From: an uncultured Gammaproteobacteria bacterium
Lineage (GTDB): Bacteria; Patescibacteriota; Patescibacteriia; 2-12-FULL-60-25
Direction of reading: 5' to 3'
DNA: 64,000 nucleotides
NCBI GenBank assembly: GCA_964623645.1
Contig: CAZURG010000002.1
Location: 8,041-72,040, forward strand
This document shows, piece by piece, positions 1-64,000 of this stretch. Numbering within the stretch: the first letter of the stretch is position 1; each line of letters begins with the position of its first letter. The translations under genes and the position numbers were made by a program. The notes beneath the pieces are model-generated. The model had not been told where the DNA came from and did no database searches. It saw only the letters and a program-made list of their open reading frames with translations.

Positions 1-1632
1 GTTCGTAAAAGTATGAATTGTCTCTCTAAAATACTCGATTATTGCTGGATATTTTACATATAGATAGGCAATCGCAAGTATATCTGAGAAACGAATGGAT
101 CTTATACGTGTCTGTTGTGAGTTCGCATATACGAACCTGCTTAGAATAAAACGCAGTTGATTGATTGTTCTATGTATAACACGCGGACTTTCTTTTATGA
201 GATATTCTGAAAACAAATGACTATATGCTTCAACGTGACTAGTCAAAAGCCCTTCTTCGGGATTTTTCCCGTGGGTGTAATTTGCAGGGTTGGGAATAAA
301 GTTCGAAGTACCAGTTTCGAGGGATTTCTGAGCGTCATTTTCTGAAAAATGAAATTCTTGAAACACGTTTCCAACTTGCTCAGCGATATACTCAGCTTTT
401 TTATCGACCGGGACGGGCGGAAGGTGGAACACGATGTCGATATTTTTTGGATCATTAAAAAGGTAGCTATTGATTAACTCCGCTTCTTCATTATGATTGC
501 TATTCCGAATGCGCTCCTGAAGCTCTCTAGGTGCGATACTTAAGATAAACGTAACGTAGATAGGTATGCCTTTTACGGCCAAATGTTTGATGCGCTCTAT
601 TATTTCGATAACGCGATATATTTCTGAGAATTTTGCTCTTTCGATTTCGTCTATAGTGATGATCCACTGATTTTCTTCAAACTCTGAAATGTTACCAAAG
701 TACTCAGCTACGTCGGACTGCGCATAGATCGTTGTGTCTGTACTGCCTTGTGGTTTTGCTTTCAATACTGTTGGAAATATTGATAGCTTCGATATTTGCG
801 AAAGAAGTTTTGACAAAATCCCGCCAAATTTTACTTCTTGAAGAGCACCATACAAAAAAGATCTGCTGGCTTCCTTCGCTGGAAGGATCTTCGGATAGCG
901 AGCTTGAATGGTATCCATCCATCTATTTGCAAAAAGTCGAGAAAAGTCACCCGCTTCATTTGTTTCAGTGAGAGATATGTGTGTATAGAGGGTCTTGTTA
1001 GCTTCCATTTCCTCTATAAGCATACGTACAAATGAAGACTTCCCGGAACCCAAGTCCCCATATACCGCTGAAACTGTTACCGGCGAATGTTTACTGGACG
1101 CAAGTTCAAGTATTTTCTCACGTACTTTTTCAGACGAGGATGAGAAGCCAAGTGCGTCATCCTTTTTTCCTACTGCTCCGGGAGAAAAGATGGCGTCTTT
1201 GAAAGAGTAGGCCTTCTTTCCCCAGTATTTGTATGCTGTTGAATGGAGTATCAATCCAAATACTGGATAGAGTAACGGCCAGGGACTAAATCCAAATCCC
1301 ATTAGAGATAAGATAATCTCTTTCCAGACGGGTACTAATAGAAAACTGTAAAATACATAGATGATCCAGGATGGATGTTGTCTTGATATCTGCGTTCGAA
1401 CTAGATCTTTTAATAGCGAGCTTCCCTTAGTTAAAGCAATCCATAAAATTGTAAGTAAAAACAAAACGAACCAAATGCCGCTGACACGACTGAAAAGAAA
1501 GCGCCAGAAGAAGTGATTAAAAAACCAATTGGTAAAAATGGCTAAACCTAGGCTAAGAATTGCCAGGGTCAACCAAAATTTTCCTGATGTGCGAACTCGT
1601 CCAATTTTAAATCCAAACATCTCATTTTCCAT
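1..1632 (-). CDS. KAP-family P-loop NTPase with an N-terminal 4-helix membrane anchor (3' end runs off the window)
   Basis: From my own reverse-strand translation. It is absent from the ORF track because its stop lies left of position 1. ATG at 1632 (alternative 1620) is preceded by an in-frame TAA. About four hydrophobic helices are followed by Walker A VYGDLGSGKSSF (~1036-1071) and Walker B NQWIITIDEIERAK (~631-672). This is the G-x-GSGKS and hhhhDE-x-x-R pattern of KAP NTPases. Confidence 0.7.
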   Translation of the reverse strand, partial: MENEMFGFKIGRVRTSGKFWLTLAILSLGLAIFTNWFFNHFFWRFLFSRVSGIWFVLFLLTILWIALTKGSSLLKDLVRTQISRQHPSWIIYVFYSFLLVPVWKEIILSLMGFGFSPWPLLYPVFGLILHSTAYKYWGKKAYSFKDAIFSPGAVGKKDDALGFSSSSEKVREKILELASSKHSPVTVSAVYGDLGSGKSSFVRMLIEEMEANKTLYTHISLTETNEAGDFSRLFANRWMDTIQARYPKILPAKEASRSFLYGALQEVKFGGILSKLLSQISKLSIFPTVLKAKPQGSTDTTIYAQSDVAEYFGNISEFEENQWIITIDEIERAKFSEIYRVIEIIERIKHLAVKGIPIYVTFILSIAPRELQERIRNSNHNEEAELINSYLFNDPKNIDIVFHLPPVPVDKKAEYIAEQVGNVFQEFHFSENDAQKSLETGTSNFIPNPANYTHGKNPEEGLLTSHVEAYSHLFSEYLIKESPRVIHRTINQLRFILSRFVYANSQQTRIRSIRFSDILAIAYLYVKYPAIIEYFRETIHTFTN

Positions 1633-1859
1633 AGCTTCAAACAGGCTATATCGATCGCATTATATACGCAATAAGCCTTCATTAAGCCCAAAGCTTCACT
1701 TTTAAGGGCTTCTAAGTTACCCTTATGACGTCTAGGTTCGAGTGTTAGAAACCCCAGTAGCAGGGCTAGCTTTGCTATATCAGGAGTCATTGACGCGCCG
1801 TAATGGGCACTCCTGATAAAACAAGCGCCAGAGACTCCGGTTTCTGACACTTGGGCCTA

Positions 1860-1887
1860 GACACCTCAGGGGTGTCCTTTTGTATTT
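1860..1887 (+). terminator. Rho-independent-like hairpin at the end of the 1633-1926 spacer
   Basis: gacacc-tcagg-ggtgtc followed by cttttgtattt on the + strand. No + strand CDS lies upstream, so it may close a leader or small RNA (see findings). Confidence 0.4.
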
Positions 1888-1926
1888 AGGCTTTCCTGAG
1901 TTTTACTCATTTGTCAGTAACTCTCT

Positions 1927-2511
1927 ATGGTCGTGGATTCAAAGACAGTAGGTTCATATCTAAAGAATAATAAAGTATTGTTGGCCGGCGTGTTGATTGC
2001 GCTCGCCCTCTCTTTCTATGGCGGGATGCGGTATCAGCAATACCGGTTCCAAAAAGCCGTGACGAGTGCGTTCGGCGAGCTCGGCAAAGCATTTGGCGAA
2101 GGCTTATCTGGTACTGGCTCAAGCGTGAAAGCAAGTGACACCAAGCCTAAAGAGAATCCGCTTAATGCAAAAGTTACTGTTGAGCTCCAGGAAAAGACAT
2201 TCGTGCCGGATGACTATTTCAGTCAGATCTCATTCAAACTTAAGCTCACGAACAAGACTGATAAAGCAATGAAAGGCGTTCAAGGGAAGCTTGTCTTCAA
2301 AGACATCTTTGATAACGAAATCAAGTCGGTAGGGGTGAGCTACGACAAGGCGATCCCGGTCGGAGAATCCAGGGTCTGGGAAGGCTCGATCTACTACAGT
2401 GAATCGTCTGCGGACGACGTGAAGCTTAAAGAAGCTAAACTCGCCGACCTCAAGTACGCTTGGGACACGAATACGATCGTTTTCGAGGACGGAACCAAGG
2501 AGACGAATTAA
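1927..2511 (+). CDS. Membrane-anchored or secreted hypothetical protein
   Basis: 194-aa ORF. N-terminal anchor VLLAGVLIALALSFYGGMRYQQY, then a K/D/E-rich, beta-rich-looking domain. The anchor motif is shared with the CDS at 52821-53258. Confidence 0.6.
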   Translation: MVVDSKTVGSYLKNNKVLLAGVLIALALSFYGGMRYQQYRFQKAVTSAFGELGKAFGEGLSGTGSSVKASDTKPKENPLNAKVTVELQEKTFVPDDYFSQISFKLKLTNKTDKAMKGVQGKLVFKDIFDNEIKSVGVSYDKAIPVGESRVWEGSIYYSESSADDVKLKEAKLADLKYAWDTNTIVFEDGTKETN

Positions 2512-2532
2512 CTATTCGTCTTTTTTCCTACT

Positions 2533-3462
2533 ATGCCTCTCCTAAAAATCCAGAACGATGTCCTATCTCTGTTGGAAGAGACCGACATCGCGCTTGAGAA
2601 AGACCTGCAAGCTCTTACCGAGAAGAATCTCGGTACTGTATTCGGTCTCGACTTCGTTTCGACGGAGTTCGCTCTCCAAGGGCTCCGCCTCGATACCGTC
2701 GCCTTCGATCCGGAGACGCGTTCGTTCGTCATTATCGAGTACAAGCGTGACCGGAGCTTCAGCGTCATCGACCAGGGCTTCGCATATCTCGCGCTCCTCC
2801 TCAATAACAAGGCAGATTTCCTGCTTGAATATAACGAGAAGCGGGGAGCGAGCTTGAAACGTGAAGAGGTCGATTGGAGCCAGAGTCGCGTGCTCTTTCT
2901 CGCCCAAAGCTTCACGGCGCACCAGCTCCAGGCCATCAACTTCAAAGATTTGCCGATCGAACTCTGGGAAGTCACGAAGTATGGGAATGAACTCATCTCA
3001 TACCATCAGATCGAAGCCAAGCAGTTCAGTGAGTCCCTGAAGACCGTGACGAAGAGCGAAGTCGTCTCGTCCGTGAGTCGGGAAGTCCGCGTCTACTCGA
3101 CTGATGAGATCGTAGGGAAGGCCAAGGGGTCGGTTCGCGACCTTATGGAAGCGTTTCGCGTACGTATCCTCGAACTCGATGGGCGTTTCGAGGAGAAGGC
3201 GAACAGCCAGTATCTTGCCTTCAAGATCAACCGACGGAACGTGCTCGCACTCACTCCTATGAAGGACGTGTTGCTCTTGAGCTTCCCCCGTATCGAACCC
3301 AAAGACCTGAACGATCCGTTGAAGCGGCTCGAGTCACGCGGTTCGGAAGAGGTATACGGCCAGAAGCTCACGGACATGAGTATCAAGGACGAGCACGATA
3401 TCCCGTATGCGCTTGAACTCGTGCAGCAGGTGATCGCTCGTCAGGATTCTTCCGCTTCTTGA
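2533..3462 (+). CDS. PD-(D/E)xK (NucS/DUF91-like) nuclease-fold protein with a DUF5655-like C-terminal domain
   Basis: 309-aa ORF. LDTVAFDPETRSFVIIEYKRD gives the D...E-x-K core typical of endonuclease NucS-like N-terminal modules. The C-terminal half resembles DUF5655 as I recall it. Confidence 0.6.
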   Translation: MPLLKIQNDVLSLLEETDIALEKDLQALTEKNLGTVFGLDFVSTEFALQGLRLDTVAFDPETRSFVIIEYKRDRSFSVIDQGFAYLALLLNNKADFLLEYNEKRGASLKREEVDWSQSRVLFLAQSFTAHQLQAINFKDLPIELWEVTKYGNELISYHQIEAKQFSESLKTVTKSEVVSSVSREVRVYSTDEIVGKAKGSVRDLMEAFRVRILELDGRFEEKANSQYLAFKINRRNVLALTPMKDVLLLSFPRIEPKDLNDPLKRLESRGSEEVYGQKLTDMSIKDEHDIPYALELVQQVIARQDSSAS

Positions 3463-3995
3463 TCGTCATCGTCTAAATCGTCATTAAGCTCGTATTTCTC
3501 AAGGAGCTTCAGAGTCTTCGCATTAAGCATCTCGTATCTCCCTTTCTTCTTTCCCGCTGGTATATTTGCCGGAGGGGGAACATATCCGGGAAGCCGTTTC
3601 ATAGCTTCGTCCAGAAAATCGATTTCTGGTCCATCGGACGATGCCTCACGCATGCGCGAAGGAGGTTTGTATCTCTCCTTATTATGATTTAGCCAGTAGG
3701 TCGAGGATTTATGGTCGCCACGCTTGATCCCAGCGATAATGTTGTTTTCCGCGAGGTCGTTAACAGTATCGATACTGATCGCCATCGCTTCGTCGACCTT
3801 TGTTCGGTACCTGTCGTCCTCGCTCATCCACTTATAGTGTGTCGAGCGAGAGATCTTCACCTTGCTGCACGCCGCTTCGACGATCGGATACTTTGAAAGC
3901 AGCTCGATCATAAGCTTCTTTGCCTGGCGAGCCCGAAGACGCTCCGGTTTGCGACCGGGAGGAGGGGAATGAGGCAAAGAAGCTTCAGGAGGCAT
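3441..3995 (-). CDS. Phage-type HTH protein (terminase-small-subunit-like or phBC6A51-type HTH)
   Basis: 184 aa. IVEAACSKVKISRSTHYKWMSEDDRYRTKVDEA...NNIIAGIKRGDHKSSTYWLNHNKERYKP matches the HTH plus helical pattern of small terminase-like proteins. It has an acidic tail. Its start at 3995 lies 1 nt from the upstream stop at 3997. Confidence 0.5.
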   Translation of the reverse strand: MPPEASLPHSPPPGRKPERLRARQAKKLMIELLSKYPIVEAACSKVKISRSTHYKWMSEDDRYRTKVDEAMAISIDTVNDLAENNIIAGIKRGDHKSSTYWLNHNKERYKPPSRMREASSDGPEIDFLDEAMKRLPGYVPPPANIPAGKKKGRYEMLNAKTLKLLEKYELNDDLDDDDQEAEES

Positions 3996-3996
3996 A

Positions 3997-4773
3997 TTAA
4001 ATCTTCACGGCGCTGATCCCCGTGAGTGTTTCGTAGCGTGTGATGATGGTGCGGCAATACTCAGGATCGAGTTCGATCGTGTACGCGCGACGTTTCGTCT
4101 GCTCACACCCAATCAAAGTAGATCCCGATCCCCCAAAGGGATCGTAGACCACGTCACCAATCTTCGAGCTGTTTAGGAGAAGCATCCGCAAAAGGCCGAT
4201 CGGCTTCATCGTGGGATGGAGTTTGCTCTTGTGTGGTTTGGGGTAGATGAGGACACTTTTGTCCTTAGAGCGTTGGAAAAGATGTGTCCCGTGCCAGCCA
4301 TAGGTGACAAGTTCGTGTTGGGGAAGATAATCCATCCGACCGATGATCGAATGGGTCTTCACCCAGATGAGAAGCTGCGTGAACTTGAAGCCCGCTTCGA
4401 GCAGCCCTTCCCGTAAGCTAAAAATCATCTTGTCCGAGTTGAAGATGTAGTAGGCGTTCTTCTTCGTGAGATGTTCCTTTACGGCCAAGAGCCAGTCCCG
4501 AGTGAAAGCGCTGTATTCTGCATCACTCTGGGCATGGTCATTCAGAATCGTCTTCGGTTTCGAAAGATGGTCGGCGATGCCCATCTTCGAGCTGACGTAA
4601 TCGATGCCATATGGGGGATCGGTCAGAATGAGGCTTGGCTGTGCACCCGCAAGGAGCGTACGTACCAGCGTCCGGTCTTTAGCGTCCCCGCAAGCTAATC
4701 GATGTTCGCCGAGCTTGAAGATGTCTCCAGGATTAACCGAGAAGGATGGCTTTGGTTCCGGTGAGTTTTTCAT
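3997..4773 (-). CDS. DNA methyltransferase, N6-adenine/N4-cytosine (N6_N4_Mtase family)
   Basis: 258 aa. Catalytic motif ILTDPPYGIDY and AdoMet motif DPFGGSGSTLIGCEQ. The N-terminal LGEHRLACGDA is typical of phage/plasmid ParB-associated methylases. Confidence 0.85.
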   Translation of the reverse strand: MKNSPEPKPSFSVNPGDIFKLGEHRLACGDAKDRTLVRTLLAGAQPSLILTDPPYGIDYVSSKMGIADHLSKPKTILNDHAQSDAEYSAFTRDWLLAVKEHLTKKNAYYIFNSDKMIFSLREGLLEAGFKFTQLLIWVKTHSIIGRMDYLPQHELVTYGWHGTHLFQRSKDKSVLIYPKPHKSKLHPTMKPIGLLRMLLLNSSKIGDVVYDPFGGSGSTLIGCEQTKRRAYTIELDPEYCRTIITRYETLTGISAVKI

Positions 4774-6013
4774 ATCGAGAGATGATGAGGTCGCAAAAGA
4801 TCGGTTCGATTTCGACCGTGTAGCAGATACGCTTCATTTGCTCGCAGGCGATGAGTGTTGAGCCCGAACCAGCAAAGAGATCAAGGACGATGTCGCCGAC
4901 GCGTGTACACCGTTTGAGGGCCTTCTCATGTAACGTCGGACTCTTTTCTGTGGGATGGGAATAATCCTGTCCCGGAAGGCGCTTCACGAGCCAGATGTTG
5001 AAGAGTTCCTCGATGTCCTCGAGCGTACGGTTTCCGATCCCAACTTCTTTATTTAGGACTTCGTTCAGGTTCTTGATGTCCGGGGAAAGATATGGCTTCC
5101 CTCGAATCGCGTAGACGCACGGTTCGTAGGCTTTGTTGAAGGCCGTGCCAGGGGTAACGTTAAAATTGTTTTTAATCCATAGGCATGTACGTTTCTTATC
5201 CAGTCCATGCTCTTTGAAGAGACTCTGCACAATGCCGACGTAGTTCTCATCGCACCAGTAGAAGACGTGGGCGTCTGGTTCCGTGACGAGAAGGGCGTTC
5301 CGCAATGTCGCCGCAAGGAAAGAGCGGTAGTCGGATTCAGAGAGGCTGTCGTTCGTTTTACCGCCGTACTTGCCCTTGGTTGAGACTCCATCGGTATAGC
5401 TTAAGCCGATGTTGTAGGGTGCATCGCTGTAAATAATGTTCGCGAGCTTTGTTCCCATGAGCTTCTTTACGACGGGCTCATCCGTGGAGCTACCACAAAG
5501 TAACCGATGTTCACCAAGGGCGTAGAGCTCACCGGGTTTTGTTTTAGGTTCCGTAATCTTCGAGATCTCTTTCTCTACATCGAACCCGTCATCGTCCGTT
5601 TCGAGCGTATCATTCCAAATACTCCCTAAGTCATCGTTATCAAACCCGACCTCAAGAAGTAGGGAAGTGTCGAACTCTTTGAGAAGGTCGTAATTCCAGT
5701 CGCCCACGTTTTTATTCAAGCGGAGGTTGAGCTCACGCTCTTTATCTTCCGCGAGCGAGACGTACACGACCGGGACCTCGGTGAGACCAAGTTCCTTCGC
5801 GACCGTCCAGCGAAAGTGACCACCAATGATGATACCTTTGCGATCTGGATGGATGTTAACGATAAGCGGGTCGACGAAGCCGAAGCGTTCGATGCTTTCG
5901 CGTAAGTGGCTCTTCGCGGCGTCGTCCCAGGTACGGGGATTCCAGGGGCAGGGCTTCAGGCTGTTGATGGGAGCCTGGATGACCTTCAGGGAGGTGATAG
6001 GAATGTTTGTCAT
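4733..6013 (-). CDS. ParB-like nuclease domain fused to an N6/N4 DNA methyltransferase
   Basis: The track ORF is 4733-6079. I prefer the internal ATG at 6013 (MTNIPITSLKVI). ParB_N motif: IIIGGHFRWTVAKELGLTEVPVVYV. Methylase motifs: IIYSDAPYNIG and DLFAGSGSTLIACEQ. It overlaps the next methylase gene by 41 nt. Confidence 0.85.
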   Translation of the reverse strand: MTNIPITSLKVIQAPINSLKPCPWNPRTWDDAAKSHLRESIERFGFVDPLIVNIHPDRKGIIIGGHFRWTVAKELGLTEVPVVYVSLAEDKERELNLRLNKNVGDWNYDLLKEFDTSLLLEVGFDNDDLGSIWNDTLETDDDGFDVEKEISKITEPKTKPGELYALGEHRLLCGSSTDEPVVKKLMGTKLANIIYSDAPYNIGLSYTDGVSTKGKYGGKTNDSLSESDYRSFLAATLRNALLVTEPDAHVFYWCDENYVGIVQSLFKEHGLDKKRTCLWIKNNFNVTPGTAFNKAYEPCVYAIRGKPYLSPDIKNLNEVLNKEVGIGNRTLEDIEELFNIWLVKRLPGQDYSHPTEKSPTLHEKALKRCTRVGDIVLDLFAGSGSTLIACEQMKRICYTVEIEPIFCDLIISRYEKLTGTKAILLG

Positions 6014-6053
6014 ACGGAATGAAGAAGAATAAAAATGGAGCGGAAACAAAAAC

Positions 6054-6121
6054 GTGCCCACTCCGTAGAGAGGGCACAAAAATCAAAAAAAGACTTTATG
6101 AATTCTCTACGGAGTGGGCAC
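6054..6121. repeat. 17-bp perfect inverted repeat (gtgcccactccgtagag / ctctacggagtgggcac) with a 34-nt spacer, nested with a shorter hairpin
   Basis: The arms are at 6054-6070 and 6105-6121. An inner gtgccc/gggcac hairpin is at 6054-6077. On the minus strand the structure is followed by gtttttgtttcc. It therefore probably terminates the 6236-6709 gene and/or acts as an operator upstream of the methylase operon. Confidence 0.6.
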
Positions 6122-6235
6122 GACCGAGGCAAAGCCTCTTCGACGCGTTAGACGCGTCTCCTATCGATCAAAAGATCGAAATGAGTGATACACCACTGAT
6201 GGTATATGACGTGAAATGAACTTGTTATGAGTATA

Positions 6236-6709
6236 TCATTTTCGCTTTTTCTTTTGCAAGGCGTCGTATTGCTCGTTCCAGTCATTTCCAAAGAATATCG
6301 GTACCCCTCCTTTTGGTACACAGAGACGTACAGCTTTTCCCTGCGATCTCGCTTTTTCCATGATCTCTTTGATCGGTCCGAGGGGTAGTTCTATGGTTGA
6401 TTGCCCAGTAAGATCCATGTCGCTGAGCACATTGCCGTCCGCGTAAGCTTGAAGAGATTTCCCATTTCGCATCGACTTTTCTACGCCTCGAGCAAACGTG
6501 GTATCCCCTCGCATTTTGGTTGCGTGTAACACAGCGTACCTAAGTGTAATAGCGACCTCTTTATCGGTTTCAGAGATATAAAATTGATCAGTCGATCCAC
6601 TTTTATTAGGAATTTCGGCAATTTCATCTGTCATTGGTCCGTTTGTGGCTACGAACTCGATGGATTCGGCGATGAGGGGAGATTTTTGGCTTTTGGATTG
6701 ATTGCGCAT
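6236..6709 (-). CDS. Hypothetical protein (157 aa), downstream partner of the HEPN-like gene
   Basis: The ORF starts 46 nt downstream of the 6756-7625 stop on the same strand. I recognise no motif. Confidence 0.55.
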   Translation of the reverse strand: MRNQSKSQKSPLIAESIEFVATNGPMTDEIAEIPNKSGSTDQFYISETDKEVAITLRYAVLHATKMRGDTTFARGVEKSMRNGKSLQAYADGNVLSDMDLTGQSTIELPLGPIKEIMEKARSQGKAVRLCVPKGGVPIFFGNDWNEQYDALQKKKRK

Positions 6710-6755
6710 ATTTAAACCCTATAACAAGGGTGTTTATTTGAGTAGAGAGGTATTT

Positions 6756-7625
6756 CTAGATATGCACGTCGCTATTCTTCACGATAATCGCGCCATTATC
6801 GTGGACTATATTTTTGACGCAAGTAATTCTTTCTCCAAACTCATCCGAGTTACTTTTTTGGTTCTCTGCATGATCATTATTCCATCGTGTGATCATAATT
6901 CTCACTGCGCCATTAATTATTTCAAGCAGATCTTCCGGAGAAATAAAGATCCCTTGAAAATTCGTTTTTCTTTCGAGTTCGCGAGATTTTTCATTGAGCA
7001 AATCATCAGCGACGCAGACTTTATTCTGCACTGAAAAGAAGTGAGTTAGACAATTGCGCAGCTCCCTTAAGTCTTTTGTTGTTAAATGTCTCAAACGGTC
7101 GGGGTTTTTTTGACCCCACTTGTTGCTTTCGTGTAGGCAGAATCTATTCAAAAATGAATCAATCTCCTTTTTATTCATTGCAAATCCAATGATTTTTTCT
7201 TTGTCATATGTTTGTTTCTCGTAAGCCAGATTTAAACAGAATAGTGTATCTAAGTATGCAAATAATGCGACCACCTTAGATCGTGTAAATGGTTTTATCG
7301 TGGTATTTTCAAGAAAAGCAATGGGATTTTGAGATAGGGTGTGCTCGAAAGTGAGAGACTGTTCTTTCAGGACACTGAATGATTTCTCGATCAGCTTAAA
7401 TAGTTCTTTAAAATATGATCTGATATTCAACATCTTTCTATCGATCTCTAACATGCTCTTCACCTCTTTCTCTATTTCTTGCAAGAAAGAAATGATAGGG
7501 AGTAGATCGGGGGATATAACGACCTTATCTCCATCAAAGACAAAAAAAGTTGCTTCATTGAATACTGGAGCTTGTTCGGTATCGAGGTGTCCGGAAGATT
7601 GCTTTTTTGATGTTTGAGGAGCCAT
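6756..7625 (-). CDS. HEPN-like (Abi-type) protein with an RNxxxH motif
   Basis: 289 aa. DLRELRNCLTHFFS gives R-x4-H (codons at 7041-7058) in a helical C-terminal half. This resembles the Abi_2/HEPN families. Confidence 0.5.
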   Translation of the reverse strand: MAPQTSKKQSSGHLDTEQAPVFNEATFFVFDGDKVVISPDLLPIISFLQEIEKEVKSMLEIDRKMLNIRSYFKELFKLIEKSFSVLKEQSLTFEHTLSQNPIAFLENTTIKPFTRSKVVALFAYLDTLFCLNLAYEKQTYDKEKIIGFAMNKKEIDSFLNRFCLHESNKWGQKNPDRLRHLTTKDLRELRNCLTHFFSVQNKVCVADDLLNEKSRELERKTNFQGIFISPEDLLEIINGAVRIMITRWNNDHAENQKSNSDEFGERITCVKNIVHDNGAIIVKNSDVHI

Positions 7626-7725
7626 ATGAGTTGATAATAGGTAGAAATCGCCAAGTTATCAAACGATCCTTCTCTTCTACCTTTTCTAAACCGATGAGAT
7701 GCTAATATAGAATAAACTTTAACCT

Positions 7726-9252
7726 ATGCCCAAAAAATCCACGAAGAAACCACGAGTAACTAGAACCTACGGGCCGATCCATTTTGAGGATCTCGACCCA
7801 CATCGTTTTGAAGACCTAGTTCGCGAGTTAATCTATGATTATAAGGATTGGCAATCTATCGAAGCTACAGGAAGAGGTGGAAACGATGATGGTTTTGACA
7901 TTCGCGCTTATGAGAAGCAAAAGGTAGACCAGTCACAGCGGGAAGAGGATGGTGAGCAAAATGAACTGCACCCTATGCTCGGAAACCAGTGGATGATTCA
8001 AGGAAAAAGAGAGAAGGTGATTGGACCAAAACGCGTCGAGGAAATCATCGCTGATGTAGATGCTGAGAATCCTCCATACGGTTATATACTGGCGGCGTCA
8101 GCAAATTTTTCCAAAGATTCTTATGACACCTTTCGAGAAGAGTTGCGCAAGAAAGGAGTGATGGAGTTTCACTTATGGGGTAGGGCTGAATTGGAAGATA
8201 TGCTCCATTTTCCAAAGAATGATCATATACTTTTCACGTTTTTTGGCATTTCATTAGTCAGTAGAAAGCGATCTAGAACAACTGAGATACGGCGAGTGGT
8301 GATTCAGAAGAATAAGCTGTACAAACTGTTGGGAGAGGGACGTGGCGAGTTTCATCAATCTGTTCTTCTCAGAGATTCAAACGATGTTAACTATCCGTAT
8401 GAAGACGAGTATGGCGACTTTGATACCTTCCCTCGTTGGCGTGAATATAAGGCAATTAAGAATCATACTGATGGTGTTATTTTCGCTATACGCAAGCATT
8501 ACGCCTATATAGATAAAGAAAAGAAGGAGTATGACTACACTGAGGTGGTAAACCTGATTTACAGGGAAAGCGATTCGCAGGATAAAAAACAAAAGCAACA
8601 GGAGGATCGCAGAAAAGTGGAAAGCTTCTGGGAGTATTTACCCCGCCACAGTCAAGCAACTTTTATTAGGAATGGTTTAGTTCAATATGACGAAATCCTA
8701 GTTATTGATGAGAAAGGGGATAATGCATATGAATTCCCACATCTATTTGTTGACTTTAATGGTAGGAATTACCCATTCGCTGGAAGCTACGAATACTTAG
8801 ATGTGCAAGAGGATCAGATTTCTCTTAAAGATTATAAGCGTATAAAAAAGTTCCCCGATTCTTTTTTAGAACCTAGTATAGGAACGATACACGAAGACAA
8901 AAATATTACTTTAAGTAACCAACATTTCAGCATGTTAAAGAACGATAATGAAGAGTTTTTCGCACTTTATGATTTGGACGGTAGGTATAGCTTCCTTCAG
9001 TCCACGGATTTGTTAAAAATTGAAAACCAGGATCAAGGAAGTAGCTCTAATTACTATCTCCGAATTACTCATGTAGAGAGAGTGAATTTAGGAAAGTATC
9101 TTGAAAAGTACCCAAATCTAGAGTGGGCAATCGAGCGTCAGATAGAGGGAGGTCTCGATCTCGAAAAAACTTTAAACATCTGTGAGTTTAAAAAAACCTA
9201 TAGCTTCGTTGTAGAGCAAGAGAAGAGTAAGCGGGATAAGAAGAAATCGTGA
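7726..9252 (+). CDS. Protein with an N-terminal Mrr-like (restriction endonuclease, PD-(D/E)xK) domain and a ~340-aa unknown C-terminal region
   Basis: 508 aa. FEDLVRELIYDY...ATGRGGNDDGFDIRAY...WMIQGKRE matches the Mrr_cat pattern FE-x-L...G-x-DGG-x-D-I...Q-x-K. The C-terminal part is unrecognised. Confidence 0.65.
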   Translation: MPKKSTKKPRVTRTYGPIHFEDLDPHRFEDLVRELIYDYKDWQSIEATGRGGNDDGFDIRAYEKQKVDQSQREEDGEQNELHPMLGNQWMIQGKREKVIGPKRVEEIIADVDAENPPYGYILAASANFSKDSYDTFREELRKKGVMEFHLWGRAELEDMLHFPKNDHILFTFFGISLVSRKRSRTTEIRRVVIQKNKLYKLLGEGRGEFHQSVLLRDSNDVNYPYEDEYGDFDTFPRWREYKAIKNHTDGVIFAIRKHYAYIDKEKKEYDYTEVVNLIYRESDSQDKKQKQQEDRRKVESFWEYLPRHSQATFIRNGLVQYDEILVIDEKGDNAYEFPHLFVDFNGRNYPFAGSYEYLDVQEDQISLKDYKRIKKFPDSFLEPSIGTIHEDKNITLSNQHFSMLKNDNEEFFALYDLDGRYSFLQSTDLLKIENQDQGSSSNYYLRITHVERVNLGKYLEKYPNLEWAIERQIEGGLDLEKTLNICEFKKTYSFVVEQEKSKRDKKKS

Positions 9253-9255
9253 ATT

Positions 9256-9813
9256 TCAAATCCTTAAGATTTTCGCCTCATTCCACGCCGTCCAAGGAGT
9301 CTCGCGATAGCGAGCCAGGTTCTCTTCCGATGGATTCAAGATAAAGCCAATCCCATCTCGATGCTCGCGTTGAACAAGGAAAGTCATGCCAGTCGTCCCT
9401 TCAACAACCATCCATCTTAGGACTGAGTTCTTTGGGGACTTCTCTCGCGTATACCCAATGAGCTTGGCGAGTTCATCGAAGTTATCGTGCTGTTGCCACC
9501 AGTCTCGTGAATACCCTTTGCTTACCCCTGCGTGAGAGGGGATGGATTCGTGTTCCTTCGGGTCTTCTTTGTGGTTTAGATATGCGAGAATGTCTGTTCG
9601 ACGGAAAAGAAGCTTTCCAGCTACGCGGTAAACGTTCACGGCATGTCGATCGATCATACGTCTCACAACCTTTTCCTCCACTTCCAGCGTTTGAGCTAGT
9701 TCTGGAGTATCGAGGAATTCGACATCCTCTTGTAAGAGGAGTGAGTCAGGTTTCTTAAATACGGCTGGATCGATGCCAAATGCGTCAGGAGTGTTGGGTT
9801 TGAATAGCGGCAT
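9256..9813 (-). CDS. Excisionase/MerR-type HTH (HTH_17-like) protein with an unknown C-terminal domain
   Basis: 185 aa. LDTPELAQTLEVEEKVVRRMIDRHAVNVYRVAGKLLFRRTDILAYL is an HTH_17-like segment. Its start lies 1 nt after the stop of the upstream 87-aa gene. Confidence 0.55.
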   Translation of the reverse strand: MPLFKPNTPDAFGIDPAVFKKPDSLLLQEDVEFLDTPELAQTLEVEEKVVRRMIDRHAVNVYRVAGKLLFRRTDILAYLNHKEDPKEHESIPSHAGVSKGYSRDWWQQHDNFDELAKLIGYTREKSPKNSVLRWMVVEGTTGMTFLVQREHRDGIGFILNPSEENLARYRETPWTAWNEAKILRI

Positions 9814-9814
9814 A

Positions 9815-10078
9815 TTATTGATTCCAGCGAGGAGTCATTCCACGTTCAACTAAGGCAATGACTTCATCGTACTTAAAAAGACGTTTTCGGAGCACTCGAT
9901 AACAAGCGATCTGTCCAGAATCGGCAAGGCGATAAACGCTGGCGGTGGAGATTCTTAAAAGTTTACCGACTTCCTTAACCGTCATGAGGCGAAGATCGGG
10001 CTTTGGGGTGTTTGATGGCGTTGGATTCTTCGTTGATCCACTACCATTGGATCTTGTGTTTGTAGAACGAAAGGCCAT
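9815..10078 (-). CDS. Excisionase-family DNA-binding protein (HTH_17)
   Basis: 87 aa. LMTVKEVGKLLRISTASVYRLADSGQIACYRVLRKRLFKYDEVIALVE is a classic AlpA/Xis-type HTH. Confidence 0.7.
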   Translation of the reverse strand: MAFRSTNTRSNGSGSTKNPTPSNTPKPDLRLMTVKEVGKLLRISTASVYRLADSGQIACYRVLRKRLFKYDEVIALVERGMTPRWNQ

Positions 10079-10144
10079 AGGACGTTCTGTAAGGGGAGTT
10101 AGAAGAGTTCAATTACTAGTCTATACCTAAGTCTTAAAACGCCA

Positions 10145-10166
10145 AACGCCGCACGGATGCGGCGTT
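10145..10166 (-). terminator. GC-rich 9-bp hairpin with a tetraloop (aacgccgca-cgga-tgcggcgtt)
   Basis: Perfect stem. On the minus strand it is followed by tggcgttttaag. It sits in a short GC-rich patch (10141-10205) inside an AT-rich spacer. Confidence 0.35.
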
Positions 10167-10476
10167 CAGGCGACTCCTTTACCCAGCCTCATCGGCGACG
10201 CACCTTCACATATTAATGAGAATTAATAAGCAAGATCGCAAAAAGGAGTATTTAAAATTTTACAGCTTATTCCAGTGAACGCAAGACGTTCCACGTTTTC
10301 TTTAGAATGAATTCGGCTCAGTTATGGTAAGTCACGGTCACTGATCCTAACGATCATTTTTTTGTAATGTATCAGCTTGCTTTTTAGAAGCTCTTAGAGT
10401 CATATAGTGCTGATATAGTCTTAAATACGCTTTGAAAAAGCCGCCATTCGCTGAATCTAAAACGTCATGTTTCTCT

Positions 10477-12258
10477 ATGCCTAAAGATAAACAAAAGAAG
10501 AGTAATATCGCGATTTGGCGAATCGACACGAACCTTGAGGTTTGTTTGAATAAGAGCACTGATGAAATCATTCAAATGATCCAGCGGGTTTATACGAAAC
10601 GAGACTTGACCCCGCTGCCGTTCAATGGGACCTCCTATGAAGGGAAGAACGTGAAGGGTTTTCAAGCTGCTAGGTATTCAGATGGTCTTCAAGTCTTTTT
10701 AGCGCCCTTGTTACGCTCTGGCTTGTCTGATGAAGATAAGAATAGACTTTTTTCAAGTGTTAACAAAGACATCGTGCTGTTTATTTACGATGAAAGCGAC
10801 ATTTTTGCTGTGACGAGTGGAACGGGATATTCAATCATTCAGAACTACTTAGACGAACGCTTCCCATTCGAGATTGCAAAAAGGATGTTGAAGGGCGACT
10901 TTAAGAGTGCAGAGATGCGCGGTCTTACTGGCTTGGTATATGCGCAATCAAGGAACTTTCGACGAGATTACAATTTTTCTCGTAAGGAAGCCTTCGGTAA
11001 GGTATGGAAAAAGCTAACAGGAAGTATCGATCCGGCTGTACTAGAGGGTAGTGCATTCATTCGTGATTTTTTATCCGACGACAGTGGAAAAAAGATTAAT
11101 GCAGACGTAAAGTCGTCTTTCACTTTTCGTAAGACAATCAATCTTAAACAGGTTTTTTCCGCTGTGAAAGAGCTGCAGAGCCTACTTTCTAAAGATCTGA
11201 CGACGGATCAGGCTAATGCTTTTATCTTTCTAGATACCCTCAAAGAGGTCACTAAGCAGGAAACGAAGGAAGTCTTGAAAGAGGCGCTAGTTACGGAGCT
11301 GTATAGCTTTGTGAGTTCTTCCGATAGCCAAGAGTGCGATTATGACTTCTGCCATCCAAAAGAGATGACCAAATTCCTCTACGGAACAGACTATAAAATA
11401 TCCCGAGATCTTACGTGGGAGGATGCGCCATCTTCAGCAGAAGTTCTGATGAAGATTCGTAATTCAGATAAGATAGATAAAAGCAGTCTAGAGAACTTCA
11501 AGGAAGCATTCTTTGGTTTGTCCATGAGCTTTCTGGAGGAGGATGAAGGATTGATGCATAGTGACGATCTTTGGAAATACTTTCATGGTGAAGTTGAGCA
11601 AGGGGATAAGAAGTATTTCCTAATCGACGGAAAGTTCTACGAGGTGATTGGTGAGTTCTTAAAGACCCTCGGAACGGATTTTGAGGACTGCGTCTTCGGA
11701 GATGACTCTATTTTGACTAGCGCCATTCCACTGAACAAATGGGATCCTGCGGAAGATGAGTCGGACTATAATGAAAGGCAAGGGAAGGTAGATCTTTTCT
11801 ACTTTGGCGACAAGGTGTTCTTAAAGAAAGGGACAAAAGGGAAGATCGAGCTTTTTGATCTTCTGTACGTGCAAGATGGAAAGGCCTACATCATCCAGGT
11901 AAAAGACGGTTTCGGGGCTTCTATTCGAGATGCTTGCTCACAGATTCAAATGGCAGCCGAGATTATCGAGCACGATCTTCAAGTCGTGAATAACCCAGAG
12001 TTGAGTCGATACTTTGTAGAGTTTAGTAAGCTAAACCATGGTCTAGATCGGAAGCAATTTTTAGAGCTTCTTAGGTTAGAGCGCCACTACGTGCTTGCAT
12101 CTGCTACAAGACAGGAATTTACTAAAGAAGCCTTTAAGAAAGGGATGTTTAAGTCTGAAATAGCAAAATTCGAAGTTTTAGGAGTGGCTCATGAATTCAA
12201 AGCTAATGACTACAAGTTCCATCTTGCCCGTATTGAGCGCGTTAGTGGTCGAGTATAG
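10477..12258 (+). CDS. DUF6119/TIGR04141-like 'sporadically distributed' protein with a C-terminal PD-(D/E)xK-like motif
   Basis: The track ORF starts at TTG 10432. The first ATG is at 10477 (MPKDKQKKSNIAIWRI). IVLFIYDESDIFAVTSGTGYSIIQNYLDERFPFEIAKRML...RGLTGLVYAQSRNFRRDYNFS follows the family pattern as I remember it. ELFDLLYVQDGKAYIIQVKDG (11857-11904) gives D...Q-x-K. Confidence 0.55.
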   Translation: MPKDKQKKSNIAIWRIDTNLEVCLNKSTDEIIQMIQRVYTKRDLTPLPFNGTSYEGKNVKGFQAARYSDGLQVFLAPLLRSGLSDEDKNRLFSSVNKDIVLFIYDESDIFAVTSGTGYSIIQNYLDERFPFEIAKRMLKGDFKSAEMRGLTGLVYAQSRNFRRDYNFSRKEAFGKVWKKLTGSIDPAVLEGSAFIRDFLSDDSGKKINADVKSSFTFRKTINLKQVFSAVKELQSLLSKDLTTDQANAFIFLDTLKEVTKQETKEVLKEALVTELYSFVSSSDSQECDYDFCHPKEMTKFLYGTDYKISRDLTWEDAPSSAEVLMKIRNSDKIDKSSLENFKEAFFGLSMSFLEEDEGLMHSDDLWKYFHGEVEQGDKKYFLIDGKFYEVIGEFLKTLGTDFEDCVFGDDSILTSAIPLNKWDPAEDESDYNERQGKVDLFYFGDKVFLKKGTKGKIELFDLLYVQDGKAYIIQVKDGFGASIRDACSQIQMAAEIIEHDLQVVNNPELSRYFVEFSKLNHGLDRKQFLELLRLERHYVLASATRQEFTKEAFKKGMFKSEIAKFEVLGVAHEFKANDYKFHLARIERVSGRV

Positions 12259-12309
12259 ACTTCCGCTAATATTTAGTAAGAGTAAGATTGATTAAATTGT
12301 GAAAATGCT

Positions 12310-12819
12310 ATGGAACAAGCAGAGTTATTGGGTAAAGTAAAATCAGCTGTAAAAAAGTTGATCGTAGATGATGCTCACTTACTGACATATAGCGTTTCCG
12401 AGAGGAGTATTTGTCACCAATTAGCGATATATCTCGCCGCGGAGTTTGCGGGGTATTCGGTTGATTGTGAATACAATCGGCACGAAGATGTTTCAAAAAG
12501 ATTAAGCTTCAAATTAGACGATTCGCAGACACCTCGTGATCCAGATGACCATGGAGTTTGTGTTTCACCAGACATAATTATTCATGAAAGAGGTACTGAC
12601 GCGCGTAACCTGCTCGTCATTGAGCTAAAGAAAGATAGTAACCCTTTAAGGAAGGGCGACTACGATCTTAAGAAAATCCGAGCGTATGTAGATGAGATAG
12701 GTTATGATTTTGGTCTGTTTATCGAGCTTGGCACTGGTGAGAATATAGGTATGAAAGATGCTGAGTTAGCGACTAAAGAATCCGATAAGCTGGTTAACGT
12801 ACTCTCGATCTTGTCATAG
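12310..12819 (+). CDS. Small PD-(D/E)xK nuclease-fold protein
   Basis: 169 aa. It starts 51 nt after the DUF6119-like gene with no hairpin between them. Motifs: SERSICHQLAIYL...DCEYNR...SPDIIIHERGTDARNLLVIELKK (D...E-x-K). Confidence 0.55.
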   Translation: MEQAELLGKVKSAVKKLIVDDAHLLTYSVSERSICHQLAIYLAAEFAGYSVDCEYNRHEDVSKRLSFKLDDSQTPRDPDDHGVCVSPDIIIHERGTDARNLLVIELKKDSNPLRKGDYDLKKIRAYVDEIGYDFGLFIELGTGENIGMKDAELATKESDKLVNVLSILS

Positions 12820-12831
12820 CTCATAAGTTGT

Positions 12832-13350
12832 TTAGTTTGCGACTTGTCCGATTCCGGGATTTTCTGATTTAAGAAACACATATTCATACGGCTTTCCTTC
12901 CTTATTCAGAATAATACGCGCTTTAAGCTCACCTTTTCGTACCATTTTCCTCACGGTAGCCGAATGTAGTTTGAACTTGCTCTCAAGTTCCCACATGAGC
13001 CATCTGCTATCGCGATCCGTGAAGACTTCGGGGGGAACGATCCCTTCATCTAGCGCCCTTTGACAATCTAGACATTTTTGCCCGTATTTATCGTACCAGC
13101 TCGAGTCTCCACTGATGGTCACGTGACAAAGAATGCAGCTATACGTCCCATCTGTTAGATGGAATCCATTCGGGTGCTCTTTAAGCATCTCTTCACGCCT
13201 GGTCTCTCTTTGAGAGATTTTAAGCAGAAGTCCGAAGAATCCAATAAGGGGGATGGCCTCTGCTTTGGCTCTATCGTCGCTGATTTCCTCTCCAAACGAC
13301 TCTTTCCAGACTTCCTTGAACTCATCGATTGCTTTTTGGGGTAATTGCAT
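12832..13350 (-). CDS. Zinc-ribbon plus HTH_17-like DNA-binding protein
   Basis: 172 aa. CILCH...CLDCQ (CxxC...CxxC), then WLMWELESKFKLHSATVRKMVRKGELKARIIL (HTH). It is convergent with the 12310-12819 gene and divergent from the nucleotidyltransferase cassette. Confidence 0.55.
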   Translation of the reverse strand: MQLPQKAIDEFKEVWKESFGEEISDDRAKAEAIPLIGFFGLLLKISQRETRREEMLKEHPNGFHLTDGTYSCILCHVTISGDSSWYDKYGQKCLDCQRALDEGIVPPEVFTDRDSRWLMWELESKFKLHSATVRKMVRKGELKARIILNKEGKPYEYVFLKSENPGIGQVAN

Positions 13351-13429
13351 ATAATGCTAGATTATTTCTCTAATTGCCCTGGTTACAACCCCTCCAAACA
13401 CCCCGGCAAAACTCTTTGGAATCGTGTAC

Positions 13430-13530
13430 GATTTGTCCGATTTCCAGCATGACCCACATGCCTCAAAACCCCTCCCGAAAGTCCCTCAAGCTCCTTGCAA
13501 AGCCGAGTTCTGTACCCGCCCGTCGAGCCA
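13430..13530 (+). repeat. Direct repeat copy 1 (~100 nt) upstream of the nucleotidyltransferase gene
   Basis: It starts with gatttgtccgatttc and ends with cgtcgagcca. It aligns along its length with 14443-14540, roughly two-thirds to three-quarters identical by eye. Shared blocks: gatttgtccgatttc, acccacat, aaag-ccct, gtcgagcca. Confidence 0.7.
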
Positions 13531-13535
13531 TGAGC

Positions 13536-13597
13536 GACAGTGTCTGGCGACCCAGACACTGTCAGTCAAAAAAGCACCACAAACGTGGTGCTTTTTT
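13536..13597 (+). terminator. Tandem hairpins, the second a bidirectional rho-independent terminator
   Basis: gacagtgtctgg-cgac-ccagacactgtc (12-bp stem, 13536-13563), then aaaaaa-gcaccac-aaac-gtggtgc-tttttt (13568-13597). Confidence 0.65.
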
Positions 13598-13641
13598 GTT
13601 GTTTGGCATTGGGCTGGTCAAGAGCTATATTATCGGTTGAT

Positions 13642-14427
13642 ATGTCTCAAATTGATCTACGATCGGTCCTTGATCATCTCTCGCATTCACCAAAAGTAAA
13701 AGCCATTTTCACAACAGGCACAACCGCTTCTGGATTAGGGCCATCGAGCGATATCGATCTTGTAGTTATCTTAGAAAAAAATGATGCAGGTATAAAGTCA
13801 GCCTACGCAATGATCGAAAACCGTTTCGCTGACATCTTTTTCTTTGATTTGGATTTTGTGAAAAAGGTGGCGCAGTTAGAGAAAATCTCTGCTAATGGTT
13901 TTGAAGGCATATTTATAACATGGCTAGCGAAAGGAAGGATCGAAAAAGATGAAAACGGACTTTTGTCAGAACTAAAAGCGAAATCAGAATCCAAGTCGCA
14001 CGCGCTTAGTATCTCTTTGGAAGAAAAACAAGATAATTGGTTCAAAATAAATTATAACTTCATCGCCAATCAGCGGTATTTTCATTCTAAGGATAACTTG
14101 TATCACACCGCTTTGGAAATCAGGCTTCTTTATAGTGTCAGTGAATTGATTGTGGCGTATTTTTCTCTGCGAGGTATTCCATGGAGAGGGGAAAAAGAAG
14201 CTGTAAAGTATCTCGAATCGAATGATGCGGAAGCGCTCAAGGTTTTCATTGATTATACAAAGAGTCAATCGCTTGCAGATAGATTCCGTTCATACCAAGC
14301 GCTCTTCAAGGTGGTATTGTATGGTGATTTTCAAGTATGGGATAAAGATTTCATGGTCGTGAAAGATGTGAAGAATCAAATCAATGAGACATCGGCTAGC
14401 TATATACAAGAGCTGATTGGGAAATAG
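13642..14427 (+). CDS. Pol-beta-superfamily nucleotidyltransferase with a helical C-terminal domain (KNTase/ANT-like architecture)
   Basis: The track ORF is 13540-14427. The upstream part runs through the terminators, so I use the ATG at 13642 (MSQIDLRSV). TTGTTASGLGPSSDIDLVVIL is the G-S...D-x-D NTase signature. Confidence 0.7.
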   Translation: MSQIDLRSVLDHLSHSPKVKAIFTTGTTASGLGPSSDIDLVVILEKNDAGIKSAYAMIENRFADIFFFDLDFVKKVAQLEKISANGFEGIFITWLAKGRIEKDENGLLSELKAKSESKSHALSISLEEKQDNWFKINYNFIANQRYFHSKDNLYHTALEIRLLYSVSELIVAYFSLRGIPWRGEKEAVKYLESNDAEALKVFIDYTKSQSLADRFRSYQALFKVVLYGDFQVWDKDFMVVKDVKNQINETSASYIQELIGK

Positions 14428-14442
14428 GGTTAAGCGGTATGT

Positions 14443-14540
14443 GATTTGTCCGATTTCTCACATAACCCACATCCGTTAAAAAACTTCTTTAAAGCCCTAA
14501 GAAGCCCTTAATAAACGAGCTCTTATCAGCCGTCGAGCCA
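14443..14540 (+). repeat. Direct repeat copy 2, immediately downstream of the nucleotidyltransferase stop
   Basis: See copy 1. It begins 16 nt after the TAG at 14425-14427 and runs straight into the terminator at 14541. Confidence 0.7.
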
Positions 14541-14598
14541 AAAAATCTCCGCTAGAAATAGCGGAGATTTTTTAATGCCCTAAATGGGTTTCGGAATG
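14541..14598 (+). terminator. Bidirectional terminator plus conserved 3' motif (copy A of a second repeat family)
   Basis: aaaaatctccgc-tagaaata-gcggagatttttt, then aatgccctaaatgggtttcggaatg. Compare 16688-16747. Confidence 0.6.
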
Positions 14599-14840
14599 AT
14601 ATAATGGTTTACAATATATTTTATGGGCATGATCTCTATTCTAGCAGAGGAGATGCTAGTCTAGGGCCTAAAAATCTTCCTCTAATTCTTCGAGTGGGGT
14701 TTTAGTGGCAAATCAGAAAGTTTTCGTAGTTCACATGCCAGCTTTTTATCCTCGGCAAGGGAGTTCTGAAGTAGGGAATTTAACAACTCGCAACACCATT
14801 TCTTTTACGCTCTCCGAAATGTAACCTTGGGTTTAGTGGT

Positions 14841-15258
14841 ATGAAATTTGAACAAGCGCAACCCCAAGAAACAAAAAGAGATCTTACGGCTTTGCTGCGC
14901 TCCGCTGATGAGGAGCGGCGAATCCGCAAAGAAATAAAGACATGGCCCGTTTACACGCTCGAAGCCCGTGATGGCGAAAGGGGTATTTTTATTCACGGAG
15001 ACAGGCACGCATACGATCTTGCTAGCGTACAACAGATGAAGGCGGAATTTGAGCAAAGACGTCCGGACATTGTTTTGGTTGAGCATACGTACCCATGGAA
15101 AGACATTTTCAAAGATCAAGATCCTATTTGGCGGTGTTAGCGCGTCTCCAAACGTGTGTGTTCAAGACGCAAAGCTCTGTCCCGATGGCTCGGCGGTCGG
15201 CCGTACGGGTCCCAACTGTGAATTTGGGGCATGCCCTTCGCGAGCGTTGGTCCAATAA
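14841..15258 (+). pseudogene. Two abutting out-of-frame ORF fragments, likely decayed genes
   Basis: The 99-aa ORF (14841-15140) contains IFIHGDRHAYDLASVQQMKAEFEQRRPDIVLVEH, which resembles only the N-terminal motif of TraB/GumN-type proteins, and it stops early. In another frame (15157-15258), CVQDAKLCPDGSAVGRTGPNCEFGACPS looks like a Cys-rich module normally preceded by a signal anchor, but here it lacks one. Confidence 0.35.
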
Positions 15259-15289
15259 CGCCAGTTTTTCATGCCAGAGCGGCAACGGC

Positions 15290-15598
15290 CTATTCGCCGC
15301 GCTTCCGAGGCGGTCCCCATTGCCAGCGAGGCTTCTCCCCGGTTCTGTAGCAGATGCGGATGAGGGCGATGGTCAAAAGTGAGACGGGCAAGAGAAAGGT
15401 GAATACGATCTCCCGTGGAGAGGATGTTTCGTCAATCGTTAAGCCGAACCCCGTCACGGCAACGATATAGACGAGGATGACGAGCCAGCCTTGCCATCTG
15501 GCGGGTGTCCAGCCCCAACCATACAGTTTCGCCTTAAACCAATAGTTGTTTGGGTTGTCTTTTAGGGAGGCGAGGTATTCTTTCAGCATATAAAGCAA
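15290..15598 (-). CDS. Small integral membrane protein
   Basis: 102 aa. It contains YGWGWTPARWQGWLVILVYIVAVTGF plus a second hydrophobic helix. Confidence 0.55.
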   Translation of the reverse strand: MLYMLKEYLASLKDNPNNYWFKAKLYGWGWTPARWQGWLVILVYIVAVTGFGLTIDETSSPREIVFTFLLPVSLLTIALIRICYRTGEKPRWQWGPPRKRGE

Positions 15599-15659
15599 GG
15601 ATAGGGGAGCGTGCGCAAAGGCGATAGCGTCAGAACGGGTTTCGCGTTAACATGAGGGC

Positions 15660-16142
15660 ATGAAAACATCCCTGGCTGATGTGGGCAAGCTGGCCCTTTG
15701 CGTCTTAACCTGTGAGCTCGCGGGCATCATCGGCTCATTTTTTTCGATTTCGGCCATTCCTGCGTGGTATTCCGGACTTGTGAAGCCCGCGCTGAATCCT
15801 CCGAGTTGGGTATTTGGTCCGGTTTGGACGATATTGTACGCCCTCATGGGAATTGCGGTCTTCCTCGTTTTGCGGCGAGGGTGGCGGCAGAAGGGGGTGA
15901 AGGTGGCGCTTGGCATTTTTGCTGCGCAGTTGCTAGCGAACGCCCTCTGGTCGATTCTTTTCTTTGGGATGCGGAATCCGCTGTACGCGCTGATCGATAT
16001 CCTTGTGCTTTGGGTCCTTGTTCTTGTAACGATCTTGGTATTTTATCGCCTCTCAAGGCCGGCGGCATACCTGTTATTGCCGTATATCGCTTGGGTAAGC
16101 TTTGCGACGTACTTGAATTACATGATCTATATCCTTAACTAA
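15660..16142 (+). CDS. tspO: TspO/MBR family tryptophan-rich sensory protein
   Basis: 160 aa with five hydrophobic helices. Family hallmarks: WYSGLVKPALNPPSWVFGPVWTILYALMG and ANALWSILFFG. Confidence 0.9.
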   Translation: MKTSLADVGKLALCVLTCELAGIIGSFFSISAIPAWYSGLVKPALNPPSWVFGPVWTILYALMGIAVFLVLRRGWRQKGVKVALGIFAAQLLANALWSILFFGMRNPLYALIDILVLWVLVLVTILVFYRLSRPAAYLLLPYIAWVSFATYLNYMIYILN

Positions 16143-16210
16143 TTGGGCAGTATCTATTAAAGGCGGATGCTTTTTGCTATCGTGACGTTAGAATAATCAA
16201 TAATACAAAT

Positions 16211-16660
16211 ATGGAACATATACACTACGCGATCCAGATCAACGCTCCTCAAAGAACGGTTTGGGACACGATGCTCGGCGAAGAAACGTACAAACAATGG
16301 GCATCCGTTTTCAATTCGGACGCTTCCGTGGAATCCTTCGTTGAAGGCGGCTGGGAAGAAGGGGACGACATTCGTTTTTTAGGTAAGGAAAAAGATGGCA
16401 CCGTTTCAGGCATGATCGGGAAAATACAAGTATCCAAGCCGGGTGAATTTATTTCTATCAAGTACTCGGGTGAAATCATGCAGGGCAAGGAAAGTACGTA
16501 TGGACCGGATGAGTTGTATTTCGAGAACTACACCTTCAAGGAAAAAGACGGCGGAACGGAATTGACGGTAGACATTGACGTTAAGGATGAATACAGGGAC
16601 ATGTTTAACGGCATGTGGCCAAAGGCCTTGGAAGCGTTAAAGCGGCTGGCGGAGAGATAA
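16211..16660 (+). CDS. SRPBCC-superfamily protein (AHSA1/START-like)
   Basis: 149 aa. IQINAPQRTVWDTMLGEETYKQWASVF and the size fit Aha1-like SRPBCC domains. Confidence 0.7.
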   Translation: MEHIHYAIQINAPQRTVWDTMLGEETYKQWASVFNSDASVESFVEGGWEEGDDIRFLGKEKDGTVSGMIGKIQVSKPGEFISIKYSGEIMQGKESTYGPDELYFENYTFKEKDGGTELTVDIDVKDEYRDMFNGMWPKALEALKRLAER

Positions 16661-16687
16661 AGGAGGTCCTGTCGCAAGAGGCGAAAG

Positions 16688-16747
16688 AAAAATCTCCGTC
16701 ATCTTTGCTTGACGGAGATTTTTCATCCCCCAAATGGGATTGGAACG
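16688..16747 (+). terminator. Terminator plus conserved 3' motif (copy B of the 14541-14598 repeat)
   Basis: aaaaatctccgtc-atctttgctt-gacggagattttt, then catcccccaaatgggattggaacg. It shares the stem sequence and the a-t-N-ccc-N-aaatggg-N-tt-N-ggaa-N-g tail with copy A. Confidence 0.6.
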
Positions 16748-16792
16748 GTTTTTCCGCATCCAAGCAGCCGTAGAAAAACCCAAGGCTTTCGC

Positions 16793-17755
16793 CTAAAGGA
16801 TGTCCCCATTCATCACCAGCCAGGCATCCTTCTCGCAGACGTCCCGACGGATGGCCGCCACATCATGCGTTTTCACCGTAAGGTAGGTGTTCTGTCTCGA
16901 CTTCGGCCTACGCAGATACCGTCTTCCCAAAAGCGTTCGCCAAAACGTGTTGTCCAGGACATGGAAGATCATGACTCGTGCGCCTCGCTCTGCGGCCAGG
17001 TTCTCGATCGCCGTGACGATCGTGCCCCATTCCTCCCGCTTGGCATTGGTGATGAGATCGTGTACGTAACAACGGTAGCCTGAAAATACGAGCACGGCAT
17101 ACCCACTCAGGCCCTCTTTTGCGAAGGAGTATGACTCATAAGCGGCACCCGGCTTATGAAGGTAGCGCCAAGTCAAATACGCGGCATCTTTTTCCACGTG
17201 TAAAAAGACGTCCGCCATTCCTTGGCGGGGCACGTCTAAAAAAGCGTCGGCACGCTTCAGGGGGAGTCCCGAGTGGGCGCTGCGTCGGCACCATCCATAG
17301 TATCGTGCGAAGCGTCCAACGATACGGTAGCCATAGGCGGAAGCGTGCTTGTCGACGTTTACCCCCGCATCGTTGGAAAAGCCGATACTGAGGGCTTTTC
17401 CCTGGAGCCGCACCTGTTCATAGACACGTTCCGCTAACAAAGAGATCAATCCGCGCCGACGATGGTGGCGGTGGGTGGCCATATCGATGCAGACGCTCGC
17501 CGACAGGCGTGTTTCCCCCTGTCGTATCTTGGTGGGGATGTTCGTGTATTGCGCGACCACCTGGTCCGCCTCATTGAGCGCGAGATACGTCACGCCTTGC
17601 CCTTCGAACGAGGGGGAAAAGAATTTCCAGCGGATGAGGGCTTCTTTCTGCGTGGTGCGGAGAACGAAGGCATCATCGAGGAGCTGGATGAGCTGCGGCA
17701 GGTACCGCGGCGTATAGGGGATGGTCTTATACGGCATAGGGGTTCGCGTCCTCAC
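16793..17755 (-). CDS. GNAT-family N-acetyltransferase
   Basis: 320 aa. DMATHRHHRRRGLISLLAERV fits the acetyl-CoA-binding motif A (R-x-x-G-x-G/A-like). The start may instead be the ATG at 17737. Confidence 0.6.
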   Translation of the reverse strand: MRTRTPMPYKTIPYTPRYLPQLIQLLDDAFVLRTTQKEALIRWKFFSPSFEGQGVTYLALNEADQVVAQYTNIPTKIRQGETRLSASVCIDMATHRHHRRRGLISLLAERVYEQVRLQGKALSIGFSNDAGVNVDKHASAYGYRIVGRFARYYGWCRRSAHSGLPLKRADAFLDVPRQGMADVFLHVEKDAAYLTWRYLHKPGAAYESYSFAKEGLSGYAVLVFSGYRCYVHDLITNAKREEWGTIVTAIENLAAERGARVMIFHVLDNTFWRTLLGRRYLRRPKSRQNTYLTVKTHDVAAIRRDVCEKDAWLVMNGDIL

Positions 17756-18845
17756 CGAGAGAAGGGGCGGGCTGGAAGCTCATTTGGTCCGCCGCCGAAA
17801 AAGAGATGCTGCTTCCGGGGACGACACAGGTCCCGACGTGCGGAATCGCGTATGCGACCAGCCTGCCGGTCCCATAATGGCGTTCCTCGGCGTAGACGTC
17901 GGCCATGCTGTTCACGCGGGAGCAGGGGATGCCTAGCCGTGAAAGGGCCTCCACCAACGCACTTGTCTTCTGTGCGGAAAAGACCTCTTCAAGAAGTGAT
18001 GTGAGCTCTTGGCTGTGTTTCAGGCGGGATTGGTTAGTGCGGAACCGTTCGGCGCTGAAGGTCCGGTGTTTGGCCAGGAAGCTTGCCAGGGTTTCCCAGA
18101 GCGGATCATTCCCGACCGCGATGGCGATGGCGCCGTCTTGGGTCTTGTACGTGCCAAACGGAGCGATCTGGTTGTCCTGGTGGCCCGTTCGGACGGGGTT
18201 TTGCTTATGCAGCGAATAGTCCACGAGATTGCTCTCTAGGAGGTTCATTGCGCAACCAAGCATGGAAACGTCAATGAACTGGCCTTTCCCTGTTCGTTCG
18301 CGATAAAATAAGGCGCTTGAAATCGCGAAGGCCAGCGTCATGCCCGAAAACGCATCCACGACCGGTGGCCCGATCTTGAGCGGTTCATCCGCGAAGCCGT
18401 TCAACGACATCAGTCCGGATTCCGCTTGCGCGATCACGTCATAATACTTGCGCGGATCCGCTTGGCCGTGGCCGGAGAGCGAGGCGTAGATCAGCCGTGG
18501 GTTTCGCGTTCGGACGGTTTCGAAATCAATTTTCAACGCATGCTTCGTCCGTGGGGCCATGTTCTCGACGACGATATCCGCTTGTTCGCATAGCCCATAA
18601 AATGCTTCCAGGTCGGAAGGGTCGGAGAGATCCAGGAGAAGGCCTTTTTTGTTCCGGTTCAGGACCTCGTAGTAGCCGCTCCATCCATGGGAGAGCGGTG
18701 GAAAGTGCCTTGCGTCATCAAAATGCGTCCGGCTCTCGATCTTTAGGACTTCTGCCCCGTAATCGGCGAACATCCTGGTCGCCAGCGGCCCGCTGAGGAC
18801 TTTCGTGAGGTCCAGGATGCGAATCCCGTCAAAAAGAGAAGGCAT
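17727..18845 (-). CDS. CoA-transferase family III (CaiB/BaiF-type)
   Basis: 372 aa. The N-terminus GIRILDLTKVLSGPLATRMFADYGAEVLKIE is the family signature. Confidence 0.9.
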   Translation of the reverse strand: MPSLFDGIRILDLTKVLSGPLATRMFADYGAEVLKIESRTHFDDARHFPPLSHGWSGYYEVLNRNKKGLLLDLSDPSDLEAFYGLCEQADIVVENMAPRTKHALKIDFETVRTRNPRLIYASLSGHGQADPRKYYDVIAQAESGLMSLNGFADEPLKIGPPVVDAFSGMTLAFAISSALFYRERTGKGQFIDVSMLGCAMNLLESNLVDYSLHKQNPVRTGHQDNQIAPFGTYKTQDGAIAIAVGNDPLWETLASFLAKHRTFSAERFRTNQSRLKHSQELTSLLEEVFSAQKTSALVEALSRLGIPCSRVNSMADVYAEERHYGTGRLVAYAIPHVGTCVVPGSSISFSAADQMSFQPAPSLGEDANPYAV

Positions 18846-18933
18846 ACGAAAAATGATGGCCTTATCCTACGCTTGGAGAGGTTCGCTGTATACATTCGAA
18901 CTGATATACTGCGGACAGATCAAGCATCTTCCT

Positions 18934-19329
18934 ATGCCCACCGACATTACCCTCTACAACGCCGCTCAGCCAACCCCCTACAAGAAAACCTGCAAGAAGC
19001 TCATGGAAATCATCACCCAAGAGCTCAAAAAAGCCGACAGCAAGCTCTGGCACGGCAGTCCCGTCTGGTTCCTTGAGGGGAATCCGATCGTTGGGTATAG
19101 CGTCCGTAAGCGCGGTGTACAGTTGCTCTTTTGGAGCGGCCAATCATTCGTCAAGAGCGGGTTAACGCCCGAAGGCTCCTTCAAGGCCGCCGAAAGGTCC
19201 TATGCGGAAGGCGAGGAAATAAAGGTCACCGAACTGCGCGCCTGGTTGAAACAGGCCAAGCATATCCAGTGGGATTACAAGAATATCGTGAAGCGGAGAG
19301 GGGTACTCGTGAAGGTGGGTTCCTGGTAG
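18934..19329 (+). CDS. DUF1801 (YdhG-like) domain protein
   Basis: I use the internal ATG at 18934 (MPTDITLYN). LWHGSPVWFLEGNPIVGYSVRKRGVQLLFWSGQSF is the typical pattern. Confidence 0.65.
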   Translation: MPTDITLYNAAQPTPYKKTCKKLMEIITQELKKADSKLWHGSPVWFLEGNPIVGYSVRKRGVQLLFWSGQSFVKSGLTPEGSFKAAERSYAEGEEIKVTELRAWLKQAKHIQWDYKNIVKRRGVLVKVGSW

Positions 19330-19433
19330 CTCGCGACGGATCGATGGCGGTGGGGATTCGCGTGACGTTTACCGCACGCCTTCCGCGTGTGATCATGGAC
19401 GAAGAGCGCCCTTAACGCCTTTATCCCACCCAT

Positions 19434-19829
19434 ATGAACGGATACGTTGCCAACATCGAAGAGCTTTCTCTGAAAAACGAACATTTTCGGGCGGTCTTGT
19501 ATACGGATAAAAAATGTCAGCTGGTAGTGATGTCCTTGCGTGGAAAAGAGGAGATCGGCGAGGAGGTGCATGACGTGGACCAGTTCATCCGCGTCGAGGC
19601 GGGGGACGGGACGGCGATCTTGAACGGGCAGGACCACGACCTGCATGACGGGAGCGTGGTGGTCGTCCCCGCGGGGACGAAGCATAACATCATCAACGCA
19701 GGCGATGGAGAGATGAAGCTCTACACCCTGTACATGCCTCCTCACCACCGCGATGGTGTCGTCCATGCGACCAAGGCCGAGGCGGAAGCGGACACGACGG
19801 ACGAATTCCATGGGGAAACGACGGAATAG
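19434..19829 (+). CDS. Cupin-domain protein
   Basis: 131 aa. GEEVHDVDQFIRVEAGDG...GSVVVVPAGTKHNIINAG covers cupin motifs 1 and 2. Confidence 0.8.
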   Translation: MNGYVANIEELSLKNEHFRAVLYTDKKCQLVVMSLRGKEEIGEEVHDVDQFIRVEAGDGTAILNGQDHDLHDGSVVVVPAGTKHNIINAGDGEMKLYTLYMPPHHRDGVVHATKAEAEADTTDEFHGETTE

Positions 19830-19838
19830 GCGACTCTT

Positions 19839-20243
19839 ATGATCCTTGAACCCGTGCCTATGAGCTCTTCCGGGTATATCCCCGGCACCTGTAACATCGG
19901 GAAGGCCGAAATCATTCAGCGGAAACAAGTCGGTTGGGCGGGCTTGGTCGTTACCGCCCTGCTGTGGGCGCTCCTTTTCTCTGTGCAGGCCGCTCCCGCG
20001 TGGTTTCTGTTCCTTTTCTTGCCGGCAACGCTCTCCGCCGTCGGCTTCATCCAGGCGTTCAGTCATTTCTGTGTCGCCTTTGGCATGAAGGGGCTTTTCA
20101 ACGTGAGTCCAGAGCTGCGCAAGATGGAAAGCGTCGCACAGGCTGAATTTAGGGGGCAGGATAAGAAGAAGGCGATTCGGATCCTCCTGTGCTCATTCGC
20201 GGTTGGGGCGACCGTCGCGCTGGCCGCCTATTTCCTCCGCTGA
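19839..20243 (+). CDS. Membrane protein, hypothetical
   Basis: 134 aa with 3 hydrophobic helices. It follows the cupin gene by 9 nt. Confidence 0.55.
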
Positions 20244-20253
20244 TTCGCCAAGT

Positions 20254-20607
20254 ATGCCAAAACACCGCATCTACACCACCAGCTTTGCCAGCGTCTACCC
20301 TCTTTACCTTGCCAAGGCAGAGAAAAAAGGTCGAACGAAAGCCGAGGTCGATGAGATCATCCGTTGGCTGATGGGATACACCCAAAAAAGCTTGGAAGCG
20401 CAGCTCAAGATGCGGACGGATATCGAAACCTTCATTGCTGATGCCCCTCAGCTGAATCCTGCGCGTAAATTGATCACGGGCGTCATCTGCGGCATCCGAG
20501 TGGAAGAGATCAAGGAGATGACGATGCGGGAGATCCGTTATCTCGACAAGCTGATTGACGAGTTGGCGAAAGGCAGGGCGATGGAAAAAATCTTGCGGAA
20601 GCCGTGA
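20254..20607 (+). CDS. DUF2200 domain protein
   Basis: ATG at 20254 ([36 protein letters not shown]...[23 protein letters not shown]). It matches the DUF2200 consensus as I recall it almost end to end. Confidence 0.8.
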
Positions 20608-20714
20608 GGCTTGAGGGGCGCGTTTCAGCGCAGGGAAGAAAAAAAGCGCATTCATTGAGGCGTCACGATGGTTCGTGTTGCATCATTGAATGCGTCAGTG
20701 TCCCTCCGTGCGTC

Positions 20715-21581
20715 TCAGTCCGTGCACGCCTCGCAGCGTGCGCTGGCCGCACTCTTCCCGTTGAAGGAGGCCCCGCAGAAGATGCAGTGGCGGCCTTCCA
20801 GGGGTAGGGGGCCGCGCCGCGCCGCGCACTTCAGGCAGAGGTTTTCGGACGGCCTGTTGAAACGGCGTCGCACGCCGCTCGCTCCGCAGGCGATGCAGTG
20901 TCGGGGCACGCGTTTTACCTTTGCCGCTTTGGCGCGTGCCGCCGTCTCTTGCGTTTGGCGCACGAGCGCCGCGCGGACGGTCCAGGCTGCGCTCGTGCGC
21001 CAGAACGTTCCGTATTCGCCGGTGAAGACGTCCTGCATCGCGAGGAACGGTTGTACCCGCGCGATGAGCGCTACTACCTGCCGGAGGCTGAACGGCTCGT
21101 CCGAGCGGATGAAGCAGGCGGGGGACAGGAATCCCTCCGGCGGATGATACACGACCTCCATCTGGAGCCGACCCTCGTACGTGTACGGCGGGCACTGGAG
21201 GGCGCGTGACAGGTCCGTCGCGCACAGCCTGAGGCGTTGGGCGTCAATCGCGACGACGGCGCCGACGATCTCCTCGGCGTGCAGCGTTGGCGAAGAGTCC
21301 TCGTAACGGTAGCGGATGATGGCGCCGGGACGCGCACCCGTTGCCTTGATGAGGCTCGCCATGCGCGCGAGGACCCGGAGCTTGCGTTCGCTCGCGGATC
21401 CCACGGAGAGCGCGGCTTGTGCCACTTCGGATGCGACGTGGAGCATTCCGTGCCCCTCCTGCTGCTCGCGCAGCTGGGCGTGGTCGATCAGATCGCGGAC
21501 CTCGGACCCGCCGAGCCCGGCGTTGACGTCGATCCCGAGCGCTTGCGCGTAGGCCAGCTGCTTGCGGGTTGCCTTTTTCAT
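20715..21581 (-). CDS. Hypothetical protein with C-terminal zinc ribbons
   Basis: I prefer the ATG at 21581 (MKKATRKQLAYAQALGIDV). The C-terminus carries CIACG...CLKC and CIFCG...CEAC pairs. Confidence 0.5.
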   Translation of the reverse strand: MKKATRKQLAYAQALGIDVNAGLGGSEVRDLIDHAQLREQQEGHGMLHVASEVAQAALSVGSASERKLRVLARMASLIKATGARPGAIIRYRYEDSSPTLHAEEIVGAVVAIDAQRLRLCATDLSRALQCPPYTYEGRLQMEVVYHPPEGFLSPACFIRSDEPFSLRQVVALIARVQPFLAMQDVFTGEYGTFWRTSAAWTVRAALVRQTQETAARAKAAKVKRVPRHCIACGASGVRRRFNRPSENLCLKCAARRGPLPLEGRHCIFCGASFNGKSAASARCEACTD

Positions 21582-21743
21582 AGCGATTCCTTTTTCCCTT
21601 GCTGCAGAGCGGCTTATCCGCCTCCGTTTATGCGGCATCGGTGCCGATAAAGGGGTAAGTTAAGATAGCTGAACAAGTGGAACACGTCAAGGGGGGGTCT
21701 TCTTTCGATTGCGGGAGCCCGACGCTCAAAAGCCTCGTATCCC

Positions 21744-21772
21744 TTGACGGAAGCGGATCTTTTTGCTAAGCT
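21744..21772 (+). promoter_or_regulatory. Sigma70-like promoter with extended -10
   Basis: TTGACG, 17-nt spacer ending in TGC, then TAAGCT. It lies upstream of the 21894 gene. Confidence 0.4.
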
Positions 21773-21893
21773 CAGGAGCCTCTTAAGGCTCCTGTGGCAT
21801 GCCTCTGTCGTGCTTCATGAGCTGTTCACGAGCGCCTGTATGGATTTCCCCATCCACGCTTTCCGTCATCCCTCGTGAGCGGTCCAGTGCCCC

Positions 21894-22712
21894 GTGAAAG
21901 GATTGCCCTCCGCCTTGATCGTGTTCGCCCTCTTCTTCCTCGGCTGCGCCGATCCCGATGACCATCCTCGGCAGGCGGCGCAGGCGGGTGGGTCGGTCGT
22001 TTCCATCCCGTCCCCCATCGGTCTCCCGTCCGTCGACCGCTGCCAGCGCGGGGACGATCGGCTCGTCCTCGTCGGCATCAGCTTCAGCTGCCCCAACTGC
22101 CAGTATGGAGGGAGCGTGCCTCCGGAGACGCGCCCCTCCCCGAGTCTCAGTACGGAGGCGGCTGGGCCGTGGGCTCCCCAGCTCATTCGAGCGCCCGCTG
22201 GCCCTTACTACTGGGAATACCGTCACCTCCAGGTCAGTGCCTGGATCGCCACGGTCGAAGCCGTCTGGTCCTCTCTCCATCCGGCGGATGGGGGAGCGCT
22301 CAGCAACTTCCGTTACCCGACTCCCAGCCTCGGCTGGCTGCTCGAGCCCAACCCGCTCTGGATGCGGTGGAAGACGGGGCGGGACGACTCCTTCGTTACC
22401 GACCGCTTCGACAGCGCGGGTCGTATGCTCTACGGCGACGGTACCATCAGCTGGGGCTCCGCCAACATGGTGCGTGGTGGCTACCGCCCCCCCGATTTGC
22501 CGGAGGGCATCTGGTACGAGCGCTGGCTTCTGCTCTGTCGTGATGGCGGGATCGCCCCCACGGACGCCTTGCCCTACCTCGATATGCACCTGTGGCCCGA
22601 GCGGCTGACGCACCAGGTCACCATCCGTCGGCACGCTTCTGGCGGCGGGTGCCCGCGCGTCACGTACAGCTGCGTCGAGCAGCTCGTCCCCGTCAGTATT
22701 CGGGTTCACTGA
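21894..22712 (+). CDS. Secreted lipoprotein, hypothetical
   Basis: GTG start. Signal peptide plus lipobox: MKGLPSALIVFALFFLGC. The W/Y-rich mature part looks protein-like. The antisense 308-aa ORF is R/G/P/A-rich and was rejected. Confidence 0.55.
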   Translation: MKGLPSALIVFALFFLGCADPDDHPRQAAQAGGSVVSIPSPIGLPSVDRCQRGDDRLVLVGISFSCPNCQYGGSVPPETRPSPSLSTEAAGPWAPQLIRAPAGPYYWEYRHLQVSAWIATVEAVWSSLHPADGGALSNFRYPTPSLGWLLEPNPLWMRWKTGRDDSFVTDRFDSAGRMLYGDGTISWGSANMVRGGYRPPDLPEGIWYERWLLLCRDGGIAPTDALPYLDMHLWPERLTHQVTIRRHASGGGCPRVTYSCVEQLVPVSIRVH

Positions 22713-22850
22713 AGAACCCCTCTCGCCTCTCGGGAGGGCGCCACATCACAAGGTGATGGCGCCTTTCCGCGGAGGCGTCTTTTTTGTTCCATGCGCCGCT
22801 ATCTCTTTGGTCCTCTCGCCTTCCGATTTCACATCGGCTATCCTATTCGC

Positions 22851-23522
22851 ATGCCTGAACGCGGATTGTCTCCAAACAATGCACCTGATCGCTGGCCAGA
22901 GGACCCGCCTTTCTCCTTCGTATTGGATCAAGATGTGCGTGGCAAATACCGCGCCGACGTGGTCGTCCACGGGAAGCGGCTGATGCTCGCTTGCTTGGAA
23001 GGGATGCCCGTATACGAGGTGTTCTTCCCGGAGCTCGTCTTGGATGACTCTGCCCACGAGCGGGGAATCTGGGACTATTCCCTCCGCCTTTCGGGGAACG
23101 GGGATTTCTCGGTCGAAATCTTCGAGGAAGCCGTCCGGCTCGCTGCGAAGACGGATTCCCTCCAGGACCTCTATCTCGCGACGGCGAAGTATGTGGATAC
23201 GGCTCTTCGTGAGGAGGGTGAACGGGAGTTTCTTGCCGGGCGGAAGATCCTGGATGACCAGCCCATTTCCGCCGAGCGGCAGGTCAATGGAATGCGTCTC
23301 GCCTTTGCCTGGGATCCGGCACGGGCCGAATATGTCCTTAGGCTCCCGCCGCTTGTCCAGGATGACGTGTGGGGGACCCTTGACCATCTTGTGCCCATCG
23401 GACGTGATCCGGAGGATGCGCGTGACGCCTTCTCTTTCGCACTTGAGGTGGCGGCGCGGGTTGCTGATCCGGAGGCGGTTGTCCGTGCGGTGTCGGCATA
23501 TGTCCGTCCGGCTGGGTCTTGA
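22851..23522 (+). CDS. Hypothetical protein
   Basis: ATG at 22851 (MPERGLS). The composition is balanced, unlike the antisense ORF 22746-23654. Confidence 0.5.
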   Translation: MPERGLSPNNAPDRWPEDPPFSFVLDQDVRGKYRADVVVHGKRLMLACLEGMPVYEVFFPELVLDDSAHERGIWDYSLRLSGNGDFSVEIFEEAVRLAAKTDSLQDLYLATAKYVDTALREEGEREFLAGRKILDDQPISAERQVNGMRLAFAWDPARAEYVLRLPPLVQDDVWGTLDHLVPIGRDPEDARDAFSFALEVAARVADPEAVVRAVSAYVRPAGS

Positions 23523-23571
23523 TGCTTGATTTTTCCCTAAGTCTAGCCTTGTTATAGGCTTGTTTTGTTGC

Positions 23572-23600
23572 TTGACAACCGGCTCCATTTCTGCTAGAAT
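23572..23600 (+). promoter_or_regulatory. Near-consensus sigma70 promoter with extended -10
   Basis: TTGACA (23572-23577), 17-nt spacer ending in TGC, TAGAAT (23595-23600). Confidence 0.55.
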
Positions 23601-23674
23601 AGGCCGTCTCTCAAAAAAGAGGCAAGCTGTCCGGGACCCTCCCGGATGGTTCATGTCGGAGAAGGAGTCGGTTC

Positions 23675-24676
23675 ATGAAGAAGAGCAACAACGCCTTGAA
23701 GGTCCTGCTCGTGTCGGCCGTGCTGGCCGTGTCCGCGTGGCTCGGCGCCGGTTGCGACGGCGATCAGAGGACTAACGTCCAGCAGTCCAACTACCTGCTG
23801 GACGCGGAGAGCTTCGATCTCGCGGCCGTCGTCACGCTGATCCGTGACGGCCACGTCACCGATGCTTCGACCCTGCAGGAGCGGATCAACGACCGCAACT
23901 CGGGGATCAATGCGGTCGACACCGACCAGGACCAGCAGGTCGACTTCATCCGGGTCGTCGAGACGCAGGCCAACGACGCGCGCAGCTACGAGTTCGTGGC
24001 GCACCCGTCCGGGAACCCCAACGGTGACACGGTCACCGTGGCCACCGCCCGGTTCACGCGCGAGAACGGGTCGTACGTGGTGAACGCCGGGTACCCGAAC
24101 TACGTGTACGGGTACGACAATCACTACTACCACCACGTCCTCCACGACGCGGCATTCCTCACGTGGGCCTACGCCTACCACCCGGTGTACGTGATGCCGT
24201 TCAGCTCGTTCCACTACGTGCCGTACCGGGTCTACGCGCCGTCCGTTCTCATGTCGACGCGCAACGCGTACCGGACCCAGTACCGCGTCAGCCCCGTGGC
24301 CGCCATCGCCCGCCCCGCCAACACGCCGATCATGCGCTCCGGCGGCTATCAGGTGCCCTCGTCCCTGCGCTCGCGCATGGTGTCGGCGCCCGCCAACAGC
24401 CGGCTCGCGGCGCGCTCCGGGACGGTCACCCCCTTCAGCGCGTCGTCGCCCAACGTCAACGCGCGCCGCGCGACGGGGGTGGGCAGCTCGTCCGGTTCGT
24501 CCGGCTCGTGGTTCCGGCCGTCCTCGTCCGCACGTTCCACGCCCACCGCCTCGGCGCCCCCGCGTTCCAGCACGGGTTCGTGGTTCCGCAGCAGCAGCGG
24601 CTTGGGTTCCAGCTCCAGTCGTTCGGGTGGTTCCAGCCGCGGCTTCGGCGGTGGCAGCATCGGGCGGCGTCGCTGA
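23675..24676 (+). CDS. Lipoprotein with a Ser/Arg/Gly-rich low-complexity tail
   Basis: 333 aa. Shine-Dalgarno ggagaaggag upstream. Lipobox: LAVSAWLGAGC. The tail carries two GSWFR(P/S)SS repeats and ends GGGSIGRRR. Codon third positions are very GC-rich. Confidence 0.6.
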   Translation: MKKSNNALKVLLVSAVLAVSAWLGAGCDGDQRTNVQQSNYLLDAESFDLAAVVTLIRDGHVTDASTLQERINDRNSGINAVDTDQDQQVDFIRVVETQANDARSYEFVAHPSGNPNGDTVTVATARFTRENGSYVVNAGYPNYVYGYDNHYYHHVLHDAAFLTWAYAYHPVYVMPFSSFHYVPYRVYAPSVLMSTRNAYRTQYRVSPVAAIARPANTPIMRSGGYQVPSSLRSRMVSAPANSRLAARSGTVTPFSASSPNVNARRATGVGSSSGSSGSWFRPSSSARSTPTASAPPRSSTGSWFRSSSGLGSSSSRSGGSSRGFGGGSIGRRR

Positions 24677-24701
24677 GCGGAACAGGAAAAAGGAGACGTC
24701 C

Positions 24702-25766
24702 ATGAACAAGCCCGTGAATCCCGGATCCGCCGTCGCCGACAAGACCTGGCGCGACAACGCCATGGTCCTCGCCCTCCTCTACCTCATCGAGGAGCAGGGG
24801 AAGCGGTTCTCGACCGCCCTCGACAGCGAGCAGCGCTTCCTCGACGATCCGCTGACGCAGATGTACCAGCGCGACCTGCTCGAGATCGATGGTGACGCGA
24901 CCTACGTCATCACCGACAAGGGTCGGAAGGTCCTGGAGAAGATGGTCGCCATGTACGACCAGGTCCGGCAGTTCGAGGTCTTCGCCGCCTTCAACCTCGA
25001 GGATGTCCTCCCCGAGGGCGAACGCAACAAGGAGGACCCGAACCGTCCGCACGACAACCTGTACGACCTCCGCTTCAAGCGGCGGTCCGACTCCGTCGAC
25101 ATGCGCCTCGCGGTGATGACCTTCATCAGCGAGACCATGCCCTCGGAGATCAAGGTGGAGAAGGCCGACCCCTTCCTGATCGTCTTCATGCAGCAGGTCG
25201 CCGACGGCCGTCTCGCCGCGGACGACTTCCTGCCTCGCCTCCGCGACAAGTCGGTCTTCACCGAGGTCGAGGCGATCGTCAACTCGGCCTACCGCTGGCA
25301 GAGCGCCGGCGATACGGTCGAGGAGTCCACCGAGCGGATGCACGCCATCTACACGGCGGGCATGGTCGAGCGCCTCAAGCGCGAGGGCCAGGAGTGCGCC
25401 AAGTGCCGCATGCCTCTCGCCGTCTTCGAGGAGATCGCCAAGAGCGAGGGGGAGGGGCCGCTCCAGGAGTGTCCCGATCCCGAGTGCCGTTGCTCCTTCG
25501 CCGGTCGACCGCCCGCGGCTGCCACCGTGACCGCCGAGGTCGATGGCACCTGCCCACGCTGCGGTGAGCCCATCCGGCCCACCCACGCCTTCTGCCGCGG
25601 CTGCCACGCCGAGGTCGACCGTACGCTTCGCCCCGGCGCCGTCGAGGCCGAGACCGAGGTCTGGACCCACGAGTACGTCCTCGAACCGGTCTACTACGAC
25701 CCGTTCGACCCGTTCCTCGTCGGGACCGCCTTCTGCCTGGGCTTCCATCCGTACTACGTGTGCTGA
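24702..25766 (+). CDS. Hypothetical protein, winged-helix-like N-terminus plus Cys-rich zinc-ribbon region
   Basis: ATG at 24702 after aggaga. MVLALLYLIEEQGKRFS...YVITDKGRKVLEKMV is wHTH-like. Cys pairs: CAKC...CPDPEC and CPRCG...CRGC. Confidence 0.55.
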   Translation: MNKPVNPGSAVADKTWRDNAMVLALLYLIEEQGKRFSTALDSEQRFLDDPLTQMYQRDLLEIDGDATYVITDKGRKVLEKMVAMYDQVRQFEVFAAFNLEDVLPEGERNKEDPNRPHDNLYDLRFKRRSDSVDMRLAVMTFISETMPSEIKVEKADPFLIVFMQQVADGRLAADDFLPRLRDKSVFTEVEAIVNSAYRWQSAGDTVEESTERMHAIYTAGMVERLKREGQECAKCRMPLAVFEEIAKSEGEGPLQECPDPECRCSFAGRPPAAATVTAEVDGTCPRCGEPIRPTHAFCRGCHAEVDRTLRPGAVEAETEVWTHEYVLEPVYYDPFDPFLVGTAFCLGFHPYYVC

Positions 25767-25775
25767 ACACGCCCT

Positions 25776-25809
25776 CCCGTCACCTCCTCCGGTGGCGGGA
25801 TTTTTGTTT
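25776..25809 (+). terminator. Rho-independent terminator
   Basis: cccgtcacc-tcctcc-ggtggcggg (one G-U pair) followed by atttttgttt. Confidence 0.55.
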
Positions 25810-25864
25810 GGGCGGTTTATCCCCTGGAAACCTCGTCCCCGTTCCGGCAGCATGGCCGTATCCT

Positions 25865-27472
25865 ATGCCACGCATCGTCCTGATGGGGGAGCCGGGGAGC
25901 GGGAAGACGACCCTGACCAGGGAACTTTCCCGAATCTTGAAGGCGCGCCTGCTTGAAGCCTCGCAGGCGGTCATCTATCCCATGGCCGCCCTTTCGAGTC
26001 GTTGGCCGACGGAAGGGGTTGCCCTGGAGCGTTTGGCGCATCCTTCTGCGAAGAAGCCCGCCCCTCTTTCTCGTGACGAGGCCCGCGAGGTCTTCTCTCG
26101 TCTCAGGAAGACGTATTCCCCGGATTTCATCGCCCGTGGGCTGCATGCCCGCTGTTTTGCCCGATCGGAAAACGAAACGACCCTCCTCTCCGGCCTCCGC
26201 GGTCTCGAGAATGCTGAATATTGCCGCCTCCACAATGACTTCGTGATCTATCTCGACGTGGACGAGCCGACCCTGGTCCGGAGGTTGCAAGAGGGGAGGG
26301 GATATTCCGCGGCGCAGGCTCGTCGTGAACTGAAGGAGGAACGTGCGCTCTACAAAACGCGGGAGATCAAGAAGATCGCCCAACTCGTCGTGCATGCGAA
26401 CACGCGTTCCATCAAAGAGACCGCTCGCCTCATCGCGCGCGCGATCCAGGACGAATACCGCATGTGCCGCCGCTGCGTGAATACCGCGAGGAATCCCGCG
26501 ATCACGTTTGATCGACAAGGGTATTGCCAGATCTGCCGCGCTTATCTAAAAGGGTTGGATGTTGGGCATTTACGGAAGGAGGTTGATCTTTTGAAGGGAT
26601 TTAAGGGGACCGGCTCACGCGGCTACGACGTCATGGTCGGTCTTTCCGGCGGCAAGGACAGCACCGCGACACTCATCACCGTGAAGAAGCTGGGCTTGCG
26701 CGCGCTCGCCTTCACGTTCGATACGGGCTACTTGCCGAAAACCACCATTCCCCGTGCCCGGGCTGTCGCCAAACGGCTTGGCGTCGATCATGCTGTCATC
26801 GATATCCGCGGCTATGCGCGCCCAACGGATCGCGCTTCGTATGAAAAGACGGCCGCCTTGCATGAGCGGCCGTTCAGTCTCGCGACGAAACGGGTCTTCC
26901 TCGCCACGTACAAGGAAAACCGCCATCATTATTCCGCTAAATGCCCGCATGCACTCCCGTTCGTACGTACCTGCCAGATCTGCCGTCGCCTCGTCATCCG
27001 TGCGTATTACGCCGAGGCCCGCAAGCGTGCTATCCCGGCCATCGTGCTCGGGATGAACGAATGGACGAACTTGAGCGCGGCCCAAACGGGTGGGGGATTC
27101 CGCGTTTCGGGGATCAGGAAGCTGCAGCCCGTACCGGGCGAGCCACCCGTCCACCTGTTCCACCTCCCATTCCTCCTTCAGCGCACCAGCGCGCAAACGA
27201 AGCGTCTCCTAAAGAAATTCGGCTGGCAGGAGCCGGCCGGAGAAGCGTTCATCGAATCGAATTCAAACTCCTGCCTCTTCGCCCGCGCCACGGAACGGAT
27301 GGCGAAGCGCCTCCTCGGCTTCCATCCCGACGCGACCCGCCTTGCTCGCGAAGTGACGGTCCGGTTCATCTCGAAACGGCAGGCGCTGAAGGCGTTGGGG
27401 AAGATCCATCTGTATGCGGACACGCCGCGAGAGGTCTTGCGGAAGGCGGGCTTCCAGAAACGGAAGGGCTAG
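25865..27472 (+). CDS. Fusion of a P-loop NMP-kinase-like domain with a PP-loop (N-type ATP pyrophosphatase) domain of the WbuX/N-acetyl-sugar-amidotransferase type
   Basis: ATG at 25865. Walker A: VLMGEPGSGKTTL. Zinc ribbon CRRCVNTARNPAITFDRQGYCQICRAY, followed by the PP-loop VMVGLSGGKDSTATL. Confidence 0.65.
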   Translation: MPRIVLMGEPGSGKTTLTRELSRILKARLLEASQAVIYPMAALSSRWPTEGVALERLAHPSAKKPAPLSRDEAREVFSRLRKTYSPDFIARGLHARCFARSENETTLLSGLRGLENAEYCRLHNDFVIYLDVDEPTLVRRLQEGRGYSAAQARRELKEERALYKTREIKKIAQLVVHANTRSIKETARLIARAIQDEYRMCRRCVNTARNPAITFDRQGYCQICRAYLKGLDVGHLRKEVDLLKGFKGTGSRGYDVMVGLSGGKDSTATLITVKKLGLRALAFTFDTGYLPKTTIPRARAVAKRLGVDHAVIDIRGYARPTDRASYEKTAALHERPFSLATKRVFLATYKENRHHYSAKCPHALPFVRTCQICRRLVIRAYYAEARKRAIPAIVLGMNEWTNLSAAQTGGGFRVSGIRKLQPVPGEPPVHLFHLPFLLQRTSAQTKRLLKKFGWQEPAGEAFIESNSNSCLFARATERMAKRLLGFHPDATRLAREVTVRFISKRQALKALGKIHLYADTPREVLRKAGFQKRKG

Positions 27473-27511
27473 ATCGGCACGTTTGATGACGGACGCGTAC
27501 GGAGGAAAAAG

Positions 27512-27549
27512 AAAAGCCCCGGCGACCGCAGGCCATCAGGGGCTTTTTT
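27512..27549. terminator. Bidirectional hairpin terminator
   Basis: aaaagcccc...ggggctttttt, between convergent genes. It overlaps the stop of the minus-strand gene. Confidence 0.5.
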
Positions 27550-28255
27550 CTTCGAGGAAATGCGTATCCATCAGATAGGTTCCGCGGTCAATGGGATGCA
27601 AGAGGACATCGATGGACGTTTGCCCTCCTAGCGCATGGGTCGGATCCCCCCAGAATGGCTCGCTCTTGAACACGTATTGTTTTCCGTTCGTCGGATCCTG
27701 CCACCGCGTCTTGATGTGGAATGCGCGCCGTGTCCGAGAATGGACCCGGTCATCCTCTTCGACGTTCAGGAATGTTGTCTGGACGCGTTGGCCGTGTAAA
27801 CGCAGCCATGTTTCTTGGCGTCGTGCCTTGAAGAAGCCGATGAAGGCCCACACTCCTACGCCGAAGAAGACGCTTCCGACGATCCAAGCGATGAGCGGGC
27901 CTGCCCAGAGGTTCAAGAACCTGTCGATCTCCGCTTCCTGTGGTGCGCCCGGTGGGTAGATGACCGTCACCTGCTCGCCGACATCATAGCGGGGCGGATT
28001 GGAGCGTGTGCGCGATTCGACCGTCTGCTTTTCGCCGTCCGCCGTGCGAAACTGGAAGATCGGAGCGTACCTGATCCGGTTGCGGCGGGCATGCCGTTTA
28101 ACGTTCTCGACCACCGCGCCTGTCGTCCGCACCCCGTTCTTGTTTAGCTCAAGGCTTTGAGTGGTGGTGTACCAGGCGAGCGCGAGGCACGGGAGGCCAA
28201 TGAGGCAAAGGGCGCCTGTCTTGAGGGTATTCGATAGGCTGAAGACGCGTTTCAT
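27536..28255 (-). CDS. DUF3592 membrane protein (two repeats)
   Basis: ATG at 28255 (MKRVFSL). TGAVVENVKR...YAPIFQFRTADGEKQTVESRTRSNPPRYDVGEQVTVIYPPGAPQEAEI is the DUF3592 pattern. A second copy follows after a TM helix. Confidence 0.7.
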   Translation of the reverse strand: MKRVFSLSNTLKTGALCLIGLPCLALAWYTTTQSLELNKNGVRTTGAVVENVKRHARRNRIRYAPIFQFRTADGEKQTVESRTRSNPPRYDVGEQVTVIYPPGAPQEAEIDRFLNLWAGPLIAWIVGSVFFGVGVWAFIGFFKARRQETWLRLHGQRVQTTFLNVEEDDRVHSRTRRAFHIKTRWQDPTNGKQYVFKSEPFWGDPTHALGGQTSIDVLLHPIDRGTYLMDTHFLEEKSP

Positions 28256-28293
28256 AGAGCTGGACCCATGGTACCGGATGTACGGCCTGCGCG

Positions 28294-28710
28294 CTATTTC
28301 TTCCGCTTCTTTAAACATCCCACGCACCGGCATCCGTGCGGCTTGATATACGCGTCGAAGTATTCCTTTCCATAGTCATAGACGATCTCTTCGCCTTTCT
28401 TGATGCGTTTCGTGGAGAAAATGAAGATCCGGTCTCCCGAAAACCGCACCTCCGCATTAGGCTTGCACGCGTGGTTGATGTAGCGCGCCGTATTCTTCCG
28501 CGTCCCTCCAAGGACGGTCTTGCCGGTCTCCATGTCGAAGAGGTACCGGCCGCCGACCTTGTCCGCCTCATCGGTCGGGACCAGCTCGCCCCAATACTCG
28601 ATGAGGAACCGATTTGCGGGGATGTCTTCGTTTGCGAAAATCCCAAATCCACTCGCGCTCTTGCCGACGCGGAGCGCGTAGGTGGGGGGACGGGGGGTGG
28701 GATACGGCAT
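28294..28710 (-). CDS. SET-domain protein (lysine methyltransferase-like)
   Basis: ATG at 28710 (MPYPTPRPP). GFGIFANEDIPANRFLIEYWGELV, ARYINHACKPNAEV, EEIVYDYG and a post-SET C-x-C-x2-C. The long N-terminal extension in the track ORF overlaps the TfoX gene and was dropped. Confidence 0.85.
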   Translation of the reverse strand: MPYPTPRPPTYALRVGKSASGFGIFANEDIPANRFLIEYWGELVPTDEADKVGGRYLFDMETGKTVLGGTRKNTARYINHACKPNAEVRFSGDRIFIFSTKRIKKGEEIVYDYGKEYFDAYIKPHGCRCVGCLKKRKK

Positions 28711-28842
28711 ACCGGAGGAGGATAGAGGAAATGTCGAGAAAAGGGGAGGGGTTGCCCGATACGCGAGAAAAAAGAACCTTCGCCATGTTGAGGGGGGTGA
28801 ACCCTGTTTTTCTCCTTCTTCTCGCGATATGATGCCCCACAT

Positions 28843-29175
28843 ATGGCCACCCAACGCGCAACCGTCGAGTTCCTCTTGAAAAGGCTCAATGACCCGAAGG
28901 CCTTCACCGCCCGCGCGATGTTCGGCGAGTATGCCCTGTATGCCGACGGGAAGGTTGTTGCGCTCATCTGCGATGACACGTTGTACGTGAAGATCCTCCC
29001 GCAAAGCAGTGAGCTCGCGGAAACCTGCGAACAAGCCTCCCCTTATCCTGGGGCGAAACCGCATTACGTCGTCAGCGAGGATCAGCTGTCGGAGGCGCCA
29101 CGTCTCGCGACGATCCTGAAGGAGATCGCGCGCGTCCTGCCCGCGAAAAAGGCTCCGCGTGCGAAACGAGTCTAG
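28843..29175 (+). CDS. TfoX N-terminal domain protein
   Basis: 110 aa. RAMFGEYALYADGKVVALICDDTLYVK matches the TfoX_N pattern. Confidence 0.7.
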   Translation: MATQRATVEFLLKRLNDPKAFTARAMFGEYALYADGKVVALICDDTLYVKILPQSSELAETCEQASPYPGAKPHYVVSEDQLSEAPRLATILKEIARVLPAKKAPRAKRV

Positions 29176-29274
29176 GAAAGGCATTGGGCAGCGGACCTTG
29201 TCAGAAACGAGGATCCGCTTCTTTTCGCGACACCTTTTCCCATCTTATGCTATCCTTGCTCCCAAGCTTTTCGT

Positions 29275-29715
29275 ATGACCAAAAAGACCCTCATGACGCT
29301 CGAATGGCTGGTCCAGGTTGCCGTGACGTATGCGGTCGGCCTCTGGTTGCTCGGTCCGATCTGGCGCCTGACGTTTCAAGCGGCGGACTTTGTCCTCGGC
29401 GACCTGGCTACGGCCGTTCTCGTCCTGCTGACGCTTGTTCCGTTTTGGGCCGTTCAGGCCGCTGGGCTGGCGGCGCTGTCGCCGTCCGTCTCGCGTCCCT
29501 GGCGCTGGCTGATGCTGCTTGGGGCGTACCTGGCGGGGATCGGGCCCCTGTTCGCGATCGCTGCCGCCCTGACGCGGCGTTGGCCCGTCCGGTTCTTGCC
29601 TCCGTGGGTGCAGACGGCCCTTGAGGCGGCCCTCGGGATTCCACTCCTCTTTTTTGCCACGTATTTGTATTCTGCCCTGGTCGCCTTGATCGTCCTGCCG
29701 TTTATTTTTCCCTAA
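29275..29715 (+). CDS. Integral membrane protein, hypothetical
   Basis: 146 aa with 4 hydrophobic helices. Confidence 0.5.
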   Translation: MTKKTLMTLEWLVQVAVTYAVGLWLLGPIWRLTFQAADFVLGDLATAVLVLLTLVPFWAVQAAGLAALSPSVSRPWRWLMLLGAYLAGIGPLFAIAAALTRRWPVRFLPPWVQTALEAALGIPLLFFATYLYSALVALIVLPFIFP

Positions 29716-29754
29716 TCCGTCCCATGCTTTAGGGCGGATTTTTCGCGTTGCATC

Positions 29755-30708
29755 TCAATCCTGAAAGACCTCCGCAAGAGGGATCGATCGTTCCGTGGGG
29801 CCGCCGATCTCGTAGATGTGCCCCTCGTCCGCCCAGAGCAGCCGTTCTCCGGCTGCGATCAGGTATGCCCCCACGTATGGACGTTCCACGCTAAGCGTAT
29901 CGCCTTCGACGCGGTAGATCCCATGTCCTGTGGCGACCAGGAGCCTGCCTTGCCATTGGACTAAGCCATAGATGGTCCCTAGGTGTTCGCCCACCTCTTT
30001 CCAGCCCTGTTCCGTTCGCCGGAAGACGCGTCCCGAGGCGCCGTAGATCTCGCCGTTCGGGAGGACCTGGACGTGGATAAGGTTCATTAAGCTTGGACCG
30101 ACCTCCTTTTTCCATGTTTTCCCATCCCAGTGCGCGACGAGTCCATCGCTCCCGACGGCGATCAGGTTCGCGAAGTCGTGCCCACCCATCCCATAGGCCC
30201 AGCCAGGACCGGGCGTCTCTTTCCAGGTGTCCCCGCCACCCATCCAGCAGGTCGGGAGGTCGAGTTTCACGGGTGGCAACGTCGGGTCCGGCGAGGGGTC
30301 CAGGATCCCGCCTCCCCAGCCGACGACGACATCTTCGGATGCGCCCCAAATATGTTGGATATAGGTCGTCCTGTTCCCGACAACAACCCGCCATTTCCAT
30401 ACGTATCCCGTTTCTGCAGGTGTTCCTACATGTAATCCATAGCCTTCAGGCCCAACCGCGATGAGGTAGACGACGCCGGCAGGCGAGACCCAGAGGTCGT
30501 CTGCTTCGCCGATTCCCGTCAGAATGGGGAAGTGCTTCCCCTGAAACAGTCGGATGAGCGACCACTCCATGAATTCGGTATCGTGGAAACGCTCATCATC
30601 TGCCCCCTCCACGAGCGCGAACCCGTCGTCGAGGGAACGCCCTTTCAGGAAGCGGAGGCGGGTGTAGGGGTGAGTGGTCATAGGGTCTGGGTTGGTTGTA
30701 TTCCGCAT
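29755..30708 (-). CDS. Hypothetical beta-propeller-like repeat protein
   Basis: 317 aa. Recurrent G-x-x-W/V-A-V-G blades: LIAVGPEGYGLHVG, LIAVGSDGLVAHWDGKTWKK, GRVFRRTEQGWKEV. Confidence 0.55.
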   Translation of the reverse strand: MRNTTNPDPMTTHPYTRLRFLKGRSLDDGFALVEGADDERFHDTEFMEWSLIRLFQGKHFPILTGIGEADDLWVSPAGVVYLIAVGPEGYGLHVGTPAETGYVWKWRVVVGNRTTYIQHIWGASEDVVVGWGGGILDPSPDPTLPPVKLDLPTCWMGGGDTWKETPGPGWAYGMGGHDFANLIAVGSDGLVAHWDGKTWKKEVGPSLMNLIHVQVLPNGEIYGASGRVFRRTEQGWKEVGEHLGTIYGLVQWQGRLLVATGHGIYRVEGDTLSVERPYVGAYLIAAGERLLWADEGHIYEIGGPTERSIPLAEVFQD

Positions 30709-30864
30709 GATACACGTCGGTGCGTATGCCTGGTACGCGGAGCCTACTTGAAGCCTCCATCTGTATCGGCGGCATCCCAGGAGTCATACTTGTCTACGTA
30801 CGAGCTCATGATGCGGGAGGAATCTGACGTAGCTCGTGTCCCATTCGCCGTCCTTGATGCCACA

Positions 30865-30886
30865 TAAAAAACACCCGCGTGGGTGT
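30865..30886 (-). terminator. Rho-independent terminator of the 30896-32335 gene
   Basis: The minus strand reads acaccc-acgc-gggtgt followed by tttttt. Confidence 0.55.
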
Positions 30887-30895
30887 AGGTCTGCT

Positions 30896-32335
30896 TCAGC
30901 GCAGCCCCGTCTCGATCTCCTCCGTGGGGGCCGTGAAGCCCTCGAGCGTCCGATCGGCGGGCAGCGTGTCATCGAGCAGCCTTGGCGGGCCGATCCGTTG
31001 GTAGGTGGCAGCGAAGAACGCTTCCGGGATCCTGCGCACCAGTCCTGGCGTGGCCGTGAGCCAGGCTTCGAGGTCCGCCCCTTCGCGCAGGCGGATGGGA
31101 ATGAGCGTGCGGTTGGGGCCCATGGCGTAGGTCGTCGGTTCCGCCTCCCTCCGCACGTACACGGAGCCGGGCCGGAACATTGCGTTCGGTCCGTGGCTCA
31201 GGGTCAGCAGCTGTTCGCTCGTCACCTGGAACACGTCGAGACAGGCCGTCGGATCCGACACGTCCAGGCCACGGTGCTCACGTCCCGAAGGGTGCCTCCA
31301 GGAGTTCAGTTCGGCCGTCGTGGGAAAGAAGGTCCGCATCGGCGTCCGGTCGCCGCGGGTGTAGGCGTAGTAGATGATGGGCGAGGAGGCCAGGCGCAGC
31401 AGCATGCCGTCCTGGATTCTCCCGTCCCGTTCGGACAGGTCACGCCAGCGCCCGTTCGTGCAGCAGCCGCGGTAGGCGTTGGCTTCGCCGGCGGGGAGGT
31501 CTGGAACCGGATCGCCGCAGAACCAGAACTGTCCGCGCTCGTTCGACACGACCGACTGGTCGTAGCCGGGCCCGCCGATCGTCATCACGTTGCCGGTGCG
31601 GAGGAGGTTGTTGCCGATCTCCCCGTGCCGTACGTACCGGCTCTCGCTGACGAGTCCCACGGCTTCCGCGGCGAAGAACCGTCCCGTGACCGGATCGCCC
31701 ATCGTCACCCGGACGCCTTCGCCCAGGAACGGGCAGCGTGGATCGCTCTGACGAACGGTCGCTGTCACGACGAGCGTCCGCTCGTTACCGATCTCGAGAC
31801 GCAGGGGGATCGCACGGGTGAACTCACCCATGCCACGCGGACCGTTCGGGATGCCCGTCGCCTCTGTGGGGCCCATGAGGACCGCACCGGTCGTTGCATC
31901 GCGGAGCGTGAAGGCGCTGTAGTTCGGCGCTCCCTCACTTCCGATCGCGCAGGCGCTCTCGCGTACCTGGTCGATCGAGAACGGGAAGCGGAAGATTTCC
32001 ACCGCTTGCTGCGGGACCAGCGTCACGCGATACAGTTCCGCATCGGTCGTCCCGCGGGGGATCTCCCGGGCGGGTGGTCCCTCGAATCGGACCACGAGGG
32101 CCACCGAACTCGAGAGGGCCGCATCGTCTGAGATGTCAGCGTCGGTTGTATCTGCCGCCGTATCTCCATTCGAGGCATCGGCGAGCTTCGCGCTCGACTC
32201 GTCTGCATCTGGCCTGGAGGCATCCTCGTTCGTCTGGGTGTCTTCCGGGGGTGTGGAACCGTCGAATGCGCCGTCTGCCGATCCGCATCCGAGCGCGCTC
32301 AGCGTGACCAGGAAGGCAAGGACCTGCTTGTACAT
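30896..32335 (-). CDS. Large secreted lipoprotein, hypothetical
   Basis: ATG at 32335 after GGAGGA. Signal peptide plus lipobox: MYKQVLAFLVTLSALGC. An acidic linker is followed by a ~400-aa domain. Confidence 0.6.
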   Translation of the reverse strand: MYKQVLAFLVTLSALGCGSADGAFDGSTPPEDTQTNEDASRPDADESSAKLADASNGDTAADTTDADISDDAALSSSVALVVRFEGPPAREIPRGTTDAELYRVTLVPQQAVEIFRFPFSIDQVRESACAIGSEGAPNYSAFTLRDATTGAVLMGPTEATGIPNGPRGMGEFTRAIPLRLEIGNERTLVVTATVRQSDPRCPFLGEGVRVTMGDPVTGRFFAAEAVGLVSESRYVRHGEIGNNLLRTGNVMTIGGPGYDQSVVSNERGQFWFCGDPVPDLPAGEANAYRGCCTNGRWRDLSERDGRIQDGMLLRLASSPIIYYAYTRGDRTPMRTFFPTTAELNSWRHPSGREHRGLDVSDPTACLDVFQVTSEQLLTLSHGPNAMFRPGSVYVRREAEPTTYAMGPNRTLIPIRLREGADLEAWLTATPGLVRRIPEAFFAATYQRIGPPRLLDDTLPADRTLEGFTAPTEEIETGLR

Positions 32336-32593
32336 GGAGTTTTTCCTCCGTTTCGGTGGGCTGGGCTCGAGGCCTAGTCTCTGTCGCATACTTGCGAGCA
32401 GAGGCTTGCGAATGGGGGATACGCAAGCCTCTGCTCGCAAAGAAGGGGCGTTCGCAGATCGAGGCTAAACGTAGGATAAAATAGGCGTTTTGTCAAGGGA
32501 AGAGACATTCATCTTTTCGTCGGGTCCCTCATCTCGGCCGCGCCTTTATTTCTTGCTTGCCATGCCGATTCTGTGTCGTGGTAAAATGATCAC

Positions 32594-33133
32594 ATGATGA
32601 AAGCCTTCAAGGACATCGATGAGCATATCGCCCATCAGCCTAAAGCCACCCAGGTATTGTTGAGGTCCCTTCGTGCCGCCATTCGCAAGGCCGCTCCCGA
32701 AGCCGTCGAAACGATCAGCTACGGTATCCCGACCTTTGATCTCCGCGGTCACCTCGTCCACTTCGCGGGATACGAGGGGCATATCGGGTTCTATCCAGGC
32801 GCCGCGGCCCTCGTCACGTTTAAGAAGGAATTTGCACGTTACCCGACCTCAAAAGGCACGGTGCAATTTCCGCTCGACCGTTCGCTGCCATTGCCGCTCA
32901 TCCGGAAGGTCGTCCTGCATCGTGTCCGGGAAAATCTCGAGAAGGCGGGCGTCCTGTTCCCGAAACTCTCCGCTCCTGCGGTCCGAGCCTTGCGGCACGC
33001 CGGCATTGTGAAGCTAAAGGACCTGTCGAGATGGAGTGAGCAGGAGCTGCTTAAGCTGCATGGGATCGGTCCGTCAACGTTGCCGACGCTACGTCGCGCG
33101 TTAAAGGAGCGTGGGTGGCGGTTCAAGGCATAG
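32594..33133 (+). CDS. DUF1801 (YdhG-like) domain fused to a helix-hairpin-helix tail
   Basis: 179 aa. ISYGIPTFDLRGHLVHFAGYEGHIGFYPG is the DUF1801 part. ELLKLHGIGPSTLPTLRRAL is the HhH part. Confidence 0.65.
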   Translation: MMKAFKDIDEHIAHQPKATQVLLRSLRAAIRKAAPEAVETISYGIPTFDLRGHLVHFAGYEGHIGFYPGAAALVTFKKEFARYPTSKGTVQFPLDRSLPLPLIRKVVLHRVRENLEKAGVLFPKLSAPAVRALRHAGIVKLKDLSRWSEQELLKLHGIGPSTLPTLRRALKERGWRFKA

Positions 33134-33246
33134 CAAAAAATCCTCGGGGCTTTTGCGTCAGGCATCTTGTGACGCGTCAACATTGTAAAGGAAAGAAAAA
33201 ACGACCCGTGATCGGATCGCTGTTGGGCGGTGCCCCCGTCGCCGCT

Positions 33247-33975
33247 TCAGACCCCCAGGTGTCCGCGGGCCACGGCGAGGACGGCCGGGAGCTCCTCCTT
33301 CGTGCACTTCGCGAAGTTGGGGGAGAGGAGGCCGGACATCGGCCGGCCTTCGCCGTCGACCGCGTTCCCGAAGGTGAAGTCCTCGAGGCCGAGGCTCGGG
33401 AGGTAGGTGCCGATGAAGTAGACGCCCCAGCGCTCGGCCCAGTGGACCGCGAGCGGGTGCCCGGCGATGTACGCGCCCTGCATGCCGCCATCGCGGGTGG
33501 CGTGGGGGATCCCGTCGATGATCTCGAACCCGCGGCACATCTCTGCGTATTGGGCCATGGCGGCTTCGAGTCGCGCGAAACGGTCGTCCGCCAGGGATTC
33601 GAAGCAACGGACCTGGGCGGCGAAGGCCTCTTCGTCGACCGTCGTGCTTTCCACGCAGACGCTGCAGGCCGCGAGCCACCAGGTGGTCGCGCTGTCCGCA
33701 TCCGGCGCCATGGCCTCACGCTGGACCTGCTCGACGGCCTCCCGGGTGTAGTTGGCGTGGAGGGTTGCAGCCAGCTGTTCCCGATCGCGCGGGATCAGCT
33801 TGAGGCAGCAGGCGACGCCCGCATCGAAACCGGCCGCCGTCCCGCCAGCGGTCGGGATCCGTCCGGCCAGGGACTTCACGGCCCGGGCCCGCGCCAGGTC
33901 GGGCCAGTTGCCCAGGGTCATGACGCGTTCCATGTCGGCGGGGGAGATGACGAAACGACGTTCGGTGGTCAGCAT
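33247..33975 (-). CDS. Hypothetical protein
   Basis: ATG at 33975 (MLTTERRF). The composition is balanced. The overlapping + strand ORFs are R/G/A/P-rich. Confidence 0.5.
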   Translation of the reverse strand: MLTTERRFVISPADMERVMTLGNWPDLARARAVKSLAGRIPTAGGTAAGFDAGVACCLKLIPRDREQLAATLHANYTREAVEQVQREAMAPDADSATTWWLAACSVCVESTTVDEEAFAAQVRCFESLADDRFARLEAAMAQYAEMCRGFEIIDGIPHATRDGGMQGAYIAGHPLAVHWAERWGVYFIGTYLPSLGLEDFTFGNAVDGEGRPMSGLLSPNFAKCTKEELPAVLAVARGHLGV

Positions 33976-34029
33976 GGATGTCTCCGGATTGTCTGGATGG
34001 GAAGCCGATTGGAAGGGGAACGACGTTGT

Positions 34030-34058
34030 AGAGTAGCAAGAAAAGGAGCTCCTGTCAA
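34030..34058 (-). promoter_or_regulatory. Sigma70-like promoter with extended -10 (for the 33975 gene)
   Basis: The minus strand reads TTGACA, 17 nt ending in TGC, then TACTCT. Confidence 0.45.
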
Positions 34059-34128
34059 TCTGAACGGGGTGTCGATCCGTACGCCCCATTTATTCGCTTA
34101 AATAAAAGACTTTTCGTTCCATGGACCT

Positions 34129-34157
34129 TGACAGAGCCCTTCTTTTCTGCTAGGATC
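34129..34157 (+). promoter_or_regulatory. Sigma70-like promoter with extended -10 (for the 34215 gene)
   Basis: TTGACA (34129-34134), 17 nt ending in TGC, TAGGAT (34152-34157). Confidence 0.5.
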
Positions 34158-34214
34158 GCCCGATGGTTTGCCGCTCATCGCGGGGCCATTTTCTCCCACG
34201 GAAGGATGTTTCCC

Positions 34215-35369
34215 ATGCGTAAAGTGATGATTGTATCGGTTCTTTCACTGGCCCTGCTCGCCTGCAGTGCCACGGTCACGTCTGGCGCCGAACCGGATGC
34301 GGCCAGCGAGGATGTCTCCGTCGGGGCCGATGCGGTTCCCGTGGACGCCTTCCCGCGTCCGGATGCGCCCGTGGTCGTGATGCCCGACGTCCCTCGGCGG
34401 CCGGACGCCCCGCCTCCGCGCGTCATCGCCCGTCTGTCGAGGGAGACGCCTCCCGCCCAGACGGTTCCCCCGAACGCGACGGGAGTCGATACCATCGCCA
34501 TCGACCTCGAGGCGACGGGGGAAGCGGTCGCGCCGTTCACGCTCCTCATGGTCCGCCGCGGGGTCGGGACGCCGGCGAGCTTCGCCCAGGTCTACCGCTA
34601 CGGCATCCCGAGCGGTTCGGTCTCCGGGACGCCTTACCGGTATTCGCCGGCGCGGTATCTCAATGTCGAGTCCGGCGAGTTCACCATCCCGGTCCCCGGC
34701 ATTCGGGAGCGGTCTACGACGACCGTCCATGTCTACGCGGACTTCCGAGCCCCGCTCCCGGGCAAGCAGCACGCCTTCGAGCTGCTCGGGATCATCCTCG
34801 GCGATGGGGAGGTCATCCCGGGGGACTTCTTGCGCGGCAACGAGATCCGCATCGGTTCGGAGCGGGCGAGCCAGCTCAGCGTGCGGCGCGGAGCCCCGCT
34901 TGGGATGATCCCGCGCGACACCCCCGGCGCGACGCTCGTCCGCACGCGCCTCGAGGCCGGGACCCATCCGATCGGCGTCCTGAGCCTCGTCATCTCCCTC
35001 GGTGGGAGCGTTCGAGGCTGGGAGGAGCTCTCGGAGCTCGAGCTCTGGCGTGGAGACCGGCTCGTCCCTTGCGTGAAGGGGATGGATCCGTTCAACGGGA
35101 CGCTCTTCTTCGTCCCCGTCTCGCCGGTCGCGCTTGCGGCAGCGACGGGCGCGGACTTCACCGTGCGCGGACGGGTCACTTCCGCCACCGGCAACACGTT
35201 GCACGCCTATGTCGAATACCCGGCAGACATCCGTGCGATCGACCTGACCCTCAACGCGCCTGCCGCCGTTTGCATCGCCTCAACGGGGACGGGCGGCTGC
35301 GACGGGCCCGACCAGGGTTCATTCGATGGGGACCGCGACAACGCGAGCGTCGGGGTCGTCGGGCCGTAG
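34215..35369 (+). CDS. Secreted lipoprotein, hypothetical
   Basis: ATG at 34215, 9 nt after ggaagga. Signal peptide plus lipobox: MRKVMIVSVLSLALLAC. An alternative start is at 34206. Confidence 0.6.
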   Translation: MRKVMIVSVLSLALLACSATVTSGAEPDAASEDVSVGADAVPVDAFPRPDAPVVVMPDVPRRPDAPPPRVIARLSRETPPAQTVPPNATGVDTIAIDLEATGEAVAPFTLLMVRRGVGTPASFAQVYRYGIPSGSVSGTPYRYSPARYLNVESGEFTIPVPGIRERSTTTVHVYADFRAPLPGKQHAFELLGIILGDGEVIPGDFLRGNEIRIGSERASQLSVRRGAPLGMIPRDTPGATLVRTRLEAGTHPIGVLSLVISLGGSVRGWEELSELELWRGDRLVPCVKGMDPFNGTLFFVPVSPVALAAATGADFTVRGRVTSATGNTLHAYVEYPADIRAIDLTLNAPAAVCIASTGTGGCDGPDQGSFDGDRDNASVGVVGP

Positions 35370-35380
35370 GGGGGTCCTGG

Positions 35381-35416
35381 GTCCTGCATTCGCTTGAGCG
35401 AGTGCAGGACTTTTTC
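35381..35416 (+). terminator. Rho-independent terminator
   Basis: gtcctgcattcgc-ttga-gcgagtgcaggac (13-bp stem with one mismatch) followed by ttttt. Confidence 0.65.
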
Positions 35417-35485
35417 ATTTTCGTAAATAAGGAGCGTGCGACCATAAATTGTGTTTTATCCGCTTGCGTGGGACGCTTCCTGCCT

Positions 35486-36157
35486 ATGCCCACGCCCTTC
35501 CACGACATCCTGCAAGCCGTTTCCGCCTGCGTCTTCGATAACGACGGCACGCTCGTCGATACCGAATCTGTCTGGATCGAGGCGTATGTCCGCTTGCTCT
35601 CCCCGTATGGGATCGAGCATTCGATGGCGATCCATCGTTCGATGATGGGTCTCTCGCCGCGCGATTGCGTGGTGGCAATGCAGCGTGCCTATGTCGGTCT
35701 TCCGCAAGGGGACGATGCGACCGACGAGCTGCTCCGCGAACGTCGGCGTTTATTTCAAGAGACGCGTGCCGAAAAAGGGATCCATCCCTTGCCCGGGGTC
35801 GTCGATTTTTTGCAGGCGGCACGCGAACAAGGGAAGCATCTCGCGATGGCGACCAGCGCCACGCGCGAGGACATCACGATGCAGCTGAGTCTGCTTGGAT
35901 GGAAAGACCTGTTTGAGGTCGTAGTGACGGCGGACGACATCAAGCGCCACAAGCCTGCCCCAGACGTCTATCTCGAGGCCGCCCGCCAGCTGGGGGTCGA
36001 ACCCAGCCGCTGTCTTGCATTTGAGGATGCGGCGAACGGTCTCGCGAGCGCGCATGCGGCAGGGATGTCCGTCGTGTTCGTGAGGGATGCGCGGTTTCAG
36101 ATGGAGGCGCCCTTCGAGCCCGAGGTGACGGTCGGATCGTTTGAAGAGATCCTGTGA
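35486..36157 (+). CDS. HAD-IA family hydrolase (beta-phosphoglucomutase-like)
   Basis: ATG at 35486. Motif I: VFDNDGTLVDTE. Also MATSATRE, KRHKPAPDVYL and FEDAANGLASAHAAGM. Confidence 0.85.
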   Translation: MPTPFHDILQAVSACVFDNDGTLVDTESVWIEAYVRLLSPYGIEHSMAIHRSMMGLSPRDCVVAMQRAYVGLPQGDDATDELLRERRRLFQETRAEKGIHPLPGVVDFLQAAREQGKHLAMATSATREDITMQLSLLGWKDLFEVVVTADDIKRHKPAPDVYLEAARQLGVEPSRCLAFEDAANGLASAHAAGMSVVFVRDARFQMEAPFEPEVTVGSFEEIL

Positions 36158-36170
36158 GTCGTTGTGGCAT

Positions 36171-36193
36171 GAAAAAAAATCCCCAAGGGGATT
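36171..36193 (-). terminator. Terminator of the 36193-36690 gene
   Basis: The minus strand reads aatcccc-tt-ggggatt followed by ttttttt. Confidence 0.5.
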
Positions 36194-36690
36194 CAGGGCT
36201 GGATGTCCACGCCGGCATCCACCGGGGGCGGCAGGGGAGCCAGCACGTCCATCTGCGGGACCGTGAGCGTCGCCGACAGGAGGTGCGGGCCGCATTCCAT
36301 GACGCAGAAGATGGGGCGGCTGGGGTAGGCGAAGGTGCAGATCCGCCCATCCCAGATGCCGAGGCGGCCGTAGCCGTCGATGGCCTGATCCTTGGTCCAG
36401 GTCGGCTGCGGGTTGGCGGCGAGGAGGCGTAGGCGGGTCCGTCCACACGGCGGTTCGGGCGTGGGGTCGAGAGTCGCGCCTCGGTCACCGGTGATCGCGA
36501 TCACCACGACCGTCACGGCGATCCCTCCCAGCCCGACGAGGCCCAGCACGTTCAGTTGGCGTTTCCGCCGTTCCTGAATTTCCAGCTGCTGCCGCTCCGT
36601 CTCTTGCCGAAGCCGTTCGGCTTCTGCTGCTGCGTGGCGTTCCTTCAGTCCGCGCAGCATGCTGTCGCGGTAGTCCGTTCCCTGGTTCAT
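36193..36690 (-). CDS. Membrane-anchored hypothetical protein
   Basis: ATG at 36690 (MNQGTDY). A coiled-coil segment, then the TM helix LGLVGLGGIAVTVVVIAI, then an extracytoplasmic domain. Confidence 0.5.
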   Translation of the reverse strand: MNQGTDYRDSMLRGLKERHAAAEAERLRQETERQQLEIQERRKRQLNVLGLVGLGGIAVTVVVIAITGDRGATLDPTPEPPCGRTRLRLLAANPQPTWTKDQAIDGYGRLGIWDGRICTFAYPSRPIFCVMECGPHLLSATLTVPQMDVLAPLPPPVDAGVDIQP

Positions 36691-36833
36691 GGGGGTGCTC
36701 CTTCGGGGCAGCGGGGATGGTCCGACGAGAGGATCTCGTTCGTGCGAGTGTCCCAAAAAAAACAGGGTTTGTCAAGGGTGGATAAGGAACGGGCAGGGGC
36801 AAAAAAAGACCGTCCAGATGTTGGGTCGGACGG

Positions 36834-37151
36834 TCAGGTTTCCTCTTCGCGAGGAGGCGGGCAGGGTGTCGCGGCGCGCATGGGGCGGGTCGGGGCCTTC
36901 GCACGCGCGGGGATGGCCGCCTGCGCGAGCGGGTAGCGTGCCTTGAGTTCCTCGAGCGTCAGGGCAACGAGTGGGCGGATTCCGTGCGTCGTCGCGGTCT
37001 GGACCAGCATCCCACCAGCGCCAAGCGGGCGTCCGATGCGCGCTTCGGCGATCTCGTCGACGGTCGCGCCGATGATGCAGACCTCATGCTCCGGCGAGTC
37101 TCCTTTGGGATCGCTCGGGATCGTGATGACATGGATGGTGTTCGTCGGCAT
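36834..37151 (-). CDS. Small hypothetical protein
   Basis: ATG at 37151 (MPTNTIHVITIP), downstream of the promoter at 37213-37241. Confidence 0.45.
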   Translation of the reverse strand: MPTNTIHVITIPSDPKGDSPEHEVCIIGATVDEIAEARIGRPLGAGGMLVQTATTHGIRPLVALTLEELKARYPLAQAAIPARAKAPTRPMRAATPCPPPREEET

Positions 37152-37212
37152 GGCCTCTCCTTTTTTGCGCCCGATTCTCAATCATCGTCTTTTCGTGAGC
37201 GATGATCGGTTG

Positions 37213-37241
37213 AACATAGGGGATGGAATGGGCCGTGTCAA
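37213..37241 (-). promoter_or_regulatory. Sigma70-like promoter
   Basis: The minus strand reads TTGACA, 17 nt, then TATGTT. Confidence 0.45.
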
Positions 37242-37300
37242 GGGGTGCAGACGATCTTTTTATGGAAAAGCCGCCAAGAAAGGCGGTTTTTTGGAGGCGT

Positions 37301-38134
37301 TCAGGGTTCCGGTGGATCGCCGAACGCGATCGCCTCGACCCGATCACCGACGCGGAGGATGGCGGGGCCCTCGTGGATGGCGTAGAGGCCGAAGAGGGGA
37401 CGACCATCTACGTGGTGAATGCGCGTGAGCGTCTCCGTCGGTTCGGTCGGATGACGCGTGCCGTCGTTCGGGTCGACGCGGATGATGGGGCAGCGGTCGC
37501 AGCGTTTCACGCCATGCAGGGCGACGCCCCCGATGCGGAAATTCTTCCATACGTCCTCTTCCCACGGCACCCGCGTGCGGACGACGAGATTCGCGCGGAA
37601 GGGATCCATCCCGATCGGTCCGTAGCCCGCCGGCAGCTCCCGGTTCAGTTCGGCGAGCGACGCTTCACCGATGATCAGTAGGGGGTATCCATTAACGAAG
37701 CTGAGGCCTGTCACGACGCCTTCCGGCCGCCGCTTGGGGATGCGCTGGTGGCTTCTTGCCTGGAACACCAGGCGGGCCCGTTCCCCGAGGAAGGTCGAGA
37801 GGAGGTCCGCGACCTCCGTACCCTGATCATGAGCCGGTCCTTCGTGCTTGCAGATCCTCGCCGCGCAGAGTGCGTCCCCTTCCCAGGCGGAACGCGGAAC
37901 GGTGACCCTTCCGGCGAGGCCTTCGCAACGGACGATGAGGCCTTCTTCGTTGACCGTTGGAACGACCCGCGCGAGGACCGGGTGCGTGTACTGCGTTATG
38001 CAGCGTCCATGCGCGTCGATGATGGCCCAGCGGTGGTCCAGCTCCAGCCCGTCGTTGTCGAGTGCGGCTTCGGCGAGTGACAGGCCACGGCATGACTTGA
38101 TGGGGTGGCAGCGGATCTCTGTGATCTCGTGCAT
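37301..38134 (-). CDS. MOSC-domain protein (YcbX-like, MOSC_N + MOSC)
   Basis: 277 aa. Family hallmarks: ITEIRCHPIKSCRGLSL at the N-terminus and GVKRCDRCPIIRVDPNDG. Confidence 0.85.
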   Translation of the reverse strand: MHEITEIRCHPIKSCRGLSLAEAALDNDGLELDHRWAIIDAHGRCITQYTHPVLARVVPTVNEEGLIVRCEGLAGRVTVPRSAWEGDALCAARICKHEGPAHDQGTEVADLLSTFLGERARLVFQARSHQRIPKRRPEGVVTGLSFVNGYPLLIIGEASLAELNRELPAGYGPIGMDPFRANLVVRTRVPWEEDVWKNFRIGGVALHGVKRCDRCPIIRVDPNDGTRHPTEPTETLTRIHHVDGRPLFGLYAIHEGPAILRVGDRVEAIAFGDPPEP

Positions 38135-38303
38135 GTGGACCTCCTAGCGTTGCATCGGAACGTTTTCGTTTCCATCCAGGTCGGCGCCATCATGGCCCAT
38201 GGCGCGGAATTCGGCAAGCGGCCGATTTTCCCGATTTTATGGGGATTTTCCGCTCTTGAAGCTGGCCTTGAAATCCGGCATGGTGTAGAATAAAGTTTTC
38301 CTT

Positions 38304-38816
38304 ATGCCTCCTCGCCGTGTCGTTGTCCATGATTTGATGCAACAGGGGTACGTATATGACTGCGTCGCTCCCGTCGGCCGACGATTCGATCCCGCCTTCA
38401 AGCCCGAGCTCACGCCTAAGCAGATGCTCGCCCTCGGCGTCTTTGGTGGGCGCTATATGCGTGATTGTGGCGCAGAGTTTCCCAAAGACTGGTTCGCGCG
38501 CGCGAAATTCGCCGTTGGCCGCTCAGATCACAAGCTGAATTATTTCAAGGTGAAGGCCAGCCAATCGTTGGCTGTCTGGCGGCGGAACGGCTGGATCAAC
38601 CAGGGCCACGACCCGCGCGGCTGGTTCCAGTGGTATTGCCGCTACTATCTTGGCCGTCGCCTGCCGAAGGAGGATGCCCGCCAGATCCGGCGTTGGCGGG
38701 CGATCGCGCGCCATGCTTCTCAGGTGCGAAATAGCTGTTCGCCGCGTGACCTCACCTGTCGCCCCGGACAGCGTCAGGCCCTCCTCCATTGGGCCTACGA
38801 CAGCCGCAAGATATGA
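38304..38816 (+). CDS. Conserved hypothetical protein
   Basis: 170 aa. The W/R-rich motif DPRGWFQWYCRYYLGRRL is present. I cannot name the family with confidence. Confidence 0.55.
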   Translation: MPPRRVVVHDLMQQGYVYDCVAPVGRRFDPAFKPELTPKQMLALGVFGGRYMRDCGAEFPKDWFARAKFAVGRSDHKLNYFKVKASQSLAVWRRNGWINQGHDPRGWFQWYCRYYLGRRLPKEDARQIRRWRAIARHASQVRNSCSPRDLTCRPGQRQALLHWAYDSRKI

Positions 38817-38848
38817 AACGCCGGGTCCGTCTGCTATTCTGACCCTAT

Positions 38849-39910
38849 ATGGAATTCTTTTCTCGTCTCAACCAAAGGCAGCAGCAGGTTTTGCGGGTCG
38901 CCGGGATCGCGGTGCTTGGCCTCTTCGTTCTCGCGGTCGTCGTGCGGGTCGTCGGTTCGCCGATCGGATTGCTGGGTCGACCGGGGTTCGGTCGCGAGGA
39001 AGGGTCCGCCGTCGCCCCCTCGATGCCCTATGACGCCGACGTCTATCGACAAGCGGCCACGGGAGGAGCCGCGTATGGCAAGGCCTATGATCAGGGCGCG
39101 CCAACGCTTTCCGCCCGTAATATCGCTCCCATGCCTCCAGGTACGCCGGGAGGTGCCAGCGGCAATGAGGCGGAAGCCTTCGAGGTCACGCAGTACAGCG
39201 CGCACATCGAGACGCGCGACCTCCGTTCCACGTGTGACCAAATCAGTGGTTGGAAGGGCCAGAGCTACGTGATTTTCGAACGAGCCAACCGCGGCGATCG
39301 TGCCTGCGATTTCCGCTTCAAAGTCGAGCGCGCCCGTGTCGACGAGGTCTTGGGCCGACTCCAGGCCTTCAAACCGAAGGAGCTCGTGCAGGATACGCAG
39401 ACGATCAAGCGTGAGGTCGACGATTTCACGAGTGAACTCGACATTCTCCAAAAGAAACAACGGTCCATCGACAGCACCCTCGATAGTGCCACCCGCGCCT
39501 ACGACGAGATCTCGACCCTCGCCACGCGCACGCAGGATGCTTCGAGTCTCGCCCGGGTCATTGAAGCCAAGCTTCAAACGATCGAGCGCCTCACCGCCGA
39601 GCGTCTGGCCGTCAACGAGCAAGTTGACCGTTTGCAACGCCTCAAGGCCGAACGCCTCGACCAGATCGACTACACCTATTTTTCCGTCAGCGTCTACGAG
39701 CGCCCTTACCTCGACGGCAAGCAACTCAAGGAGTCCTGGCAGGCCGCCGTCCGCGAGTTTGTTCGTACCGTCAACGTCATTGCTCAGGACTTGACCCTCG
39801 GCCTCGCCGCCCTCCTCCTGTTCGCCGCGCAGTATCTCCTCTATCTCGTGCTCGTGGTGGTCGTTGCCAAATACGTTTGGCGGTTCGTGCAGTACATCTG
39901 GAAGAGATAA
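38849..39910 (+). CDS. DUF4349 domain protein
   Basis: 353 aa. N-terminal TM helix, YSAHIETRDL...FRFKVERARVDEVLGRL, a coiled coil, and C-terminal TM helices. This is the DUF4349 architecture. Confidence 0.7.
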   Translation: MEFFSRLNQRQQQVLRVAGIAVLGLFVLAVVVRVVGSPIGLLGRPGFGREEGSAVAPSMPYDADVYRQAATGGAAYGKAYDQGAPTLSARNIAPMPPGTPGGASGNEAEAFEVTQYSAHIETRDLRSTCDQISGWKGQSYVIFERANRGDRACDFRFKVERARVDEVLGRLQAFKPKELVQDTQTIKREVDDFTSELDILQKKQRSIDSTLDSATRAYDEISTLATRTQDASSLARVIEAKLQTIERLTAERLAVNEQVDRLQRLKAERLDQIDYTYFSVSVYERPYLDGKQLKESWQAAVREFVRTVNVIAQDLTLGLAALLLFAAQYLLYLVLVVVVAKYVWRFVQYIWKR

Positions 39911-39933
39911 CGAAAAAGCCATCCGCTCGGAAC

Positions 39934-39962
39934 GAAAAACATCCCTTTTTGGGATGTTTTTC
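39934..39962 (+). terminator. Rho-independent terminator
   Basis: aaaacatccc-ttttt-gggatgttttt. Confidence 0.65.
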
Positions 39963-40052
39963 ATGTCTTCAACCTTGCCGGTCGATGGGGTATCATGGGG
40001 CGCATGAGGGTGCGCCCGTTCTGGGCTCGCCCAAGCCCCCTTCCTTCTTTCT

Positions 40053-41603
40053 ATGCGCGATGAAACTTCCGGCTTCGGTTCCCGCGGATACGACCGCGCG
40101 CTTCCTGTCCGTGATCCCGATGCGCAACAGGAGGTGCGCGAATCCTTCCAGCGTTTCCTCGCGGGCCTGCAGGAGATCATCGAGAACCGTCCGCCCGAAC
40201 GGTGGCTTCGGGGAATATATCTGTATTTCCGCCGCTCCCAGCAGGCGCTTGAAACGTATAATCCGGAGATCCGCCGGTATCTTGGCCGGCGCCTTGAGCC
40301 CGTGATGGATCTTCTGCGTGAACGTGCGAAAGATCAGAAAGGGAGAAGGGGTGCCGCCCCCGCAGAAGATCAGGCCCAAGTCGCCCAGGAACTCATCCAC
40401 GCGATCGAGCACATCCTCATCCCCGAACGCGAACAGGAGCGTCGCTTCACGATCCATCGCGTTTCCCTGGCGGAATTGCTAGAGGACGATGTCCATTTTC
40501 GGCTTGGTTCCATGCTGACGAAGGCCGGTGATCGGATTCCTGCCTTGCTTGTTTGTGCCGGAGGAGAAGGGGACGGTTGGTATCCGCTCCCTCTACCTTC
40601 CTCTCATGAGATGATGCACAAGGGCGGCACGCCCCGCGTCATCCTCAAGATCCTGGCCGGTGCCCCGCTTGACCGGATCCGTGCCGAACTCCCGCCGAAC
40701 GATTTTGACGTTATCGCGAGCGGTGATCCGTTGACGCGCCAGCGCGAGGCGGTCCATATGGGTGTTGATCTTGAAGGGGTCGAACATGTTGAATCATTGG
40801 CGGAACTGGATCGGCTCTTTGCGGGACGGGACATCAACCTGAATCAATGCTTCTTTGGCCTCAATGGGCTGACGTATACACAGCAAGCCTTGGAGGCGGC
40901 TCGTACCGGATCGATTTCCCTCGAGGCGACCGAACGCGGCCTCTATGGTTCGGAGACCCTCATCTATGACGGTGTCAAGCTTGCCAAGAACCGCGGCATG
41001 CAACGGCTCCTAAAGTTCGTGGCGGAAGGGAAGGCGGATTCGTTCACGTTCAATGCTCTCAACGAAAAGATCGAATTCGGCATCTACTGGCTCACGCTCA
41101 CCCGTAAGTTCGCTCGCAAGCCGAACGCCGGGGAATTGCTTGATCGGTTGCTGTATTTAGGTCGCCAGATCGGCCAAGTCGGCCCTGATGAGCATTCGAT
41201 TTACGATGTCCTGACCCGCGTCCATAAGGAATACCCGTTTTTCAGCATGGAGGACATGTCGCTTGACCAGGTTGCTTTGGCGCGTTGGCTCGGCGGTAAG
41301 CTCGTGAAGCTCGCCGATCGTCGCTTCCGCCAAGAGGAGCGTGTCGCTTCCGGCATGGGTCTCGAGCGCACGCCTGGCGACACGGTTCCGTATCGCGTCT
41401 CGTTGGACGAATACGTTCCCGATGCCGCCCGCATCGCGTCGGCCCAGGCAGGATGGTCGAGCTTCGTCACGGAATGCAACCGTCGGACGCAGGCCTATCA
41501 GGCCAGCGAGCCAGACCGGAAACGACAGGTATTGGCGCGCCTAAACACGTCTTCCGCCGTCCGTCCCGCCTCACGGGGGGAAGCTGATAATTTTGCCGCC
41601 TAA
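40053..41603 (+). CDS. Hypothetical protein with a divergent PolyA_pol/CCA-adding-type nucleotidyltransferase-like core
   Basis: 516 aa. GGTPRVILKILAGAPLDRIRAELPPNDFDVIASGD (from ~40623) resembles GG-x-x-R-x-x-L-L-G...D-x-D. GRDINLNQCFF (~40827) resembles the RDFTINA motif. The resemblance is weak and rests on motifs only. Confidence 0.35.
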   Translation: MRDETSGFGSRGYDRALPVRDPDAQQEVRESFQRFLAGLQEIIENRPPERWLRGIYLYFRRSQQALETYNPEIRRYLGRRLEPVMDLLRERAKDQKGRRGAAPAEDQAQVAQELIHAIEHILIPEREQERRFTIHRVSLAELLEDDVHFRLGSMLTKAGDRIPALLVCAGGEGDGWYPLPLPSSHEMMHKGGTPRVILKILAGAPLDRIRAELPPNDFDVIASGDPLTRQREAVHMGVDLEGVEHVESLAELDRLFAGRDINLNQCFFGLNGLTYTQQALEAARTGSISLEATERGLYGSETLIYDGVKLAKNRGMQRLLKFVAEGKADSFTFNALNEKIEFGIYWLTLTRKFARKPNAGELLDRLLYLGRQIGQVGPDEHSIYDVLTRVHKEYPFFSMEDMSLDQVALARWLGGKLVKLADRRFRQEERVASGMGLERTPGDTVPYRVSLDEYVPDAARIASAQAGWSSFVTECNRRTQAYQASEPDRKRQVLARLNTSSAVRPASRGEADNFAA

Positions 41604-41767
41604 GCGTCCGCCTGTCATGCTTGGTGGGTGCGCGCGTTTCTCAGTATTTCACTTTTATTGAAAGGGATTAGCCGGGGCGGATCGTTCATCGATGATCCAC
41701 CTGTTTTTCTTTAAGGGAAGCTGTTTTTTTGGTTTTTTGTCCGTCCTCACGCTTTTTTGTATTTCCT

Positions 41768-42850
41768 ATGGAACCCTGGCAACAAGAGCTCGCCCAGACC
41801 ATCCGCACCCTCGATCAGTTGGATGTCCTCGTTCCGATCGCCCAACGCGAGACCATGCGGGCCGTCCTCAAGAATATGCGCCTCGCGATCACGCCGCATA
41901 CGGCCAAGCTGATCGATTTCGCGAACCCTCAGGATCCGCTCTTCCTCATGACCGTGCCGCAAGCGCGAGAGCTGGATTTCTCTCCGGAAGAGCTCACCGA
42001 TCCCATCGGTGACGAGGCGAAATCGCCCATCCCGTTCCTCACGCACCGCTATCCCGACCGCGTGCTCGTGTACGTGACGTTCTTCTGTTCCGCATATTGC
42101 CGGTTCTGCTTCCGCCGCTTCAAGACGGGCCAGGCGACGCCAGGGCCGACCGCCGATGACCGTGAGCGCGTCTGCGCGTACCTGCGCGCGCATCCCGAGG
42201 TCGATGAGGTGATCCTAACCGGCGGTGACCCGCTGACGCTTGTTAACGCGCAGCTCCAGGAGTGGCTCGCGGCACTGCGGGCCGTTCCCACGGTGACGCG
42301 GATCCGGATCCATACCCGCGTGCCCGTCAATTTGCCGTCGCGGATCACGCCTGGCCTGATCTCCTTGTTGCGCGGCGCCATGGACGCGACGCATCCCGTC
42401 TACGTCGTCACGCATTTCAACCATCCGTGTGAGCTCGCTCCGGAAAATATCGCCGCCATCGCCGCGCTCGTTGATGCGGGGATCGTCGTCCGCAACCAGG
42501 CGGTGCTCTTGCGCGGCGTGAACGATGACGCAGTGACGCTGCGCGCCCTCTTCAAGCGCCTCACCGATGTCCGCGTCGTTCCGTATTACTTGCACCAGCT
42601 CGACCTCGCCCGCGGCACCGGCCATTTCCGCGTGGCGATTGAAACGGGAATCGCGCTGATGCGGGCCTTGCAGGGGACGACGACCGGGATCGCCTTGCCG
42701 CGGTACATGCTCGATCTACCCGGCGGGCACGGGAAGGTTCCGCTCGGGACCGCTTGGCTCGCACGTCAGGAAGACGGTGCCTATCGCGCGGAAAGCCCGC
42801 TCGGCGCCGCGGTCACGTACCACGAGCCATCCGAAAAAAGCCCCACCTAG
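41768..42850 (+). CDS. KamA-family radical SAM enzyme (lysine 2,3-aminomutase / EpmB-like)
   Basis: ATG at 41768. FLTHRYPDRVLVYVTFFCSAYCRFCFRRF carries the CxxxCxxC cluster, followed by ILTGGDPL. Confidence 0.85.
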   Translation: MEPWQQELAQTIRTLDQLDVLVPIAQRETMRAVLKNMRLAITPHTAKLIDFANPQDPLFLMTVPQARELDFSPEELTDPIGDEAKSPIPFLTHRYPDRVLVYVTFFCSAYCRFCFRRFKTGQATPGPTADDRERVCAYLRAHPEVDEVILTGGDPLTLVNAQLQEWLAALRAVPTVTRIRIHTRVPVNLPSRITPGLISLLRGAMDATHPVYVVTHFNHPCELAPENIAAIAALVDAGIVVRNQAVLLRGVNDDAVTLRALFKRLTDVRVVPYYLHQLDLARGTGHFRVAIETGIALMRALQGTTTGIALPRYMLDLPGGHGKVPLGTAWLARQEDGAYRAESPLGAAVTYHEPSEKSPT

Positions 42851-42862
42851 GTGGGGCTTTTA
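42834..42862. terminator. Bidirectional terminator between convergent genes
   Basis: aaaaa-agccccac-ctag-gtggggct-ttt. Confidence 0.55.
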
Positions 42863-43567
42863 GCGAAACAGGTCCGCGAACCAGCCAAGCAGCCAACGCA
42901 GTGCGCCGATCTTTCCGGGTGCAGCGACGGTCTTGCTCGTGAACAGGACCGTCGCTTCGCCGTCGGCCTCGCCCGTGGCCGGATTGAAATCATGGAGGGC
43001 TCCCATCAGGCGCGCGCTCGGATAGGTCTGCGCGCCGTCCTTCGCGGGATCGACGACGGTGAACGTGTCTGCCGTCTCGTCATATCCCGTGAGGACGGCC
43101 ACGTGGAACGAGTCGCCTTCGGGACGCGTGCCATAGAGTGCGTACATGTCGATGAGGACGATCACCGGCCGTTCCGCCGCGAGTTCGCCGCGCAGGTCCT
43201 CAACGGTCGGATTTCGTTTAATTTCCGCAGAAAAACCGCCTTTCTCTTGGATCAGCCGGAGCGTCTCTTCCGCGCTCGTGTCGGTGTTCTTCTCGAACGT
43301 CGCGTCTTCCCAGGCGATCATCTCCTGCATCGTAGCCTTGGCGTCGGCGGGCGCGAGCGCGGCTTGCCCCTCGTAAAACCCGCGGACCATGAGGATGCTC
43401 GCTTCCTCGCAGGCCTCGCTCCAAGGCAGGGCCCACGTGCCATCGGGGACTTGCGAGACGTAGGGAACGGTCAGCGTTTGCGTCGCGGCCTGAGCCGTTT
43501 CGGGAACGGGCGCGAGCGCGAAGCCAAGTGACAAAGCAACCACGGCAACCCGGTGAGGATGGTTCAT
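42860..43567 (-). CDS. Secreted peptidase_C39-like (C39_2/BtrH-like) protein
   Basis: 235 aa. A signal peptide, then LTVPYVSQVPDGTWALPWSEACEEASILMV (catalytic Cys context). Later: HVAVLTGYDE. Confidence 0.55.
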   Translation of the reverse strand: MNHPHRVAVVALSLGFALAPVPETAQAATQTLTVPYVSQVPDGTWALPWSEACEEASILMVRGFYEGQAALAPADAKATMQEMIAWEDATFEKNTDTSAEETLRLIQEKGGFSAEIKRNPTVEDLRGELAAERPVIVLIDMYALYGTRPEGDSFHVAVLTGYDETADTFTVVDPAKDGAQTYPSARLMGALHDFNPATGEADGEATVLFTSKTVAAPGKIGALRWLLGWFADLFR

Positions 43568-43621
43568 AGAAAGGGGTTAGGGAGTCTTCCCCTAACGGTA
43601 TCCCTCCTCAAGATCCTGTCA

Positions 43622-43655
43622 AACAAAAAAAGACCCGACCAAGCGCAGTCGGGTC
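43622..43655 (-). terminator. Terminator of the ABC exporter gene
   Basis: The minus strand reads gacccgac-tgcgcttg-gtcgggtc followed by tttttttgttt. Confidence 0.6.
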
Positions 43656-45462
43656 AGTTGCTGGCCGGGAGGCCGCGTTCGAAGCGCTCGTGCGCACGCT
43701 TGAGGCGGGCGTAGGGCCCGTTGGCGCGCGCGAGCTCGGCCGGCGTGCCGATCTCGACGATGCGGCCCTTTTCCATGCAGACGATCCGGTCGACGTTCTG
43801 CACGGTCGCCAGGCGGTGCGCGATGACGATGATCGTGCGGCCGGCGCGGGCCAGGTCAGCGATCGCCTCGTGGATCGACGCGTCGCCCTCCACGTCCACG
43901 TTCGCCGTCGCCTCGTCGAGGAGGATCACCGGCGTCTGGCACAGGAGGGCCCGGGCGATGCCGAGGCGCTGCCGTTGCCCGCCCGACAGGCGCGCGCCCC
44001 GGTCGCCGATGCGCGTGTCGTATCCCTGCGGGAGGGCTTCGATGAAGCCGTGGGCGTGCGCCTGGCGCGCGGCGGCGATGATCTCGTCGCGGGTCGCGTC
44101 GGGGCGGCCGTAGGCGATGTTCTCGGCGGCCGTCCGGTCGAAGAGGTCGGTCTCCTGCGCAACGTAGCCGATGGTCGCGCGCAGGTCGTGCAGCGTCAGC
44201 CGGCGGATGTCGATCCCGTCCAGGAGTACGTGGCCCTTCTGAAGCTCAATCAGCCGGAGGAGCGCCTTCACGAGCGTGGACTTGCCGCCGCCCGACGCGC
44301 CGACGAGGCCGATGATCTCGCCCGCCCGGATCGACAGGTTGATCCCTGCCAGCGCCGCGACCGTCGGGGCGCTCGGATAGGCATACCAGGCGTCCTGCAG
44401 GCAGAGCGCCCCGCGCACGTCGGTGAGCCGCACGGGGTCCTCCGGGTCGGTGATGGTCGGCTCCTGCGAGAGGAGCGCGAACACGTATTGCGCCGCCGCC
44501 GACCCTTCGGCGAACTTGTCGAAGATGTCGATGATCCCCGAGCAGGCGCGGAACAGCCGTTCGGTGAGGATCAGCGCTCCGAGCCCTTCGGCGAGGAGGC
44601 GGGCCTGGCCCGCGGGGGGCGCGTGCCGGATCCGCCACAGGCAGACGCCCAGGCAGGCGATGCAGGCCGCCCCGACCCACGCATGGCGCCAGAGCTTGAG
44701 GCGGTCGTAGCCGCGGTACTCGGCGTACAGCATGGCGGCCCCGGCCGCTTGGCGCTCCTCGACGCGATGGATCTCGTTCTCCTGCTGGTTGTAGGCGCAG
44801 ACCGTGCGGGCGTTCGCGAGGGCCCCGCCGATGAGCCGATCCGTACCGCGGTCCAACTGGTGCCGTCGGAAGCGCGAGACGGCCGTCGAGGCCCGTACCC
44901 ACACGGTCACCCCGATATACGTGATCGTCGCCGGCGCGAGGATGGCCAGGTACAGCCGGTCGTACCAGCTGATGGCGCAGGCCGTCGTGAGGGTGAGGAA
45001 GAGCAGGGGCACCAGGTCGTGCCCCGCGAGGAAGGTGAGGTCGCCGATGCGCGCGATTCCTCGGGAGAGGTCCCCATAGAGGCCTGTGACGTTGTTCGTT
45101 TCGAAGAACGTTCCGTCGAAGGCAAGAAGGCGGCGCAGCAGGCGCGACCGCAGCGTGTGCTGCATTTCCGCGGCCGCCTGCCGGACCCGCTGCGACTTCG
45201 GGATCTCGATCCAGCCTACGAAGGTGTAGAGGCCGAGCAGGGCCAGGCATTCGGCCGCGGTCTTGGGCCAGGCCTCGAGCCCGCGGCGGCTGGCGCGGAT
45301 GAGCAAGTCGGTCATGAGTACCGGCGTGAGCGCGCTGCAGGCCTGCATCACGAAGATGATCAGGCCCGCGATCGCCAGGCGGCGGTGCTGCGCGCGCGAC
45401 AGGTTCCAGTAGGCGCGCAGGAAGGGAAGGAGCTGCAGGTTCGGCGTTTCGGGGTCCATCAA
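43654..45462 (-). CDS. ABC exporter, fused permease/ATPase (MsbA/type I exporter-like)
   Basis: 602 aa. Six-helix TMD, then Walker A GASGGGKST, signature LSGGQRQRLGIARAL and Walker B ILLDEATA. Confidence 0.9.
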   Translation of the reverse strand: MMDPETPNLQLLPFLRAYWNLSRAQHRRLAIAGLIIFVMQACSALTPVLMTDLLIRASRRGLEAWPKTAAECLALLGLYTFVGWIEIPKSQRVRQAAAEMQHTLRSRLLRRLLAFDGTFFETNNVTGLYGDLSRGIARIGDLTFLAGHDLVPLLFLTLTTACAISWYDRLYLAILAPATITYIGVTVWVRASTAVSRFRRHQLDRGTDRLIGGALANARTVCAYNQQENEIHRVEERQAAGAAMLYAEYRGYDRLKLWRHAWVGAACIACLGVCLWRIRHAPPAGQARLLAEGLGALILTERLFRACSGIIDIFDKFAEGSAAAQYVFALLSQEPTITDPEDPVRLTDVRGALCLQDAWYAYPSAPTVAALAGINLSIRAGEIIGLVGASGGGKSTLVKALLRLIELQKGHVLLDGIDIRRLTLHDLRATIGYVAQETDLFDRTAAENIAYGRPDATRDEIIAAARQAHAHGFIEALPQGYDTRIGDRGARLSGGQRQRLGIARALLCQTPVILLDEATANVDVEGDASIHEAIADLARAGRTIIVIAHRLATVQNVDRIVCMEKGRIVEIGTPAELARANGPYARLKRAHERFERGLPASN

Positions 45463-45567
45463 CGGGCCTTTCGGGTGGAAGGGGCGGGGTTCTTGAGGGC
45501 TTAGGCGAGCCCTAAAGATTGTCTCATCTTAGGGAAAAAAGCTACGTTGTCAATGACCCTCAGAGGC

Positions 45568-45596
45568 TTGACAGGGCGGACGCGCGTTGCCATTCT
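45568..45596 (+). promoter_or_regulatory. Sigma70-like promoter
   Basis: TTGACA, 17 nt ending in TGC, then CATTCT (weak -10). Confidence 0.35.
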
Positions 45597-45613
45597 TGGC
45601 CCCGGAGGCATGC

Positions 45614-46123
45614 ATGAGCCAAGATCTCGAACGCGAACTGACAATCCTTCATGAAACGCTCATCCGTTTTCATCAGGAGGACCGGGCCGCCACGAAAAGC
45701 GGTCTCCGCACCCATGACCAGGGGGAGCTGCCACCTCTCCCGTCGCCGCTCCCTCCGGCTCTCGTGGTCTGGTTCCTGGGCGGTCCCGACGAGCCGCTCG
45801 AGCGCGTCGTCCGCCGCCTCATGCTCACCGCAGAGATGTGCGATTGGCCGTGTGGCCAAAAGCATGCGTATACCCAGCTCCCTTACGCATCCGCTCTCCT
45901 GCGGACGGTGGTCCCAATGCTGATGCATCGACAGGATCCGGCATTTCCTGCGCTCCTTTCGTTTCGCTGGCAGCGGGATGAGATGCGGGAAGGTCAGCTC
46001 GCTTCGGACCTGCGCCGCCTCTCGCTTCGGTTCCATGAGATGATGACCGCTGGGTGCGGTTGCTCCCGTCTCTTCTGTGACAAGTATCGGTCGGCCTTTG
46101 CGCCCCCGCTTTTCGCCGACTAG
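45614..46123 (+). CDS. Hypothetical protein
   Basis: ATG at 45614 (MSQDLEREL), downstream of the promoter-like site. The antisense 158-aa ORF is an alternative, so the strand is uncertain. Confidence 0.35.
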   Translation: MSQDLERELTILHETLIRFHQEDRAATKSGLRTHDQGELPPLPSPLPPALVVWFLGGPDEPLERVVRRLMLTAEMCDWPCGQKHAYTQLPYASALLRTVVPMLMHRQDPAFPALLSFRWQRDEMREGQLASDLRRLSLRFHEMMTAGCGCSRLFCDKYRSAFAPPLFAD

Positions 46124-46965
46124 TCCGCCTGCCGCTCGTGCAGGCGTTTTTTCGTCTCCTGTTTCACGACTTCCACGCCGTACAGGAAGATCTGCGCCTC
46201 ATAGAACACCCAGACGAGGAAGACGGCTAACGATCCCGCCGCGCCATATAACGACGCGATGCTCGTCCGCCCAAGATAGAACCCGATCACGAATTTCCCG
46301 ACGTTGAACAGGACCGCCGTCAGGAACGCCGCTGGCCACACGGCCCGCCAGGGGACGCGCGCATCCGGGAGGTATTTGAAGATGCCGGCAAAGAGGACGG
46401 TAATCACCCCGAGCGAGACCACCGCGTTGCCGATGGGCAGCAGCCACAGCAGGTCGATCCCTAATTGCGCGCTCAGGAAGGCGTTGCTTTGCGTGAGGAT
46501 GGCGCTCGCCGCAAGGGAAGCGAGCAAGAGCACGCCCGTGGCTCCCAGCAAGAACAGCAGGAGGAGGTAGTGCGAGATCTTTTCCCAGGTCGTACGCGCT
46601 CGTTTCGGCGCGTCCCAGATCAGGTTCACGCCTTCGCGCAACCGTTGCACGCCATTGATGGCCCCGAAGAGGGTGATCCCGATGCCGATCAGCACCGCCC
46701 AGCCGCTTTGCGCCGCAAACTGCTGCTGTTCCAAGAGGGAGGTCACGAGCCCCGCCGTCTGTGGACCGAAAAAATCGCCGATCATCGTCAGGAAGGCGGC
46801 CTGGTTATCGGCTTGCCCGTACAACGCCCCCGCGATGCCGAGCGCCACGATGAGGAGGGGTGCGAGCGAGAACACGGCATGGTACGAGAGCGCCGCCGCC
46901 AGGTACGAGGCCTGGTCCGCCCGCCAGGCGCGGAAGGCGGTTTTTAGGTCGTGGAGGGAGAGCAT
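46120..46965 (-). CDS. YihY/BrkB-family membrane protein
   Basis: 281 aa. SYLAAALSYHAVFSLAPLLIVALGIAG and six helices fit the family. Confidence 0.85.
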   Translation of the reverse strand: MLSLHDLKTAFRAWRADQASYLAAALSYHAVFSLAPLLIVALGIAGALYGQADNQAAFLTMIGDFFGPQTAGLVTSLLEQQQFAAQSGWAVLIGIGITLFGAINGVQRLREGVNLIWDAPKRARTTWEKISHYLLLLFLLGATGVLLLASLAASAILTQSNAFLSAQLGIDLLWLLPIGNAVVSLGVITVLFAGIFKYLPDARVPWRAVWPAAFLTAVLFNVGKFVIGFYLGRTSIASLYGAAGSLAVFLVWVFYEAQIFLYGVEVVKQETKKRLHERQAD

Positions 46966-46970
46966 ACGGG

Positions 46971-47285
46971 TTACCGGGGAAGCGGCTTACGGAGGAGGCG
47001 GACCCCACCCGTCGCGCAGAGCGCGCCGATGATCCCCGCCACGAGCGCCGTCCAGAGGCTCGCGAAACTCCAGTCCGTCTTCTGGATGAGGAACAGGAAG
47101 AACCCCGCCAGGAAAAACAGGAACGTCACGAAGAACGAGATCCCCGCCGCGACGAAACAGGCGAGCCCCAGTCCGAAGTGCTGGATGTATGGCCGGACCG
47201 CCAGCATGGTCGCCGCGAGGGTCCCTTTGATCTGCGTGCCCATCTGATAGCCGAGGTATTTGAAAAGGAGGGAGAAGAAAGGCAT
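46971..47285 (-). CDS. Small two- or three-helix membrane protein (possibly phage-holin-family/DUF1469-like)
   Basis: 104 aa, 5 nt upstream of the YihY-family gene. The family assignment is tentative. Confidence 0.5.
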   Translation of the reverse strand: MPFFSLLFKYLGYQMGTQIKGTLAATMLAVRPYIQHFGLGLACFVAAGISFFVTFLFFLAGFFLFLIQKTDWSFASLWTALVAGIIGALCATGGVRLLRKPLPR

Positions 47286-47420
47286 GGGGGTAGTTTGGGT
47301 GATTGGCGGGGAGGCGTAAAGGGCCGTGTCACTGCGTGGCTCGATCTCCGCCGTTCTTCGTTCGTGGTAAAAAATCCCTTAAAATCGGCATATTCCTGCC
47401 TCTTTTGGTTCGCTCGCCCC

Positions 47421-47449
47421 TTGACACGCCCCCAAATATCTGCTAATAA
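47421..47449 (+). promoter_or_regulatory. Sigma70-like promoter with extended -10
   Basis: TTGACA (47421-47426), 17 nt ending in TGC, TAATAA (47444-47449). Confidence 0.5.
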
Positions 47450-47502
47450 TCGACCGTTGGACCGGCCCACGGTGGGTCGGTGCCCTTTTCACGGAGGAGA
47501 CC

Positions 47503-48669
47503 ATGGCACTGGACATGAATTTCGCCCTTCCCGGTTCGCTCGACAAGTTCGGGTACGCCCTCGACATGATGCGGCGCGCCCGCGGCCCGAAGGGGATCTG
47601 GGCCAGCCCGGACGCGGAAAGCCGCTACGGCAACACCATCTGGATGCGGGACGCGGCCTACTTCCTGTTGCCTCTCCTGCTCAAGCTCGGGGAGTACGGA
47701 CTGGTCCGCACCCACCTCGAGAACGTCAGCCGCCTCCAGCGGCCGAACGGGCAGATCCCCATCGTCTTCCTCGACGATGAGGCCGCCTGGCTCGCCCGCA
47801 AGCTCAAGCAGGAGCAGGACGCGGGCCGCGAGCCCTTCATGCTCAAGCGCTACCGGGAGGGCGCGCTCTGGGAGCTCACCGACGGCACGCGGGATTCCGA
47901 GGTCTGCTACCTCCTCGCGATGTACGACTACGCCCACGTGACGGGGGACGCGCGCTTCCTCGAGACGTGGCGCCCCCAGCTCGAGGCGGCCCTCGCCTAC
48001 GTCGAGACGCACCTCATGCGCGACGGGCTCATGGTCGGCGCCGACTGGCGCGATACCATGCACGAGGAGCTGGGCGACAAGCCCCTCCTCAGCAACAACA
48101 TGATCCTCTTTCGGGTCTACCGGTACCGGGACGACTTCAGGAAGATCAACGACCTCATCCGGCGCATCCACGAGACGTTCCTCGTCCCGAGCGGGCGGAG
48201 TGAGGGTGGAGCCGTCCTCTCTGGTCGGCTCATCGACTACCCCGGTTCGGACCGGCCCGACCCGCTCGGGGCGGCCTTCATCATCCTTCACGGTGGGCCG
48301 TTCTTCTACACGGGTCCGCTGTGGGAGGCTGCCCTCCAGGTCTTCACCGACCTCGACACGCCTTACGGCGTCACCATCAAGTGCAAGCACAAGGCCGCGC
48401 ACGGCGGCAAGCCCGATGAGGCCGAGGTGATCGAGGCGACCGACGGCGTGGTGGTCTGGCCGTTCGTGCAGGCCTTCGTCGTGCGGGCCCTCCTGCGGGC
48501 GGAGAAGGGGGAGGAGGCCGCCCACCACCTCCGGACCCTGCACCGTCACCCCACCTTCCCCGAGTGGATCGACCCCCGCACGGGGGAGTGGTACGGCGCC
48601 GCCGAGCAGCTCTGGAGCGCCGCCGGCTACGCCCTCGCCTTCCTCGAGGCGACGGCCTTCCGCCGCTGA
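47503..48669 (+). CDS. (alpha/alpha)6-barrel glycoside hydrolase-like protein (GDE_C/GH100-like)
   Basis: 388 aa. NTIWMRDAAYFLLPLL, QRPNGQIPIVF, MVGADWRDTM and WSAAGYALAF fit amylo-alpha-1,6-glucosidase/neutral-invertase-type toroids. Confidence 0.55.
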   Translation: MALDMNFALPGSLDKFGYALDMMRRARGPKGIWASPDAESRYGNTIWMRDAAYFLLPLLLKLGEYGLVRTHLENVSRLQRPNGQIPIVFLDDEAAWLARKLKQEQDAGREPFMLKRYREGALWELTDGTRDSEVCYLLAMYDYAHVTGDARFLETWRPQLEAALAYVETHLMRDGLMVGADWRDTMHEELGDKPLLSNNMILFRVYRYRDDFRKINDLIRRIHETFLVPSGRSEGGAVLSGRLIDYPGSDRPDPLGAAFIILHGGPFFYTGPLWEAALQVFTDLDTPYGVTIKCKHKAAHGGKPDEAEVIEATDGVVVWPFVQAFVVRALLRAEKGEEAAHHLRTLHRHPTFPEWIDPRTGEWYGAAEQLWSAAGYALAFLEATAFRR

Positions 48670-48678
48670 TAGTCGCTA

Positions 48679-48712
48679 CGTCCGGATGTCCGCATCCGGG
48701 CGTTTTTCTTTT
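48679..48712 (+). terminator. Rho-independent terminator
   Basis: cgtccggatg-tccg-catccgggcg (one G-U pair) followed by tttttctttt. Confidence 0.6.
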
Positions 48713-48840
48713 ACCTTGACCTCTTTTTATTCATGAAGAATTCATGAAGCGCGCGCTTGCCTTTCCGATGCCCGTTGCCTACGGTGTGTCCTTGACCCCT
48801 GCCCGCCGCGACTGGTTCCGGCGTCGCTGGTCCCTCTTGT

Positions 48841-50853
48841 ATGCCCAACCCCCTTTCCTCCCTTTTCGGGAAAAAACTTCCCATAGCCGGTCTCGTCTTG
48901 GTCCTCGCCGGCGTCGGCTACAAGGTTGCCGACCCGTTTGCCTCCAAAGAGCCGCTCCGATATGTCGTCGCCTCCGCCAGTCGGCAGACGCTCGTCTCGT
49001 CCGTCGCGGCGAGCGGCCAGGTATCGGGCGAGAACCAGCTCGACCTGAAGCCGACCGTCTCCGGTCAGATAAAAACGGTTTCCGTGAAACCGGGCCAGAC
49101 CGTCTCGACGAGCACGGTCCTCTTTACGATCGATCCGAAAGAAGCCCAAAAGACGGTCCGCGATGCGGCCCAAGCGGTGAACGACGCGCGCCTTTCGCTC
49201 GAATCGTCCCAAATCTCCCTCCAGAAGCTTCGCCTGCCGCCGGATGCCGTCGCGCTTACGCAAGCGCGCCACAGCGTCGACCAGGCCCGTCGTGCGCTCG
49301 ACGACCTGCGCGCCGGTCCCGACCAGGCCGACGTCCAACAAGCCCAGCAGGACTATTTCATCCAACAGCAGAAAGTGCAGCTCTCCGCCGACGGCAAGAC
49401 GCCAAACCTGCTGCGTGACGCCTACGACGACGCCGTCCCGACCGCGCGCAGCGCCTCGCAGACCGTGCAGACCGCCCTCCGCAACCTCGACGAGCTCTTG
49501 CGCGTCGTCGGCCAGAGCAACCTGAACGGTTCCTACGAATACAGCCGCCTCGTGTCGGTTATGAACCCGAACCAGACGGGCGGGAACCTATATGAGGGCG
49601 TACAGACGTCGGCGCAGGCCCTCAAGGGCCAGGCCGATGCCCTGCGCGCGACCGGTGAGGATCCGGCAAACGTCGATGCCGCCCTGCGAAGCGGGCGGAC
49701 GGCGCTGGATTTGCTCGTTCCGCTCTTGCAGCAGGCCGAAACATTGACGCAAGTGCTCGTCCCGTCGAGTGCGCTCACGCAGACGACGATCGATTCCCTC
49801 AAGAGTTCGGTGCGTTCTGATCGCAGCGATGTCGCCTCGAAAGGCACATCCGTCACCTCCGCCATCCAGGCCCTCGACCAGGCGAAGACCGACTTGCAGA
49901 CGCAGCGCCTTGCGGTCGAGAAGGCGCTACTCAATCTCCAGAAGGTGCAGCGCGGGGCCGAGCCGAACGAGATCACGACGGCGGAAGAGCGTCTCGCCGA
50001 GGCGCAGGCTTCCCTCGCGAAGCTGCAACAGGGCGCGACGGCACTTGACCTTGCCACGGCCCAAAACGGCATCGAACAGCGCCGCTCTTCCTTCGTATCG
50101 GCCCAGCAGCGCCTCACCGACGCTCAGGAACAGCTGAAGGCCTACACCATATACGCCCCTTTTGAAGGCATCATGGCGACCGTGCCCGTGCGGGTCGGTG
50201 ACCAGGCCTCGCCCTCGACCGTCTTGGGATCGCTCCTGACCAAGGCAAAAATCGCGACGGTCTCGCTGAACGAGGTCGACGTTTCCAAGATCCAGGTCGG
50301 TCAGAAGGCTACCCTCACGTTCGATGCCTTACCGGATTTGCAGATCGCGGGTTCCGTGAGCCAAATCGACACGCTCGGGACCGTGAGCCAGGGCGTCGTG
50401 AGCTATGCCGTCAAGGTCGCGTTCCTCACCGAGGACGCGCGCGTGAAACCGGGGATGAGCGTTGCCCTCTCCATTATCACCGATGTCCGTCCTGACGTGT
50501 TGGCCGTCCCGAACGGGGCGATCCAACAGGTCGGCGGCCAGCCGACGGTGCAGGTGTTGGCCGTGTCGGCGGCCACGGAGGCGTCCGCGAATGCCGCGCA
50601 AGGCATCCCTTCCGAGGTTCCGCCCGAAGCCCGTTCGATCCAGGTCGGCTTCGCGAACGACCAGTTTACGGAGATCGTGGGCGGCCTGGAGGTCGGTGAG
50701 CAAGTGGTCGTGCGAACGATTGACCCGAACGTCACAACCGCTTCTACGGGGGCTGCCGGCGGCTCGGGGGCGGCCGTCCGAATTCCTGGTCTCACGGGTG
50801 GGGCTGGGCAAGGTGGCGGCGCGGTCTTTCGCGGCGGTGCAGCCCCCCGTTAA
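48841..50853 (+). CDS. HlyD/MacA-type periplasmic adaptor with an unusually long coiled coil
   Basis: 670 aa. N-terminal anchor, GQIKTVSVKPGQTVSTSTVLFTID (lipoyl-like), ~330 aa of Q/A/L-rich coiled coil, then YTIYAPFEGIMATVPVRVGD and a beta-barrel region. Confidence 0.85.
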   Translation: MPNPLSSLFGKKLPIAGLVLVLAGVGYKVADPFASKEPLRYVVASASRQTLVSSVAASGQVSGENQLDLKPTVSGQIKTVSVKPGQTVSTSTVLFTIDPKEAQKTVRDAAQAVNDARLSLESSQISLQKLRLPPDAVALTQARHSVDQARRALDDLRAGPDQADVQQAQQDYFIQQQKVQLSADGKTPNLLRDAYDDAVPTARSASQTVQTALRNLDELLRVVGQSNLNGSYEYSRLVSVMNPNQTGGNLYEGVQTSAQALKGQADALRATGEDPANVDAALRSGRTALDLLVPLLQQAETLTQVLVPSSALTQTTIDSLKSSVRSDRSDVASKGTSVTSAIQALDQAKTDLQTQRLAVEKALLNLQKVQRGAEPNEITTAEERLAEAQASLAKLQQGATALDLATAQNGIEQRRSSFVSAQQRLTDAQEQLKAYTIYAPFEGIMATVPVRVGDQASPSTVLGSLLTKAKIATVSLNEVDVSKIQVGQKATLTFDALPDLQIAGSVSQIDTLGTVSQGVVSYAVKVAFLTEDARVKPGMSVALSIITDVRPDVLAVPNGAIQQVGGQPTVQVLAVSAATEASANAAQGIPSEVPPEARSIQVGFANDQFTEIVGGLEVGEQVVVRTIDPNVTTASTGAAGGSGAAVRIPGLTGGAGQGGGAVFRGGAAPR

Positions 50854-50858
50854 CGTCT

Positions 50859-51569
50859 ATGATCGAGCTTCATGACATTCGGAAGGAATACCAGACGGGC
50901 AAGGAGGTGACCCAAGTGCTGCGCGGCATCTCCTTTACCGTGCCTAAGGGCGCGTTCGTGGCCATCATGGGCCCGTCGGGTTCCGGCAAGTCGACCCTCA
51001 TGAACATGGTCGGCGCGCTCGACGTGCCGACGACGGGAACCTATCGCCTCGACGGGCAAGACGTGTCGTCGGTCCCGCTTGAGCAGCTGGCCGCGATCCG
51101 CAAGACGAAGATCGGCTTCGTGTTCCAGTCGTTCCACCTGCTCCCGCGCGCGACCGTCCTGCGCAACGTCTGCCTGCCGCTCGTGTACATGGGAATCCCG
51201 AAGGAGGAGCGTGAGCGTCGGGCCCGGTTGGCCTTGGCGGCGGTCGGGCTCGACGAATCGCGCCACCTGCATACGCCGAGCCAGCTCTCTGGCGGGCAGA
51301 TGCAGCGCGTGGCCATCGCCCGCGCCCTCGTGAACGATCCGGCCCTGATCCTCGCCGACGAGCCGACGGGGAACCTCGACTCGAAGACGGGCGACATTGT
51401 CCTCGGCACCTTCCAGCGCCTGCACGCCGAAGGCCGGACCATCATTCTCATCACCCATGAGCCGTATGTCGCCGAGCATGCCGAGCGGATCCTCGTGATC
51501 CGTGACGGGGCGCTCGTCGAGGATCGGGTGAATAAAGACCGTCGTCTCCAAACGTATGAGGCTGCCTGA
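50859..51569 (+). CDS. ABC transporter ATP-binding protein (MacB/LolD/FtsE class)
   Basis: 236 aa. Motifs: [36 protein letters not shown]. Confidence 0.9.
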
Positions 51570-52776
51570 TCTTCTTGAGGAAGTGTACCTGGGGGTCTCG
51601 TCCAACAAGGTCCGTTCGGGGCTCACCATGCTCGGGATCGTGATCGGGATCGCCTCGGTCATCGCCATGCTCTCGATCGGGCAGGGAGCGAAGGCGCAGA
51701 TCGAATCGAACATCCAATCGATCGGCTCGAACCTGCTGCTCGTGATGCCGGGCGTGCAGCGCGGGGTTGGGGGAGGGGTGAGTGCCGGGCGAGGGTCGGC
51801 TCAGACGTTGACGTATGAGGACGCGAAGGCTCTCGCCGGGGTCGAGGGCGTCAAGGCGGTCGCGCCGGAGATTTCCCGTCGATATCAGCTCGCGGCGAAA
51901 GGGACGAACACGAATACCCAAGTGGTCGGTACGACCCCGGCGTATCTCGGCGTCCGCAATGTCACGGTCGAGACCGGCGCCTTCTTCTCGGAATCCCAAC
52001 TGGCCTCCCGCGCGAAAGTCGCCGTGATCGGCCCGACCGTCCGTGACGACCTGTTCGGGGCCGACGCCTCGCCGATCGGCAGCCAGCTCCGCATCAACGG
52101 CCTGCTCTTCACGGTGGTCGGCGTGACGGCAGCGAAGGGCGGTTCCGGGTTCGCGAACCAGGATGACCTCGTGCTCGTTCCGCTCACGACGGCGGCCACG
52201 TTCCTCGCGGGGAGCGACAATGTCGGAACCATCGCGGTGCAGGCGACCGATGCGAACGCGATGGCGAATGCGCAGGTCGGAATTACTTCTGTCCTGCTTT
52301 CACGCCATCGGATCAGCGATCCTGTCGCGGCGGACTTCAGCGTCCTCAACCAGGCGGACCTCGTGAGCGCGGCCTCGAGCGTCACGAACACCTTCACGAC
52401 GCTGCTCGCCTCCATCGCGGGGATCTCGCTCCTCGTGGGCGGGATCGGGATCATGAACATGATGCTCACGACCGTCACCGAGCGCACGCGCGAGATCGGC
52501 CTGCGCCAGGCCATCGGGGCCGAGAAAGGGGAGATCGTCGGGCAGTTCCTCGGTGAGGCGGTGCTCCTTACGCTTCTCGGCGGCCTGATCGGGATCCTGA
52601 TTGGGTATGGGATTGCGCGGCTACTGCAGACGCTCACGCAGTTGCCGACGACGGTCGCCTGGAGCTCGGTGTTCCTGGCCTGCGGCGTGTCGGTGGGGAT
52701 CGGGCTCGTCTTCGGCTTCTATCCGGCGCGACGAGCCGCGGGCCTGAATCCGATTCAGGCCTTACGGTACGAGTGA
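51556..52776 (+). CDS. ABC transporter permease (MacB-like, FtsX domain)
   Basis: 406 aa. TM1, a periplasmic domain and three C-terminal helices containing [14 protein letters not shown]. It overlaps the ATPase gene by 14 nt. Confidence 0.9.
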
Positions 52777-52820
52777 GGCACGGTCGGGATGATCTAGTTC
52801 TTTCATTCTTCCTATCAGCT

Positions 52821-53258
52821 ATGCAAAAATATCTTGCTCCGTTGGTCATTGGCGGGATCGTTCTTCTGGGTGGATCGTTCTATGGCGGGATGCGGTATCA
52901 GCAGGCGAAGGCGCCAGCCGCTGGGCCTATGCGTTTTGGGGCGGGTTTGGGTGCTGGGAACGGGCCGTTTGCCGCTCGACGTGGGGCTGGAGGCGCGCCG
53001 AATGGGATGGGGCTGCTCGCTGGGGAAGTCCTCACGAAAGATGCGAATTCCCTTACGCTCAAGCTGCGCGACGGCGGTTCGCGGATCGTGTTCTACAGCA
53101 CGTCCACCCGCGTAAGCAAGATGGCGGACGGGATGATCGGGGATGTCGCTACCGGGGTGACGGTGACGGTCAATGGGGCGACGAACCAGGATGGGAGTGT
53201 TACGGCGGAGATGATCCAGTTGCGACCGAACGTACCACCGATGGGGGAGCGGCCGTAA
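52821..53258 (+). CDS. Small secreted protein (DUF5666-like OB/beta domain)
   Basis: ATG at 52821. Anchor: LVIGGIVLLGGSFYGGMRYQQAKAP. A G-rich linker follows, then GEVLTKDANSLTLKLRDGGSRIVFYS...DGSVTAEMIQLRP. Confidence 0.65.
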   Translation: MQKYLAPLVIGGIVLLGGSFYGGMRYQQAKAPAAGPMRFGAGLGAGNGPFAARRGAGGAPNGMGLLAGEVLTKDANSLTLKLRDGGSRIVFYSTSTRVSKMADGMIGDVATGVTVTVNGATNQDGSVTAEMIQLRPNVPPMGERP

Positions 53259-53259
53259 G

Positions 53260-53292
53260 AAAAAAAACCCACGCCATTTCGGCGTGGGTTTG
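53260..53292. terminator. Bidirectional terminator
   Basis: aaaaaaa-acccacgcc-atttc-ggcgtgggt-tt, between convergent genes. Confidence 0.65.
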
Positions 53293-53307
53293 GTGAAAAA
53301 AGCGGCC

Positions 53308-53658
53308 TCAGCTGACGAAACGATCCAGTTGTTTCTTGATCCGGACGACGACGGTCGCTAGGTCGCGCGCGGCGTTCAGGGCGTCATTCCATTCGTCTAG
53401 GTCTACTTCGCCGCTCTGTCCGGCGCGCGCCTCGATTTGTCCGAGATTTCGTTCGGCCTCCCATAAGACGGATTCCGCTTCACGGAGGTTTGCCGTGAAC
53501 TGCTGGCGGAGGCGTTCCGTGTGCACGTCGGATGTCTCTGGGCGCCCGTAAGATGCATTCACCCCCCGCTCGGGGGCTCTCGATGGTGCGGTGGATACGG
53601 TTGTGCGTCGGTCGAACGCGTCCGCGTCATAACGTTGGCGGAATGATTCTCCTATCAT
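53308..53658 (-). CDS. Hypothetical helical protein
   Basis: ATG at 53658 (MIGESFRQRY). The track's upstream extension overlaps the ABC-F start region. Confidence 0.45.
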   Translation of the reverse strand: MIGESFRQRYDADAFDRRTTVSTAPSRAPERGVNASYGRPETSDVHTERLRQQFTANLREAESVLWEAERNLGQIEARAGQSGEVDLDEWNDALNAARDLATVVVRIKKQLDRFVS

Positions 53659-53761
53659 AGAGAAGAGAGGTAAAGAAAAAGATGCGTGCAGCATACCACG
53701 GATCCAGAGCCCTGTCCCTTTGTCGATTTCCCCCATCTCTGGCATGATCCTCCCCATGGCC

Positions 53762-55564
53762 ATGATCCTGCAGCTTCAGGCGGTGGAAAAGGCGTTCGGC
53801 CCCCGACGCCTGTTTGCTGAGGCTACGGTTTCCATCGCGGAAGGGCAGCGGGTGGGGTTCGTAGGGGCGAATGGGGCAGGGAAGACCACGTTATTGCGCA
53901 TGATCTTAGGGCAGGAGAGCGTCGATGGTGGCCAGATCGTCTTTCATCCTACGACGCGCTTGGGCTATCTCGAACAGCACGAGCAGATCCCGGCCGAGGA
54001 GCGGGTGGGGGACTATCTCGTCCGTGTTTCCGGGCGTGAGCCTTGGGAATGTGCCAAGGTCGCCGCTTCGTTTGCCTTGACTCCCGTCGAACTCGAGCGT
54101 CCGTTCGGGTCCTTTTCCGGCGGCTATCAGATGCGCGTCCGTTTGGCGGGCGTTTTGGCGCGTGAACCGAACCTGCTCCTGCTCGACGAACCGACCAACT
54201 ATCTTGACCTCCAGACCGTCCTTCTTTTGGAAGAGGTCTTGCGGCAATACCGTGGGGCCCTTCTCCTCGTCTCCCATGACCGGGAATTCTTGAAAAATGT
54301 GTGTACACATACGCTTGAGCTTGAGCATGGGAAGGTGAGCCTCTTCGCTGGTGATATCGAGGCGTATCTCGAAAACAAGGAGCAGCGTCTTGAAGAGGCC
54401 CGCCGCCACAATAAAAAGATCCAGGCGCAACAGGCCCACCTGCAAAGCTTCGTCGACCGCTTCCGCGCCAGCAAGTCCATCCAGGCACAATCCAAGATGA
54501 AGCAGATCGCCCGCCTGAAGACGATCGAGATCAAGCATTCGCTACGGACGGTCCGTATCCAGCTGCCGCCACCTGCCGTGTTACGCAAGGGGACGGCGCT
54601 TACTTGCCGCGACCTGTCGGTGGGGTATGGCGACCGTCCGATCCTGCGTGAAATAAATATTGAGATCGATCGTGGGGACCATGTGGTCGTCTTGGGTGAG
54701 AACGGTCAAGGAAAATCCACGTTCTTGAAGACGCTGGCGGGCGATCTTCCGGCTATTGAGGGAACGTATAAGTGGGGCCACAACCTCCGTGTCGCGTATT
54801 ATGCGCAACACGTCCCGCAGATGCTTCCTAAGCACGGTTCCGCGGGCGATTATCTCTCCCAAGTCGCTGGCGAAGTCCTTCCCGAGGATTTATTGCGCAT
54901 GGCCGGGAATTTCCTGTTCAGCAAGGACGATCTCGAGAAGCCGATCTCCGTCCTTTCTGGTGGCGAACGGGCGCGGTTGTGCTTGGCGGGGATCTGTTTG
55001 GGCCGGTATGACGTGCTTATTTTGGACGAGCCCACCAACCACCTCGATTTCGATACGGTCGAAGCCCTCGCCGAAGCGCTCCAGGAATTCCCGGGGACGA
55101 TCTTCTTCGTGAGTCACAGTCGGACGTTCGTCGCCGAAGTCGCGACGACGATTCTGGAGGTCAAGAACGGTCTCATCCGACGCTATCCATACCCGTATGA
55201 GGTCTACGTTCATGAGTTGAAGACACATGAGCAGATTGAGCTCAGCGAAGAAGTCGCGGAAGAGGACAAGAACCAAGGCGAAGCCCCGTACGTCCGCTGC
55301 AAGACTGACGTCTATCATGACCAGCAAAAAGAGAAGCGTGCCCTCGAGCGCCTCGAGAAGGAAATGGCCGCCCTCGTGCGCGAACGCGAGACCATCTTCC
55401 GTGCCTACGCCGAGCAGCCGCTCCAGCAGGGCATTGCCCAGGCCAAGCGCCTGAAGGCTATTGAAGAGGCTTCCATGGCTGCCGAAGCCCAGTGGTTTGC
55501 GACCCACGATCGCATCGAAGCGCTTGAAAAAGAGATGAGGACCGCGAAAGAAGAGTATGGATAG
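53762..55564 (+). CDS. ABC-F family ATPase (two ABC cassettes, no TMD)
   Basis: ATG at 53762. GANGAGKTT/LSGGYQMR/LLLDEPTN and GENGQGKST/LSGGERAR/LILDEPTN, with a linker and a coiled C-terminal tail. Confidence 0.9.
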   Translation: MILQLQAVEKAFGPRRLFAEATVSIAEGQRVGFVGANGAGKTTLLRMILGQESVDGGQIVFHPTTRLGYLEQHEQIPAEERVGDYLVRVSGREPWECAKVAASFALTPVELERPFGSFSGGYQMRVRLAGVLAREPNLLLLDEPTNYLDLQTVLLLEEVLRQYRGALLLVSHDREFLKNVCTHTLELEHGKVSLFAGDIEAYLENKEQRLEEARRHNKKIQAQQAHLQSFVDRFRASKSIQAQSKMKQIARLKTIEIKHSLRTVRIQLPPPAVLRKGTALTCRDLSVGYGDRPILREINIEIDRGDHVVVLGENGQGKSTFLKTLAGDLPAIEGTYKWGHNLRVAYYAQHVPQMLPKHGSAGDYLSQVAGEVLPEDLLRMAGNFLFSKDDLEKPISVLSGGERARLCLAGICLGRYDVLILDEPTNHLDFDTVEALAEALQEFPGTIFFVSHSRTFVAEVATTILEVKNGLIRRYPYPYEVYVHELKTHEQIELSEEVAEEDKNQGEAPYVRCKTDVYHDQQKEKRALERLEKEMAALVRERETIFRAYAEQPLQQGIAQAKRLKAIEEASMAAEAQWFATHDRIEALEKEMRTAKEEYG

Positions 55565-55588
55565 GCGATTTGCGGTATCATCCTGGCT

Positions 55589-56818
55589 ATGACCATCGCT
55601 ATCGTCGGAGGCGGGGCCGCCGGACTCATGGCCGCCGCGACCCTCTGTGAGCAAAACCCGGAAGTACGGGTCATTTTGCTTGAAAAAAATGATGCCTTAG
55701 GGAAAAAAGTCATCATTTCCGGGGGCGGCCGCTGCAACGTCACGACCGGCCTGCGCGATCTCCGCGAGGTCCTCAAGCGCTATCCCCGCGGCAACAAGTT
55801 CCTCCTCTCCGCCTTCCACCAGTTCCCGCCCGAAGCCGTCTACGCCTGGTTCGAGGCCCACGGCGTCCCGCTCAAGATCGAGGAGGATTTGCGGGCCTTC
55901 CCGCAATCCGACGACGGCCATGACATCGTGGCCGTGTTCGAGCGGCTGTTCCGTAGGGGGAATGTTGAGGCCCGGCTGAAGGCAAACGTGATCCGACTCG
56001 AGAAGGCGTCCGACGGGTTCCACCTGTTCCTGAAGGACCGGCCGGAACCGCTCGCCGTCGACCGCGTCATCCTCACCACCGGCGGCCAGGCCTATCGCCA
56101 TACCGGCTCCACGGGCGACGGCTATGCCTTCGCGCAAGCCATGGGCCACACGCTCACGCCCCTCGCGCCGAGCCTGAACGCGTTTTTCACGAAGGAGACC
56201 TGGCCCGCCGAGCTCGCCGGGCTGTCGTTCGCGCGCGCGACCGTCACGGCACACCGGGGGAATGTGCACACGTATACCGGTCCGTTCCTGTTTACGCATA
56301 AAGGTATCACGGGTCCTGCGGTGTTTGCGGTCTCGTCGTTGGTGGCGTTCGAGGCGTATGACGTGCAGCAGCCTCTGCGTGTCACGCTCGATCTCTTTCC
56401 GGATGAGACGGCCGACGCGCTCCGTGCCCGCCTCGAGACGCTCCTCCGCGCGAACGGCCGCAAGGCCCTCGCGACGGTCTTGGGCTTCGCCGTCCCGAAA
56501 TCCCTCGCGACCGTCCTCTGTCGAGAGGCGGGCGCTCCCGAACACAAGAACGCGGCCGACGTGAACAAGCAGGAACTCCTCCACATCGTCGCCTGGCTCA
56601 AGGCCGCTCCGCTCGACGTGACGGGCCGCGGGGCAGGGGACGAGTTCGTGACGGCAGGGGGGATTCCGTTGAATGAGGTGAATCCGAGTACGATGGAATC
56701 GAAAATCTGCCCCGGATTGTTTTTTGCGGGGGAGATTTTGGATATCGATGGGTTTACCGGAGGGTTCAACCTGCAGGCGTCGTGGGCGACGGGGAGGTTG
56801 GCGGGGATGGGCGCATGA
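55589..56818 (+). CDS. HI0933/BaiN-family NAD(P)/FAD-dependent oxidoreductase
   Basis: 409 aa. IAIVGGGAAGLMAA, ISGGGRCNVT and the C-terminal FAGEILDIDGFTGGFNLQ. Confidence 0.9.
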   Translation: MTIAIVGGGAAGLMAAATLCEQNPEVRVILLEKNDALGKKVIISGGGRCNVTTGLRDLREVLKRYPRGNKFLLSAFHQFPPEAVYAWFEAHGVPLKIEEDLRAFPQSDDGHDIVAVFERLFRRGNVEARLKANVIRLEKASDGFHLFLKDRPEPLAVDRVILTTGGQAYRHTGSTGDGYAFAQAMGHTLTPLAPSLNAFFTKETWPAELAGLSFARATVTAHRGNVHTYTGPFLFTHKGITGPAVFAVSSLVAFEAYDVQQPLRVTLDLFPDETADALRARLETLLRANGRKALATVLGFAVPKSLATVLCREAGAPEHKNAADVNKQELLHIVAWLKAAPLDVTGRGAGDEFVTAGGIPLNEVNPSTMESKICPGLFFAGEILDIDGFTGGFNLQASWATGRLAGMGA

Positions 56819-58088
56819 TTGATTGCTTCACGTGCATTTTGGTTGTGATGTGGCCATGTATTTGATAAATATGAGTTAAATTTGGTTGTCTTATTCCTGT
56901 GAAGTACGGCTATGATTGCTCGCTTTAGAATTCTTTTGCCCTATACGGTATTTGTGCCAGAGGGTGCAAGGCTTGATCCGATAAAACAGACAGTCGCTTC
57001 TTATCAGGTTACGATCCACCCGCCTTATCAGACGAAGCTGCTGCTACAAGATCTTGATCTTTTCTCCGAAAAATCACCCATCGACCTTCTTGAGGATTTG
57101 GAACCGGTATCGGATCCGACCTTTTTTGATCAGGTTTTAATTGGGGGTCGTAGAGGCGGTCCATCTACTTTAATTCAAATTGATTTTCAGGCGGATAGCT
57201 TTTCCCGGAAAAGGGGTCAAGAGCCACAGAGAATAGATCCTGGGGCAGAGTTTATATTTGCGATATTGAACTCATTTCTAAGCAAGATCCGAAGCCTGAC
57301 CAGGTCGCCCTACGTCAAAAATGTTACTCCGAATGAAAGCCATTTTAGAATTACGTATCTTGATGACGAAGGCACTCTCCTGCCGGAAGATAAAGAATTA
57401 TTTCGAGATTTTCGGTGTGGTAACATAGAGTTTAATGCGAATCATGTATCCGAGGCGATATGGAATCAAATTCAATCTTTGCCCGATTCGTACGCTCCGC
57501 TTCCGTATGAGAAGCTGTTATTGGATGCGCAGAGCATGATGTCTGAAATCGGTGCCTGTATTTTCTTAATGCACGCCGCTTTGGAATTGCTGGTCGAACA
57601 TGCGTTGGATATTTTAAAAGAGGCAATGCCGGCCTCTTCGCGTGAAATATGGTCTGTGCTTACTGACAAGCAGCGGTATCGGGTTGCTGAGCAGTATAAG
57701 GATCTTCTGCCGCTTGTATCTGGTGGACGCTCATTAGTGAAGGAATTGCCTGATCACTGGAACGCGTTTATGAAGCTTTGTAAGGCTAGGAATGGTTTTG
57801 CACACGAGGGAAAGCTGGTTGTGGAAGGGAATGAGCTATATTTAGACGATGTTAAAGAAATTTTCAGAAAGGTTAAAGAGATTGTCGATTTTGTCGAGGA
57901 GCTGTTGCCAATTGAAAAACGTCGGCAGCCTTTTTCCGGTGCGAAGATAGATATTGGAAAAAAACTAGCTGATCCAAATCCTGGCACAAATAGAAATGTA
58001 ACTGTTCGTGTGGATACGATATAACTTGAGACGACGTACTGCGCTCTACCCCTCCCCACGCCGACGTTTTCCTGGAATGGAATCTTTT
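56819..58088. mobile_element. AT-rich single-gene islet between GC-rich housekeeping genes
   Basis: There is a sharp visual drop in G+C between the oxidoreductase stop (56818) and the greA stop (58089). I found no flanking direct repeats or recombinase. Confidence 0.45.
56912..58024 (+). CDS. HEPN-like protein with an RNxxxH motif (ApeA/Abi-like architecture)
   Basis: 370 aa. The C-terminal helical domain has FLMHAALELLVEHAL ... LCKARNGFAHEGK (R-x4-H at 57788-57805). The N-terminal ~190 aa are unrecognised. Confidence 0.5.
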   Translation: MIARFRILLPYTVFVPEGARLDPIKQTVASYQVTIHPPYQTKLLLQDLDLFSEKSPIDLLEDLEPVSDPTFFDQVLIGGRRGGPSTLIQIDFQADSFSRKRGQEPQRIDPGAEFIFAILNSFLSKIRSLTRSPYVKNVTPNESHFRITYLDDEGTLLPEDKELFRDFRCGNIEFNANHVSEAIWNQIQSLPDSYAPLPYEKLLLDAQSMMSEIGACIFLMHAALELLVEHALDILKEAMPASSREIWSVLTDKQRYRVAEQYKDLLPLVSGGRSLVKELPDHWNAFMKLCKARNGFAHEGKLVVEGNELYLDDVKEIFRKVKEIVDFVEELLPIEKRRQPFSGAKIDIGKKLADPNPGTNRNVTVRVDTI

Positions 58089-58595
58089 TTACTCCACCCT
58101 CACTACCCGATACTCCGTCCCCCCGCTCTCATTCTCCACCCGCACCGTTTCCCCGACTTTCCGGTTCAGCAACGCCGCCCCCACCGGCGACAAATGCGAG
58201 ATCCTCCCTTGCGACGGGTTCGCCTCGTGCGGCCCGACGAGCTGGTACGTCCGCTCCTTCCCATTCACCTCAACCGTCACCGTCGACCCCATCGCCACGC
58301 GCCCATCGTCGCTCGCCTGGGTGATGATCGCGCGCTTCAGGCGGTCCTTGATGATCATGACGCGGCCCTGCAGCCGGGCGAGTTTCGGTTTCGCCTCTTG
58401 ATACTCCGCATTCTCCGAAAAATCCCCCAAGGTCAGGGCAAAACGCATCGATTCAAGGGCGGCGGGAAGATCGACTTTCTCGATCCGTTCCAGCTCACGT
58501 TTCAGTTTTTCCGCACCTTCTGGCGTCAAATAGACGACGTCGTCGCTCGTGTCCTGGTCGCGGAGCTGTTGGGAGGTTCGTTGGGGGAGGCGCAT
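58089..58595 (-). CDS. greA: Transcription elongation factor GreA
   Basis: 168 aa. LTPEGAEKLKRELERI, GDFSENAEYQEAK, and the C-terminal ISHLSPVGAALLNRKVGETV. Confidence 0.9.
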   Translation of the reverse strand: MRLPQRTSQQLRDQDTSDDVVYLTPEGAEKLKRELERIEKVDLPAALESMRFALTLGDFSENAEYQEAKPKLARLQGRVMIIKDRLKRAIITQASDDGRVAMGSTVTVEVNGKERTYQLVGPHEANPSQGRISHLSPVGAALLNRKVGETVRVENESGGTEYRVVRVE

Positions 58596-58601
58596 ACGAG
58601 C

Positions 58602-59000
58602 TTATTCTTCGGCTTGCTTTTGCTTTCCCTTGGCGATCCCATAGCCGCCCGCTGATCCGGCCGCGAAGGCGATGGCGCCCGTAATGACTTCACCTAGGTA
58701 TTCCGGCGCGTAAAATAAACAAGCGAAAAAGAGGGTCAGGAAGACGACGGTGATCACGAAAAAGGCGAGTAGTTGGACCTTCTGCTTCGGTGAGACGTGA
58801 CGACGTTCCTCATGCGCGTAGTCCATCTCCTTCTCTTGCAGGGCGAGGATTCGGTCGACTTGCGCTTGCGTGGGCATGTACGCCTGCGTCTGGCTGCCGA
58901 AGATCTGCAACAAATGTGCGGTGACGGTCTCATCGATGAGCGGCAGGTCTTTCTTGCTGACGGCGAGCGCCTCTTCGGGCTTACGGACTTCAGTTGGCAT
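58602..59000 (-). CDS. Membrane protein, hypothetical
   Basis: ATG at 59000 (MPTEVRKPEE). Two C-terminal helices: LLAFFVITVVFLTLFFACLF and ITGAIAFAAGSAGGYGIA. Confidence 0.5.
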   Translation of the reverse strand: MPTEVRKPEEALAVSKKDLPLIDETVTAHLLQIFGSQTQAYMPTQAQVDRILALQEKEMDYAHEERRHVSPKQKVQLLAFFVITVVFLTLFFACLFYAPEYLGEVITGAIAFAAGSAGGYGIAKGKQKQAEE

Positions 59001-59229
59001 GGTTGAGCTGGCGGTCGCGCCGGTAGGAGAATGAGAGCAGGTTCTTGCCGTTCGATGCTGGGTGAAATTCAAGGCGCTGCAATTGCTTGCCGAGGAAGAG
59101 GTTGAATTCCTTGCGCAGGAACACGCCGAGCAGGAAATCGAACTGGGCGCGGTCGATCTTCTCCGCGCGGAGGTCGGCCTGCAACGCCTGCACGAAGGCA
59201 AACAGCTGGATATTGGAACGCGTATTCAT
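58990..59229 (-). CDS. Small hypothetical protein
   Basis: 79 aa. It overlaps the downstream gene by 11 nt. I recognise no motif. Confidence 0.35.
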   Translation of the reverse strand: MNTRSNIQLFAFVQALQADLRAEKIDRAQFDFLLGVFLRKEFNLFLGKQLQRLEFHPASNGKNLLSFSYRRDRQLNHAN

Positions 59230-59386
59230 AAGTCTGCCTTTACCGTACCAAGGGACGCCAAAAAAGGGAAGGCGCGGTGTCCCGTCGAAAAATCCCCTTA
59301 AACGCGTGATAAACGTGCAAAAATCCGGCTAGCCTTTTCCGGGTAGGCTTGCTATCGTCATCCTATTACTCTCGTTTTCTTTCCCT

Positions 59387-59854
59387 ATGCTGAACGTTGG
59401 CGACAAGGCCCCCGCTTTCCGCTTGCTCGACCAGGACGGTCAGGAACATACGCTCGCCGAAGTGAAGGGGCAGTGGGCATTGGTCTATTTCTACCCAAAA
59501 GACGACACCCCGGGCTGCACGAAAGAAGCCTGTGGGATCCGCGATTCCTTCCCGAAATTCAAGAAGCTCGGCCTGACCGTCTTCGGTGTGAGCGTCGATT
59601 CCGTCAAGAAACACGCGAAGTTTGTTGAGAAATATCAGCTCCCATTCATCCTGCTCGCCGATGAACAAAAGGAGATGGTCGAGGCGTACGGCGTCTGGGG
59701 CAAGAAGAAATTCATGGGCCGCGAATACATGGGGACGAACCGCGTGAGTTTTTTGATCGATCCCAAGGGCAAGATCGCCAAGGTCTACCCGCAGGTGAAG
59801 CCCGAAGCGCACGCCGAAGAGGTCCTCGCCGACGTGAAGGCGCTCCAGGCCTAA
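59387..59854 (+). CDS. bcp: Thiol peroxidase Bcp (peroxiredoxin Q/BCP family)
   Basis: 155 aa. ALVYFYPKDDTPGCTKEAC is the peroxidatic-Cys motif. Confidence 0.9.
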   Translation: MLNVGDKAPAFRLLDQDGQEHTLAEVKGQWALVYFYPKDDTPGCTKEACGIRDSFPKFKKLGLTVFGVSVDSVKKHAKFVEKYQLPFILLADEQKEMVEAYGVWGKKKFMGREYMGTNRVSFLIDPKGKIAKVYPQVKPEAHAEEVLADVKALQA

Positions 59855-59856
59855 GC

Positions 59857-60600
59857 ATGGCGACGCCTCTTTCCGCGTCCGCCTGGACTAAGCGCCTGTT
59901 GGCGGAAGCTAATCCCGCTCGGGCGCGTCACGCCCAGCGCTTTTTCCGTACCGGCCCGGGGGAATATGGCGAAGGGGACCGGTTTTTGGGGATCACGGTC
60001 CCCGGATTGCGGTTCCTTGCCAGGGAGGCGAAGGCGCTGCCTCGTGAAGCCCTGGAAGGATTGCTCGCTTCGCCATGGCATGAGATTCGCCTCTTCGCGC
60101 TGATCGTCCTCACGAACCAGGCCCGACGCTTGAAAGAGCCTACGGCGCAAGCCGAACTCGCCGACTGGCTCTTTGCTCACCGCACCGCGATCAATAACTG
60201 GGATTTGGTCGATACCAGCATTCCTGTCATCTTCGGCGGCTGGAAACCCTCATCCGCCTGGAAACGAAAGATGGACAGACTGCTTCGTTCGAAGACGCTT
60301 TGGGACCGCCGCATGGCCATGCTCGCAACCTTTGGTTGGATGCGGCTGGGGGATTTGGATCCGTGCTTCGAATACGCCGAACGATTGCTTACGGATCGTG
60401 AAGACCTTATGCATAAAGCCGCTGGCTGGATGTTGCGTGAGGCGGGGAAGCGGGAGGTGGGGCGATTGCGGACGTTTCTGGATGCGCATGCGGCGGTGAT
60501 GCCGCGGACGATGCTGCGGTACGCGTTAGAGAAGCTTCCTTTTGCGGAACGGAAGAGGTATCTCCTTGCGAAGAAACCAGGCGGGGCGGTTCGTCAGTAG
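59857..60600 (+). CDS. DNA alkylation repair protein (AlkD-like HEAT repeats)
   Basis: 247 aa. RFFRTGPGEYGEGDRFLGITVP, NNWDLVD, WDRRMAML and AAGWMLREAGKR. Confidence 0.8.
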   Translation: MATPLSASAWTKRLLAEANPARARHAQRFFRTGPGEYGEGDRFLGITVPGLRFLAREAKALPREALEGLLASPWHEIRLFALIVLTNQARRLKEPTAQAELADWLFAHRTAINNWDLVDTSIPVIFGGWKPSSAWKRKMDRLLRSKTLWDRRMAMLATFGWMRLGDLDPCFEYAERLLTDREDLMHKAAGWMLREAGKREVGRLRTFLDAHAAVMPRTMLRYALEKLPFAERKRYLLAKKPGGAVRQ

Positions 60601-60626
60601 GTTAATTTTACTAAAATAGATCCATT

Positions 60627-61103
60627 ATGCCGCAACCAACCCAACACGCGATGTTCGCCGCCGGCTGCTTCTGGGGCGTCGAACAGGCCTTCCGTGATAT
60701 CCCAGGCGTCGTTGATGCCGAAGTCGGCTATACAGGCGGGACCGTGCCGAATCCCTCGTATGAAGCCGTCTGTACGGACACGACCGGCCATGCGGAGGCC
60801 GTCCGCGTAACCTTCGACCCAGAGCGCGTTTCCTTCCGTGAGTTGGTGGACCGTTTTTGGAAGCTGCATAACCCCACGACCTACAACCGCCAAGGCCCGG
60901 ACGTCGGCAGCCAATACCGTTCCGCCGTTTTTACCCTGGATGAGGCCCAACGCCAGGCCGCCGAAGCCTCGAAAGCCGCGGCACAGGCTAATTACCTGAG
61001 TCCGATCGTTACGGAGATCGTCCCCGCGGGTCCGTTCTATCGCGCGGAGGAGTATCACCAGCGCTACGTGGAGAAGCATGGGGGTGCGGCCTGCCATTTC
61101 TAG
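60627..61103 (+). CDS. msrA: Peptide-methionine (S)-S-oxide reductase MsrA
   Basis: 158 aa. FAAGCFWGVEQAF, GYTGG, TGHAEAV and QGPDVGSQYRS. Confidence 0.92.
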   Translation: MPQPTQHAMFAAGCFWGVEQAFRDIPGVVDAEVGYTGGTVPNPSYEAVCTDTTGHAEAVRVTFDPERVSFRELVDRFWKLHNPTTYNRQGPDVGSQYRSAVFTLDEAQRQAAEASKAAAQANYLSPIVTEIVPAGPFYRAEEYHQRYVEKHGGAACHF

Positions 61104-61151
61104 CGTTTATCGACGGTGTTCAGGGCGGGAAGAATCTGTTAGCCTGGAAGC

Positions 61152-62402
61152 ATGAAACGTCGCTTCGCTGTCTTCGCCGGAATCATCGTCCTTGCCTTCT
61201 TCGCCTGGCGCTTCTTTTCGCTGCAGGGGTGGAAACAGAGGCTCGCAGACCTGGTCCCGTCGGTCATTCCGACGTCGACGTCCTCGTCGACGGGGCCCGT
61301 GTTTGCGGGAGACCGTTCGCGGCCGTATGTTGTGACGTTTGCGGGGGGAGAAGGAAAGTCGCTCCTCGCCTGGCAGCTGACCATAGACGACCGTGTCCAT
61401 GGGTATGCCTACGCCGCAGCCGACGTCTATGAGGCTTACGGGGAGGTTGCGACCTCTACCGACCAGCTCCTGCTGACGGCCTATCGTCCCGATGGCGAAA
61501 TCGTTGCGACGGCGACCGCGACATGGTTGGGGAATGCGGCCACGGGCACCATGGCCATGGGTTCGCGCACCTATCCGCTGCGGCTGACGGATGCGGCGAC
61601 CACGACGGCTCGTCTGACCTTCGAACGGGCGGAGGGTCGTTGGGAGGATGCCGCCCGGCAAATGTCCTGCGACTTTTCGTTGATGTATCCCGTTGTCCAG
61701 CCAGCTGGTCCCGTTTCGCGTGGCGCAGCAGAACGCATGAACGCCGAAATCCGTCGTGCCTTTCTGACGCCCGTAACCTTTGCGTGGGAGGAGTATCGCC
61801 GCGGTGGTCCGCAGACGGCCGAACAGGTGAAGGAAGACTATCTCCGCGCCTGCCGCAACCAGCTTGAGGAGGAGGTCCGCGACCTCGGCGTCCCAGAGGA
61901 GGGGGGAGGGTTCCTGCGTCGCAGCGAATACACGTCGGTTGCCGTCACCTTCAACCGCGACGGGTACCTTTCCTTTACGGCCGACCGGTCCACCTACACC
62001 GGCGGCGCCCACGGGAGCGTCCTCCGTGCGGCGCATGTCTTTGATCTGCAGACGGGAGAGCCGCTAGAGATCGACCAGGTCATCCGTCCCGAGGTGGCAC
62101 CCGTGTTTGGGCAACGGGTCGGCAACGACCTTCTCCGTGAATATCGCGACGGCCTCTTTGAGGAGAGCGCGACAAGGATCCAGGCGTTCGTGAACAGCGG
62201 GACGACCCGTGCCCGCACGCTTTGGGAAACGAACCAGTCCGGCCTCTCGACTTCGACGACGTTCTACCTGGTCCCCACGGGGATGCGGGTCGTGTTTCAA
62301 CAGTATGAGGTGACCCCGTATGCCGTTGGAATCCCCGAAATTACCCTCCCATTCGCCCGTTGGCGTGACCTTGTCATGACCGGTCGGGCCTGGCCGTTCT
62401 AA
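61152..62402 (+). CDS. DUF3298/DUF4163-type (RsiV/PdaC-like) anchored protein
   Basis: 416 aa. N-terminal anchor. The YTGGAHGS motif and the C-terminal FQQYEVTPYAVG are typical of DUF3298. Confidence 0.7.
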   Translation: MKRRFAVFAGIIVLAFFAWRFFSLQGWKQRLADLVPSVIPTSTSSSTGPVFAGDRSRPYVVTFAGGEGKSLLAWQLTIDDRVHGYAYAAADVYEAYGEVATSTDQLLLTAYRPDGEIVATATATWLGNAATGTMAMGSRTYPLRLTDAATTTARLTFERAEGRWEDAARQMSCDFSLMYPVVQPAGPVSRGAAERMNAEIRRAFLTPVTFAWEEYRRGGPQTAEQVKEDYLRACRNQLEEEVRDLGVPEEGGGFLRRSEYTSVAVTFNRDGYLSFTADRSTYTGGAHGSVLRAAHVFDLQTGEPLEIDQVIRPEVAPVFGQRVGNDLLREYRDGLFEESATRIQAFVNSGTTRARTLWETNQSGLSTSTTFYLVPTGMRVVFQQYEVTPYAVGIPEITLPFARWRDLVMTGRAWPF

Positions 62403-62420
62403 GTCTAAATAGCCGTTTTT

Positions 62421-63197
62421 ATGCTGCTCTGGCACGCCATCCTGCTGGGGGTGATTGAAGGGCTCACCGAGTTCCTACCGGTCTCATCGACGGGCCACCT
62501 GCTCCTTGCGACGGAGGGGTTAGGGCTGACCGACGCCTTTTCGCAAACGTTCGCGATCGCGATCCAGGCGGGGGCCATGGCGGCCGTATTCGCGTTTACC
62601 TGGCGCGAATGGTTGAAGCGAGGGGTTTGGACCCGCGTGCTTGCCGGTTTTCTTCCGACCGCGGTCATTGGGCTTCTGCTGTATCGGTTGGTCAAGCAAT
62701 ATTTGCTGCGCCCATCGATCGTGGTGGGAGCTCTCCTTGTTGGGGGCATCCTCATCATCGTGCTCGAGCGGTGGTTGCGACATGCGCGCCCTATCCCAGA
62801 AAAGATCCTACCCGTCGAGGGCATGACGCATCGCCAGGCATCGCTCATCGGAATGGCGCAAACGCTTGCGATCGTACCGGGTGTTTCACGATCCGCGGCC
62901 AGCATCCTCGGAGGCTTGTCGCTTGGGCTGCCGCGCGCGACCGTGGTGTCGTATGCGTTCCTGCTTGCCGTCCCAACGATTGGCATGGCGGCTGCGTATG
63001 ACTTATGGAAACAGCGCGCGTTGCTTACGGCGGATCGCCTCGACCTGATTTTCGTCGGGTTCGCCGTATCGGCGCTTGTCTCATATATGGTTATCCGTTG
63101 GATGCTACGGTATGTGCGTACGCATGACTTTACCTGGTTCGGTGTCTACCGGATTGCGTTTTCGTTGCTCGTGGCCTGGTGGGTTTTGGGAAGGTGA
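62421..63197 (+). CDS. uppP: Undecaprenyl-diphosphate phosphatase
   Basis: 258 aa. LLGVIEGLTEFLPVSSTGHL and PGVSRSAASI are BacA/UppP signatures. Confidence 0.92.
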   Translation: MLLWHAILLGVIEGLTEFLPVSSTGHLLLATEGLGLTDAFSQTFAIAIQAGAMAAVFAFTWREWLKRGVWTRVLAGFLPTAVIGLLLYRLVKQYLLRPSIVVGALLVGGILIIVLERWLRHARPIPEKILPVEGMTHRQASLIGMAQTLAIVPGVSRSAASILGGLSLGLPRATVVSYAFLLAVPTIGMAAAYDLWKQRALLTADRLDLIFVGFAVSALVSYMVIRWMLRYVRTHDFTWFGVYRIAFSLLVAWWVLGR

Positions 63198-63273
63198 GGA
63201 GCCGCATCAAGCCGCACGAATATAAAAATACGGCCTACCTGATCTGAGATCGGTGAGGCCGTGAGGGGGGGGG

Positions 63274-64000
63274 TCAGCGGTCGTTGGGTTCCCGCGTGCC
63301 CCGGGGGACGTGGATGCCGCAGATGCTGAGCGCGGCGAGCGTGACGCCGTCGATGAGGGTGCCGGCGTCGATGCGTGCACGCAGCTCCGCGGGAGAGAGG
63401 AGCTGGAGGGCGCCGATGTGTTCGAACGCTTCGGGCTCCTGCTTGTTGATGCGAGCGATCCGTGCCGTGACCACCGCTTGCGGATGGGCGAAGAAGGTGG
63501 TGTTGGTGTTCATCCACCCGACGAGGCGCAGGTCTTCGAGCTCGAGGCCGCCTTCCTCGAGGCCCTCGACCCGCGCGACACCCTTCACGAACCCGCTCAC
63601 GTCACCGCCGACCTGCATGGGGGAGCTAGCGGCCTTGCTCGGATCGAGCATCCCACGTGGGCACTCGAGATTCCACTGGCCGAGACCCTCGGCCAGCTCT
63701 CGCCAGCGGTCCCCCTCGAGGAGGTTCCGGACGTAGCCGCTCGGGGGCGCGTCGGCGAGACGGGGCCCGATGAACCGGTAGTTGTTGACGAGGGCGACGC
63801 GTCCCTCTGCGTCGGACGCGATGATGATCGTGCCCAGGTCCTCGATCAGGATCGGCTGCTCGTACCCAGGCACGAAAGCCGGTGAGCTGCCTTCATCCGG
63901 GTTCTTGGGCTTGGCGGCGATCGGTACGGCCACCCATGCCTGCGCGAATCCGCGAGGGTTCGCGCGTACCTCGACGCCTTCGCCGGGAACCGCCTTCCAT
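63274..64000 (-). CDS. NUDIX-like hydrolase (5' end probably beyond the window)
   Basis: The frame stays open upstream of the track's GTG at 63933 to position 63999. GFVKGVARVEGLEEGGLEL loosely fits a Nudix box. The assignment is tentative. Confidence 0.45.
   Translation of the reverse strand, partial: WKAVPGEGVEVRANPRGFAQAWVAVPIAAKPKNPDEGSSPAFVPGYEQPILIEDLGTIIIASDAEGRVALVNNYRFIGPRLADAPPSGYVRNLLEGDRWRELAEGLGQWNLECPRGMLDPSKAASSPMQVGGDVSGFVKGVARVEGLEEGGLELEDLRLVGWMNTNTTFFAHPQAVVTARIARINKQEPEAFEHIGALQLLSPAELRARIDAGTLIDGVTLAALSICGIHVPRGTREPNDR

Follow-up and report, generated by a model that had tools for sequence, protein, structure and literature searches.

The window analysed here is a 64,000-nucleotide stretch of contig C2 (window position 14540 corresponds to C2:22580), and it opens inside a low-GC block of 19.2 kb that covers C2:3382-22580 (window -4658 to 14540); 4,658 bp of the block lie outside the window, to its left. 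In 1-kb steps, GC is 0.39-0.52 over window 1-15000 versus 0.58-0.70 past ~17 kb. The genome-wide 1-kb mean is 0.605 (SD 0.041), and 32 of the 43 1-kb windows with GC below 0.48 in the entire 1.23-Mb genome fall on C2. Tetranucleotide distance from the genome is 0.38-0.81 within the block versus 0.18-0.36 outside, and GC3 is 0.36-0.46 in the cargo genes versus ~0.70 in genomic backbone genes. An initial annotation, made from the letters of the window, had described its first part as compositionally foreign and mosaic, with an intermediate-GC part at ~1.9-6.1 kb and an end at ~14.6 kb, and all of this holds—the intermediate stretch has GC 0.48-0.54 and GC3 0.55-0.70, and the limit given by the att structure lies within 60 bp of 14,600.

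The left limit of the block is the 3' end of tRNA-Asn (C2:3307-3381, plus strand, left of the window), the sole tRNA-Asn gene of the genome. The right limit is window 14540 from att structure and ~15,130 from composition; the GC profile shows ~560 bp of residual low-GC DNA at 14574..15130, containing a 99-aa ORF (14841-15140), which is probably the leftover of an older insertion. Homology to the backbone of a family-level relative, G013, picks up again at ~15112, where C2:23152-23277 matches (tblastx) sequence near the tRNA-Asn of G013. The closest named relatives of an ABC-F protein of the genomic backbone are 'Patescibacteria group bacterium' MAGs.

Within the block, a conserved gene backbone is broken up by three exchangeable slots whose contents are defence-type genes, the 'odd' nucleases included. 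The backbone set consists of a large serine recombinase (LSR), a KAP NTPase, PDC-S18 with a neighbouring 194-aa protein, an HTH protein resembling TerS, and one pair each of orphan methylases and HTH_17 proteins. The mosaic is not random: together with the KAP gene and both HTH_17 genes, the mid-GC block forms the conserved backbone of the element. Identities below refer to the related element in G031, an independent MAG from another study.

The LSR gene (434 aa, intact; C2:5354-6658, minus strand) lies left of the window, where the initial annotation, seeing no integrase, had placed any mobility module; leftward extension found both this gene and tRNA-Asn. The protein has Pfam Resolvase (1.2e-20), Recombinase (2.2e-13), and Zn_ribbon_recom (1e-6) domains, retains the catalytic YVRKSSEQ region, and is the sole LSR in the genome and the sole recombinase in the island. 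The KAP-family P-loop NTPase (979 aa; C2:6733-9672, minus strand, with its N-terminal 544 codons at window 1..1632) carries N-terminal TM helices and a Walker A motif, GDLGSGKS; the Pfam KAP_NTPase matches (1.6e-11 / 4.8e-11) bear out the one KAP NTPase first proposed, and amino acid identity to G031 is 94%. A predicted membrane-anchored protein of 194 aa (1927..2511, plus strand; phrog_16659 5e-7; 65% amino acid identity) is encoded 22 nt 5' of PDC-S18 on the same strand. PDC-S18 itself (2533..3462, plus strand) is a candidate single-gene defence protein matched over residues 1-301 of 302 (PADLOC PDLC04945 1.9e-97), with an N-terminal D...EYK motif, a C-terminal DUF5655 (Pfam 2.3e-5), and 97% identity.

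The 184-aa HTH protein (3441..3995, minus strand; 94% identity) resembles small terminase subunits in their N-terminal HTH, over residues 9-93 only (phrog_4044 2.6e-6; phrog_4102, terS, 8.6e-6), and is 37% identical to a homologue adjoining the ParB-methylase in locus L039. Two N6/N4 DNA methyltransferases are present, as originally noted: one of 258 aa (3997..4773, minus strand; Pfam N6_N4_Mtase 1.4e-28; PADLOC MTase_II 1.1e-59; 93% identity) and a ParB_N fusion of 448 aa (4733..6079, minus strand; Pfam ParB_N 8.8e-10, N6_N4_Mtase 6.7e-28) that is 89% identical to G031, 63% to L038, and 34% to L039. PADLOC scores the methylases as orphan type II enzymes without a cognate nuclease, in agreement with the reading that the block holds no REase/MTase pair. 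Two HTH_17 proteins follow: an excisionase/MerR-type protein of 185 aa (9256..9813, minus strand; Pfam HTH_17 7.8e-7; phrog_66; 97.8% identity), a candidate regulator or directionality factor, and an excisionase-like protein of 87 aa (9815..10078, minus strand; Pfam HTH_17 1e-10; phrog_66 'excisionase and transcriptional regulator' 7.5e-8; 97.7% identity), a candidate recombination directionality factor. With two weaker HTH proteins, they make up the four HTH proteins counted initially.

Slot 1, left of the window, encodes proteins of 144 aa (C2:3667-4101, plus strand) and 396 aa (C2:4145-5335, plus strand), the latter with a weak GapS1 match. Slot 2 holds a 157-aa gene (6236..6709, minus strand; no HMM match) downstream of a gene for a 289-aa helical protein (6756..7625, minus strand; no Pfam match), and an Mrr-type (PD-(D/E)xK) nuclease of 508 aa (7726..9252, plus strand; Pfam Mrr_cat 7.5e-7, residues 22-159); the 157-aa and Mrr-type genes are missing from element A of G031. 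Slot 3 holds a DUF6119 / TIGR04141 'sporadically distributed' protein of 608 aa (10432..12258, plus strand; Pfam DUF6119 2e-23; TIGR04141 6.3e-19) with a C-terminal D...QVK nuclease-like motif (RE_EcoO109I 0.0035, residues 466-497) and no PADLOC match, a PD-Lambda-3_A homologue of 169 aa (12310..12819, plus strand; PADLOC 1.8e-30) with a nuclease-like PD...ELK motif, and a 172-aa protein (12832..13350, minus strand) whose centre is Cys-rich and whose C-terminus has a weak HTH (HTH_17 0.0086 only). No PD-Lambda-3 B component was found beside the A homologue; in five other genomes the upstream partners of this homologue differ, and DUF6119 is the partner in none of the five. The mini-element cargo is a pol-beta-type nucleotidyltransferase of 261 aa (13642..14427, plus strand) that has a GS...DID motif and, in front of its gene, a promoter-like site (13603-13631); the Pfam NTP_transf_2 match (1.9e-4; 22.2 bits, cut-off 21 bits) barely upholds the single NTase of the initial annotation. 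A 295-aa ORF (GTG 13540) reads through the repeat described below, and the 261-aa version starts from ATG 13642.

Two functional assignments fared less evenly. The initial annotation had counted at least four PD-(D/E)xK proteins; Mrr_cat is solid by HMM, whereas the assignments of PDC-S18, the PD-Lambda-3_A homologue, the C-terminus of DUF6119, and the 396-aa protein left of the window come from motifs recognised by eye and regular expression only. It had also proposed one HEPN-like protein: the RNxxxH motif of the 289-aa protein is kept (R190, N191, and H195 do not vary across 16 homologues), but a PDB fold search with an AF2 model built from the alignment (pLDDT 77.6) gave no significant match; the protein may be HEPN-like. 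HMM tools leave most genes outside described systems, as expected—PADLOC returned PDC-S18, the lone PD-Lambda-3_A homologue, and the orphan methylases only.

The island is built of two units head to tail, an 18,189-bp element and a 1,010-bp cassette without a recombinase, whose sole gene is the nucleotidyltransferase. Both terminate in a conserved right-end motif (RE) of ~107 nt that imitates the 3' half of a tRNA and ends in GAGCCA. RE1 (13424..13530, plus strand), the right end of the 18.2-kb element, joins a pseudo-tRNA 3' half to the GAGCCA core and appears to be the P arm of attP; the more diverged RE2 (14437..14540, plus strand; 72-75% identity to RE1) also ends in GAGCCA and is the outer right limit of the composite island. 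The motif is found in 8 copies in 6 genomes (twice here, and also in G001, G004, G005, G010, and G031) with a mean identity of 77%; searches of it for a conserved RNA fold and in Rfam gave no match. An 83-bp direct repeat flanks the large unit, with copies 82/83 identical and 18,189 bp apart: the left copy, attL (C2:3376-3458, left of the window), starts within the final 6 nt of tRNA-Asn, and the right copy (13525..13607, plus strand) comprises GAGCCA, a hairpin of A type with a 12-bp stem, and a terminator. Neither tandem nor CRISPR-like repeats were found in the block, consistent with the earlier remark that it holds no CRISPR.

A plain terminator hairpin with a perfect 15-bp stem (14541..14573, plus strand) can be read as the original tRNA-Asn terminator, displaced, and the B' side of attB. 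GAGCCA is likewise followed by a plain terminator in the G008 and G013 empty sites, as is the RE of G005. Empty sites have the order tRNA-GAGCCA-terminator, occupied left junctions tRNA-GAGCCA-hairpin, and terminal right ends (RE2 of the present genome, G000, and G005) RE-GAGCCA-plain terminator; the terminator of the G005 junction resembles that of the empty site in G008.

Comparison with relatives, a check suggested at the outset, found the block missing at the same site in G008 (same genus) and G013 (family level). Other relatives have different cassettes there, with mini-elements carrying PDC-S33/RelA_SpoT, Abi_alpha/PDC-S47, or PD-T4-6. In G031 the same tRNA bears a ~40-kb stack of two full elements and one cassette, inside a 438-kb contig, and the same slots hold Shedu, HEPN_Cthe2314 with DUF5677, GNAT, and APH. 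Nucleotide identity of the core shared with G031 is 88.7% over 8.4 kb and 93.1% over 1.0 kb, versus ~71% for the aligned backbone, values that indicate recent horizontal spread of the element. Relative to G031, the LSR is ~95% identical in the catalytic domain and ~48% in the DNA-binding half, and the P' arms of the two elements differ. The low-GC block is confirmed as a genuine 19.2-kb mobile island at the exact 3' end of tRNA-Asn.

We consider the block likely to be a composite integrative island in the genome of an ultra-small Patescibacteria (CPR) bacterium, placed at the tRNA-Asn 3' end by the LSR and carrying anti-phage cargo. The LSR would catalyse integration by joining the attP of the element (RE with its pseudo-tRNA 3' arm, GAGCCA, and an element-borne hairpin and terminator) to the chromosomal attB (tRNA-Asn 3' end, GAGCCA, and native terminator). 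The two sites share only the 6-bp GAGCCA, and the tRNA would therefore be left intact. Two related units, the LSR-bearing element and the nucleotidyltransferase cassette, have piled up head to tail; the HTH_17 proteins may govern excision, and the orphan methylases may shield incoming element DNA. The slot genes plausibly function in anti-phage defence; however, most of the cargo has no experimental or HMM tie to defence, and the mini-element cargo of G005 (SET, RibD_C) does not resemble defence genes. Canonical serine integrases do not accept attL or attR as targets, so head-to-tail stacking requires a relaxed rule or another route. The position of the LSR gene, 2 kb from attL and not terminal, also counts against this explanation, as does the length of the 83-bp repeat, which exceeds a serine-integrase core and may stem from insertion beside a related resident unit with the same P' arm. 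The DNA retrieved at the more distant LSR loci contains no displaced repeats, a further point against it.

An alternative that we regard as unlikely is a phage satellite (PICI-like) or decayed prophage, in which the TerS-like and ParB-methylase genes are packaging remains and spread occurs in helper-phage capsids. The match of the 184-aa protein to small-terminase PHROGs agrees with this, as do the absence of conjugation genes from all Pfam scans and the joint travel of ParB-methylase, TerS-like, and LSR genes in L038 and L039, where the ParB-methylase accompanies the LSR even in distant elements. However, the TerS match is limited to an HTH, island ORFs of at least 70 aa include none for a large terminase, portal, capsid, or tail, and six-frame Terminase_6N and TerL_ATPase searches were empty in G000, G031, G032, and G033, while control genomes responded. 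PICI/SaPI and P4-like defence hotspots likewise combine an integrase and a TerS-like gene in a small integrative element and hold anti-phage systems in variable slots amid a conserved backbone, but here the searches detected neither a large terminase nor a capsid-remodelling or primase/replication module. The proposal bears on cell-to-cell transfer and is compatible with LSR-driven integration.

Somewhat more doubtful is a static defence hotspot, at which transformation or homologous recombination brings in genes beside tRNA-Asn, with the recombinase and repeats left as relics that no longer move anything. CPR bacteria are thought to import DNA readily, the cargo at the site varies among relatives, and the second LSR of G031 is split into three ORFs; against these stand the intact LSR here, att junctions that are base-exact in six genomes, a core 89-93% identical across genomes with far lower backbone identity, and an RE motif kept while cargo changes.

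That a tyrosine integrase made the insertion, either in trans or before being lost, with the serine recombinase as cargo or resolvase, is improbable. The repeat, at 83 bp, is longer than usual for a serine-integrase site, and targeting of tRNA genes is a classical trait of tyrosine integrases (Hudson et al.); the LSR clade, however, is itself linked to tRNA genes. Homologues of the LSR are convergent to a tRNA at most 4.3 kb away at 12 of 15 loci (per-locus expectation 0.078, P ~2e-11), involving at least 7 tRNA types. No tyrosine recombinase occurs on C2 or among the genes scanned in the G031 element A slots and the mini-elements; the sole Phage_integrase-domain gene of the genome is on contig C3. 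In Islander-type tRNA-gene islands and streptococcal ICE/CIME accretions, too, an element is flanked by an intact tRNA gene and a displaced piece of tRNA-like sequence, and att-bounded units lacking an integrase accrete in tandem (CIME-like), but they employ tyrosine integrases; attB/attP identity here is only 6 bp, and conjugation/relaxase genes were not seen. Phage-type large serine integrases (phiC31, Bxb1, A118, SPbeta SprA) share the domain architecture (Resolvase, Recombinase, Zn-ribbon), a short attP/attB core, and small accessory proteins close by that are possible directionality factors; their known targets, in contrast to the tRNA-adjacent sites of this clade, are protein-coding or intergenic, and stacking here implies tolerance of hybrid sites. 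Least credible is an assembly or binning chimera that joined a foreign low-GC piece (GC ~0.42) to this 66-contig MAG, given backbone DNA on either side of the island in one contig, junctions exactly at the tRNA end and displaced terminator, and the recurrence of the element at this tRNA in G031.

The composite integrative island would be of a known kind, like staphylococcal SCC, but takes an unusual shape in that a serine recombinase would target tRNA ends in CPR bacteria. By analogy, SCC/SCCmec elements (Ccr large serine recombinases) appear alike in LSR integration at the extreme 3' terminus of a conserved housekeeping gene, in short core repeats that flag each unit, in head-to-tail stacks that include recombinase-less units (pseudo-SCC), and in accessory and defence cargo. 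The likeness is one of layout: SCC targets rlmH and uses a ccrAB pair, whereas the island here lies at a tRNA gene end (GAGCCA) in a CPR host and has a single recombinase gene, an attP bearing the tRNA 3'-half mimic, and a backbone with ParB-methylase and TerS-like genes.

The low-GC block at the start of the window belongs to a composite integrative island seated at a tRNA-Asn gene, apparently placed there by a serine recombinase. The initial annotation, working by eye, had described this DNA as compositionally foreign and mosaic, with an intermediate-GC part at about 1.9-6.1 kb; both its observation and its interpretation hold. Across window 1-15000 the 1-kb steps have a GC of 0.39-0.52, and past about 17 kb one of 0.58-0.70, in a genome (G000; 1.23 Mb, 66 contigs, GC 0.605) whose 1-kb windows average 0.605 with an SD of 0.041. 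Contig C2, the source of the window (C2:8041-72040), holds 32 of the genome's 43 1-kb windows with GC below 0.48, and the tetranucleotide distance from the genome profile is 0.38-0.81 within the block and 0.18-0.36 outside it. GC3 is 0.36-0.46 in the cargo ("slot") genes, 0.55-0.70 in the mid-GC part at window 1.9-6.1 kb and about 0.70 in backbone genes—contrasts that, with those of GC and tetranucleotides, mark the block as foreign and internally mosaic. Eight kb of C2 precede the window, and GC falls from about C2:3400, straight after the genome's sole tRNA-Asn(GTT) gene (C2:3307-3381). On the right, backbone homology to the relative G013 restarts near window 15112; the roughly 560 bp of low-GC DNA past window 14540 are probably an older remnant.

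The mobility module had been predicted to lie left of the window, and it does: a large serine recombinase (LSR) gene, the only one in the genome, occupies C2:5354-6658 on the minus strand, near that tRNA gene, and encodes an intact 434-aa protein. Its Resolvase domain (Pfam, 1.2e-20, residues 15-159) contains the motif YVRKSSEQSERQ of the serine nucleophile region, with a catalytic region reading YVRKSSEQ, and is followed by Recombinase (2.2e-13) and then Zn_ribbon_recom (1e-6) domains. tRNA genes are classic landing sites of tyrosine integrases; contig C2 carries no Phage_integrase domain, the genome's sole match being on contig C3. In 12 of the 15 LSR-homologue loci examined, the LSR gene is convergent to a tRNA gene within 4.3 kb (Asn at four, Gln at two, Ser-CGA at two, and Ser-GGA, Gly, Arg and Met). 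With a per-locus expectation of 0.078 (45 tRNAs in 1.23 Mb) this gives P of about 2e-11, for loci that are not fully independent; despite that incomplete independence, the seven tRNA types argue against one inherited arrangement. Far-end tRNA repeats were not found at the distant LSR loci within the flanking DNA examined. The LSR is predicted to integrate the element at the tRNA-Asn 3' end.

The limits of the element are drawn by an 83-bp direct repeat (82/83 identical), located by alignment and k-mer scan at C2:3376-3458 and C2:21565-21647 (window 13525-13607). Each copy starts with the tRNA's last six bases, GAGCCA, and a distance of 18,189 bp separates the two. A scan of window 13000-17500 recovered the same hairpin pair that stands just 3' of tRNA-Asn. 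Upstream of the right repeat copy lies RE1 (window 13424-13530), a copy of a conserved right-end motif (RE) of about 107 nt, whose last 30 nt resemble the tRNA T-arm and acceptor 3' strand, with GAGCCA as the final six bases. Its end, GAGTTC...CCCGCCCGTCGAGCCA, set against GGGTTCGAATCCCTGCCCCGGAGCCA in tRNA-Asn, places a displaced tRNA fragment opposite the tRNA gene across the island. A second copy, RE2 (window 14437-14540), is more diverged; after it comes a plain terminator hairpin (window 14540-14573) instead of the element hairpin. The motif also occurs in three same-genus genomes (G001, G004, G005) and in the family-level relative G010, while G031, an independent MAG, has it at two places; the eight aligned copies have a mean identity of 77%. 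A structured RNA is ruled out by a consensus fold of -1.4 kcal/mol with essentially no covariation, and an Rfam search with the motif gave no match; we therefore treat RE as a DNA site.

At the empty sites of G008 and G013, the tRNA's GAGCCA is followed immediately by a simple terminator; at occupied left junctions it is followed by an element-borne hairpin and terminator (the P' arm), with a hairpin of A-type in G000, G001 and G005 and of B-type in G010 and G031. Where the right junction is terminal (RE2 in G000, and G005), the sequence reads RE...GTCGAGCCA and then a plain terminator, that of G005 being closely like the one at the G008 empty site; we read the terminator after RE2 as the displaced native terminator of tRNA-Asn. 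From these comparisons, GAGCCA is the sole sequence common to attB and attP. The order in G000 is tRNA, unit 1 (18,189 bp), RE1-GAGCCA, unit 2 (1,010 bp, with an NTase gene), RE2-GAGCCA and plain terminator—GAGCCA delimits both units, including the recombinase-less unit 2, and three units in G031. Insertion of unit 1 beside a related resident unit with the same P' arm would have produced the internal 83-bp repeat. Further tRNA-like sequence is found nearby and in a relative: a fragment, AGTTCGAATCCCACCCAGG, lies within the element's left end at C2:3540-3566 (window about -4500 to -4474), and a stretch of G005 (L030, about 7923-8039) is identical to the tRNA-Asn 3' half, with an A-type arm after it. 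ARAGORN calls no tRNA at the latter, whose 5' half could be degraded or lost.

Comparison with relatives gives evidence of movement: the same-genus genome G008 lacks both the element and any low-GC DNA at its tRNA-Asn, and the site is likewise empty in G013. In G031, by contrast with these empty sites, tRNA-Asn is followed by two full elements (19.3 and 19.5 kb) that both close with RE-GAGCCA, and then by a 1.5-kb cassette. The LSR of the second element is broken: G031:C1:285817-286901 (L043) encodes it as three separate ORFs (101, 125 and 137 aa), with 94% identity to the G000 LSR across its first 101 residues. The stack closes (G031:C1:301030-301133, L044) with a decayed tRNA 3' fragment, GGTTCGATAAGCTCCCTGAGAGCCA, that precedes an A-type arm and looks like a displaced older attL. 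Unit 1 of G000 matches element A of G031 with a nucleotide identity of 88.7% over 8.4 kb and of 93.1% over 1.0 kb; for the aligned part of the chromosomal backbone near the site the figure is about 71%. An element core about 90% identical between species with backbones about 71% identical bears on how CPR bacteria acquire defences.

The recombinase itself is unevenly conserved between G000 and G031—about 95% identical over residues 1-180 and about 48% over the DNA-binding half—and the P' arm differs between the two elements (A-type in G000, B-type in G031), a pattern that fits arm recognition by those domains. Synteny is broken at tRNA-Asn (C2:1-3300 versus L015, L018 and L019): the genes that flank it on the left in G000 are found, inverted, on the opposite side of the tRNA in G008, G010 and G013, and the upstream flank of the G031 tRNA-Asn matches the end of another G000 contig (C26:9332-17038). 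As to the host, the nearest named relatives of its backbone ABC-F protein are 'Patescibacteria group bacterium' MAGs (60-68% identity), followed by Magasanikbacteria and Uhrbacteria (about 48-50%), and its class-level relatives all have genomes of 0.7-1.4 Mb.

Nine genes form the conserved element backbone, with the following amino acid identities to G031 element A: LSR, 68%; KAP NTPase, 94%; a 194-aa protein, 65%; PDC-S18, 97%; a TerS-like HTH protein, 94%; a methylase, 93%; a ParB-methylase, 89%; and two HTH_17 proteins of 185 and 87 aa, 98% each. The ParB-methylase also accompanies the LSR in the distant tRNA-Gln elements L038 and L039, and the TerS-like gene does so in L039. PDC-S18 is a full-length PADLOC single-gene match (1.9e-97, residues 1-301 of 302) to a family that is itself a candidate system. 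The absence of a REase/MTase pair, claimed earlier, is confirmed: neither methylase has an adjacent REase of the kind expected in type II restriction-modification, and the Mrr-type gene is separate from them and of the modification-dependent type. The HTH_17 proteins may control excision, and the methylases may protect the element.

Between these genes lie three slots whose contents are unrelated in G000 and G031 element A. Slot 1 holds proteins of 144 and 396 aa in G000 (the latter with a weak GapS1 match and a PD...ECK motif) and a 350-aa protein in element A; slot 2 holds proteins of 157 aa, 289 aa (RNxxxH) and 508 aa (Mrr-type) versus a 195-aa protein, HEPN_Cthe2314 and DUF5677; slot 3 holds DUF6119, a PD-Lambda-3_A-like protein of 169 aa and a 172-aa protein versus Shedu, GNAT, APH and proteins of 80, 271 and 315 aa. 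Recombinase-less mini-elements at tRNA-Asn sites carry the NTase in G000, PDC-S33/RelA_SpoT in G001, Abi_alpha/PDC-S47 in G004, a PD-T4-6 kinase in G031, and SET and RibD_C, which are not defence-like, in G005. The cargo is thus mostly of defence type, and the slot genes may act in defence. The G000 element and the PD-T4-6 cassette resemble each other at their left ends, with 81% identity over the first 187 nt of the former.

The 169-aa protein of slot 3 matches component A of PD-Lambda-3 at 1.8e-30, and PADLOC finds no match to component B in any island protein; PD-lambda-3 is an abortive-infection system (PMC13190303), with complete systems reported solely from Proteobacteria (bioRxiv 10.1101/2024.10.26.620412). 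Upstream partners of its homologues vary: in all five genomes the gene follows a same-strand gene that is different each time, a 728-aa KAP NTPase in Sedimenticola (L048, genes 1668-3854 and 4001-4483). A conserved pairing with DUF6119 is unsupported, DUF6119 being present in 0/5 neighbourhoods of the family. In the 289-aa protein, R190, N191 and H195 (RNxxxH; an Rx4-6H-type HEPN motif) are invariant among 16 homologues. Its alignment-based AF2 model is all-helical (pLDDT 77.6; 36 for the single-sequence model), with a best PDB match at E 0.34 and TM 0.21; as this is not significant, the HEPN label is putative. A small same-strand gene stands close behind its homologues at L057 and L058 (199 and 113 aa), as the 157-aa gene does in G000. 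PDB sequence searches with the 289-aa, DUF6119, NTase and 396-aa proteins returned nothing useful. Slots and single-gene cassettes together provide a short list of candidate defence genes: DUF6119 and the small nuclease, the RNxxxH protein and its partner, the Mrr-type protein, the weak GapS1 match and the NTase.

Passage between cells as a phage satellite (PICI-like) is suggested by the TerS-like gene, but this route is not supported in this copy: the TerS match is at HTH level only, no packaging or capsid-hijack genes turned up in the scans of island ORFs, and no TerL was found by Pfam or by six-frame Terminase_6N and TerL_ATPase searches of G000, G031, G032 and G033, to which control genomes respond. 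A 420-aa gene of L038, considered as TerL, is a histidine kinase. Pfam, PHROGs and NCBIfam scans of island ORFs revealed no relaxase, secretion, capsid or large-terminase genes, and no ICE/IME genes (relaxase, coupling protein, type IV secretion) are among the Pfam matches of island ORFs of at least 70 aa.

The composite island at tRNA-Asn is closest in organisation to the SCC elements of staphylococci, in which units are likewise set off by repeated integration-site sequences, some without a recombinase. The likeness rests on organisation: SCC targets rlmH with a Ccr-clade recombinase, whereas here the target is a tRNA end, that of tRNA-Asn, and the host belongs to the CPR. As in Islander-type islands, a tRNA gene and a displaced tRNA fragment flank the island; those islands carry a tyrosine integrase, however, and contig C2 has none. 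With large serine integrases the element shares the Resolvase, Recombinase and zinc-ribbon domains and a short attP/attB core, and the LSR is predicted to recombine attP with attB. We found no description of this element type in the literature; defence-gene islands in Patescibacteria have been reported in general terms, without integrase or tRNA analysis (PMC12455944).

The genomes of CPR bacteria are tiny and their classical defences few; the element shows how such bacteria may gain and swap anti-phage genes. A clade of serine recombinases tied to the 3' ends of tRNA genes, its sites built from a 6-bp core and a portable arm of about 107 nt, would supply natural landing pads of a new class. 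A wider scenario, which we hold to be rather unlikely, is that a Patescibacteria LSR clade radiated over many tRNA 3' ends by way of an attP arm mimicking the tRNA 3' half, that tolerance of hybrid sites builds arrays, and that cassettes lacking a recombinase, with one to three defence genes apiece and an RE to close them, are captured and moved in trans. If true, a serine recombinase at a tRNA end would be running a gene-capture platform that resembles an integron.

Elsewhere in the genome, GC below 0.48 is found solely at C4:47000-49500, C7:37000-38500, C11:5500-6500 and C32:1-1000, which may be further small acquired segments. Within the window, a 370-aa ORF without a Pfam match (56912-58024) sits in an isolated 1-kb patch of GC 0.44 amid GC-rich backbone and could be another small insertion. 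Similar terminator-plus-tail stretches at window 14541-14598 and 16688-16747 (72% over 29 nt, with similar stems) flank a tspO/SRPBCC block of intermediate GC, and may mark an older insertion.

Follow-up and report, generated by a model that had tools for sequence, protein, structure and literature searches.

The 3-kb stretch described here is best explained as the place where the conserved backbone of a mobile island meets a variable cargo of defence genes, with three adjacent genes that would serve as functionally independent units; we put the probability of this reading at roughly 0.7. The genes encode proteins of 157, 289 and 508 residues (w157, w289 and w508), and lie within a window of 64,000 nucleotides, by which we mean the whole stretch of DNA that was analysed. 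The original prediction had joined them into one compact divergent defence module, with w157 as the partner of a HEPN-like w289 and with w508, bearing an Mrr-type nuclease signature, on the other side of a shared control region. The features of the locus are listed in Table 1.

Table 1. Features of the w157-w289-w508 stretch and the adjoining backbone genes (window coordinates).
Feature	Positions	Strand	Basis or assignment
Backbone genes downstream of w157, whole block	3441..6013	-	
terS-like HTH protein, 184 aa	3441-3995	-	family match, synteny
Second N6/N4 methylase	3997-4773	-	family match, synteny
ParB-N6/N4 methylase	4733-6013	-	family match, synteny
Structured non-coding spacer, w157/ParB-methylase gene	6014..6235	-	conservation, RNA folding
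w157 (157 aa)	6236..6709	-	ORF; first gene of conserved island backbone operon
w289 (289 aa)	6756..7625	-	ORF; stand-alone predicted HEPN-type RNase, rare family
R190-N-C-L-T-H195 codons (R-x4-H motif, RNCLTH)	7041..7058	-	conservation, model position
Divergent spacer w289/w508, 100 nt	7626..7725		consensus promoter matches only
w508 (508 aa)	7726..9252	+	ORF; predicted solitary Mrr-type nuclease, beta-rich C-terminal domains
w508 nuclease domain, PD-(D)...QxK	7783..8250	+	about residues 20-175
w508 C-terminal beta-rich region, putative DNA/modified-base reader	8341..9249	+	about residues 206-508

The three open reading frames, the 46-nt gap between w289 and w157 on the same strand and the 100-nt divergent spacer were all reproduced at their predicted coordinates. 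The conserved homologues that each gene has in other contigs show that all three are real. Their setting is a low-GC defence island, as had been proposed: the island neighbours include PDC-S18, PD-Lambda-3_A-like, DUF6119 and methylase genes, and the GC content at 7-9 kb is 0.39 compared with 0.60-0.65 in the host part of the window. This stretch had been called the AT-richest, and its GC content is indeed the lowest, but it is tied with that of the first kb of the window. Excisionase-like HTH genes and a terS-like gene are also present in the window.

Within the divergent spacer, the extended -10-like element TGCTAATAT lies at 7700-7708 on the + strand, as originally described, and a consensus scan of the spacer found no full sigma-70-like site on that strand. 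The best promoter-like site is on the - strand just upstream of w289 (TTGATA-17-TATTAT, 7662..7634). Promoter-like sites in the region number 10, against 7.4 +/- 2.9 in shuffled sequences, and so are not above expectation. The short gap of 46 nt from w289 to w157 holds no terminator-like site, so the two genes are probably co-transcribed in the window.

Co-occurrence of the three genes was examined with tblastn and profile HMMs at 35 other loci, comprising 15 loci for w289 (10 distinct contexts), 14 for w508 (plus one 52-aa fragment) and six for w157. A second member of the trio was found at none of these, making the window the sole place with more than one: the 15 w289 loci carry no homologue of w157 or w508, and no homologue of w289 or w157 is present within 10 kb of the 14 w508 loci. 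Since the homologues were never found together at these 35 loci, the single-module reading fails on co-localisation, which had been set beforehand as its test, and a new three-gene immune system was largely rejected as an explanation. The neighbourhood sample is small (10 contexts from 182 w289 matches, and 14 loci from 1129 w508 matches), so that a rare true association could be missed. No named system could be assigned originally, and PADLOC (PADLOC-DB 2.0) gave no match to any of the three proteins at E-values up to 0.1.

The 157-residue protein proved as unrecognisable as first reported, with no match in Pfam, NCBIfam, PHROGs, PADLOC or PDB sequences, and its family comprises only seven clusters in 5.8e9 proteins. 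At the six other w157 loci (L024-L029) a conserved spacer of ~220 nt lies directly downstream of the gene in every case. This is followed in five loci (L024-L028) by a ParB-methylase gene and, in all four contigs that reach that far (L024-L027), by a second methylase gene and a gene for a protein of ~180-204 residues. In these four loci the genes downstream of w157 are syntenic with those of the window, with 61-91% protein identity. Judged by this synteny, w157 is a component of the island backbone and opens the neighbouring methylase operon. Given that w157 is linked to this operon at loci from which w289 is absent, it is not the partner of the HEPN-like gene that it had been taken for.

The spacer between w157 and the ParB-methylase gene has a mean column identity of 79% over four loci and includes long invariant blocks. 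RNAalifold predicted five hairpins with three compensatory pairs, and two further compensatory pairs were spotted by eye in the L029 spacer. The minimum free energy is -82.7 kcal/mol (z = -9.4), and no Rfam family corresponds to this spacer. Neither the w289 alignment nor a leader motif found a homologue when scanned against viral_contigs.

On its upstream side, conservation ends at the w157 ATG, beyond which the DNA differs between loci. One locus (L024) matches the window syntenically over positions 1927-6709, with 62-91% protein identity, and in the slot adjoining w157, the position of w289 and w508 in the window, it has a 271-aa gene that is divergent and unrelated to them. The same slot holds a 324-aa gene in L025-L028 and a 328-aa gene in L029; some gene thus occupies it at every w157 locus, and at none of the other six is that gene w289. 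A large serine recombinase gene lies next to proS in L024. On the far side, a w172 gene is common to the window and L029 (90% identity), so that w157 and w172 bracket the variable cargo.

Over its whole length w289 has no match in Pfam, NCBIfam, PHROGs, PADLOC or PDB sequences; its family consists of 16 close homologues, or 182 representative clusters by profile search. The predicted RNCLTH motif is present as residues 190-195. A bare R-x4-H occurs by chance about once per 300-aa protein, as estimated from typical residue frequencies, so it is the conservation of R190-H195 that makes the motif meaningful. Residues L189, R190, N191, L193 and H195 are invariant in the 16 close homologues (alignment A1), and R190 and H195 are invariant in 28 distant relatives, or 29 divergent sequences, while over a set of 113 sequences each is conserved to 90% or more. 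This conservation across close and distant relatives bears out the description of the motif as HEPN-like and of catalytic type. The motif also fits the HEPN pattern, R-x4-6-H with a polar residue (N/D/H) directly after Arg.

The AF2 model of w289 (pLDDT 77.6) is all-alpha, and the protein has a variable N-terminal part, made up of a beta-hairpin and a 50-residue helix, followed by a conserved all-alpha core of ~170 residues; in distant relatives a SEC-C zinc motif replaces the N-terminal hairpin and helix. As modelled, helix 183-194 ends with the motif, His195 starting the loop, and the nearly invariant Glu126 lies in a long helix (114-137) that is followed by short helices (142-179) and, after the motif, by a further long helix (230-258). 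[quoted passage not shown] Among the 113 relatives, 12 gave sub-threshold matches to HEPN Pfam models, with HEPN_Apea scoring best at E 0.0024. HEPN_Apea was also the commonest (7/113), with RiboL-PSP and Swt1 matched by two relatives each and Cthe2314 by one. No HEPN Pfam model scored above threshold for w289 or the family consensus sequences, hhalign against one HEPN_Cthe2314 protein was negative, and a Foldseek search of PDB and BFVD with the whole model returned no match at E<0.2 and no HEPN structure. Its top matches were to coiled-coil and BAR-type helices, because the 50-residue N-terminal helix dominates the comparison.

No P-loop or ABC ATPase was detected in w289, for which the sole P-loop-family match (BrxF-like, E 0.011) is far below the cut-off, and no nucleotidyltransferase of HEPN-MNT type adjoins either w289 or its homologues; the only nucleotidyltransferase gene (13540-14427) is 6 kb away. 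Neighbours of the w289 homologues vary, without a conserved partner gene in the 10 contexts, and are often R-M genes. One homologue sits between type III mod and res (L002), one directly follows an MmeI-type enzyme (L033) and one follows an N6_N4 methylase (L030), while in two loci (L003 and L004) an R-M or methylase operon lies within a few kb; yet another homologue is found near ThsB_TIR and NucS (L036). At least 16 clades of HEPN proteins are linked to R-M systems (PMC3710099). Taken together, sequence and model suggest that w289 is most likely a stand-alone HEPN-type RNase of a rare uncharacterised family.

The Mrr signature ascribed to the 508-residue protein was found in full, as FEDLV (28-32), GGNDDGFDI (51-59) and IQGK (91-94). 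Pfam Mrr_cat (PF04471) matches residues 22-159 with 29.7 bits, against a cut-off of 21, and also matches 53 of 55 family members; the nuclease domain is genuinely of Mrr type, as had been predicted. For the remaining ~340 residues, Pfam, NCBIfam, PHROGs, PADLOC and PDB sequences all gave no match. Homologues are numerous (1129 matches at E<=1e-3, from many phyla), and the best 120 of these, with three exceptions, align over 89% or more of its length with 50-70% identity. Seven residues (E21, D22, E29, E46, D58, Q92 and K94) are invariant in 55 family sequences. The AF2 model has a pLDDT of 84.4, mostly above 90 in the C-terminal region. In Foldseek it matched MspJI (E 1.4e-3, probability 1.0), EcoT38I, AspBHI, the Avs4 nuclease, SPARDA and Rpb5-N over 126-203 aligned columns, all with modest E-values. 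As modelled, the nuclease domain has a restriction-endonuclease-like alpha/beta fold.

The C-terminal region of w508, about 300 residues in two sub-domains, is joined to the nuclease by a helix and diverges faster, with 39-51% identity among 55 homologues versus 80-88% for the nuclease domain; its invariant aromatic residues include Y223, Y229, F232, W238 and W302. Foldseek gave weak matches to ASCH structures (3s9x, 5y6c and 5gus; E 0.017-0.13, probability 0.8-0.99, 100-120 columns), from which an ASCH/PUA-like domain in this region is possible. We infer its placement there, as the tool gives no query coordinates. The ASCH matches are not attributable to the w508 nuclease domain. At the sequence level ASCH was matched by one of 55 family members (E 0.95), a search of PDB sequences with the family profile gave no match, and no SRA, EVE or YTH signal was seen in w508.

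No recurrent neighbour of w508 emerged from 98 ORFs at 14 loci, where no family accounted for more than four ORFs. An N6_Mtase gene occurs within 5 kb of the w508 homologue at three of the 14 loci (one ORF each in L010, L014 and L019), and in L010 the homologue begins 11 nt after an N6_Mtase/Eco57I-type gene. In the window itself two methylase genes lie 1.6 kb from w508, an unusual setting for an enzyme that depends on modification. By comparison of loci, these methylases are a separate conserved block, and w508 has no predicted obligatory cognate methylase. It is most likely a solitary modification-dependent (type IV-like) restriction enzyme.

Other explanations of the locus were weighed against these results. 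That w157, w289 and w508 form one defence system, in which a common divergent control region would govern both an RNase and a DNase effector, would suit their tight packing (46-nt and 100-nt gaps) where the GC content of the defence island is lowest and the absence of all three from PADLOC, but we find it scarcely credible given that neither tblastn nor profile HMMs found a second member at any of 35 other loci, that w157 is consistently linked to the methylase operon instead, and that w508 homologues have no recurrent neighbour. A classical R-M system, with w508 as its restriction enzyme and the two N6/N4 methylases at 3997-6013 protecting host DNA by methylation, is also very unlikely. The closeness of the restriction-endonuclease-annotated w508 to both methylases and the gene order in L010 speak for such a system, yet L024-L027 have the methylase operon but no w508 homologue, and those methylases are missing from the 14 w508 loci, where N6_Mtase-type genes are near in just three. 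Moreover, w289 and w157 separate the supposed partners, whose orientation is divergent, and ParB-fused methylases of the PHROG 498 type are typical orphan methylases of mobile elements.

Unlikely, in our judgement, is an arrangement in which a HEPN-type RNase is brought into the slot next to the methylase backbone, by that backbone, to act as a PrrC-like guard or second line of defence, with w289 as one of several interchangeable occupants; phage interference with the DNA-modification module would then unleash the slot RNase. Consistent with this, the slot is filled at every w157 locus, HEPN-like motifs are present in two of three alternative slot proteins (LRNKGIAHG in the 324-aa protein of L025 and NRHSIMHG in the 328-aa protein of L029), and in L029 a HEPN_Cthe2314 gene adjoins the slot gene. 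In three loci (L002, L030 and L033) a w289 homologue also adjoins an R-M or methylase operon or sits within it, and in two more (L003 and L004) such an operon is a few kb away, and R-M-linked HEPN genes are a known theme (PMC3710099). The slot proteins, however, have no significant match in Pfam, NCBIfam or PADLOC, and R-x4-6-H is expected by chance. The slot gene is divergent from w157 in the other loci but w289 is co-directional with it, the independent examples number only four, and the backbone methylases lack a partner restriction enzyme, which leaves the RNase without an obvious object to guard.

We therefore favour the junction of backbone and independent cargo. Its backbone unit, whose linkage the synteny shows, runs from w157 through the ~220-nt structured leader to the ParB-N6/N4 methylase, the second N6/N4 methylase and the terS-like HTH protein. 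As lone cargo, w289 would be a metal-independent HEPN-type RNase with R-N-x-L-x-H at a helix end, silent until infection or interference with neighbouring R-M functions, in the manner of PrrC, RloC, ApeA and Abi HEPN proteins; once triggered, it would cut cellular or phage RNA and abort the infection. The other lone cargo gene, w508, would encode a single-protein modification-dependent restriction endonuclease, in which the C-terminal domains would read DNA or a modified base and the N-terminal Mrr-type D...QxK domain would cut.

Two wider readings, which are not mutually exclusive, we put forward only tentatively, as possible but on balance doubtful. The w508 family, whose full-length relatives number more than 120 and come from CPR bacteria, Bacteroidota, Deltaproteobacteria-type lineages, Atribacterota and other groups, may be an unrecognised major family of type IV-like restriction enzymes. 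If so, its architecture would be inverted, with the nuclease first and a new, fast-evolving two-domain reader, whose target would be a DNA modification so far without a link to restriction. The backbone of w157, leader and methylases may likewise define a new kind of defence hotspot in mobile elements, whose slot would preferentially recruit HEPN-type RNases guarding an orphan methylation module and for which the ~220-nt structured RNA would act as a regulatory switch.

Among known systems, w289 resembles the R-M-linked and Abi HEPN RNases (PrrC/RloC, ApeA and AbiD/F-type; Anantharaman et al. 2013, PMC3710099) in its invariant R-N-x-x-x-H at a helix end, with Asn following Arg, in its upstream conserved acidic residue and all-alpha core, and in being a stand-alone gene in defence or R-M neighbourhoods. 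It differs from curated HEPN families in having no significant Pfam, NCBIfam or PADLOC match and no HEPN match in Foldseek, from PrrC/RloC in the lack of an ABC ATPase domain, from ApeA in having a beta-hairpin and 50-residue helix instead of a beta-rich N-terminal domain, and from HEPN-MNT toxin-antitoxin systems in that no minimal nucleotidyltransferase gene adjoins it. The prrC gene is located inside EcoprrI, and the w289 homologue between mod and res is similarly placed.

For w508 the best structural matches, MspJI and AspBHI, are likewise single polypeptides with a D...QxK variant of the PD-(D/E)xK nuclease, QxK being a feature of the MspJI nuclease. They also share with w508 the lack of an obligatory methylase partner and a beta-rich domain apart from the nuclease, which is of PUA/SRA superfamily type and, in w508, putatively so. 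The nuclease is N-terminal in w508 but C-terminal in MspJI and AspBHI, and all PUA-nuclease fusions screened have a C-terminal nuclease (PMC6765204). Compared with these enzymes, the w508 C-terminal region is also twice as long. Like E. coli Mrr, the type IV enzyme after which Mrr_cat is named, w508 is a solitary nuclease with Mrr_cat above threshold and an (I/V)Q-x-K signature, and both occur beside R-M genes, which E. coli Mrr adjoins in the immigration control region. In E. coli Mrr the winged-helix DNA-binding domain is N-terminal and the nuclease C-terminal; the domain order in w508 is the opposite, and Mrr_cat is the only domain detected. An N-terminal catalytic and C-terminal sensor order, in a single gene within defence islands, is seen in the END nucleases, which combine a PLD nuclease with an inactivated EndoIII sensor that sets specificity for modified phage DNA (PMC12191111). 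These are not homologous to w508, having PLD in place of PD-(D/E)xK and a helix-hairpin-helix in place of a beta-rich region. Finally, the island resembles the variable P2/P4 defence hotspots of phages and satellites (PMC9122126) in that a backbone, here w157 with its methylases and w172, brackets defence-rich cargo that differs between related elements.

The 157-, 289- and 508-aa genes (w157, w289 and w508), which the original prediction had joined into one undescribed defence module, are returned as exactly the same ORFs by a mechanical ORF list, with a 46-nt gap between w289 and w157 and a 100-nt divergent spacer between w289 and w508. The sequence features predicted for them are genuine and the domain-level guesses were good: the RNCLTH motif occupies residues 190-195 of w289 (codons 7058-7041), and the FEDLV, GGNDDGFDI and IQGK elements of the w508 signature lie at residues 28-32, 51-59 and 91-94. 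PADLOC recognises none of the three proteins, in agreement with the view that they map to no named system. The surrounding region is a defence island (see table), and GC content is 0.39-0.52 in the first ~15 kb of the window (0.39 at 7-9 kb) against 0.58-0.70 for most of the remainder. No tRNA genes were found within the window. The 608-aa DUF6119/TIGR04141 protein, whose gene adjoins the HTH_17 pair, has a weak EcoO109I-like nuclease segment at about residues 466-497. At window positions 57001-58000 GC content drops sharply to 0.44, with ~0.60 on either side; the dip, which overlaps a 370-aa ORF (56912-58024), may mark a further inserted element.

For w289, homologues were recovered at 15 further loci, which fall into 10 distinct contexts (L001-L008, L030, L033-L037). 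A genome scan for w508 gave 14 loci and one 52-aa fragment, ranging from Paceibacterota to Pedobacter, Syntrophales and Atribacterota, while w157 has seven clusters altogether and six other loci (L024-L029). Every ORF in every locus was searched with 14 window proteins by tblastn and with profile HMMs for w289 and w508; outside the window, none of the recovered loci contains a second of the three families. ORF clustering around the 14 w508 homologues found no neighbour in common, and in a Pfam census of 98 nearby ORFs no family occurred more than four times, the commonest including N6_Mtase (3), Resolvase (3), AbiEii (3) and Fic (2). As the homologues do not co-localise in any of the recovered loci outside the window, an outcome that the original prediction itself had named as refuting, the proposed three-gene module falls; it is an artefact of tight packing at the junction between a mobile-element backbone and its cargo, and the trio should therefore not be tallied as a candidate new system. 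Tight gene spacing in a defence hotspot can imitate an operon.

The backbone was defined from the w157 loci. Loci L024-L028 carry a w157 homologue, a spacer of ~222 nt and then a 425-aa ParB-N6/N4 methylase, followed in L024-L027 by another N6/N4 methylase (258 aa) and a protein of 178-204 aa, in the order seen at window 6079-3441 (minus strand) and with protein identities of 61-91%; the contigs of L028 and L029 end inside the ParB-methylase gene and within the spacer, respectively. Synteny in L024 extends to the PDC-S18 gene (72% identity) and its 194-aa neighbour (65%), and because a large serine recombinase adjoins proS in this locus the block belongs to an integrative element. Beyond w157, away from the methylase genes, DNA similarity between the loci stops at the w157 start codon. 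In L024 this slot is occupied by a divergent gene of 271 aa, in L025-28 by one of 324 aa, in L029 by one of 328 aa with a HEPN_Cthe2314 gene after it, and in the window by w289 with w508; these contents show no similarity to one another, and the 271-, 324- and 328-aa proteins have no family matches. The window gene w172 (12832-13350) has a 90%-identical copy in L029, and w172 and w157 flank the cargo region in both places (four genes in L029, six in the window). Since the methylase side is syntenic, the slot side differs and w172 and w157 bracket the cargo, w157 belongs to the backbone whereas w289 and w508 are cargo within a variable hotspot. Two of the slot genes have HEPN-like motifs (LRNKGIAHG and NRHSIMHG), which are anecdotal, and L029 contributes its Pfam HEPN_Cthe2314 gene, so that at the level of motifs the slot may favour HEPN-type cargo. 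The 184-aa protein that ends the backbone has a weak likeness to the small terminase subunits of phages (PHROG 4044, E 2.6e-6), for which reason the island might be a satellite-like or packaging-competent element.

Features of the island, of the w157 slot in other loci and of one restriction-modification operon carrying a w289 homologue
Feature	Position	Strand	Remarks
194-aa gene beside PDC-S18 gene	window 1927-2511	+	
PDC-S18 gene	window 2533-3462	+	E 1.9e-97; full-length PADLOC candidate-system match; DUF5655 C-terminus
184-aa last backbone gene	window 3441-3995	-	
Two N6/N4 methylases	window 3997-6013		one ParB-fused
Leader between w157 and ParB-methylase gene	window 6014-6235	-	also L024:1423-1648, L025:2330-2554, L029:5690-5815
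w157	window 6236-6709	-	157 aa; mechanical ORF list
w289	window 6756-7625	-	289 aa; mechanical ORF list
w508	window 7726-9252	+	508 aa; mechanical ORF list
Two excisionase-like HTH_17 genes	window 9256-10078		one resembles MADS MAD1
DUF6119/TIGR04141 gene	window 10432-12258	+	608 aa; 'sporadically distributed protein'
PD-Lambda-3_A-like gene	window 12310-12819	+	169 aa; E 1.8e-30
w172	window 12832-13350		
Nucleotidyltransferase gene	window 13540-14427		
Slot-region gene	L024:73-888	-	
Slot-region gene	L025:826-1800	-	
Slot-region gene	L029:4217-5203	-	
Slot-region gene	L029:3351-3944	-	
Type III operon with w289 homologue	L002:3514-9541		mod (652 aa), overlapping HEPN-like gene (273 aa), 230-aa protein, res (856 aa)

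The analysis also reveals a conserved, strongly structured non-coding element ahead of the mobile-element methylase operon. The leader DNA is more conserved than the adjoining coding sequence, with a mean column identity of 79% and long invariant blocks, and folds into five hairpins with compensatory changes, one of them a 19-bp stem followed by the T-run GTTTTTGTTT. Its minimum free energy is -82.7 kcal/mol (z = -9.4 against shuffles). No Rfam family was matched anywhere in the window, the leader's sole matches being spurious miRNA hairpins, and a viral-contig scan with the leader motif found nothing. The element may act as a leader or attenuator, may encode a small RNA, or may be a site on the DNA at which the ParB-methylase or the terS-like 184-aa protein binds. 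Within the w289/w508 spacer the predicted extended -10-like element, TGCTAATAT, is present where it had been placed. The only full sigma-70-like match there is on the minus strand (TTGATA-17-TATTAT, 7662..7634) and would, from its position, make the w289 mRNA almost leaderless; promoter-like matches in the region are no commoner than in shuffled sequence. As the minus strand has no terminator-like site from w289 to w157, read-through from one to the other is plausible; it reflects where the cargo happened to insert here and is not an arrangement conserved elsewhere.

Neither w157 nor w289 has a match in Pfam, NCBIfam, PHROGs, PADLOC or PDB sequences. Only 16 close relatives of w289 were found among 5.8 billion clusters, and a profile search of 1.84 billion proteins gave 182 representative clusters; a metagenome scan added one new locus, and a viral-contig scan with the w289 alignment none. 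Residues L189, R190, N191, L193 and H195 are invariant across the 16 close homologues. When 28 distant relatives (15-47% identity) are aligned with w289, only R190 and H195, the start methionine aside, remain invariant, and both belong to a set of seven positions whose conservation is 90% or more across 113 family sequences. Distant relatives keep the C-terminal ~170 residues but have other sequence in place of the N-terminal beta-hairpin and long helix, in five of them a SEC-C zinc motif (examples include P0281, P0285, P0288, P0290 and P0291; best E 1.1e-8). Because the N-termini differ and the C-terminal part stays, the motif-bearing core is the conserved module, and the family shows modular N-termini joined to a common R-x4-H core.

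Whether this core is a HEPN domain was weighed from the predicted fold and from profile comparisons. The AF2 model (pLDDT 77.6, pTM 0.72) is all-alpha, with a 50-residue helix at 39-88, a long helix (114-137) bearing the nearly invariant E126, short helices at 142-179, and a helix (183-194) that terminates in the motif such that H195 opens a loop; a small beta/alpha insert and a long helix (230-258) follow. In secondary structure this modelled layout matches the published HEPN description. Among individually weak Pfam matches in the 113 relatives HEPN_Apea is the most frequent family (7/113), with RiboL-PSP and Swt1 in two each and Cthe2314 in one. On the other side, no curated HEPN model reached threshold on w289, a Pfam scan of the family consensus sequences gave no HEPN match, hhalign of the family against one bona fide HEPN_Cthe2314 protein (from L029) gave no match, and a Foldseek search of PDB and BFVD with the full-length model returned only long-helix and coiled-coil-type noise. 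Taking these together, w289 is likely a HEPN protein (probability about 0.6), and it is best filed as a predicted HEPN-like Abi or R-M-linked RNase.

The neighbourhoods of w289 homologues fit the theme of R-M-linked HEPN proteins, of which at least 16 clades are known (PMC3710099). In L002 the homologue is enclosed by the mod and res genes of a type III system, with reading frames that overlap, an arrangement resembling prrC inside EcoprrI. Other homologues follow an MmeI-type enzyme at a distance of 4 nt (L033, L034) or come after an N6_N4 methylase (L030); those of L003 and L004 have an MmeI/Eco57I-type enzyme, RhuM and a T5orf172-ResIII gene a few kb away, and that of L036 is near ThsB_TIR and NucS. 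A conserved two-gene system of HEPN and partner was ruled out: the genes directly downstream of the homologues (199, 230, 113, 273 and 132 aa) and w157 are mutually unrelated in pairwise BLAST, and w289 thus has no conserved antitoxin or partner. The 230-aa protein of L002 has, by eye, an N-terminal hydrophobic stretch.

The Mrr-type domain anticipated in w508 is matched by Pfam Mrr_cat over residues 22-159 (29.7 bits, cut-off 21), and the remaining ~340 aa have no match in Pfam, NCBIfam, PHROGs, PADLOC or PDB sequences. A search gave 1129 matches, and all but three of the best 120 are 50-70% identical over 89% or more of the protein's length; the sources include CPR bacteria, Cyanobacteriota, Deltaproteobacteria-type MAGs, Thiodiazotropha and others. 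Plasmid matches, comprising a shorter Agrobacterium relative and IS-truncated Deinococcus fragments, are uninformative. Decayed copies exist, as the homologue in Pedobacter sp. AW31-3R (L020:10001-11453) is split into two ORFs by a frameshift and a Zambryskibacteria contig (L023:7435-7590) retains just a 52-aa N-terminal fragment with 87% identity. Residues E21, D22, E29, E46, D58, Q92 and K94 are invariant in 55 full-length homologues, and the invariance of D58, Q92 and K94 identifies the D...QxK version of the PD-(D/E)xK site. The aromatic residues Y223, Y229, F232, W238 and W302, beyond the nuclease domain, are invariant as well.

The AF2 model of w508 (pLDDT 84.4) has an alpha/beta domain at ~20-175, a linker helix (184-202) and beta-rich regions at 206-345 and 346-508, the latter two mostly with pLDDT >90. 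Foldseek against the PDB gave one group of nuclease-type matches over 126-203 aligned columns, namely MspJI (E 1.4e-3, probability 1.0), EcoT38I, AspBHI, the Avs4 nuclease, SPARDA and Rpb5. Avs4, SPARDA and Rpb5 are not known to contain a PUA-type domain, so this group is most simply due to the nuclease domain of w508. A second group consists of ASCH domains (3s9x, 5y6c and 5gus; E 0.017-0.13, probability 0.8-0.99, 100-120 columns) and, since these have no nuclease fold, probably aligns to the modelled C-terminal part. No ASCH or PUA support was found at the sequence level. An internal duplication of the C-terminus was also considered, and hhalign of the two halves found nothing.

Identity among the 55 homologues is 80-88% in the N-terminal domain and 51% and 39% in the two C-terminal regions, as would be expected if a constant catalytic module were coupled to a specificity module that diversifies. 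This split, and the fact that a methylase gene is usually lacking nearby, suggest that w508 is a solitary, modification-dependent (type IV-like) enzyme. That it could instead be the restriction partner of the two island methylases is unlikely, as w508 and these methylases are each found elsewhere without the other. The best classification of w508 is as a lone nuclease of the Mrr type, probably type IV, whose reader is unassigned.

Two uncharacterised single-gene defence candidates thus remain, both missed by current defence-finder models: w508, whose Mrr-type nuclease family is abundant, occurs very widely and has a sensor region without assignment, and w289, whose HEPN-like family is rare and turns up repeatedly within R-M operons. 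Should w508 be modification-dependent with a new reader, type IV restriction would gain a specificity class, and the enzyme could be of use as a tool to detect modified DNA. Two more novel readings are, taken jointly, a tentative and rather improbable prospect: a new large type IV family of inverted architecture whose reader domain is also new, or recruitment of HEPN guards by the methylase backbone, with a structured RNA as the switch. The nuclease comes first in w508, in contrast to Mrr, MspJI, AspBHI and every PUA-nuclease fusion in the screen of Lutz et al. (PMC6765204); a precedent for its order is found in the unrelated END nucleases, which are also nuclease-first and sensor-last (PMC12191111).

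Follow-up and report, generated by a model that had tools for sequence, protein, structure and literature searches.

A DUF6119/TIGR04141 gene and a PD-λ-3A-type small nuclease gene, probably unrelated neighbours in a mosaic defence and mobile island

The locus lies near the start of the window, by which we mean the whole 64,000-nucleotide stretch of DNA that was analysed. A gene for a 593-aa DUF6119/TIGR04141 protein is followed on the same strand by a gene for a 169-aa nuclease-like protein, and two small HTH_17 genes are transcribed divergently from them. All four ORFs were confirmed at the coordinates first proposed. The features of the region are as follows.

3441..6079, minus strand: mobile-element backbone module, comprising an HTH_Tnp_1_2-like protein (184 aa), an N6_N4 MTase (258 aa) and a ParB_N-MTase (448 aa), from Pfam
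7726..9252, plus strand: Mrr_cat restriction-endonuclease-domain protein, 508 aa (Pfam Mrr_cat, E 7.5e-7)
9256..9813, minus strand: HTH_17 protein, 185 aa, C-terminal half uncharacterised (Pfam HTH_17)
9815..10078, minus strand: HTH_17/excisionase-family small DNA-binding protein, 87 aa (Pfam, TIGR01764, PHROG 66)
10079..10476, no strand: divergent intergenic region of 398 bp between HTH_17 gene and DUF6119
10477..12258, plus strand: DUF6119/TIGR04141 protein, 593 aa (Pfam and NCBIfam matches over cutoffs)
11758..11904, plus strand: putative nuclease core of the DUF6119 protein, E428 (helix), D445, E458, D461 (β-strand start) and Q474-x-K476 (next β-strand), from invariance and topology
12259..12309, no strand: AT-rich spacer of 51 nt between DUF6119 and small nuclease, with no terminator-like or promoter-like site
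12310..12819, plus strand: small PD-(D/E)xK nuclease, 169 aa, PD-λ-3 subunit A homologue (PADLOC, BLAST, motif)
12832..13350, minus strand: 172-aa protein, CxxC...CxxC motif, weak HTH_17-like region at the C-terminus (HTH_17 E 0.0086)

From position 1 to about 15000 the GC content of the window is 35-53%, as against 58-70% elsewhere, with mosaic GC within this island, which carries two DNA methyltransferases and the Mrr_cat nuclease. The low GC content, the methyltransferases and the Mrr_cat protein thus support the original prediction of a defence-island setting among other nucleases, and indicate that the nuclease-rich context is real. The ParB-MTase/HTH_Tnp module sits 4.4 kb upstream of the DUF6119 gene, the Mrr_cat gene is convergent with the HTH_17 genes, and the 172-aa gene, convergent with the small nuclease gene, has a 90% identical copy in locus L103. 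Three neighbouring ORFs gave no match in PDB sequence searches.

The assignment of the larger gene to DUF6119/TIGR04141 passed the HMM check, in which its product exceeded both curated cutoffs (Pfam PF19614, E 2e-23 and 83.3 bits, cutoff 27; NCBIfam TIGR04141, E 6.3e-19 and 67.8 bits, cutoff 35). The start was placed at ATG 10477 and not at TTG 10432, in agreement with the N-termini of homologues and with database entry P0121, which is likewise 593 aa long. The family numbers 1446 representatives of uniform ~590-aa architecture, and 62 homologues of about this length were found at 30-62% identity; the window protein aligned end to end with 31 homologues (family-profile coverage 2-584) and is a full-length, typical member that retains every family-invariant residue and has no distinguishing feature. 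An N-terminal α/β region of ~420 aa with no known function is followed by a C-terminal PD-(D/E)xK-like domain. The D...QxK nuclease-like motif that had been proposed at 11857-11904 is present, this segment coding for D461-LLYVQDGKAYII-Q474-V-K476, and in an alignment of 32 homologues D461 and K476 were invariant, as were E428, D445, E458, R484, D485 and Q489. No PADLOC model matched the protein at E ≤ 10, and literature searches on DUF6119, TIGR04141 and PF19614 turned up no paper on function, so that the earlier statement that the gene pair has no assigned function stands for this gene, though not for its neighbour (see below).

In the AF2 model of the DUF6119 protein (pLDDT 86.7, pTM 0.77), the C-terminus runs from a helix (428-436) through two β-strands and two further strands (462-466 and 469-477) to a helix (483-502), which is the order of a canonical PD-(D/E)xK core. 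The top PDB fold matches in Foldseek were PD-(D/E)xK domains at non-significant values (best E 0.06), and a weak Pfam match to RE_EcoO109I fell under its cutoff. The motif, the topology and these non-significant Foldseek matches together point to a putative PD-(D/E)xK-type domain. Family profiles of DUF6119 and of the small nuclease gave no match in PDB sequence searches, and an hhalign comparison of the two families was non-significant, though the QVK and ExK strands were paired in it. Foldseek also matched DUF6119 to phage 'RdgC' models of BFVD (E 1.5e-4 to 1e-3, probability ~1), but with TM-scores of only 0.2-0.4. No profile-profile signal was obtained by hhalign against E. coli-type RdgC, for which the alignment was of low diversity because the homologue search gave close relatives only; solved RdgC structures were not among the top 50 PDB fold matches, and the protein had no Pfam match to RdgC (PF04381).

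In its general plan, a large putative sensor or recognition region ahead of a candidate PD-(D/E)xK-like core at the C-terminus, and in being a solitary gene of defence islands, the DUF6119 protein resembles PD-(D/E)xK nucleases that act in defence as single proteins, and REases of types II and IV (e.g. Shedu/DUF4263 and Mrr-type enzymes). It matches none of these in sequence, nor significantly in structure; its core has QxK in place of (D/E)xK, and it lacks a consistently associated methyltransferase.

At other loci the immediate neighbours of DUF6119 are mostly RM or defence genes, and the neighbours recorded include type I HsdR (twice), PDC-M33A/B/C, PDC-S13, PDC-S05, REase_II, PD-T4-3, PD-Lambda-5_B, Shedu, BsuBI/PstI RM and recombinases, with serine recombinases nearby in some loci. 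No member of the family was found in PLSDB plasmids, GenBank phages or IMG/VR. Homologues of the ParB-MTase and HTH_Tnp genes adjoin DUF6119 in loci L109, L111 and L005, and in L009 they are found upstream; the Actinomycetota loci are without this backbone, and a search of positions 1-20000 of the window detected neither the recombinase nor the GIY-YIG backbone genes that L109 and L111 carry. DUF6119 was also considered as the cognate endonuclease of the ParB-MTase, and this pairing was rejected, since most DUF6119 loci have no adjacent orphan MTase and the MTases, where present, are part of complete RM systems or of the element backbone.

The 169-aa protein matched the PADLOC model PD-Lambda-3_A (E 1.8e-30, 104 bits) and showed 39% identity over 147 aa to the E. 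coli PD-λ-3A orthologue (E 2e-29). It had been credited with a D...ExK core of its own, and this was borne out: E31, D52, E54, P87-D88 and E105-x-K107 do not vary among 35 homologues, and in the AF2 model (pLDDT 89.3) P87-D88 and E105-x-K107 lie on strands 89-92 and 100-108 of a PD-(D/E)xK αβββαβ core. The top fold matches (Eco15I-N, CinB, Cas4, MunI, Hjc and SwaI; E 2e-3 to 1e-1) are all PD-(D/E)xK nucleases. PD-λ-3 is an experimentally validated three-gene abortive-infection system of E. coli ECOR28, found also on IncHI1B plasmids (Vassallo et al. 2022, PMC9519451), and the claim that the pair lacks an assigned function thus does not extend to the 169-aa protein. In E. coli the system consists of A, B (AbiJ_NTD3 with a Ymh/TIGR02391 HEPN) and C (Mrr_cat with a β-propeller). 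PD-λ-3A and the 169-aa protein are of the same size and have in common an E...VDCEYNR...PD...ExK core; however, A leads the three-gene operon in PD-λ-3, whereas the window gene comes after DUF6119 with B and C missing. Neighbouring ORFs gave no PADLOC or Pfam match to subunit B, and phmmer with E. coli B was negative in the window. Subunit C likewise had no PADLOC match in the window, and the Mrr_cat protein 3 kb away resembles C in its Pfam domain alone, with no similarity by BLASTP or phmmer.

Most metagenomic PD-λ-3A-like genes are likewise without B and C. The family often comes after unrelated defence operons (Lamassu-like, type I RM, MADS and DISARM-like), frequently translationally coupled to diverse upstream defence genes with gaps of 1-9 nt, and its neighbours include mad2 (three times), mad5, type I RM, PbeA, DrmD, ResIII and AAA_21. 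That relatives of A mostly lack B and C and end many defence operons calls into question whether current PD-λ-3 definitions describe how the nuclease is really used. PD-λ-3A is a validated yet mechanistically unexplored Abi component, whose family the window gene extends.

On the other strand, the tandem HTH_17 genes were found as described, 1 nt apart and divergent from DUF6119 across 398 bp. The 87-aa protein matched HTH_17 (E 1e-10), the TIGR01764 excisionase model (37.2 bits against a cutoff of 28.8) and PHROG 66 (excisionase/regulator), the last being the only excisionase-family match in the PHROGs search; the 185-aa protein matched HTH_17 (E 7.8e-7 and 29.7 bits, cutoff 27). Both thus carry the domain of the excisionase/AlpA/MerR-like HTH_17 proteins, which include Mad1 of MADS. 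Against the Mad1 equivalog model NF047737 (cutoff 80 bits) they scored 28.3 and 19.1 bits, far below the cutoff, and, unlike genes in MADS or excisionase settings, they have no adjacent integrase or MADS genes. The divergent region contains a GC-rich hairpin at ~10148-10163, has no Rfam match and holds short imperfect repeats only; an Rfam scan and repeat search of the intergenic regions gave nothing meaningful. HTH_17 was found in none of 42 immediate neighbours of DUF6119, with scattered weak matches 1.4-4.4 kb away in four loci, and the 185-aa protein had no homologue in any DUF6119 locus. As HTH_17 does not recur beside DUF6119, these genes are unlikely to be the dedicated regulators or antitoxins that had been expected, and probably belong to the mobile island as DNA-binding genes of a generic excisionase/AlpA type.

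As originally stated, the 169-aa gene follows the DUF6119 stop codon by 51 nt with no terminator-like site in between. The common strand, the short distance and the absence of a predicted terminator make co-transcription likely, which counts against the independence of the two genes. A promoter scan of 9000-13600 found no plus-strand σ70-like site anywhere and is thus uninformative on operon structure. The small nuclease was absent, in HMM scans of ±8 kb, from all 22 genomic DUF6119 loci and present at one of four further metagenomic loci (L111), that is, at 1/26 independent loci. Conversely, HMM scans placed DUF6119 at none of 80 small-nuclease loci, 56 of which had at least 600 bp upstream, a figure that is weak for distant neighbours because many of the metagenomic contigs are short. 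The only close copy of the pair, in L103, belongs to the same island at ~90% identity, and BLAST clustering revealed no recurrent neighbour of either family. The two genes are thus essentially unlinked elsewhere, and the linked two-gene unit of the original prediction found no support.

Since the two genes almost never occur together, they are most likely independent neighbours, and the candidate undescribed system becomes, for want of conserved linkage, most likely two separate genes. We consider it probable that DUF6119 and the 169-aa nuclease are unrelated genes lying side by side in a mosaic, horizontally acquired defence and mobile island. DUF6119 would be a self-contained single-polypeptide enzyme, in which the N-terminal ~420-aa α/β region may recognise a substrate or trigger, possibly binding DNA because of its weak structural resemblance to phage RdgC-like proteins, while the C-terminal domain (E428, D445, E458, D461, Q474xK476) would cut DNA. 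Its solitary occurrence in changing surroundings rich in RM and defence genes, together with its absence from plasmids and phages, makes it most likely that the protein works by itself as a host nuclease against mobile elements. The 169-aa protein would be a minimal PD-(D/E)xK nuclease, an orphan copy of PD-λ-3A behind DUF6119; in E. coli, A works in abortive infection together with B, the HEPN protein, and C, the Mrr/β-propeller protein. As the spacer has no terminator-like site, the orphan gene may be read through from DUF6119.

The arrangement that makes read-through plausible could also belong to a lineage-specific two-gene system, in which a portable PD-λ-3A-like effector is co-transcribed and works with DUF6119. 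A family member has come to lie downstream of DUF6119 on two independent occasions, once in the window and once in L111; the nuclease is commonly coupled to other defence genes, and in PD-λ-3 subunit A is one part of a multi-gene system. Against this, 25 of the 26 other DUF6119 loci are without the nuclease, including the close relatives L109, L005, L001/L002 and L009 with the same backbone, DUF6119 is missing from all 80 nuclease loci, and another gene intervenes in L111; we regard such a system as rather unlikely. A broader and somewhat speculative proposal, which we hold to be doubtful, keeps DUF6119, with its ~1400 diverged and solely chromosomal representatives, as a hitherto unrecognised stand-alone anti-mobile-element nuclease with an RdgC-like DNA-embracing body and a QxK-variant tail, and treats the PD-λ-3A-type mini-nuclease as a portable accessory that would modulate or back up unrelated defence systems (Lamassu-like, type I RM, DISARM-like, MADS, PD-λ-3, and DUF6119 here and in L111).

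It could also be envisaged that DUF6119 has no defence role and serves a family of integrative elements in recombination or maintenance, travelling with the ParB-MTase/HTH_Tnp backbone as an RdgC-like DNA-binding body to which a nuclease tail is attached. The phage 'RdgC' matches, the backbone genes beside or upstream of DUF6119 in L109, L111, L005, L009 and the window, and the nearby serine recombinases are consistent with this; however, the low TM-scores, the missing profile signal, the lack of RdgC structures among the top 50 PDB fold matches, the Actinomycetota loci without backbone, the absence from plasmids, phages and IMG/VR, and the RM and defence genes that mostly adjoin it render this very unlikely. 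Least credible to us, and improbable in the extreme, is a dispersed and diverged PD-λ-3-like system into which the DUF6119 and HTH genes were inserted, with 12310-12819 as A, the Mrr_cat gene 7726-9252 as analogue of C and a HEPN-motif ORF at 6756-7625 as analogue of B. The known system does combine A, a HEPN B and an Mrr_cat-fusion C, the window has an Mrr_cat N-terminal fusion similar in size to C, and the ORF carries an RNCLTH motif; but neither B nor C was matched by PADLOC, BLASTP or phmmer, the genes lie on different strands across 6 kb, and the HEPN call comes from that single motif, which neither Pfam nor PDB searches backed up.

On the favoured reading of two unrelated genes, neither the DUF6119 nor the PD-λ-3A point would greatly surprise a specialist. 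DUF6119 is a sizeable, uniform family of defence islands with a conserved nuclease-like core and no defence-database model; its size, setting and core, and the lack of a model or function paper, thus make it a reasonable, though not exceptional, candidate for screens of single-gene defence.

In L111, a gene for a 204-aa membrane protein lies between DUF6119 and the small nuclease. This nuclease is 34% identical to that of the window and ranks last of 202 family members in relation to it, within a distant sub-clade. The genes most closely related to the L111 nuclease come after a Lamassu-like CTD7-MC3-LmuB_C operon, after an MTase or after unknown genes, and not after DUF6119. The juxtaposition of the L111 nuclease downstream of DUF6119 nevertheless exceeds naive chance and could mean a facultative functional link.

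The four open reading frames (ORFs) from which the original prediction built an undescribed two-nuclease system were reproduced by our ORF map, and were assigned as follows.

9256-9813, minus strand, HTH_17 protein of 185 aa (ORF map with Pfam and NCBIfam scans)
9815-10078, minus strand, HTH_17 protein of 87 aa (HTH_17 and the excisionase model TIGR01764 above cutoff)
10477-12258, plus strand, DUF6119/TIGR04141 protein of 593 aa (Pfam and NCBIfam above curated cutoffs)
12310-12819, plus strand, small PD-(D/E)xK protein of 169 aa (PADLOC PD-Lambda-3_A)

For the DUF6119 gene, the ATG at 10477 was preferred as start over the upstream TTG at 10432, from which the protein would have 608 aa, as the former matches the N-termini of homologues and the database entry P0121. 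As predicted, the small nuclease gene follows after 51 nt and no terminator-like site was found in this gap. Inside the divergent intergenic region lies a GC-rich hairpin (10148-10163, GCCGCACGGATGCGGC) with a T-run on its minus-strand side, terminator-like in appearance, yet without an obvious minus-strand gene upstream. Convergent with the small nuclease gene is a 172-aa protein (12832-13350, minus strand) with a CxxC...CxxC zinc-ribbon-like motif and a weakly HTH_17-like C-terminus; it is 90% conserved in another locus, L103, and in three others (L001, L002 and L004) DUF6119 has short HTH-like relatives in its vicinity.

In the first ~15 kb, blocks of unlike composition have a GC content of 35-53%, against about 60-65% in the rest of the window, which is a signature of a mosaic acquired island. 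It also holds two DNA methyltransferases (one a ParB_N fusion), an Mrr_cat protein, a DUF5655 protein and a nucleotidyltransferase, in agreement with the placement among other nucleases noted originally. Since an ORF of at least 553 aa in low-GC DNA (1-1659, minus strand), without a match in a PDB sequence search, continues past the window start, the island reaches beyond the window. Between the ParB-methyltransferase and Mrr_cat genes, a 289-aa ORF (6756-7625, minus strand) carries the sequence RELRNCLTHF, an Rx4H HEPN-like motif, and had no match in Pfam, PADLOC, PHROG or PDB.

The 593-aa protein is a bona fide DUF6119/TIGR04141 member, as the original prediction had supposed, scoring 83.3 bits with Pfam DUF6119 (cutoff 27) and 67.8 bits with TIGR04141 (cutoff 35). 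The D...QxK motif noticed at 11857-11904 codes for D461...Q474-V-K476, and D461 and K476, together with E428, D445, E458, R484, D485 and Q489, were invariant in an alignment of 32 homologues (30-62% identity). An exhaustive profile search gave 1446 family representatives at 50% identity with E ≤ 1e-3 (435 with E ≤ 1e-30), nearly all of about 590 aa and matching the profile end to end. PADLOC has no DUF6119 model and a literature search on DUF6119/TIGR04141 gave no paper on function.

The AF2 model of the DUF6119 protein was confident (pLDDT 86.7, pTM 0.77). Its C-terminal part is modelled as helix 428-436 (with E428), three β-strands, D461 with strand 462-466, strand 469-477, which bears Q474xK476, and helix 483-502, and it follows the canonical PD-(D/E)xK order. 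Foldseek comparison with the PDB gave no significant match; the top non-significant ones (E 0.06-0.5) were PD-(D/E)xK domains, namely R2 restriction-like endonuclease, CdiA-CT, R.BspD6I and Can2. DUF6119 is likely, but not proven, to be a nuclease. Against BFVD, DUF6119 residues about 1-420 (window 10477-11740) of the model matched phage proteins that are annotated as RdgC or as exonuclease, with a probability of ~1 and E 1.5e-4 to 1e-3 over 320-420 aligned columns, but with TM-scores of only 0.2-0.4. When compared profile to profile, E. coli-type RdgC showed no signal, and solved RdgC structures were absent from the top 50 PDB matches; this apparent N-terminal resemblance to RdgC is a lead only.

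For the 169-aa protein, the claim that no function had been assigned did not stand. While it had no Pfam or NCBIfam match, it matched PADLOC PD-Lambda-3_A with 104 bits (E 1.8e-30). Its predicted D...ExK core was confirmed as P87-D88 and E105-x-K107, invariant with E31 and VDCEYNR across 35 aligned homologues. The AF2 model was confident (pLDDT 89.3) and its best PDB folds were all PD-(D/E)xK nucleases (Eco15I-N, CinB, Cas4 SSO0001, MunI, Hjc and SwaI), with modest E-values of 2e-3 to 1e-1. PD-λ-3 was recovered in a functional selection (Vassallo et al. 2022, PMC9519451) and is described as an abortive-infection system, and employed as an Abi control, by Saxton et al. 2026 (PMC13190303). In the published supplementary tables it comprises 2759 bp and three proteins: A, a small PD-(D/E)xK protein, B, an AbiJ_NTD3 and Hypoth_Ymh HEPN protein, and C, a β-propeller fusion. 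The E. coli IncHI1B plasmid NZ_ON934556 has the identical 2759-bp layout, encoding proteins of 159 aa, 267 aa (TIGR02391/Hypoth_Ymh) and 477 aa (Mrr_cat and propeller), and the window's small nuclease is 39% identical to the 159-aa A orthologue (E 2e-29). The window's gene is thus a member of the A family, but the locus does not qualify as a PD-λ-3 system, because no counterpart of B or C was found in the window by PADLOC, BLASTP or phmmer. In contrast to DUF6119, which was not found in PLSDB plasmids, GenBank phages or IMG/VR, the small nuclease is carried by 48 plasmids, of which most are conjugative, and also by a few viral contigs.

Linkage of the two families was assessed by running HMMs built from both alignments on the six-frame ORFs of two locus sets. 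The DUF6119 set comprised 22 loci from species-representative genomes of CPR/Patescibacteria, Actinomycetota and Bacteroidota with ±8 kb flanks, and the small-nuclease set 80 metagenomic loci, 56 of which extended 600 bp or more upstream, so that the C-terminus of a DUF6119 gene in the window's arrangement would have been seen. The small nuclease was found in none of the 22 and DUF6119 in none of the 80. L103, the sole close copy of the pair (89-92% identity over three genes), is the same island and hence not an independent case. Metagenomes supplied four more DUF6119 relatives (L104 and L109-L111), of which only L111, whose DUF6119 is 54% identical to that of the window, held both families, giving one of 26 independent DUF6119 loci in total. 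In this locus (L111:6001-8926, JGI Ga0620614_000016), the only independent one with both, DUF6119 is followed by a 204-aa multi-pass membrane protein and then a 164-aa small nuclease. The latter belongs to a distant sub-clade (34% identity) and was the last of 202 family members by closeness to the window's nuclease, which in the reverse direction ranked 130th; judged by this ranking, DUF6119 and the two nucleases were not co-inherited. The closest relatives of the L111 nuclease lie behind a Lamassu-like CTD7-MC3-LmuB_C operon, an 824-aa methyltransferase or unknown genes, and no DUF6119 was found near them.

BLAST clustering of neighbours gave no recurrent partner for either family. Immediate neighbours of DUF6119 in Pfam and PADLOC scans were type I HsdR (twice), PDC-M33A/B/C, PDC-S13, PDC-S05, a type II REase, PD-T4-3, PD-Lambda-5_B, DUF4145, a resolvase and an integrase, to which the additional loci brought BsuBI/PstI RM, Shedu, GIY-YIG proteins and serine recombinases. 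HTH_17 was absent from the immediate neighbours scanned, and within ±8 kb only scattered weak phmmer matches lay 1.4-4.4 kb off in four loci; the HTH_17 genes, both of which do carry that domain, are therefore not the dedicated partners that had been proposed. In three CPR loci the PADLOC candidate system PDC-M33A/B/C (C being DUF6339) lies 56-77 nt directly upstream of DUF6119, including one DUF6119 only 37% identical to that of the window.

L001:1942-5438, same strand as DUF6119, PDC-M33A/B/C (PADLOC)
L002:344-3840, same strand as DUF6119, PDC-M33A/B/C (PADLOC)
L009:4381-7909, same strand as DUF6119, PDC-M33A/B/C (PADLOC)

Neighbours of the small nuclease included mad2 (three times), mad5, type I RM subunits, PbeA, DrmD, ResIII/DEAD helicases, AAA_21 and HNH. 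The genes 1-9 nt upstream of it were diverse (SMC/AAA_21 ATPase, HsdR, DUF1156 methylase, an 1853-aa protein, a methyltransferase and a Kelch propeller), and the family thus looks like a portable, promiscuous add-on that ends diverse defence operons, a habit which its place behind DUF6119 fits. In two loci (L112:984-5007 and L113:397-4420) a Lamassu-like CTD7-MC3-LmuB_C operon precedes a homologue by 72 nt.

An undescribed system acting as a unit was not supported, the pair being essentially unlinked elsewhere and the small gene belonging to a known PD-λ-3 subunit family. Instead, the locus probably represents two independent nuclease genes side by side in a mosaic island. DUF6119 would work alone, its large N-terminal body sensing or binding a target, possibly DNA, and its predicted C-terminal PD-(D/E)xK-like centre (E428/D445/E458/D461/QxK476) cleaving it; an anti-mobile-element role is argued from context. 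The 169-aa protein would be an orphan PD-λ-3A-type mini-nuclease, possibly expressed via read-through from DUF6119, and the HTH_17 genes generic island DNA-binding or excision-type genes. Shown directly are the identities of the genes, their conserved motifs and modelled folds and the missing linkage, while cleavage, a part in defence and independent action are inferred. Of the prediction there remain a known subunit in a new setting and a likely nuclease family, uncharacterised and associated with defence islands.

The tight spacing of the two genes and their second, independent juxtaposition in L111 support a facultative module of DUF6119 with an add-on nuclease, which we consider possible but unlikely. 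In a wider proposal, DUF6119 would serve as a stand-alone defence nuclease, and many systems would use PD-λ-3A-like proteins as portable accessories; we consider this rather doubtful. It is improbable that DUF6119 is an element-maintenance or recombination protein, and very improbable that a dispersed PD-λ-3-like set makes use of the Mrr_cat protein together with the HEPN-motif ORF at 6756-7625, neither having been recovered as a B or C counterpart.

Comparison of loci also identified a recurring module upstream of the pair.

3441-6079, HTH_Tnp_1_2-like protein, methyltransferase and ParB_N-methyltransferase (homologues elsewhere by comparison of loci)

Its homologues (HTH_Tnp_1_2-like and ParB_N/N6_N4 methyltransferase genes; L109:3676-5446, L111:3458-5108, L005:1-1002 and L009:3-1161) directly adjoin DUF6119 in L109, L111 and L005 and lie 7 kb upstream in L009, the ParB-methyltransferase of the window being 46% identical to that of L111. 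L109 and L111 also have serine recombinases and GIY-YIG/T5orf172 genes, which were not found in window 1-20000, and Actinomycetota DUF6119 loci are without a backbone of this type. The shared module suggests that the closest DUF6119 genes are carried by a single family of integrative elements, whose defence cargo varies. Both the stretch from the methyltransferase to DUF6119 and the region downstream of DUF6119 differ between elements, and thus related elements share DUF6119 yet differ in the small nuclease after it.
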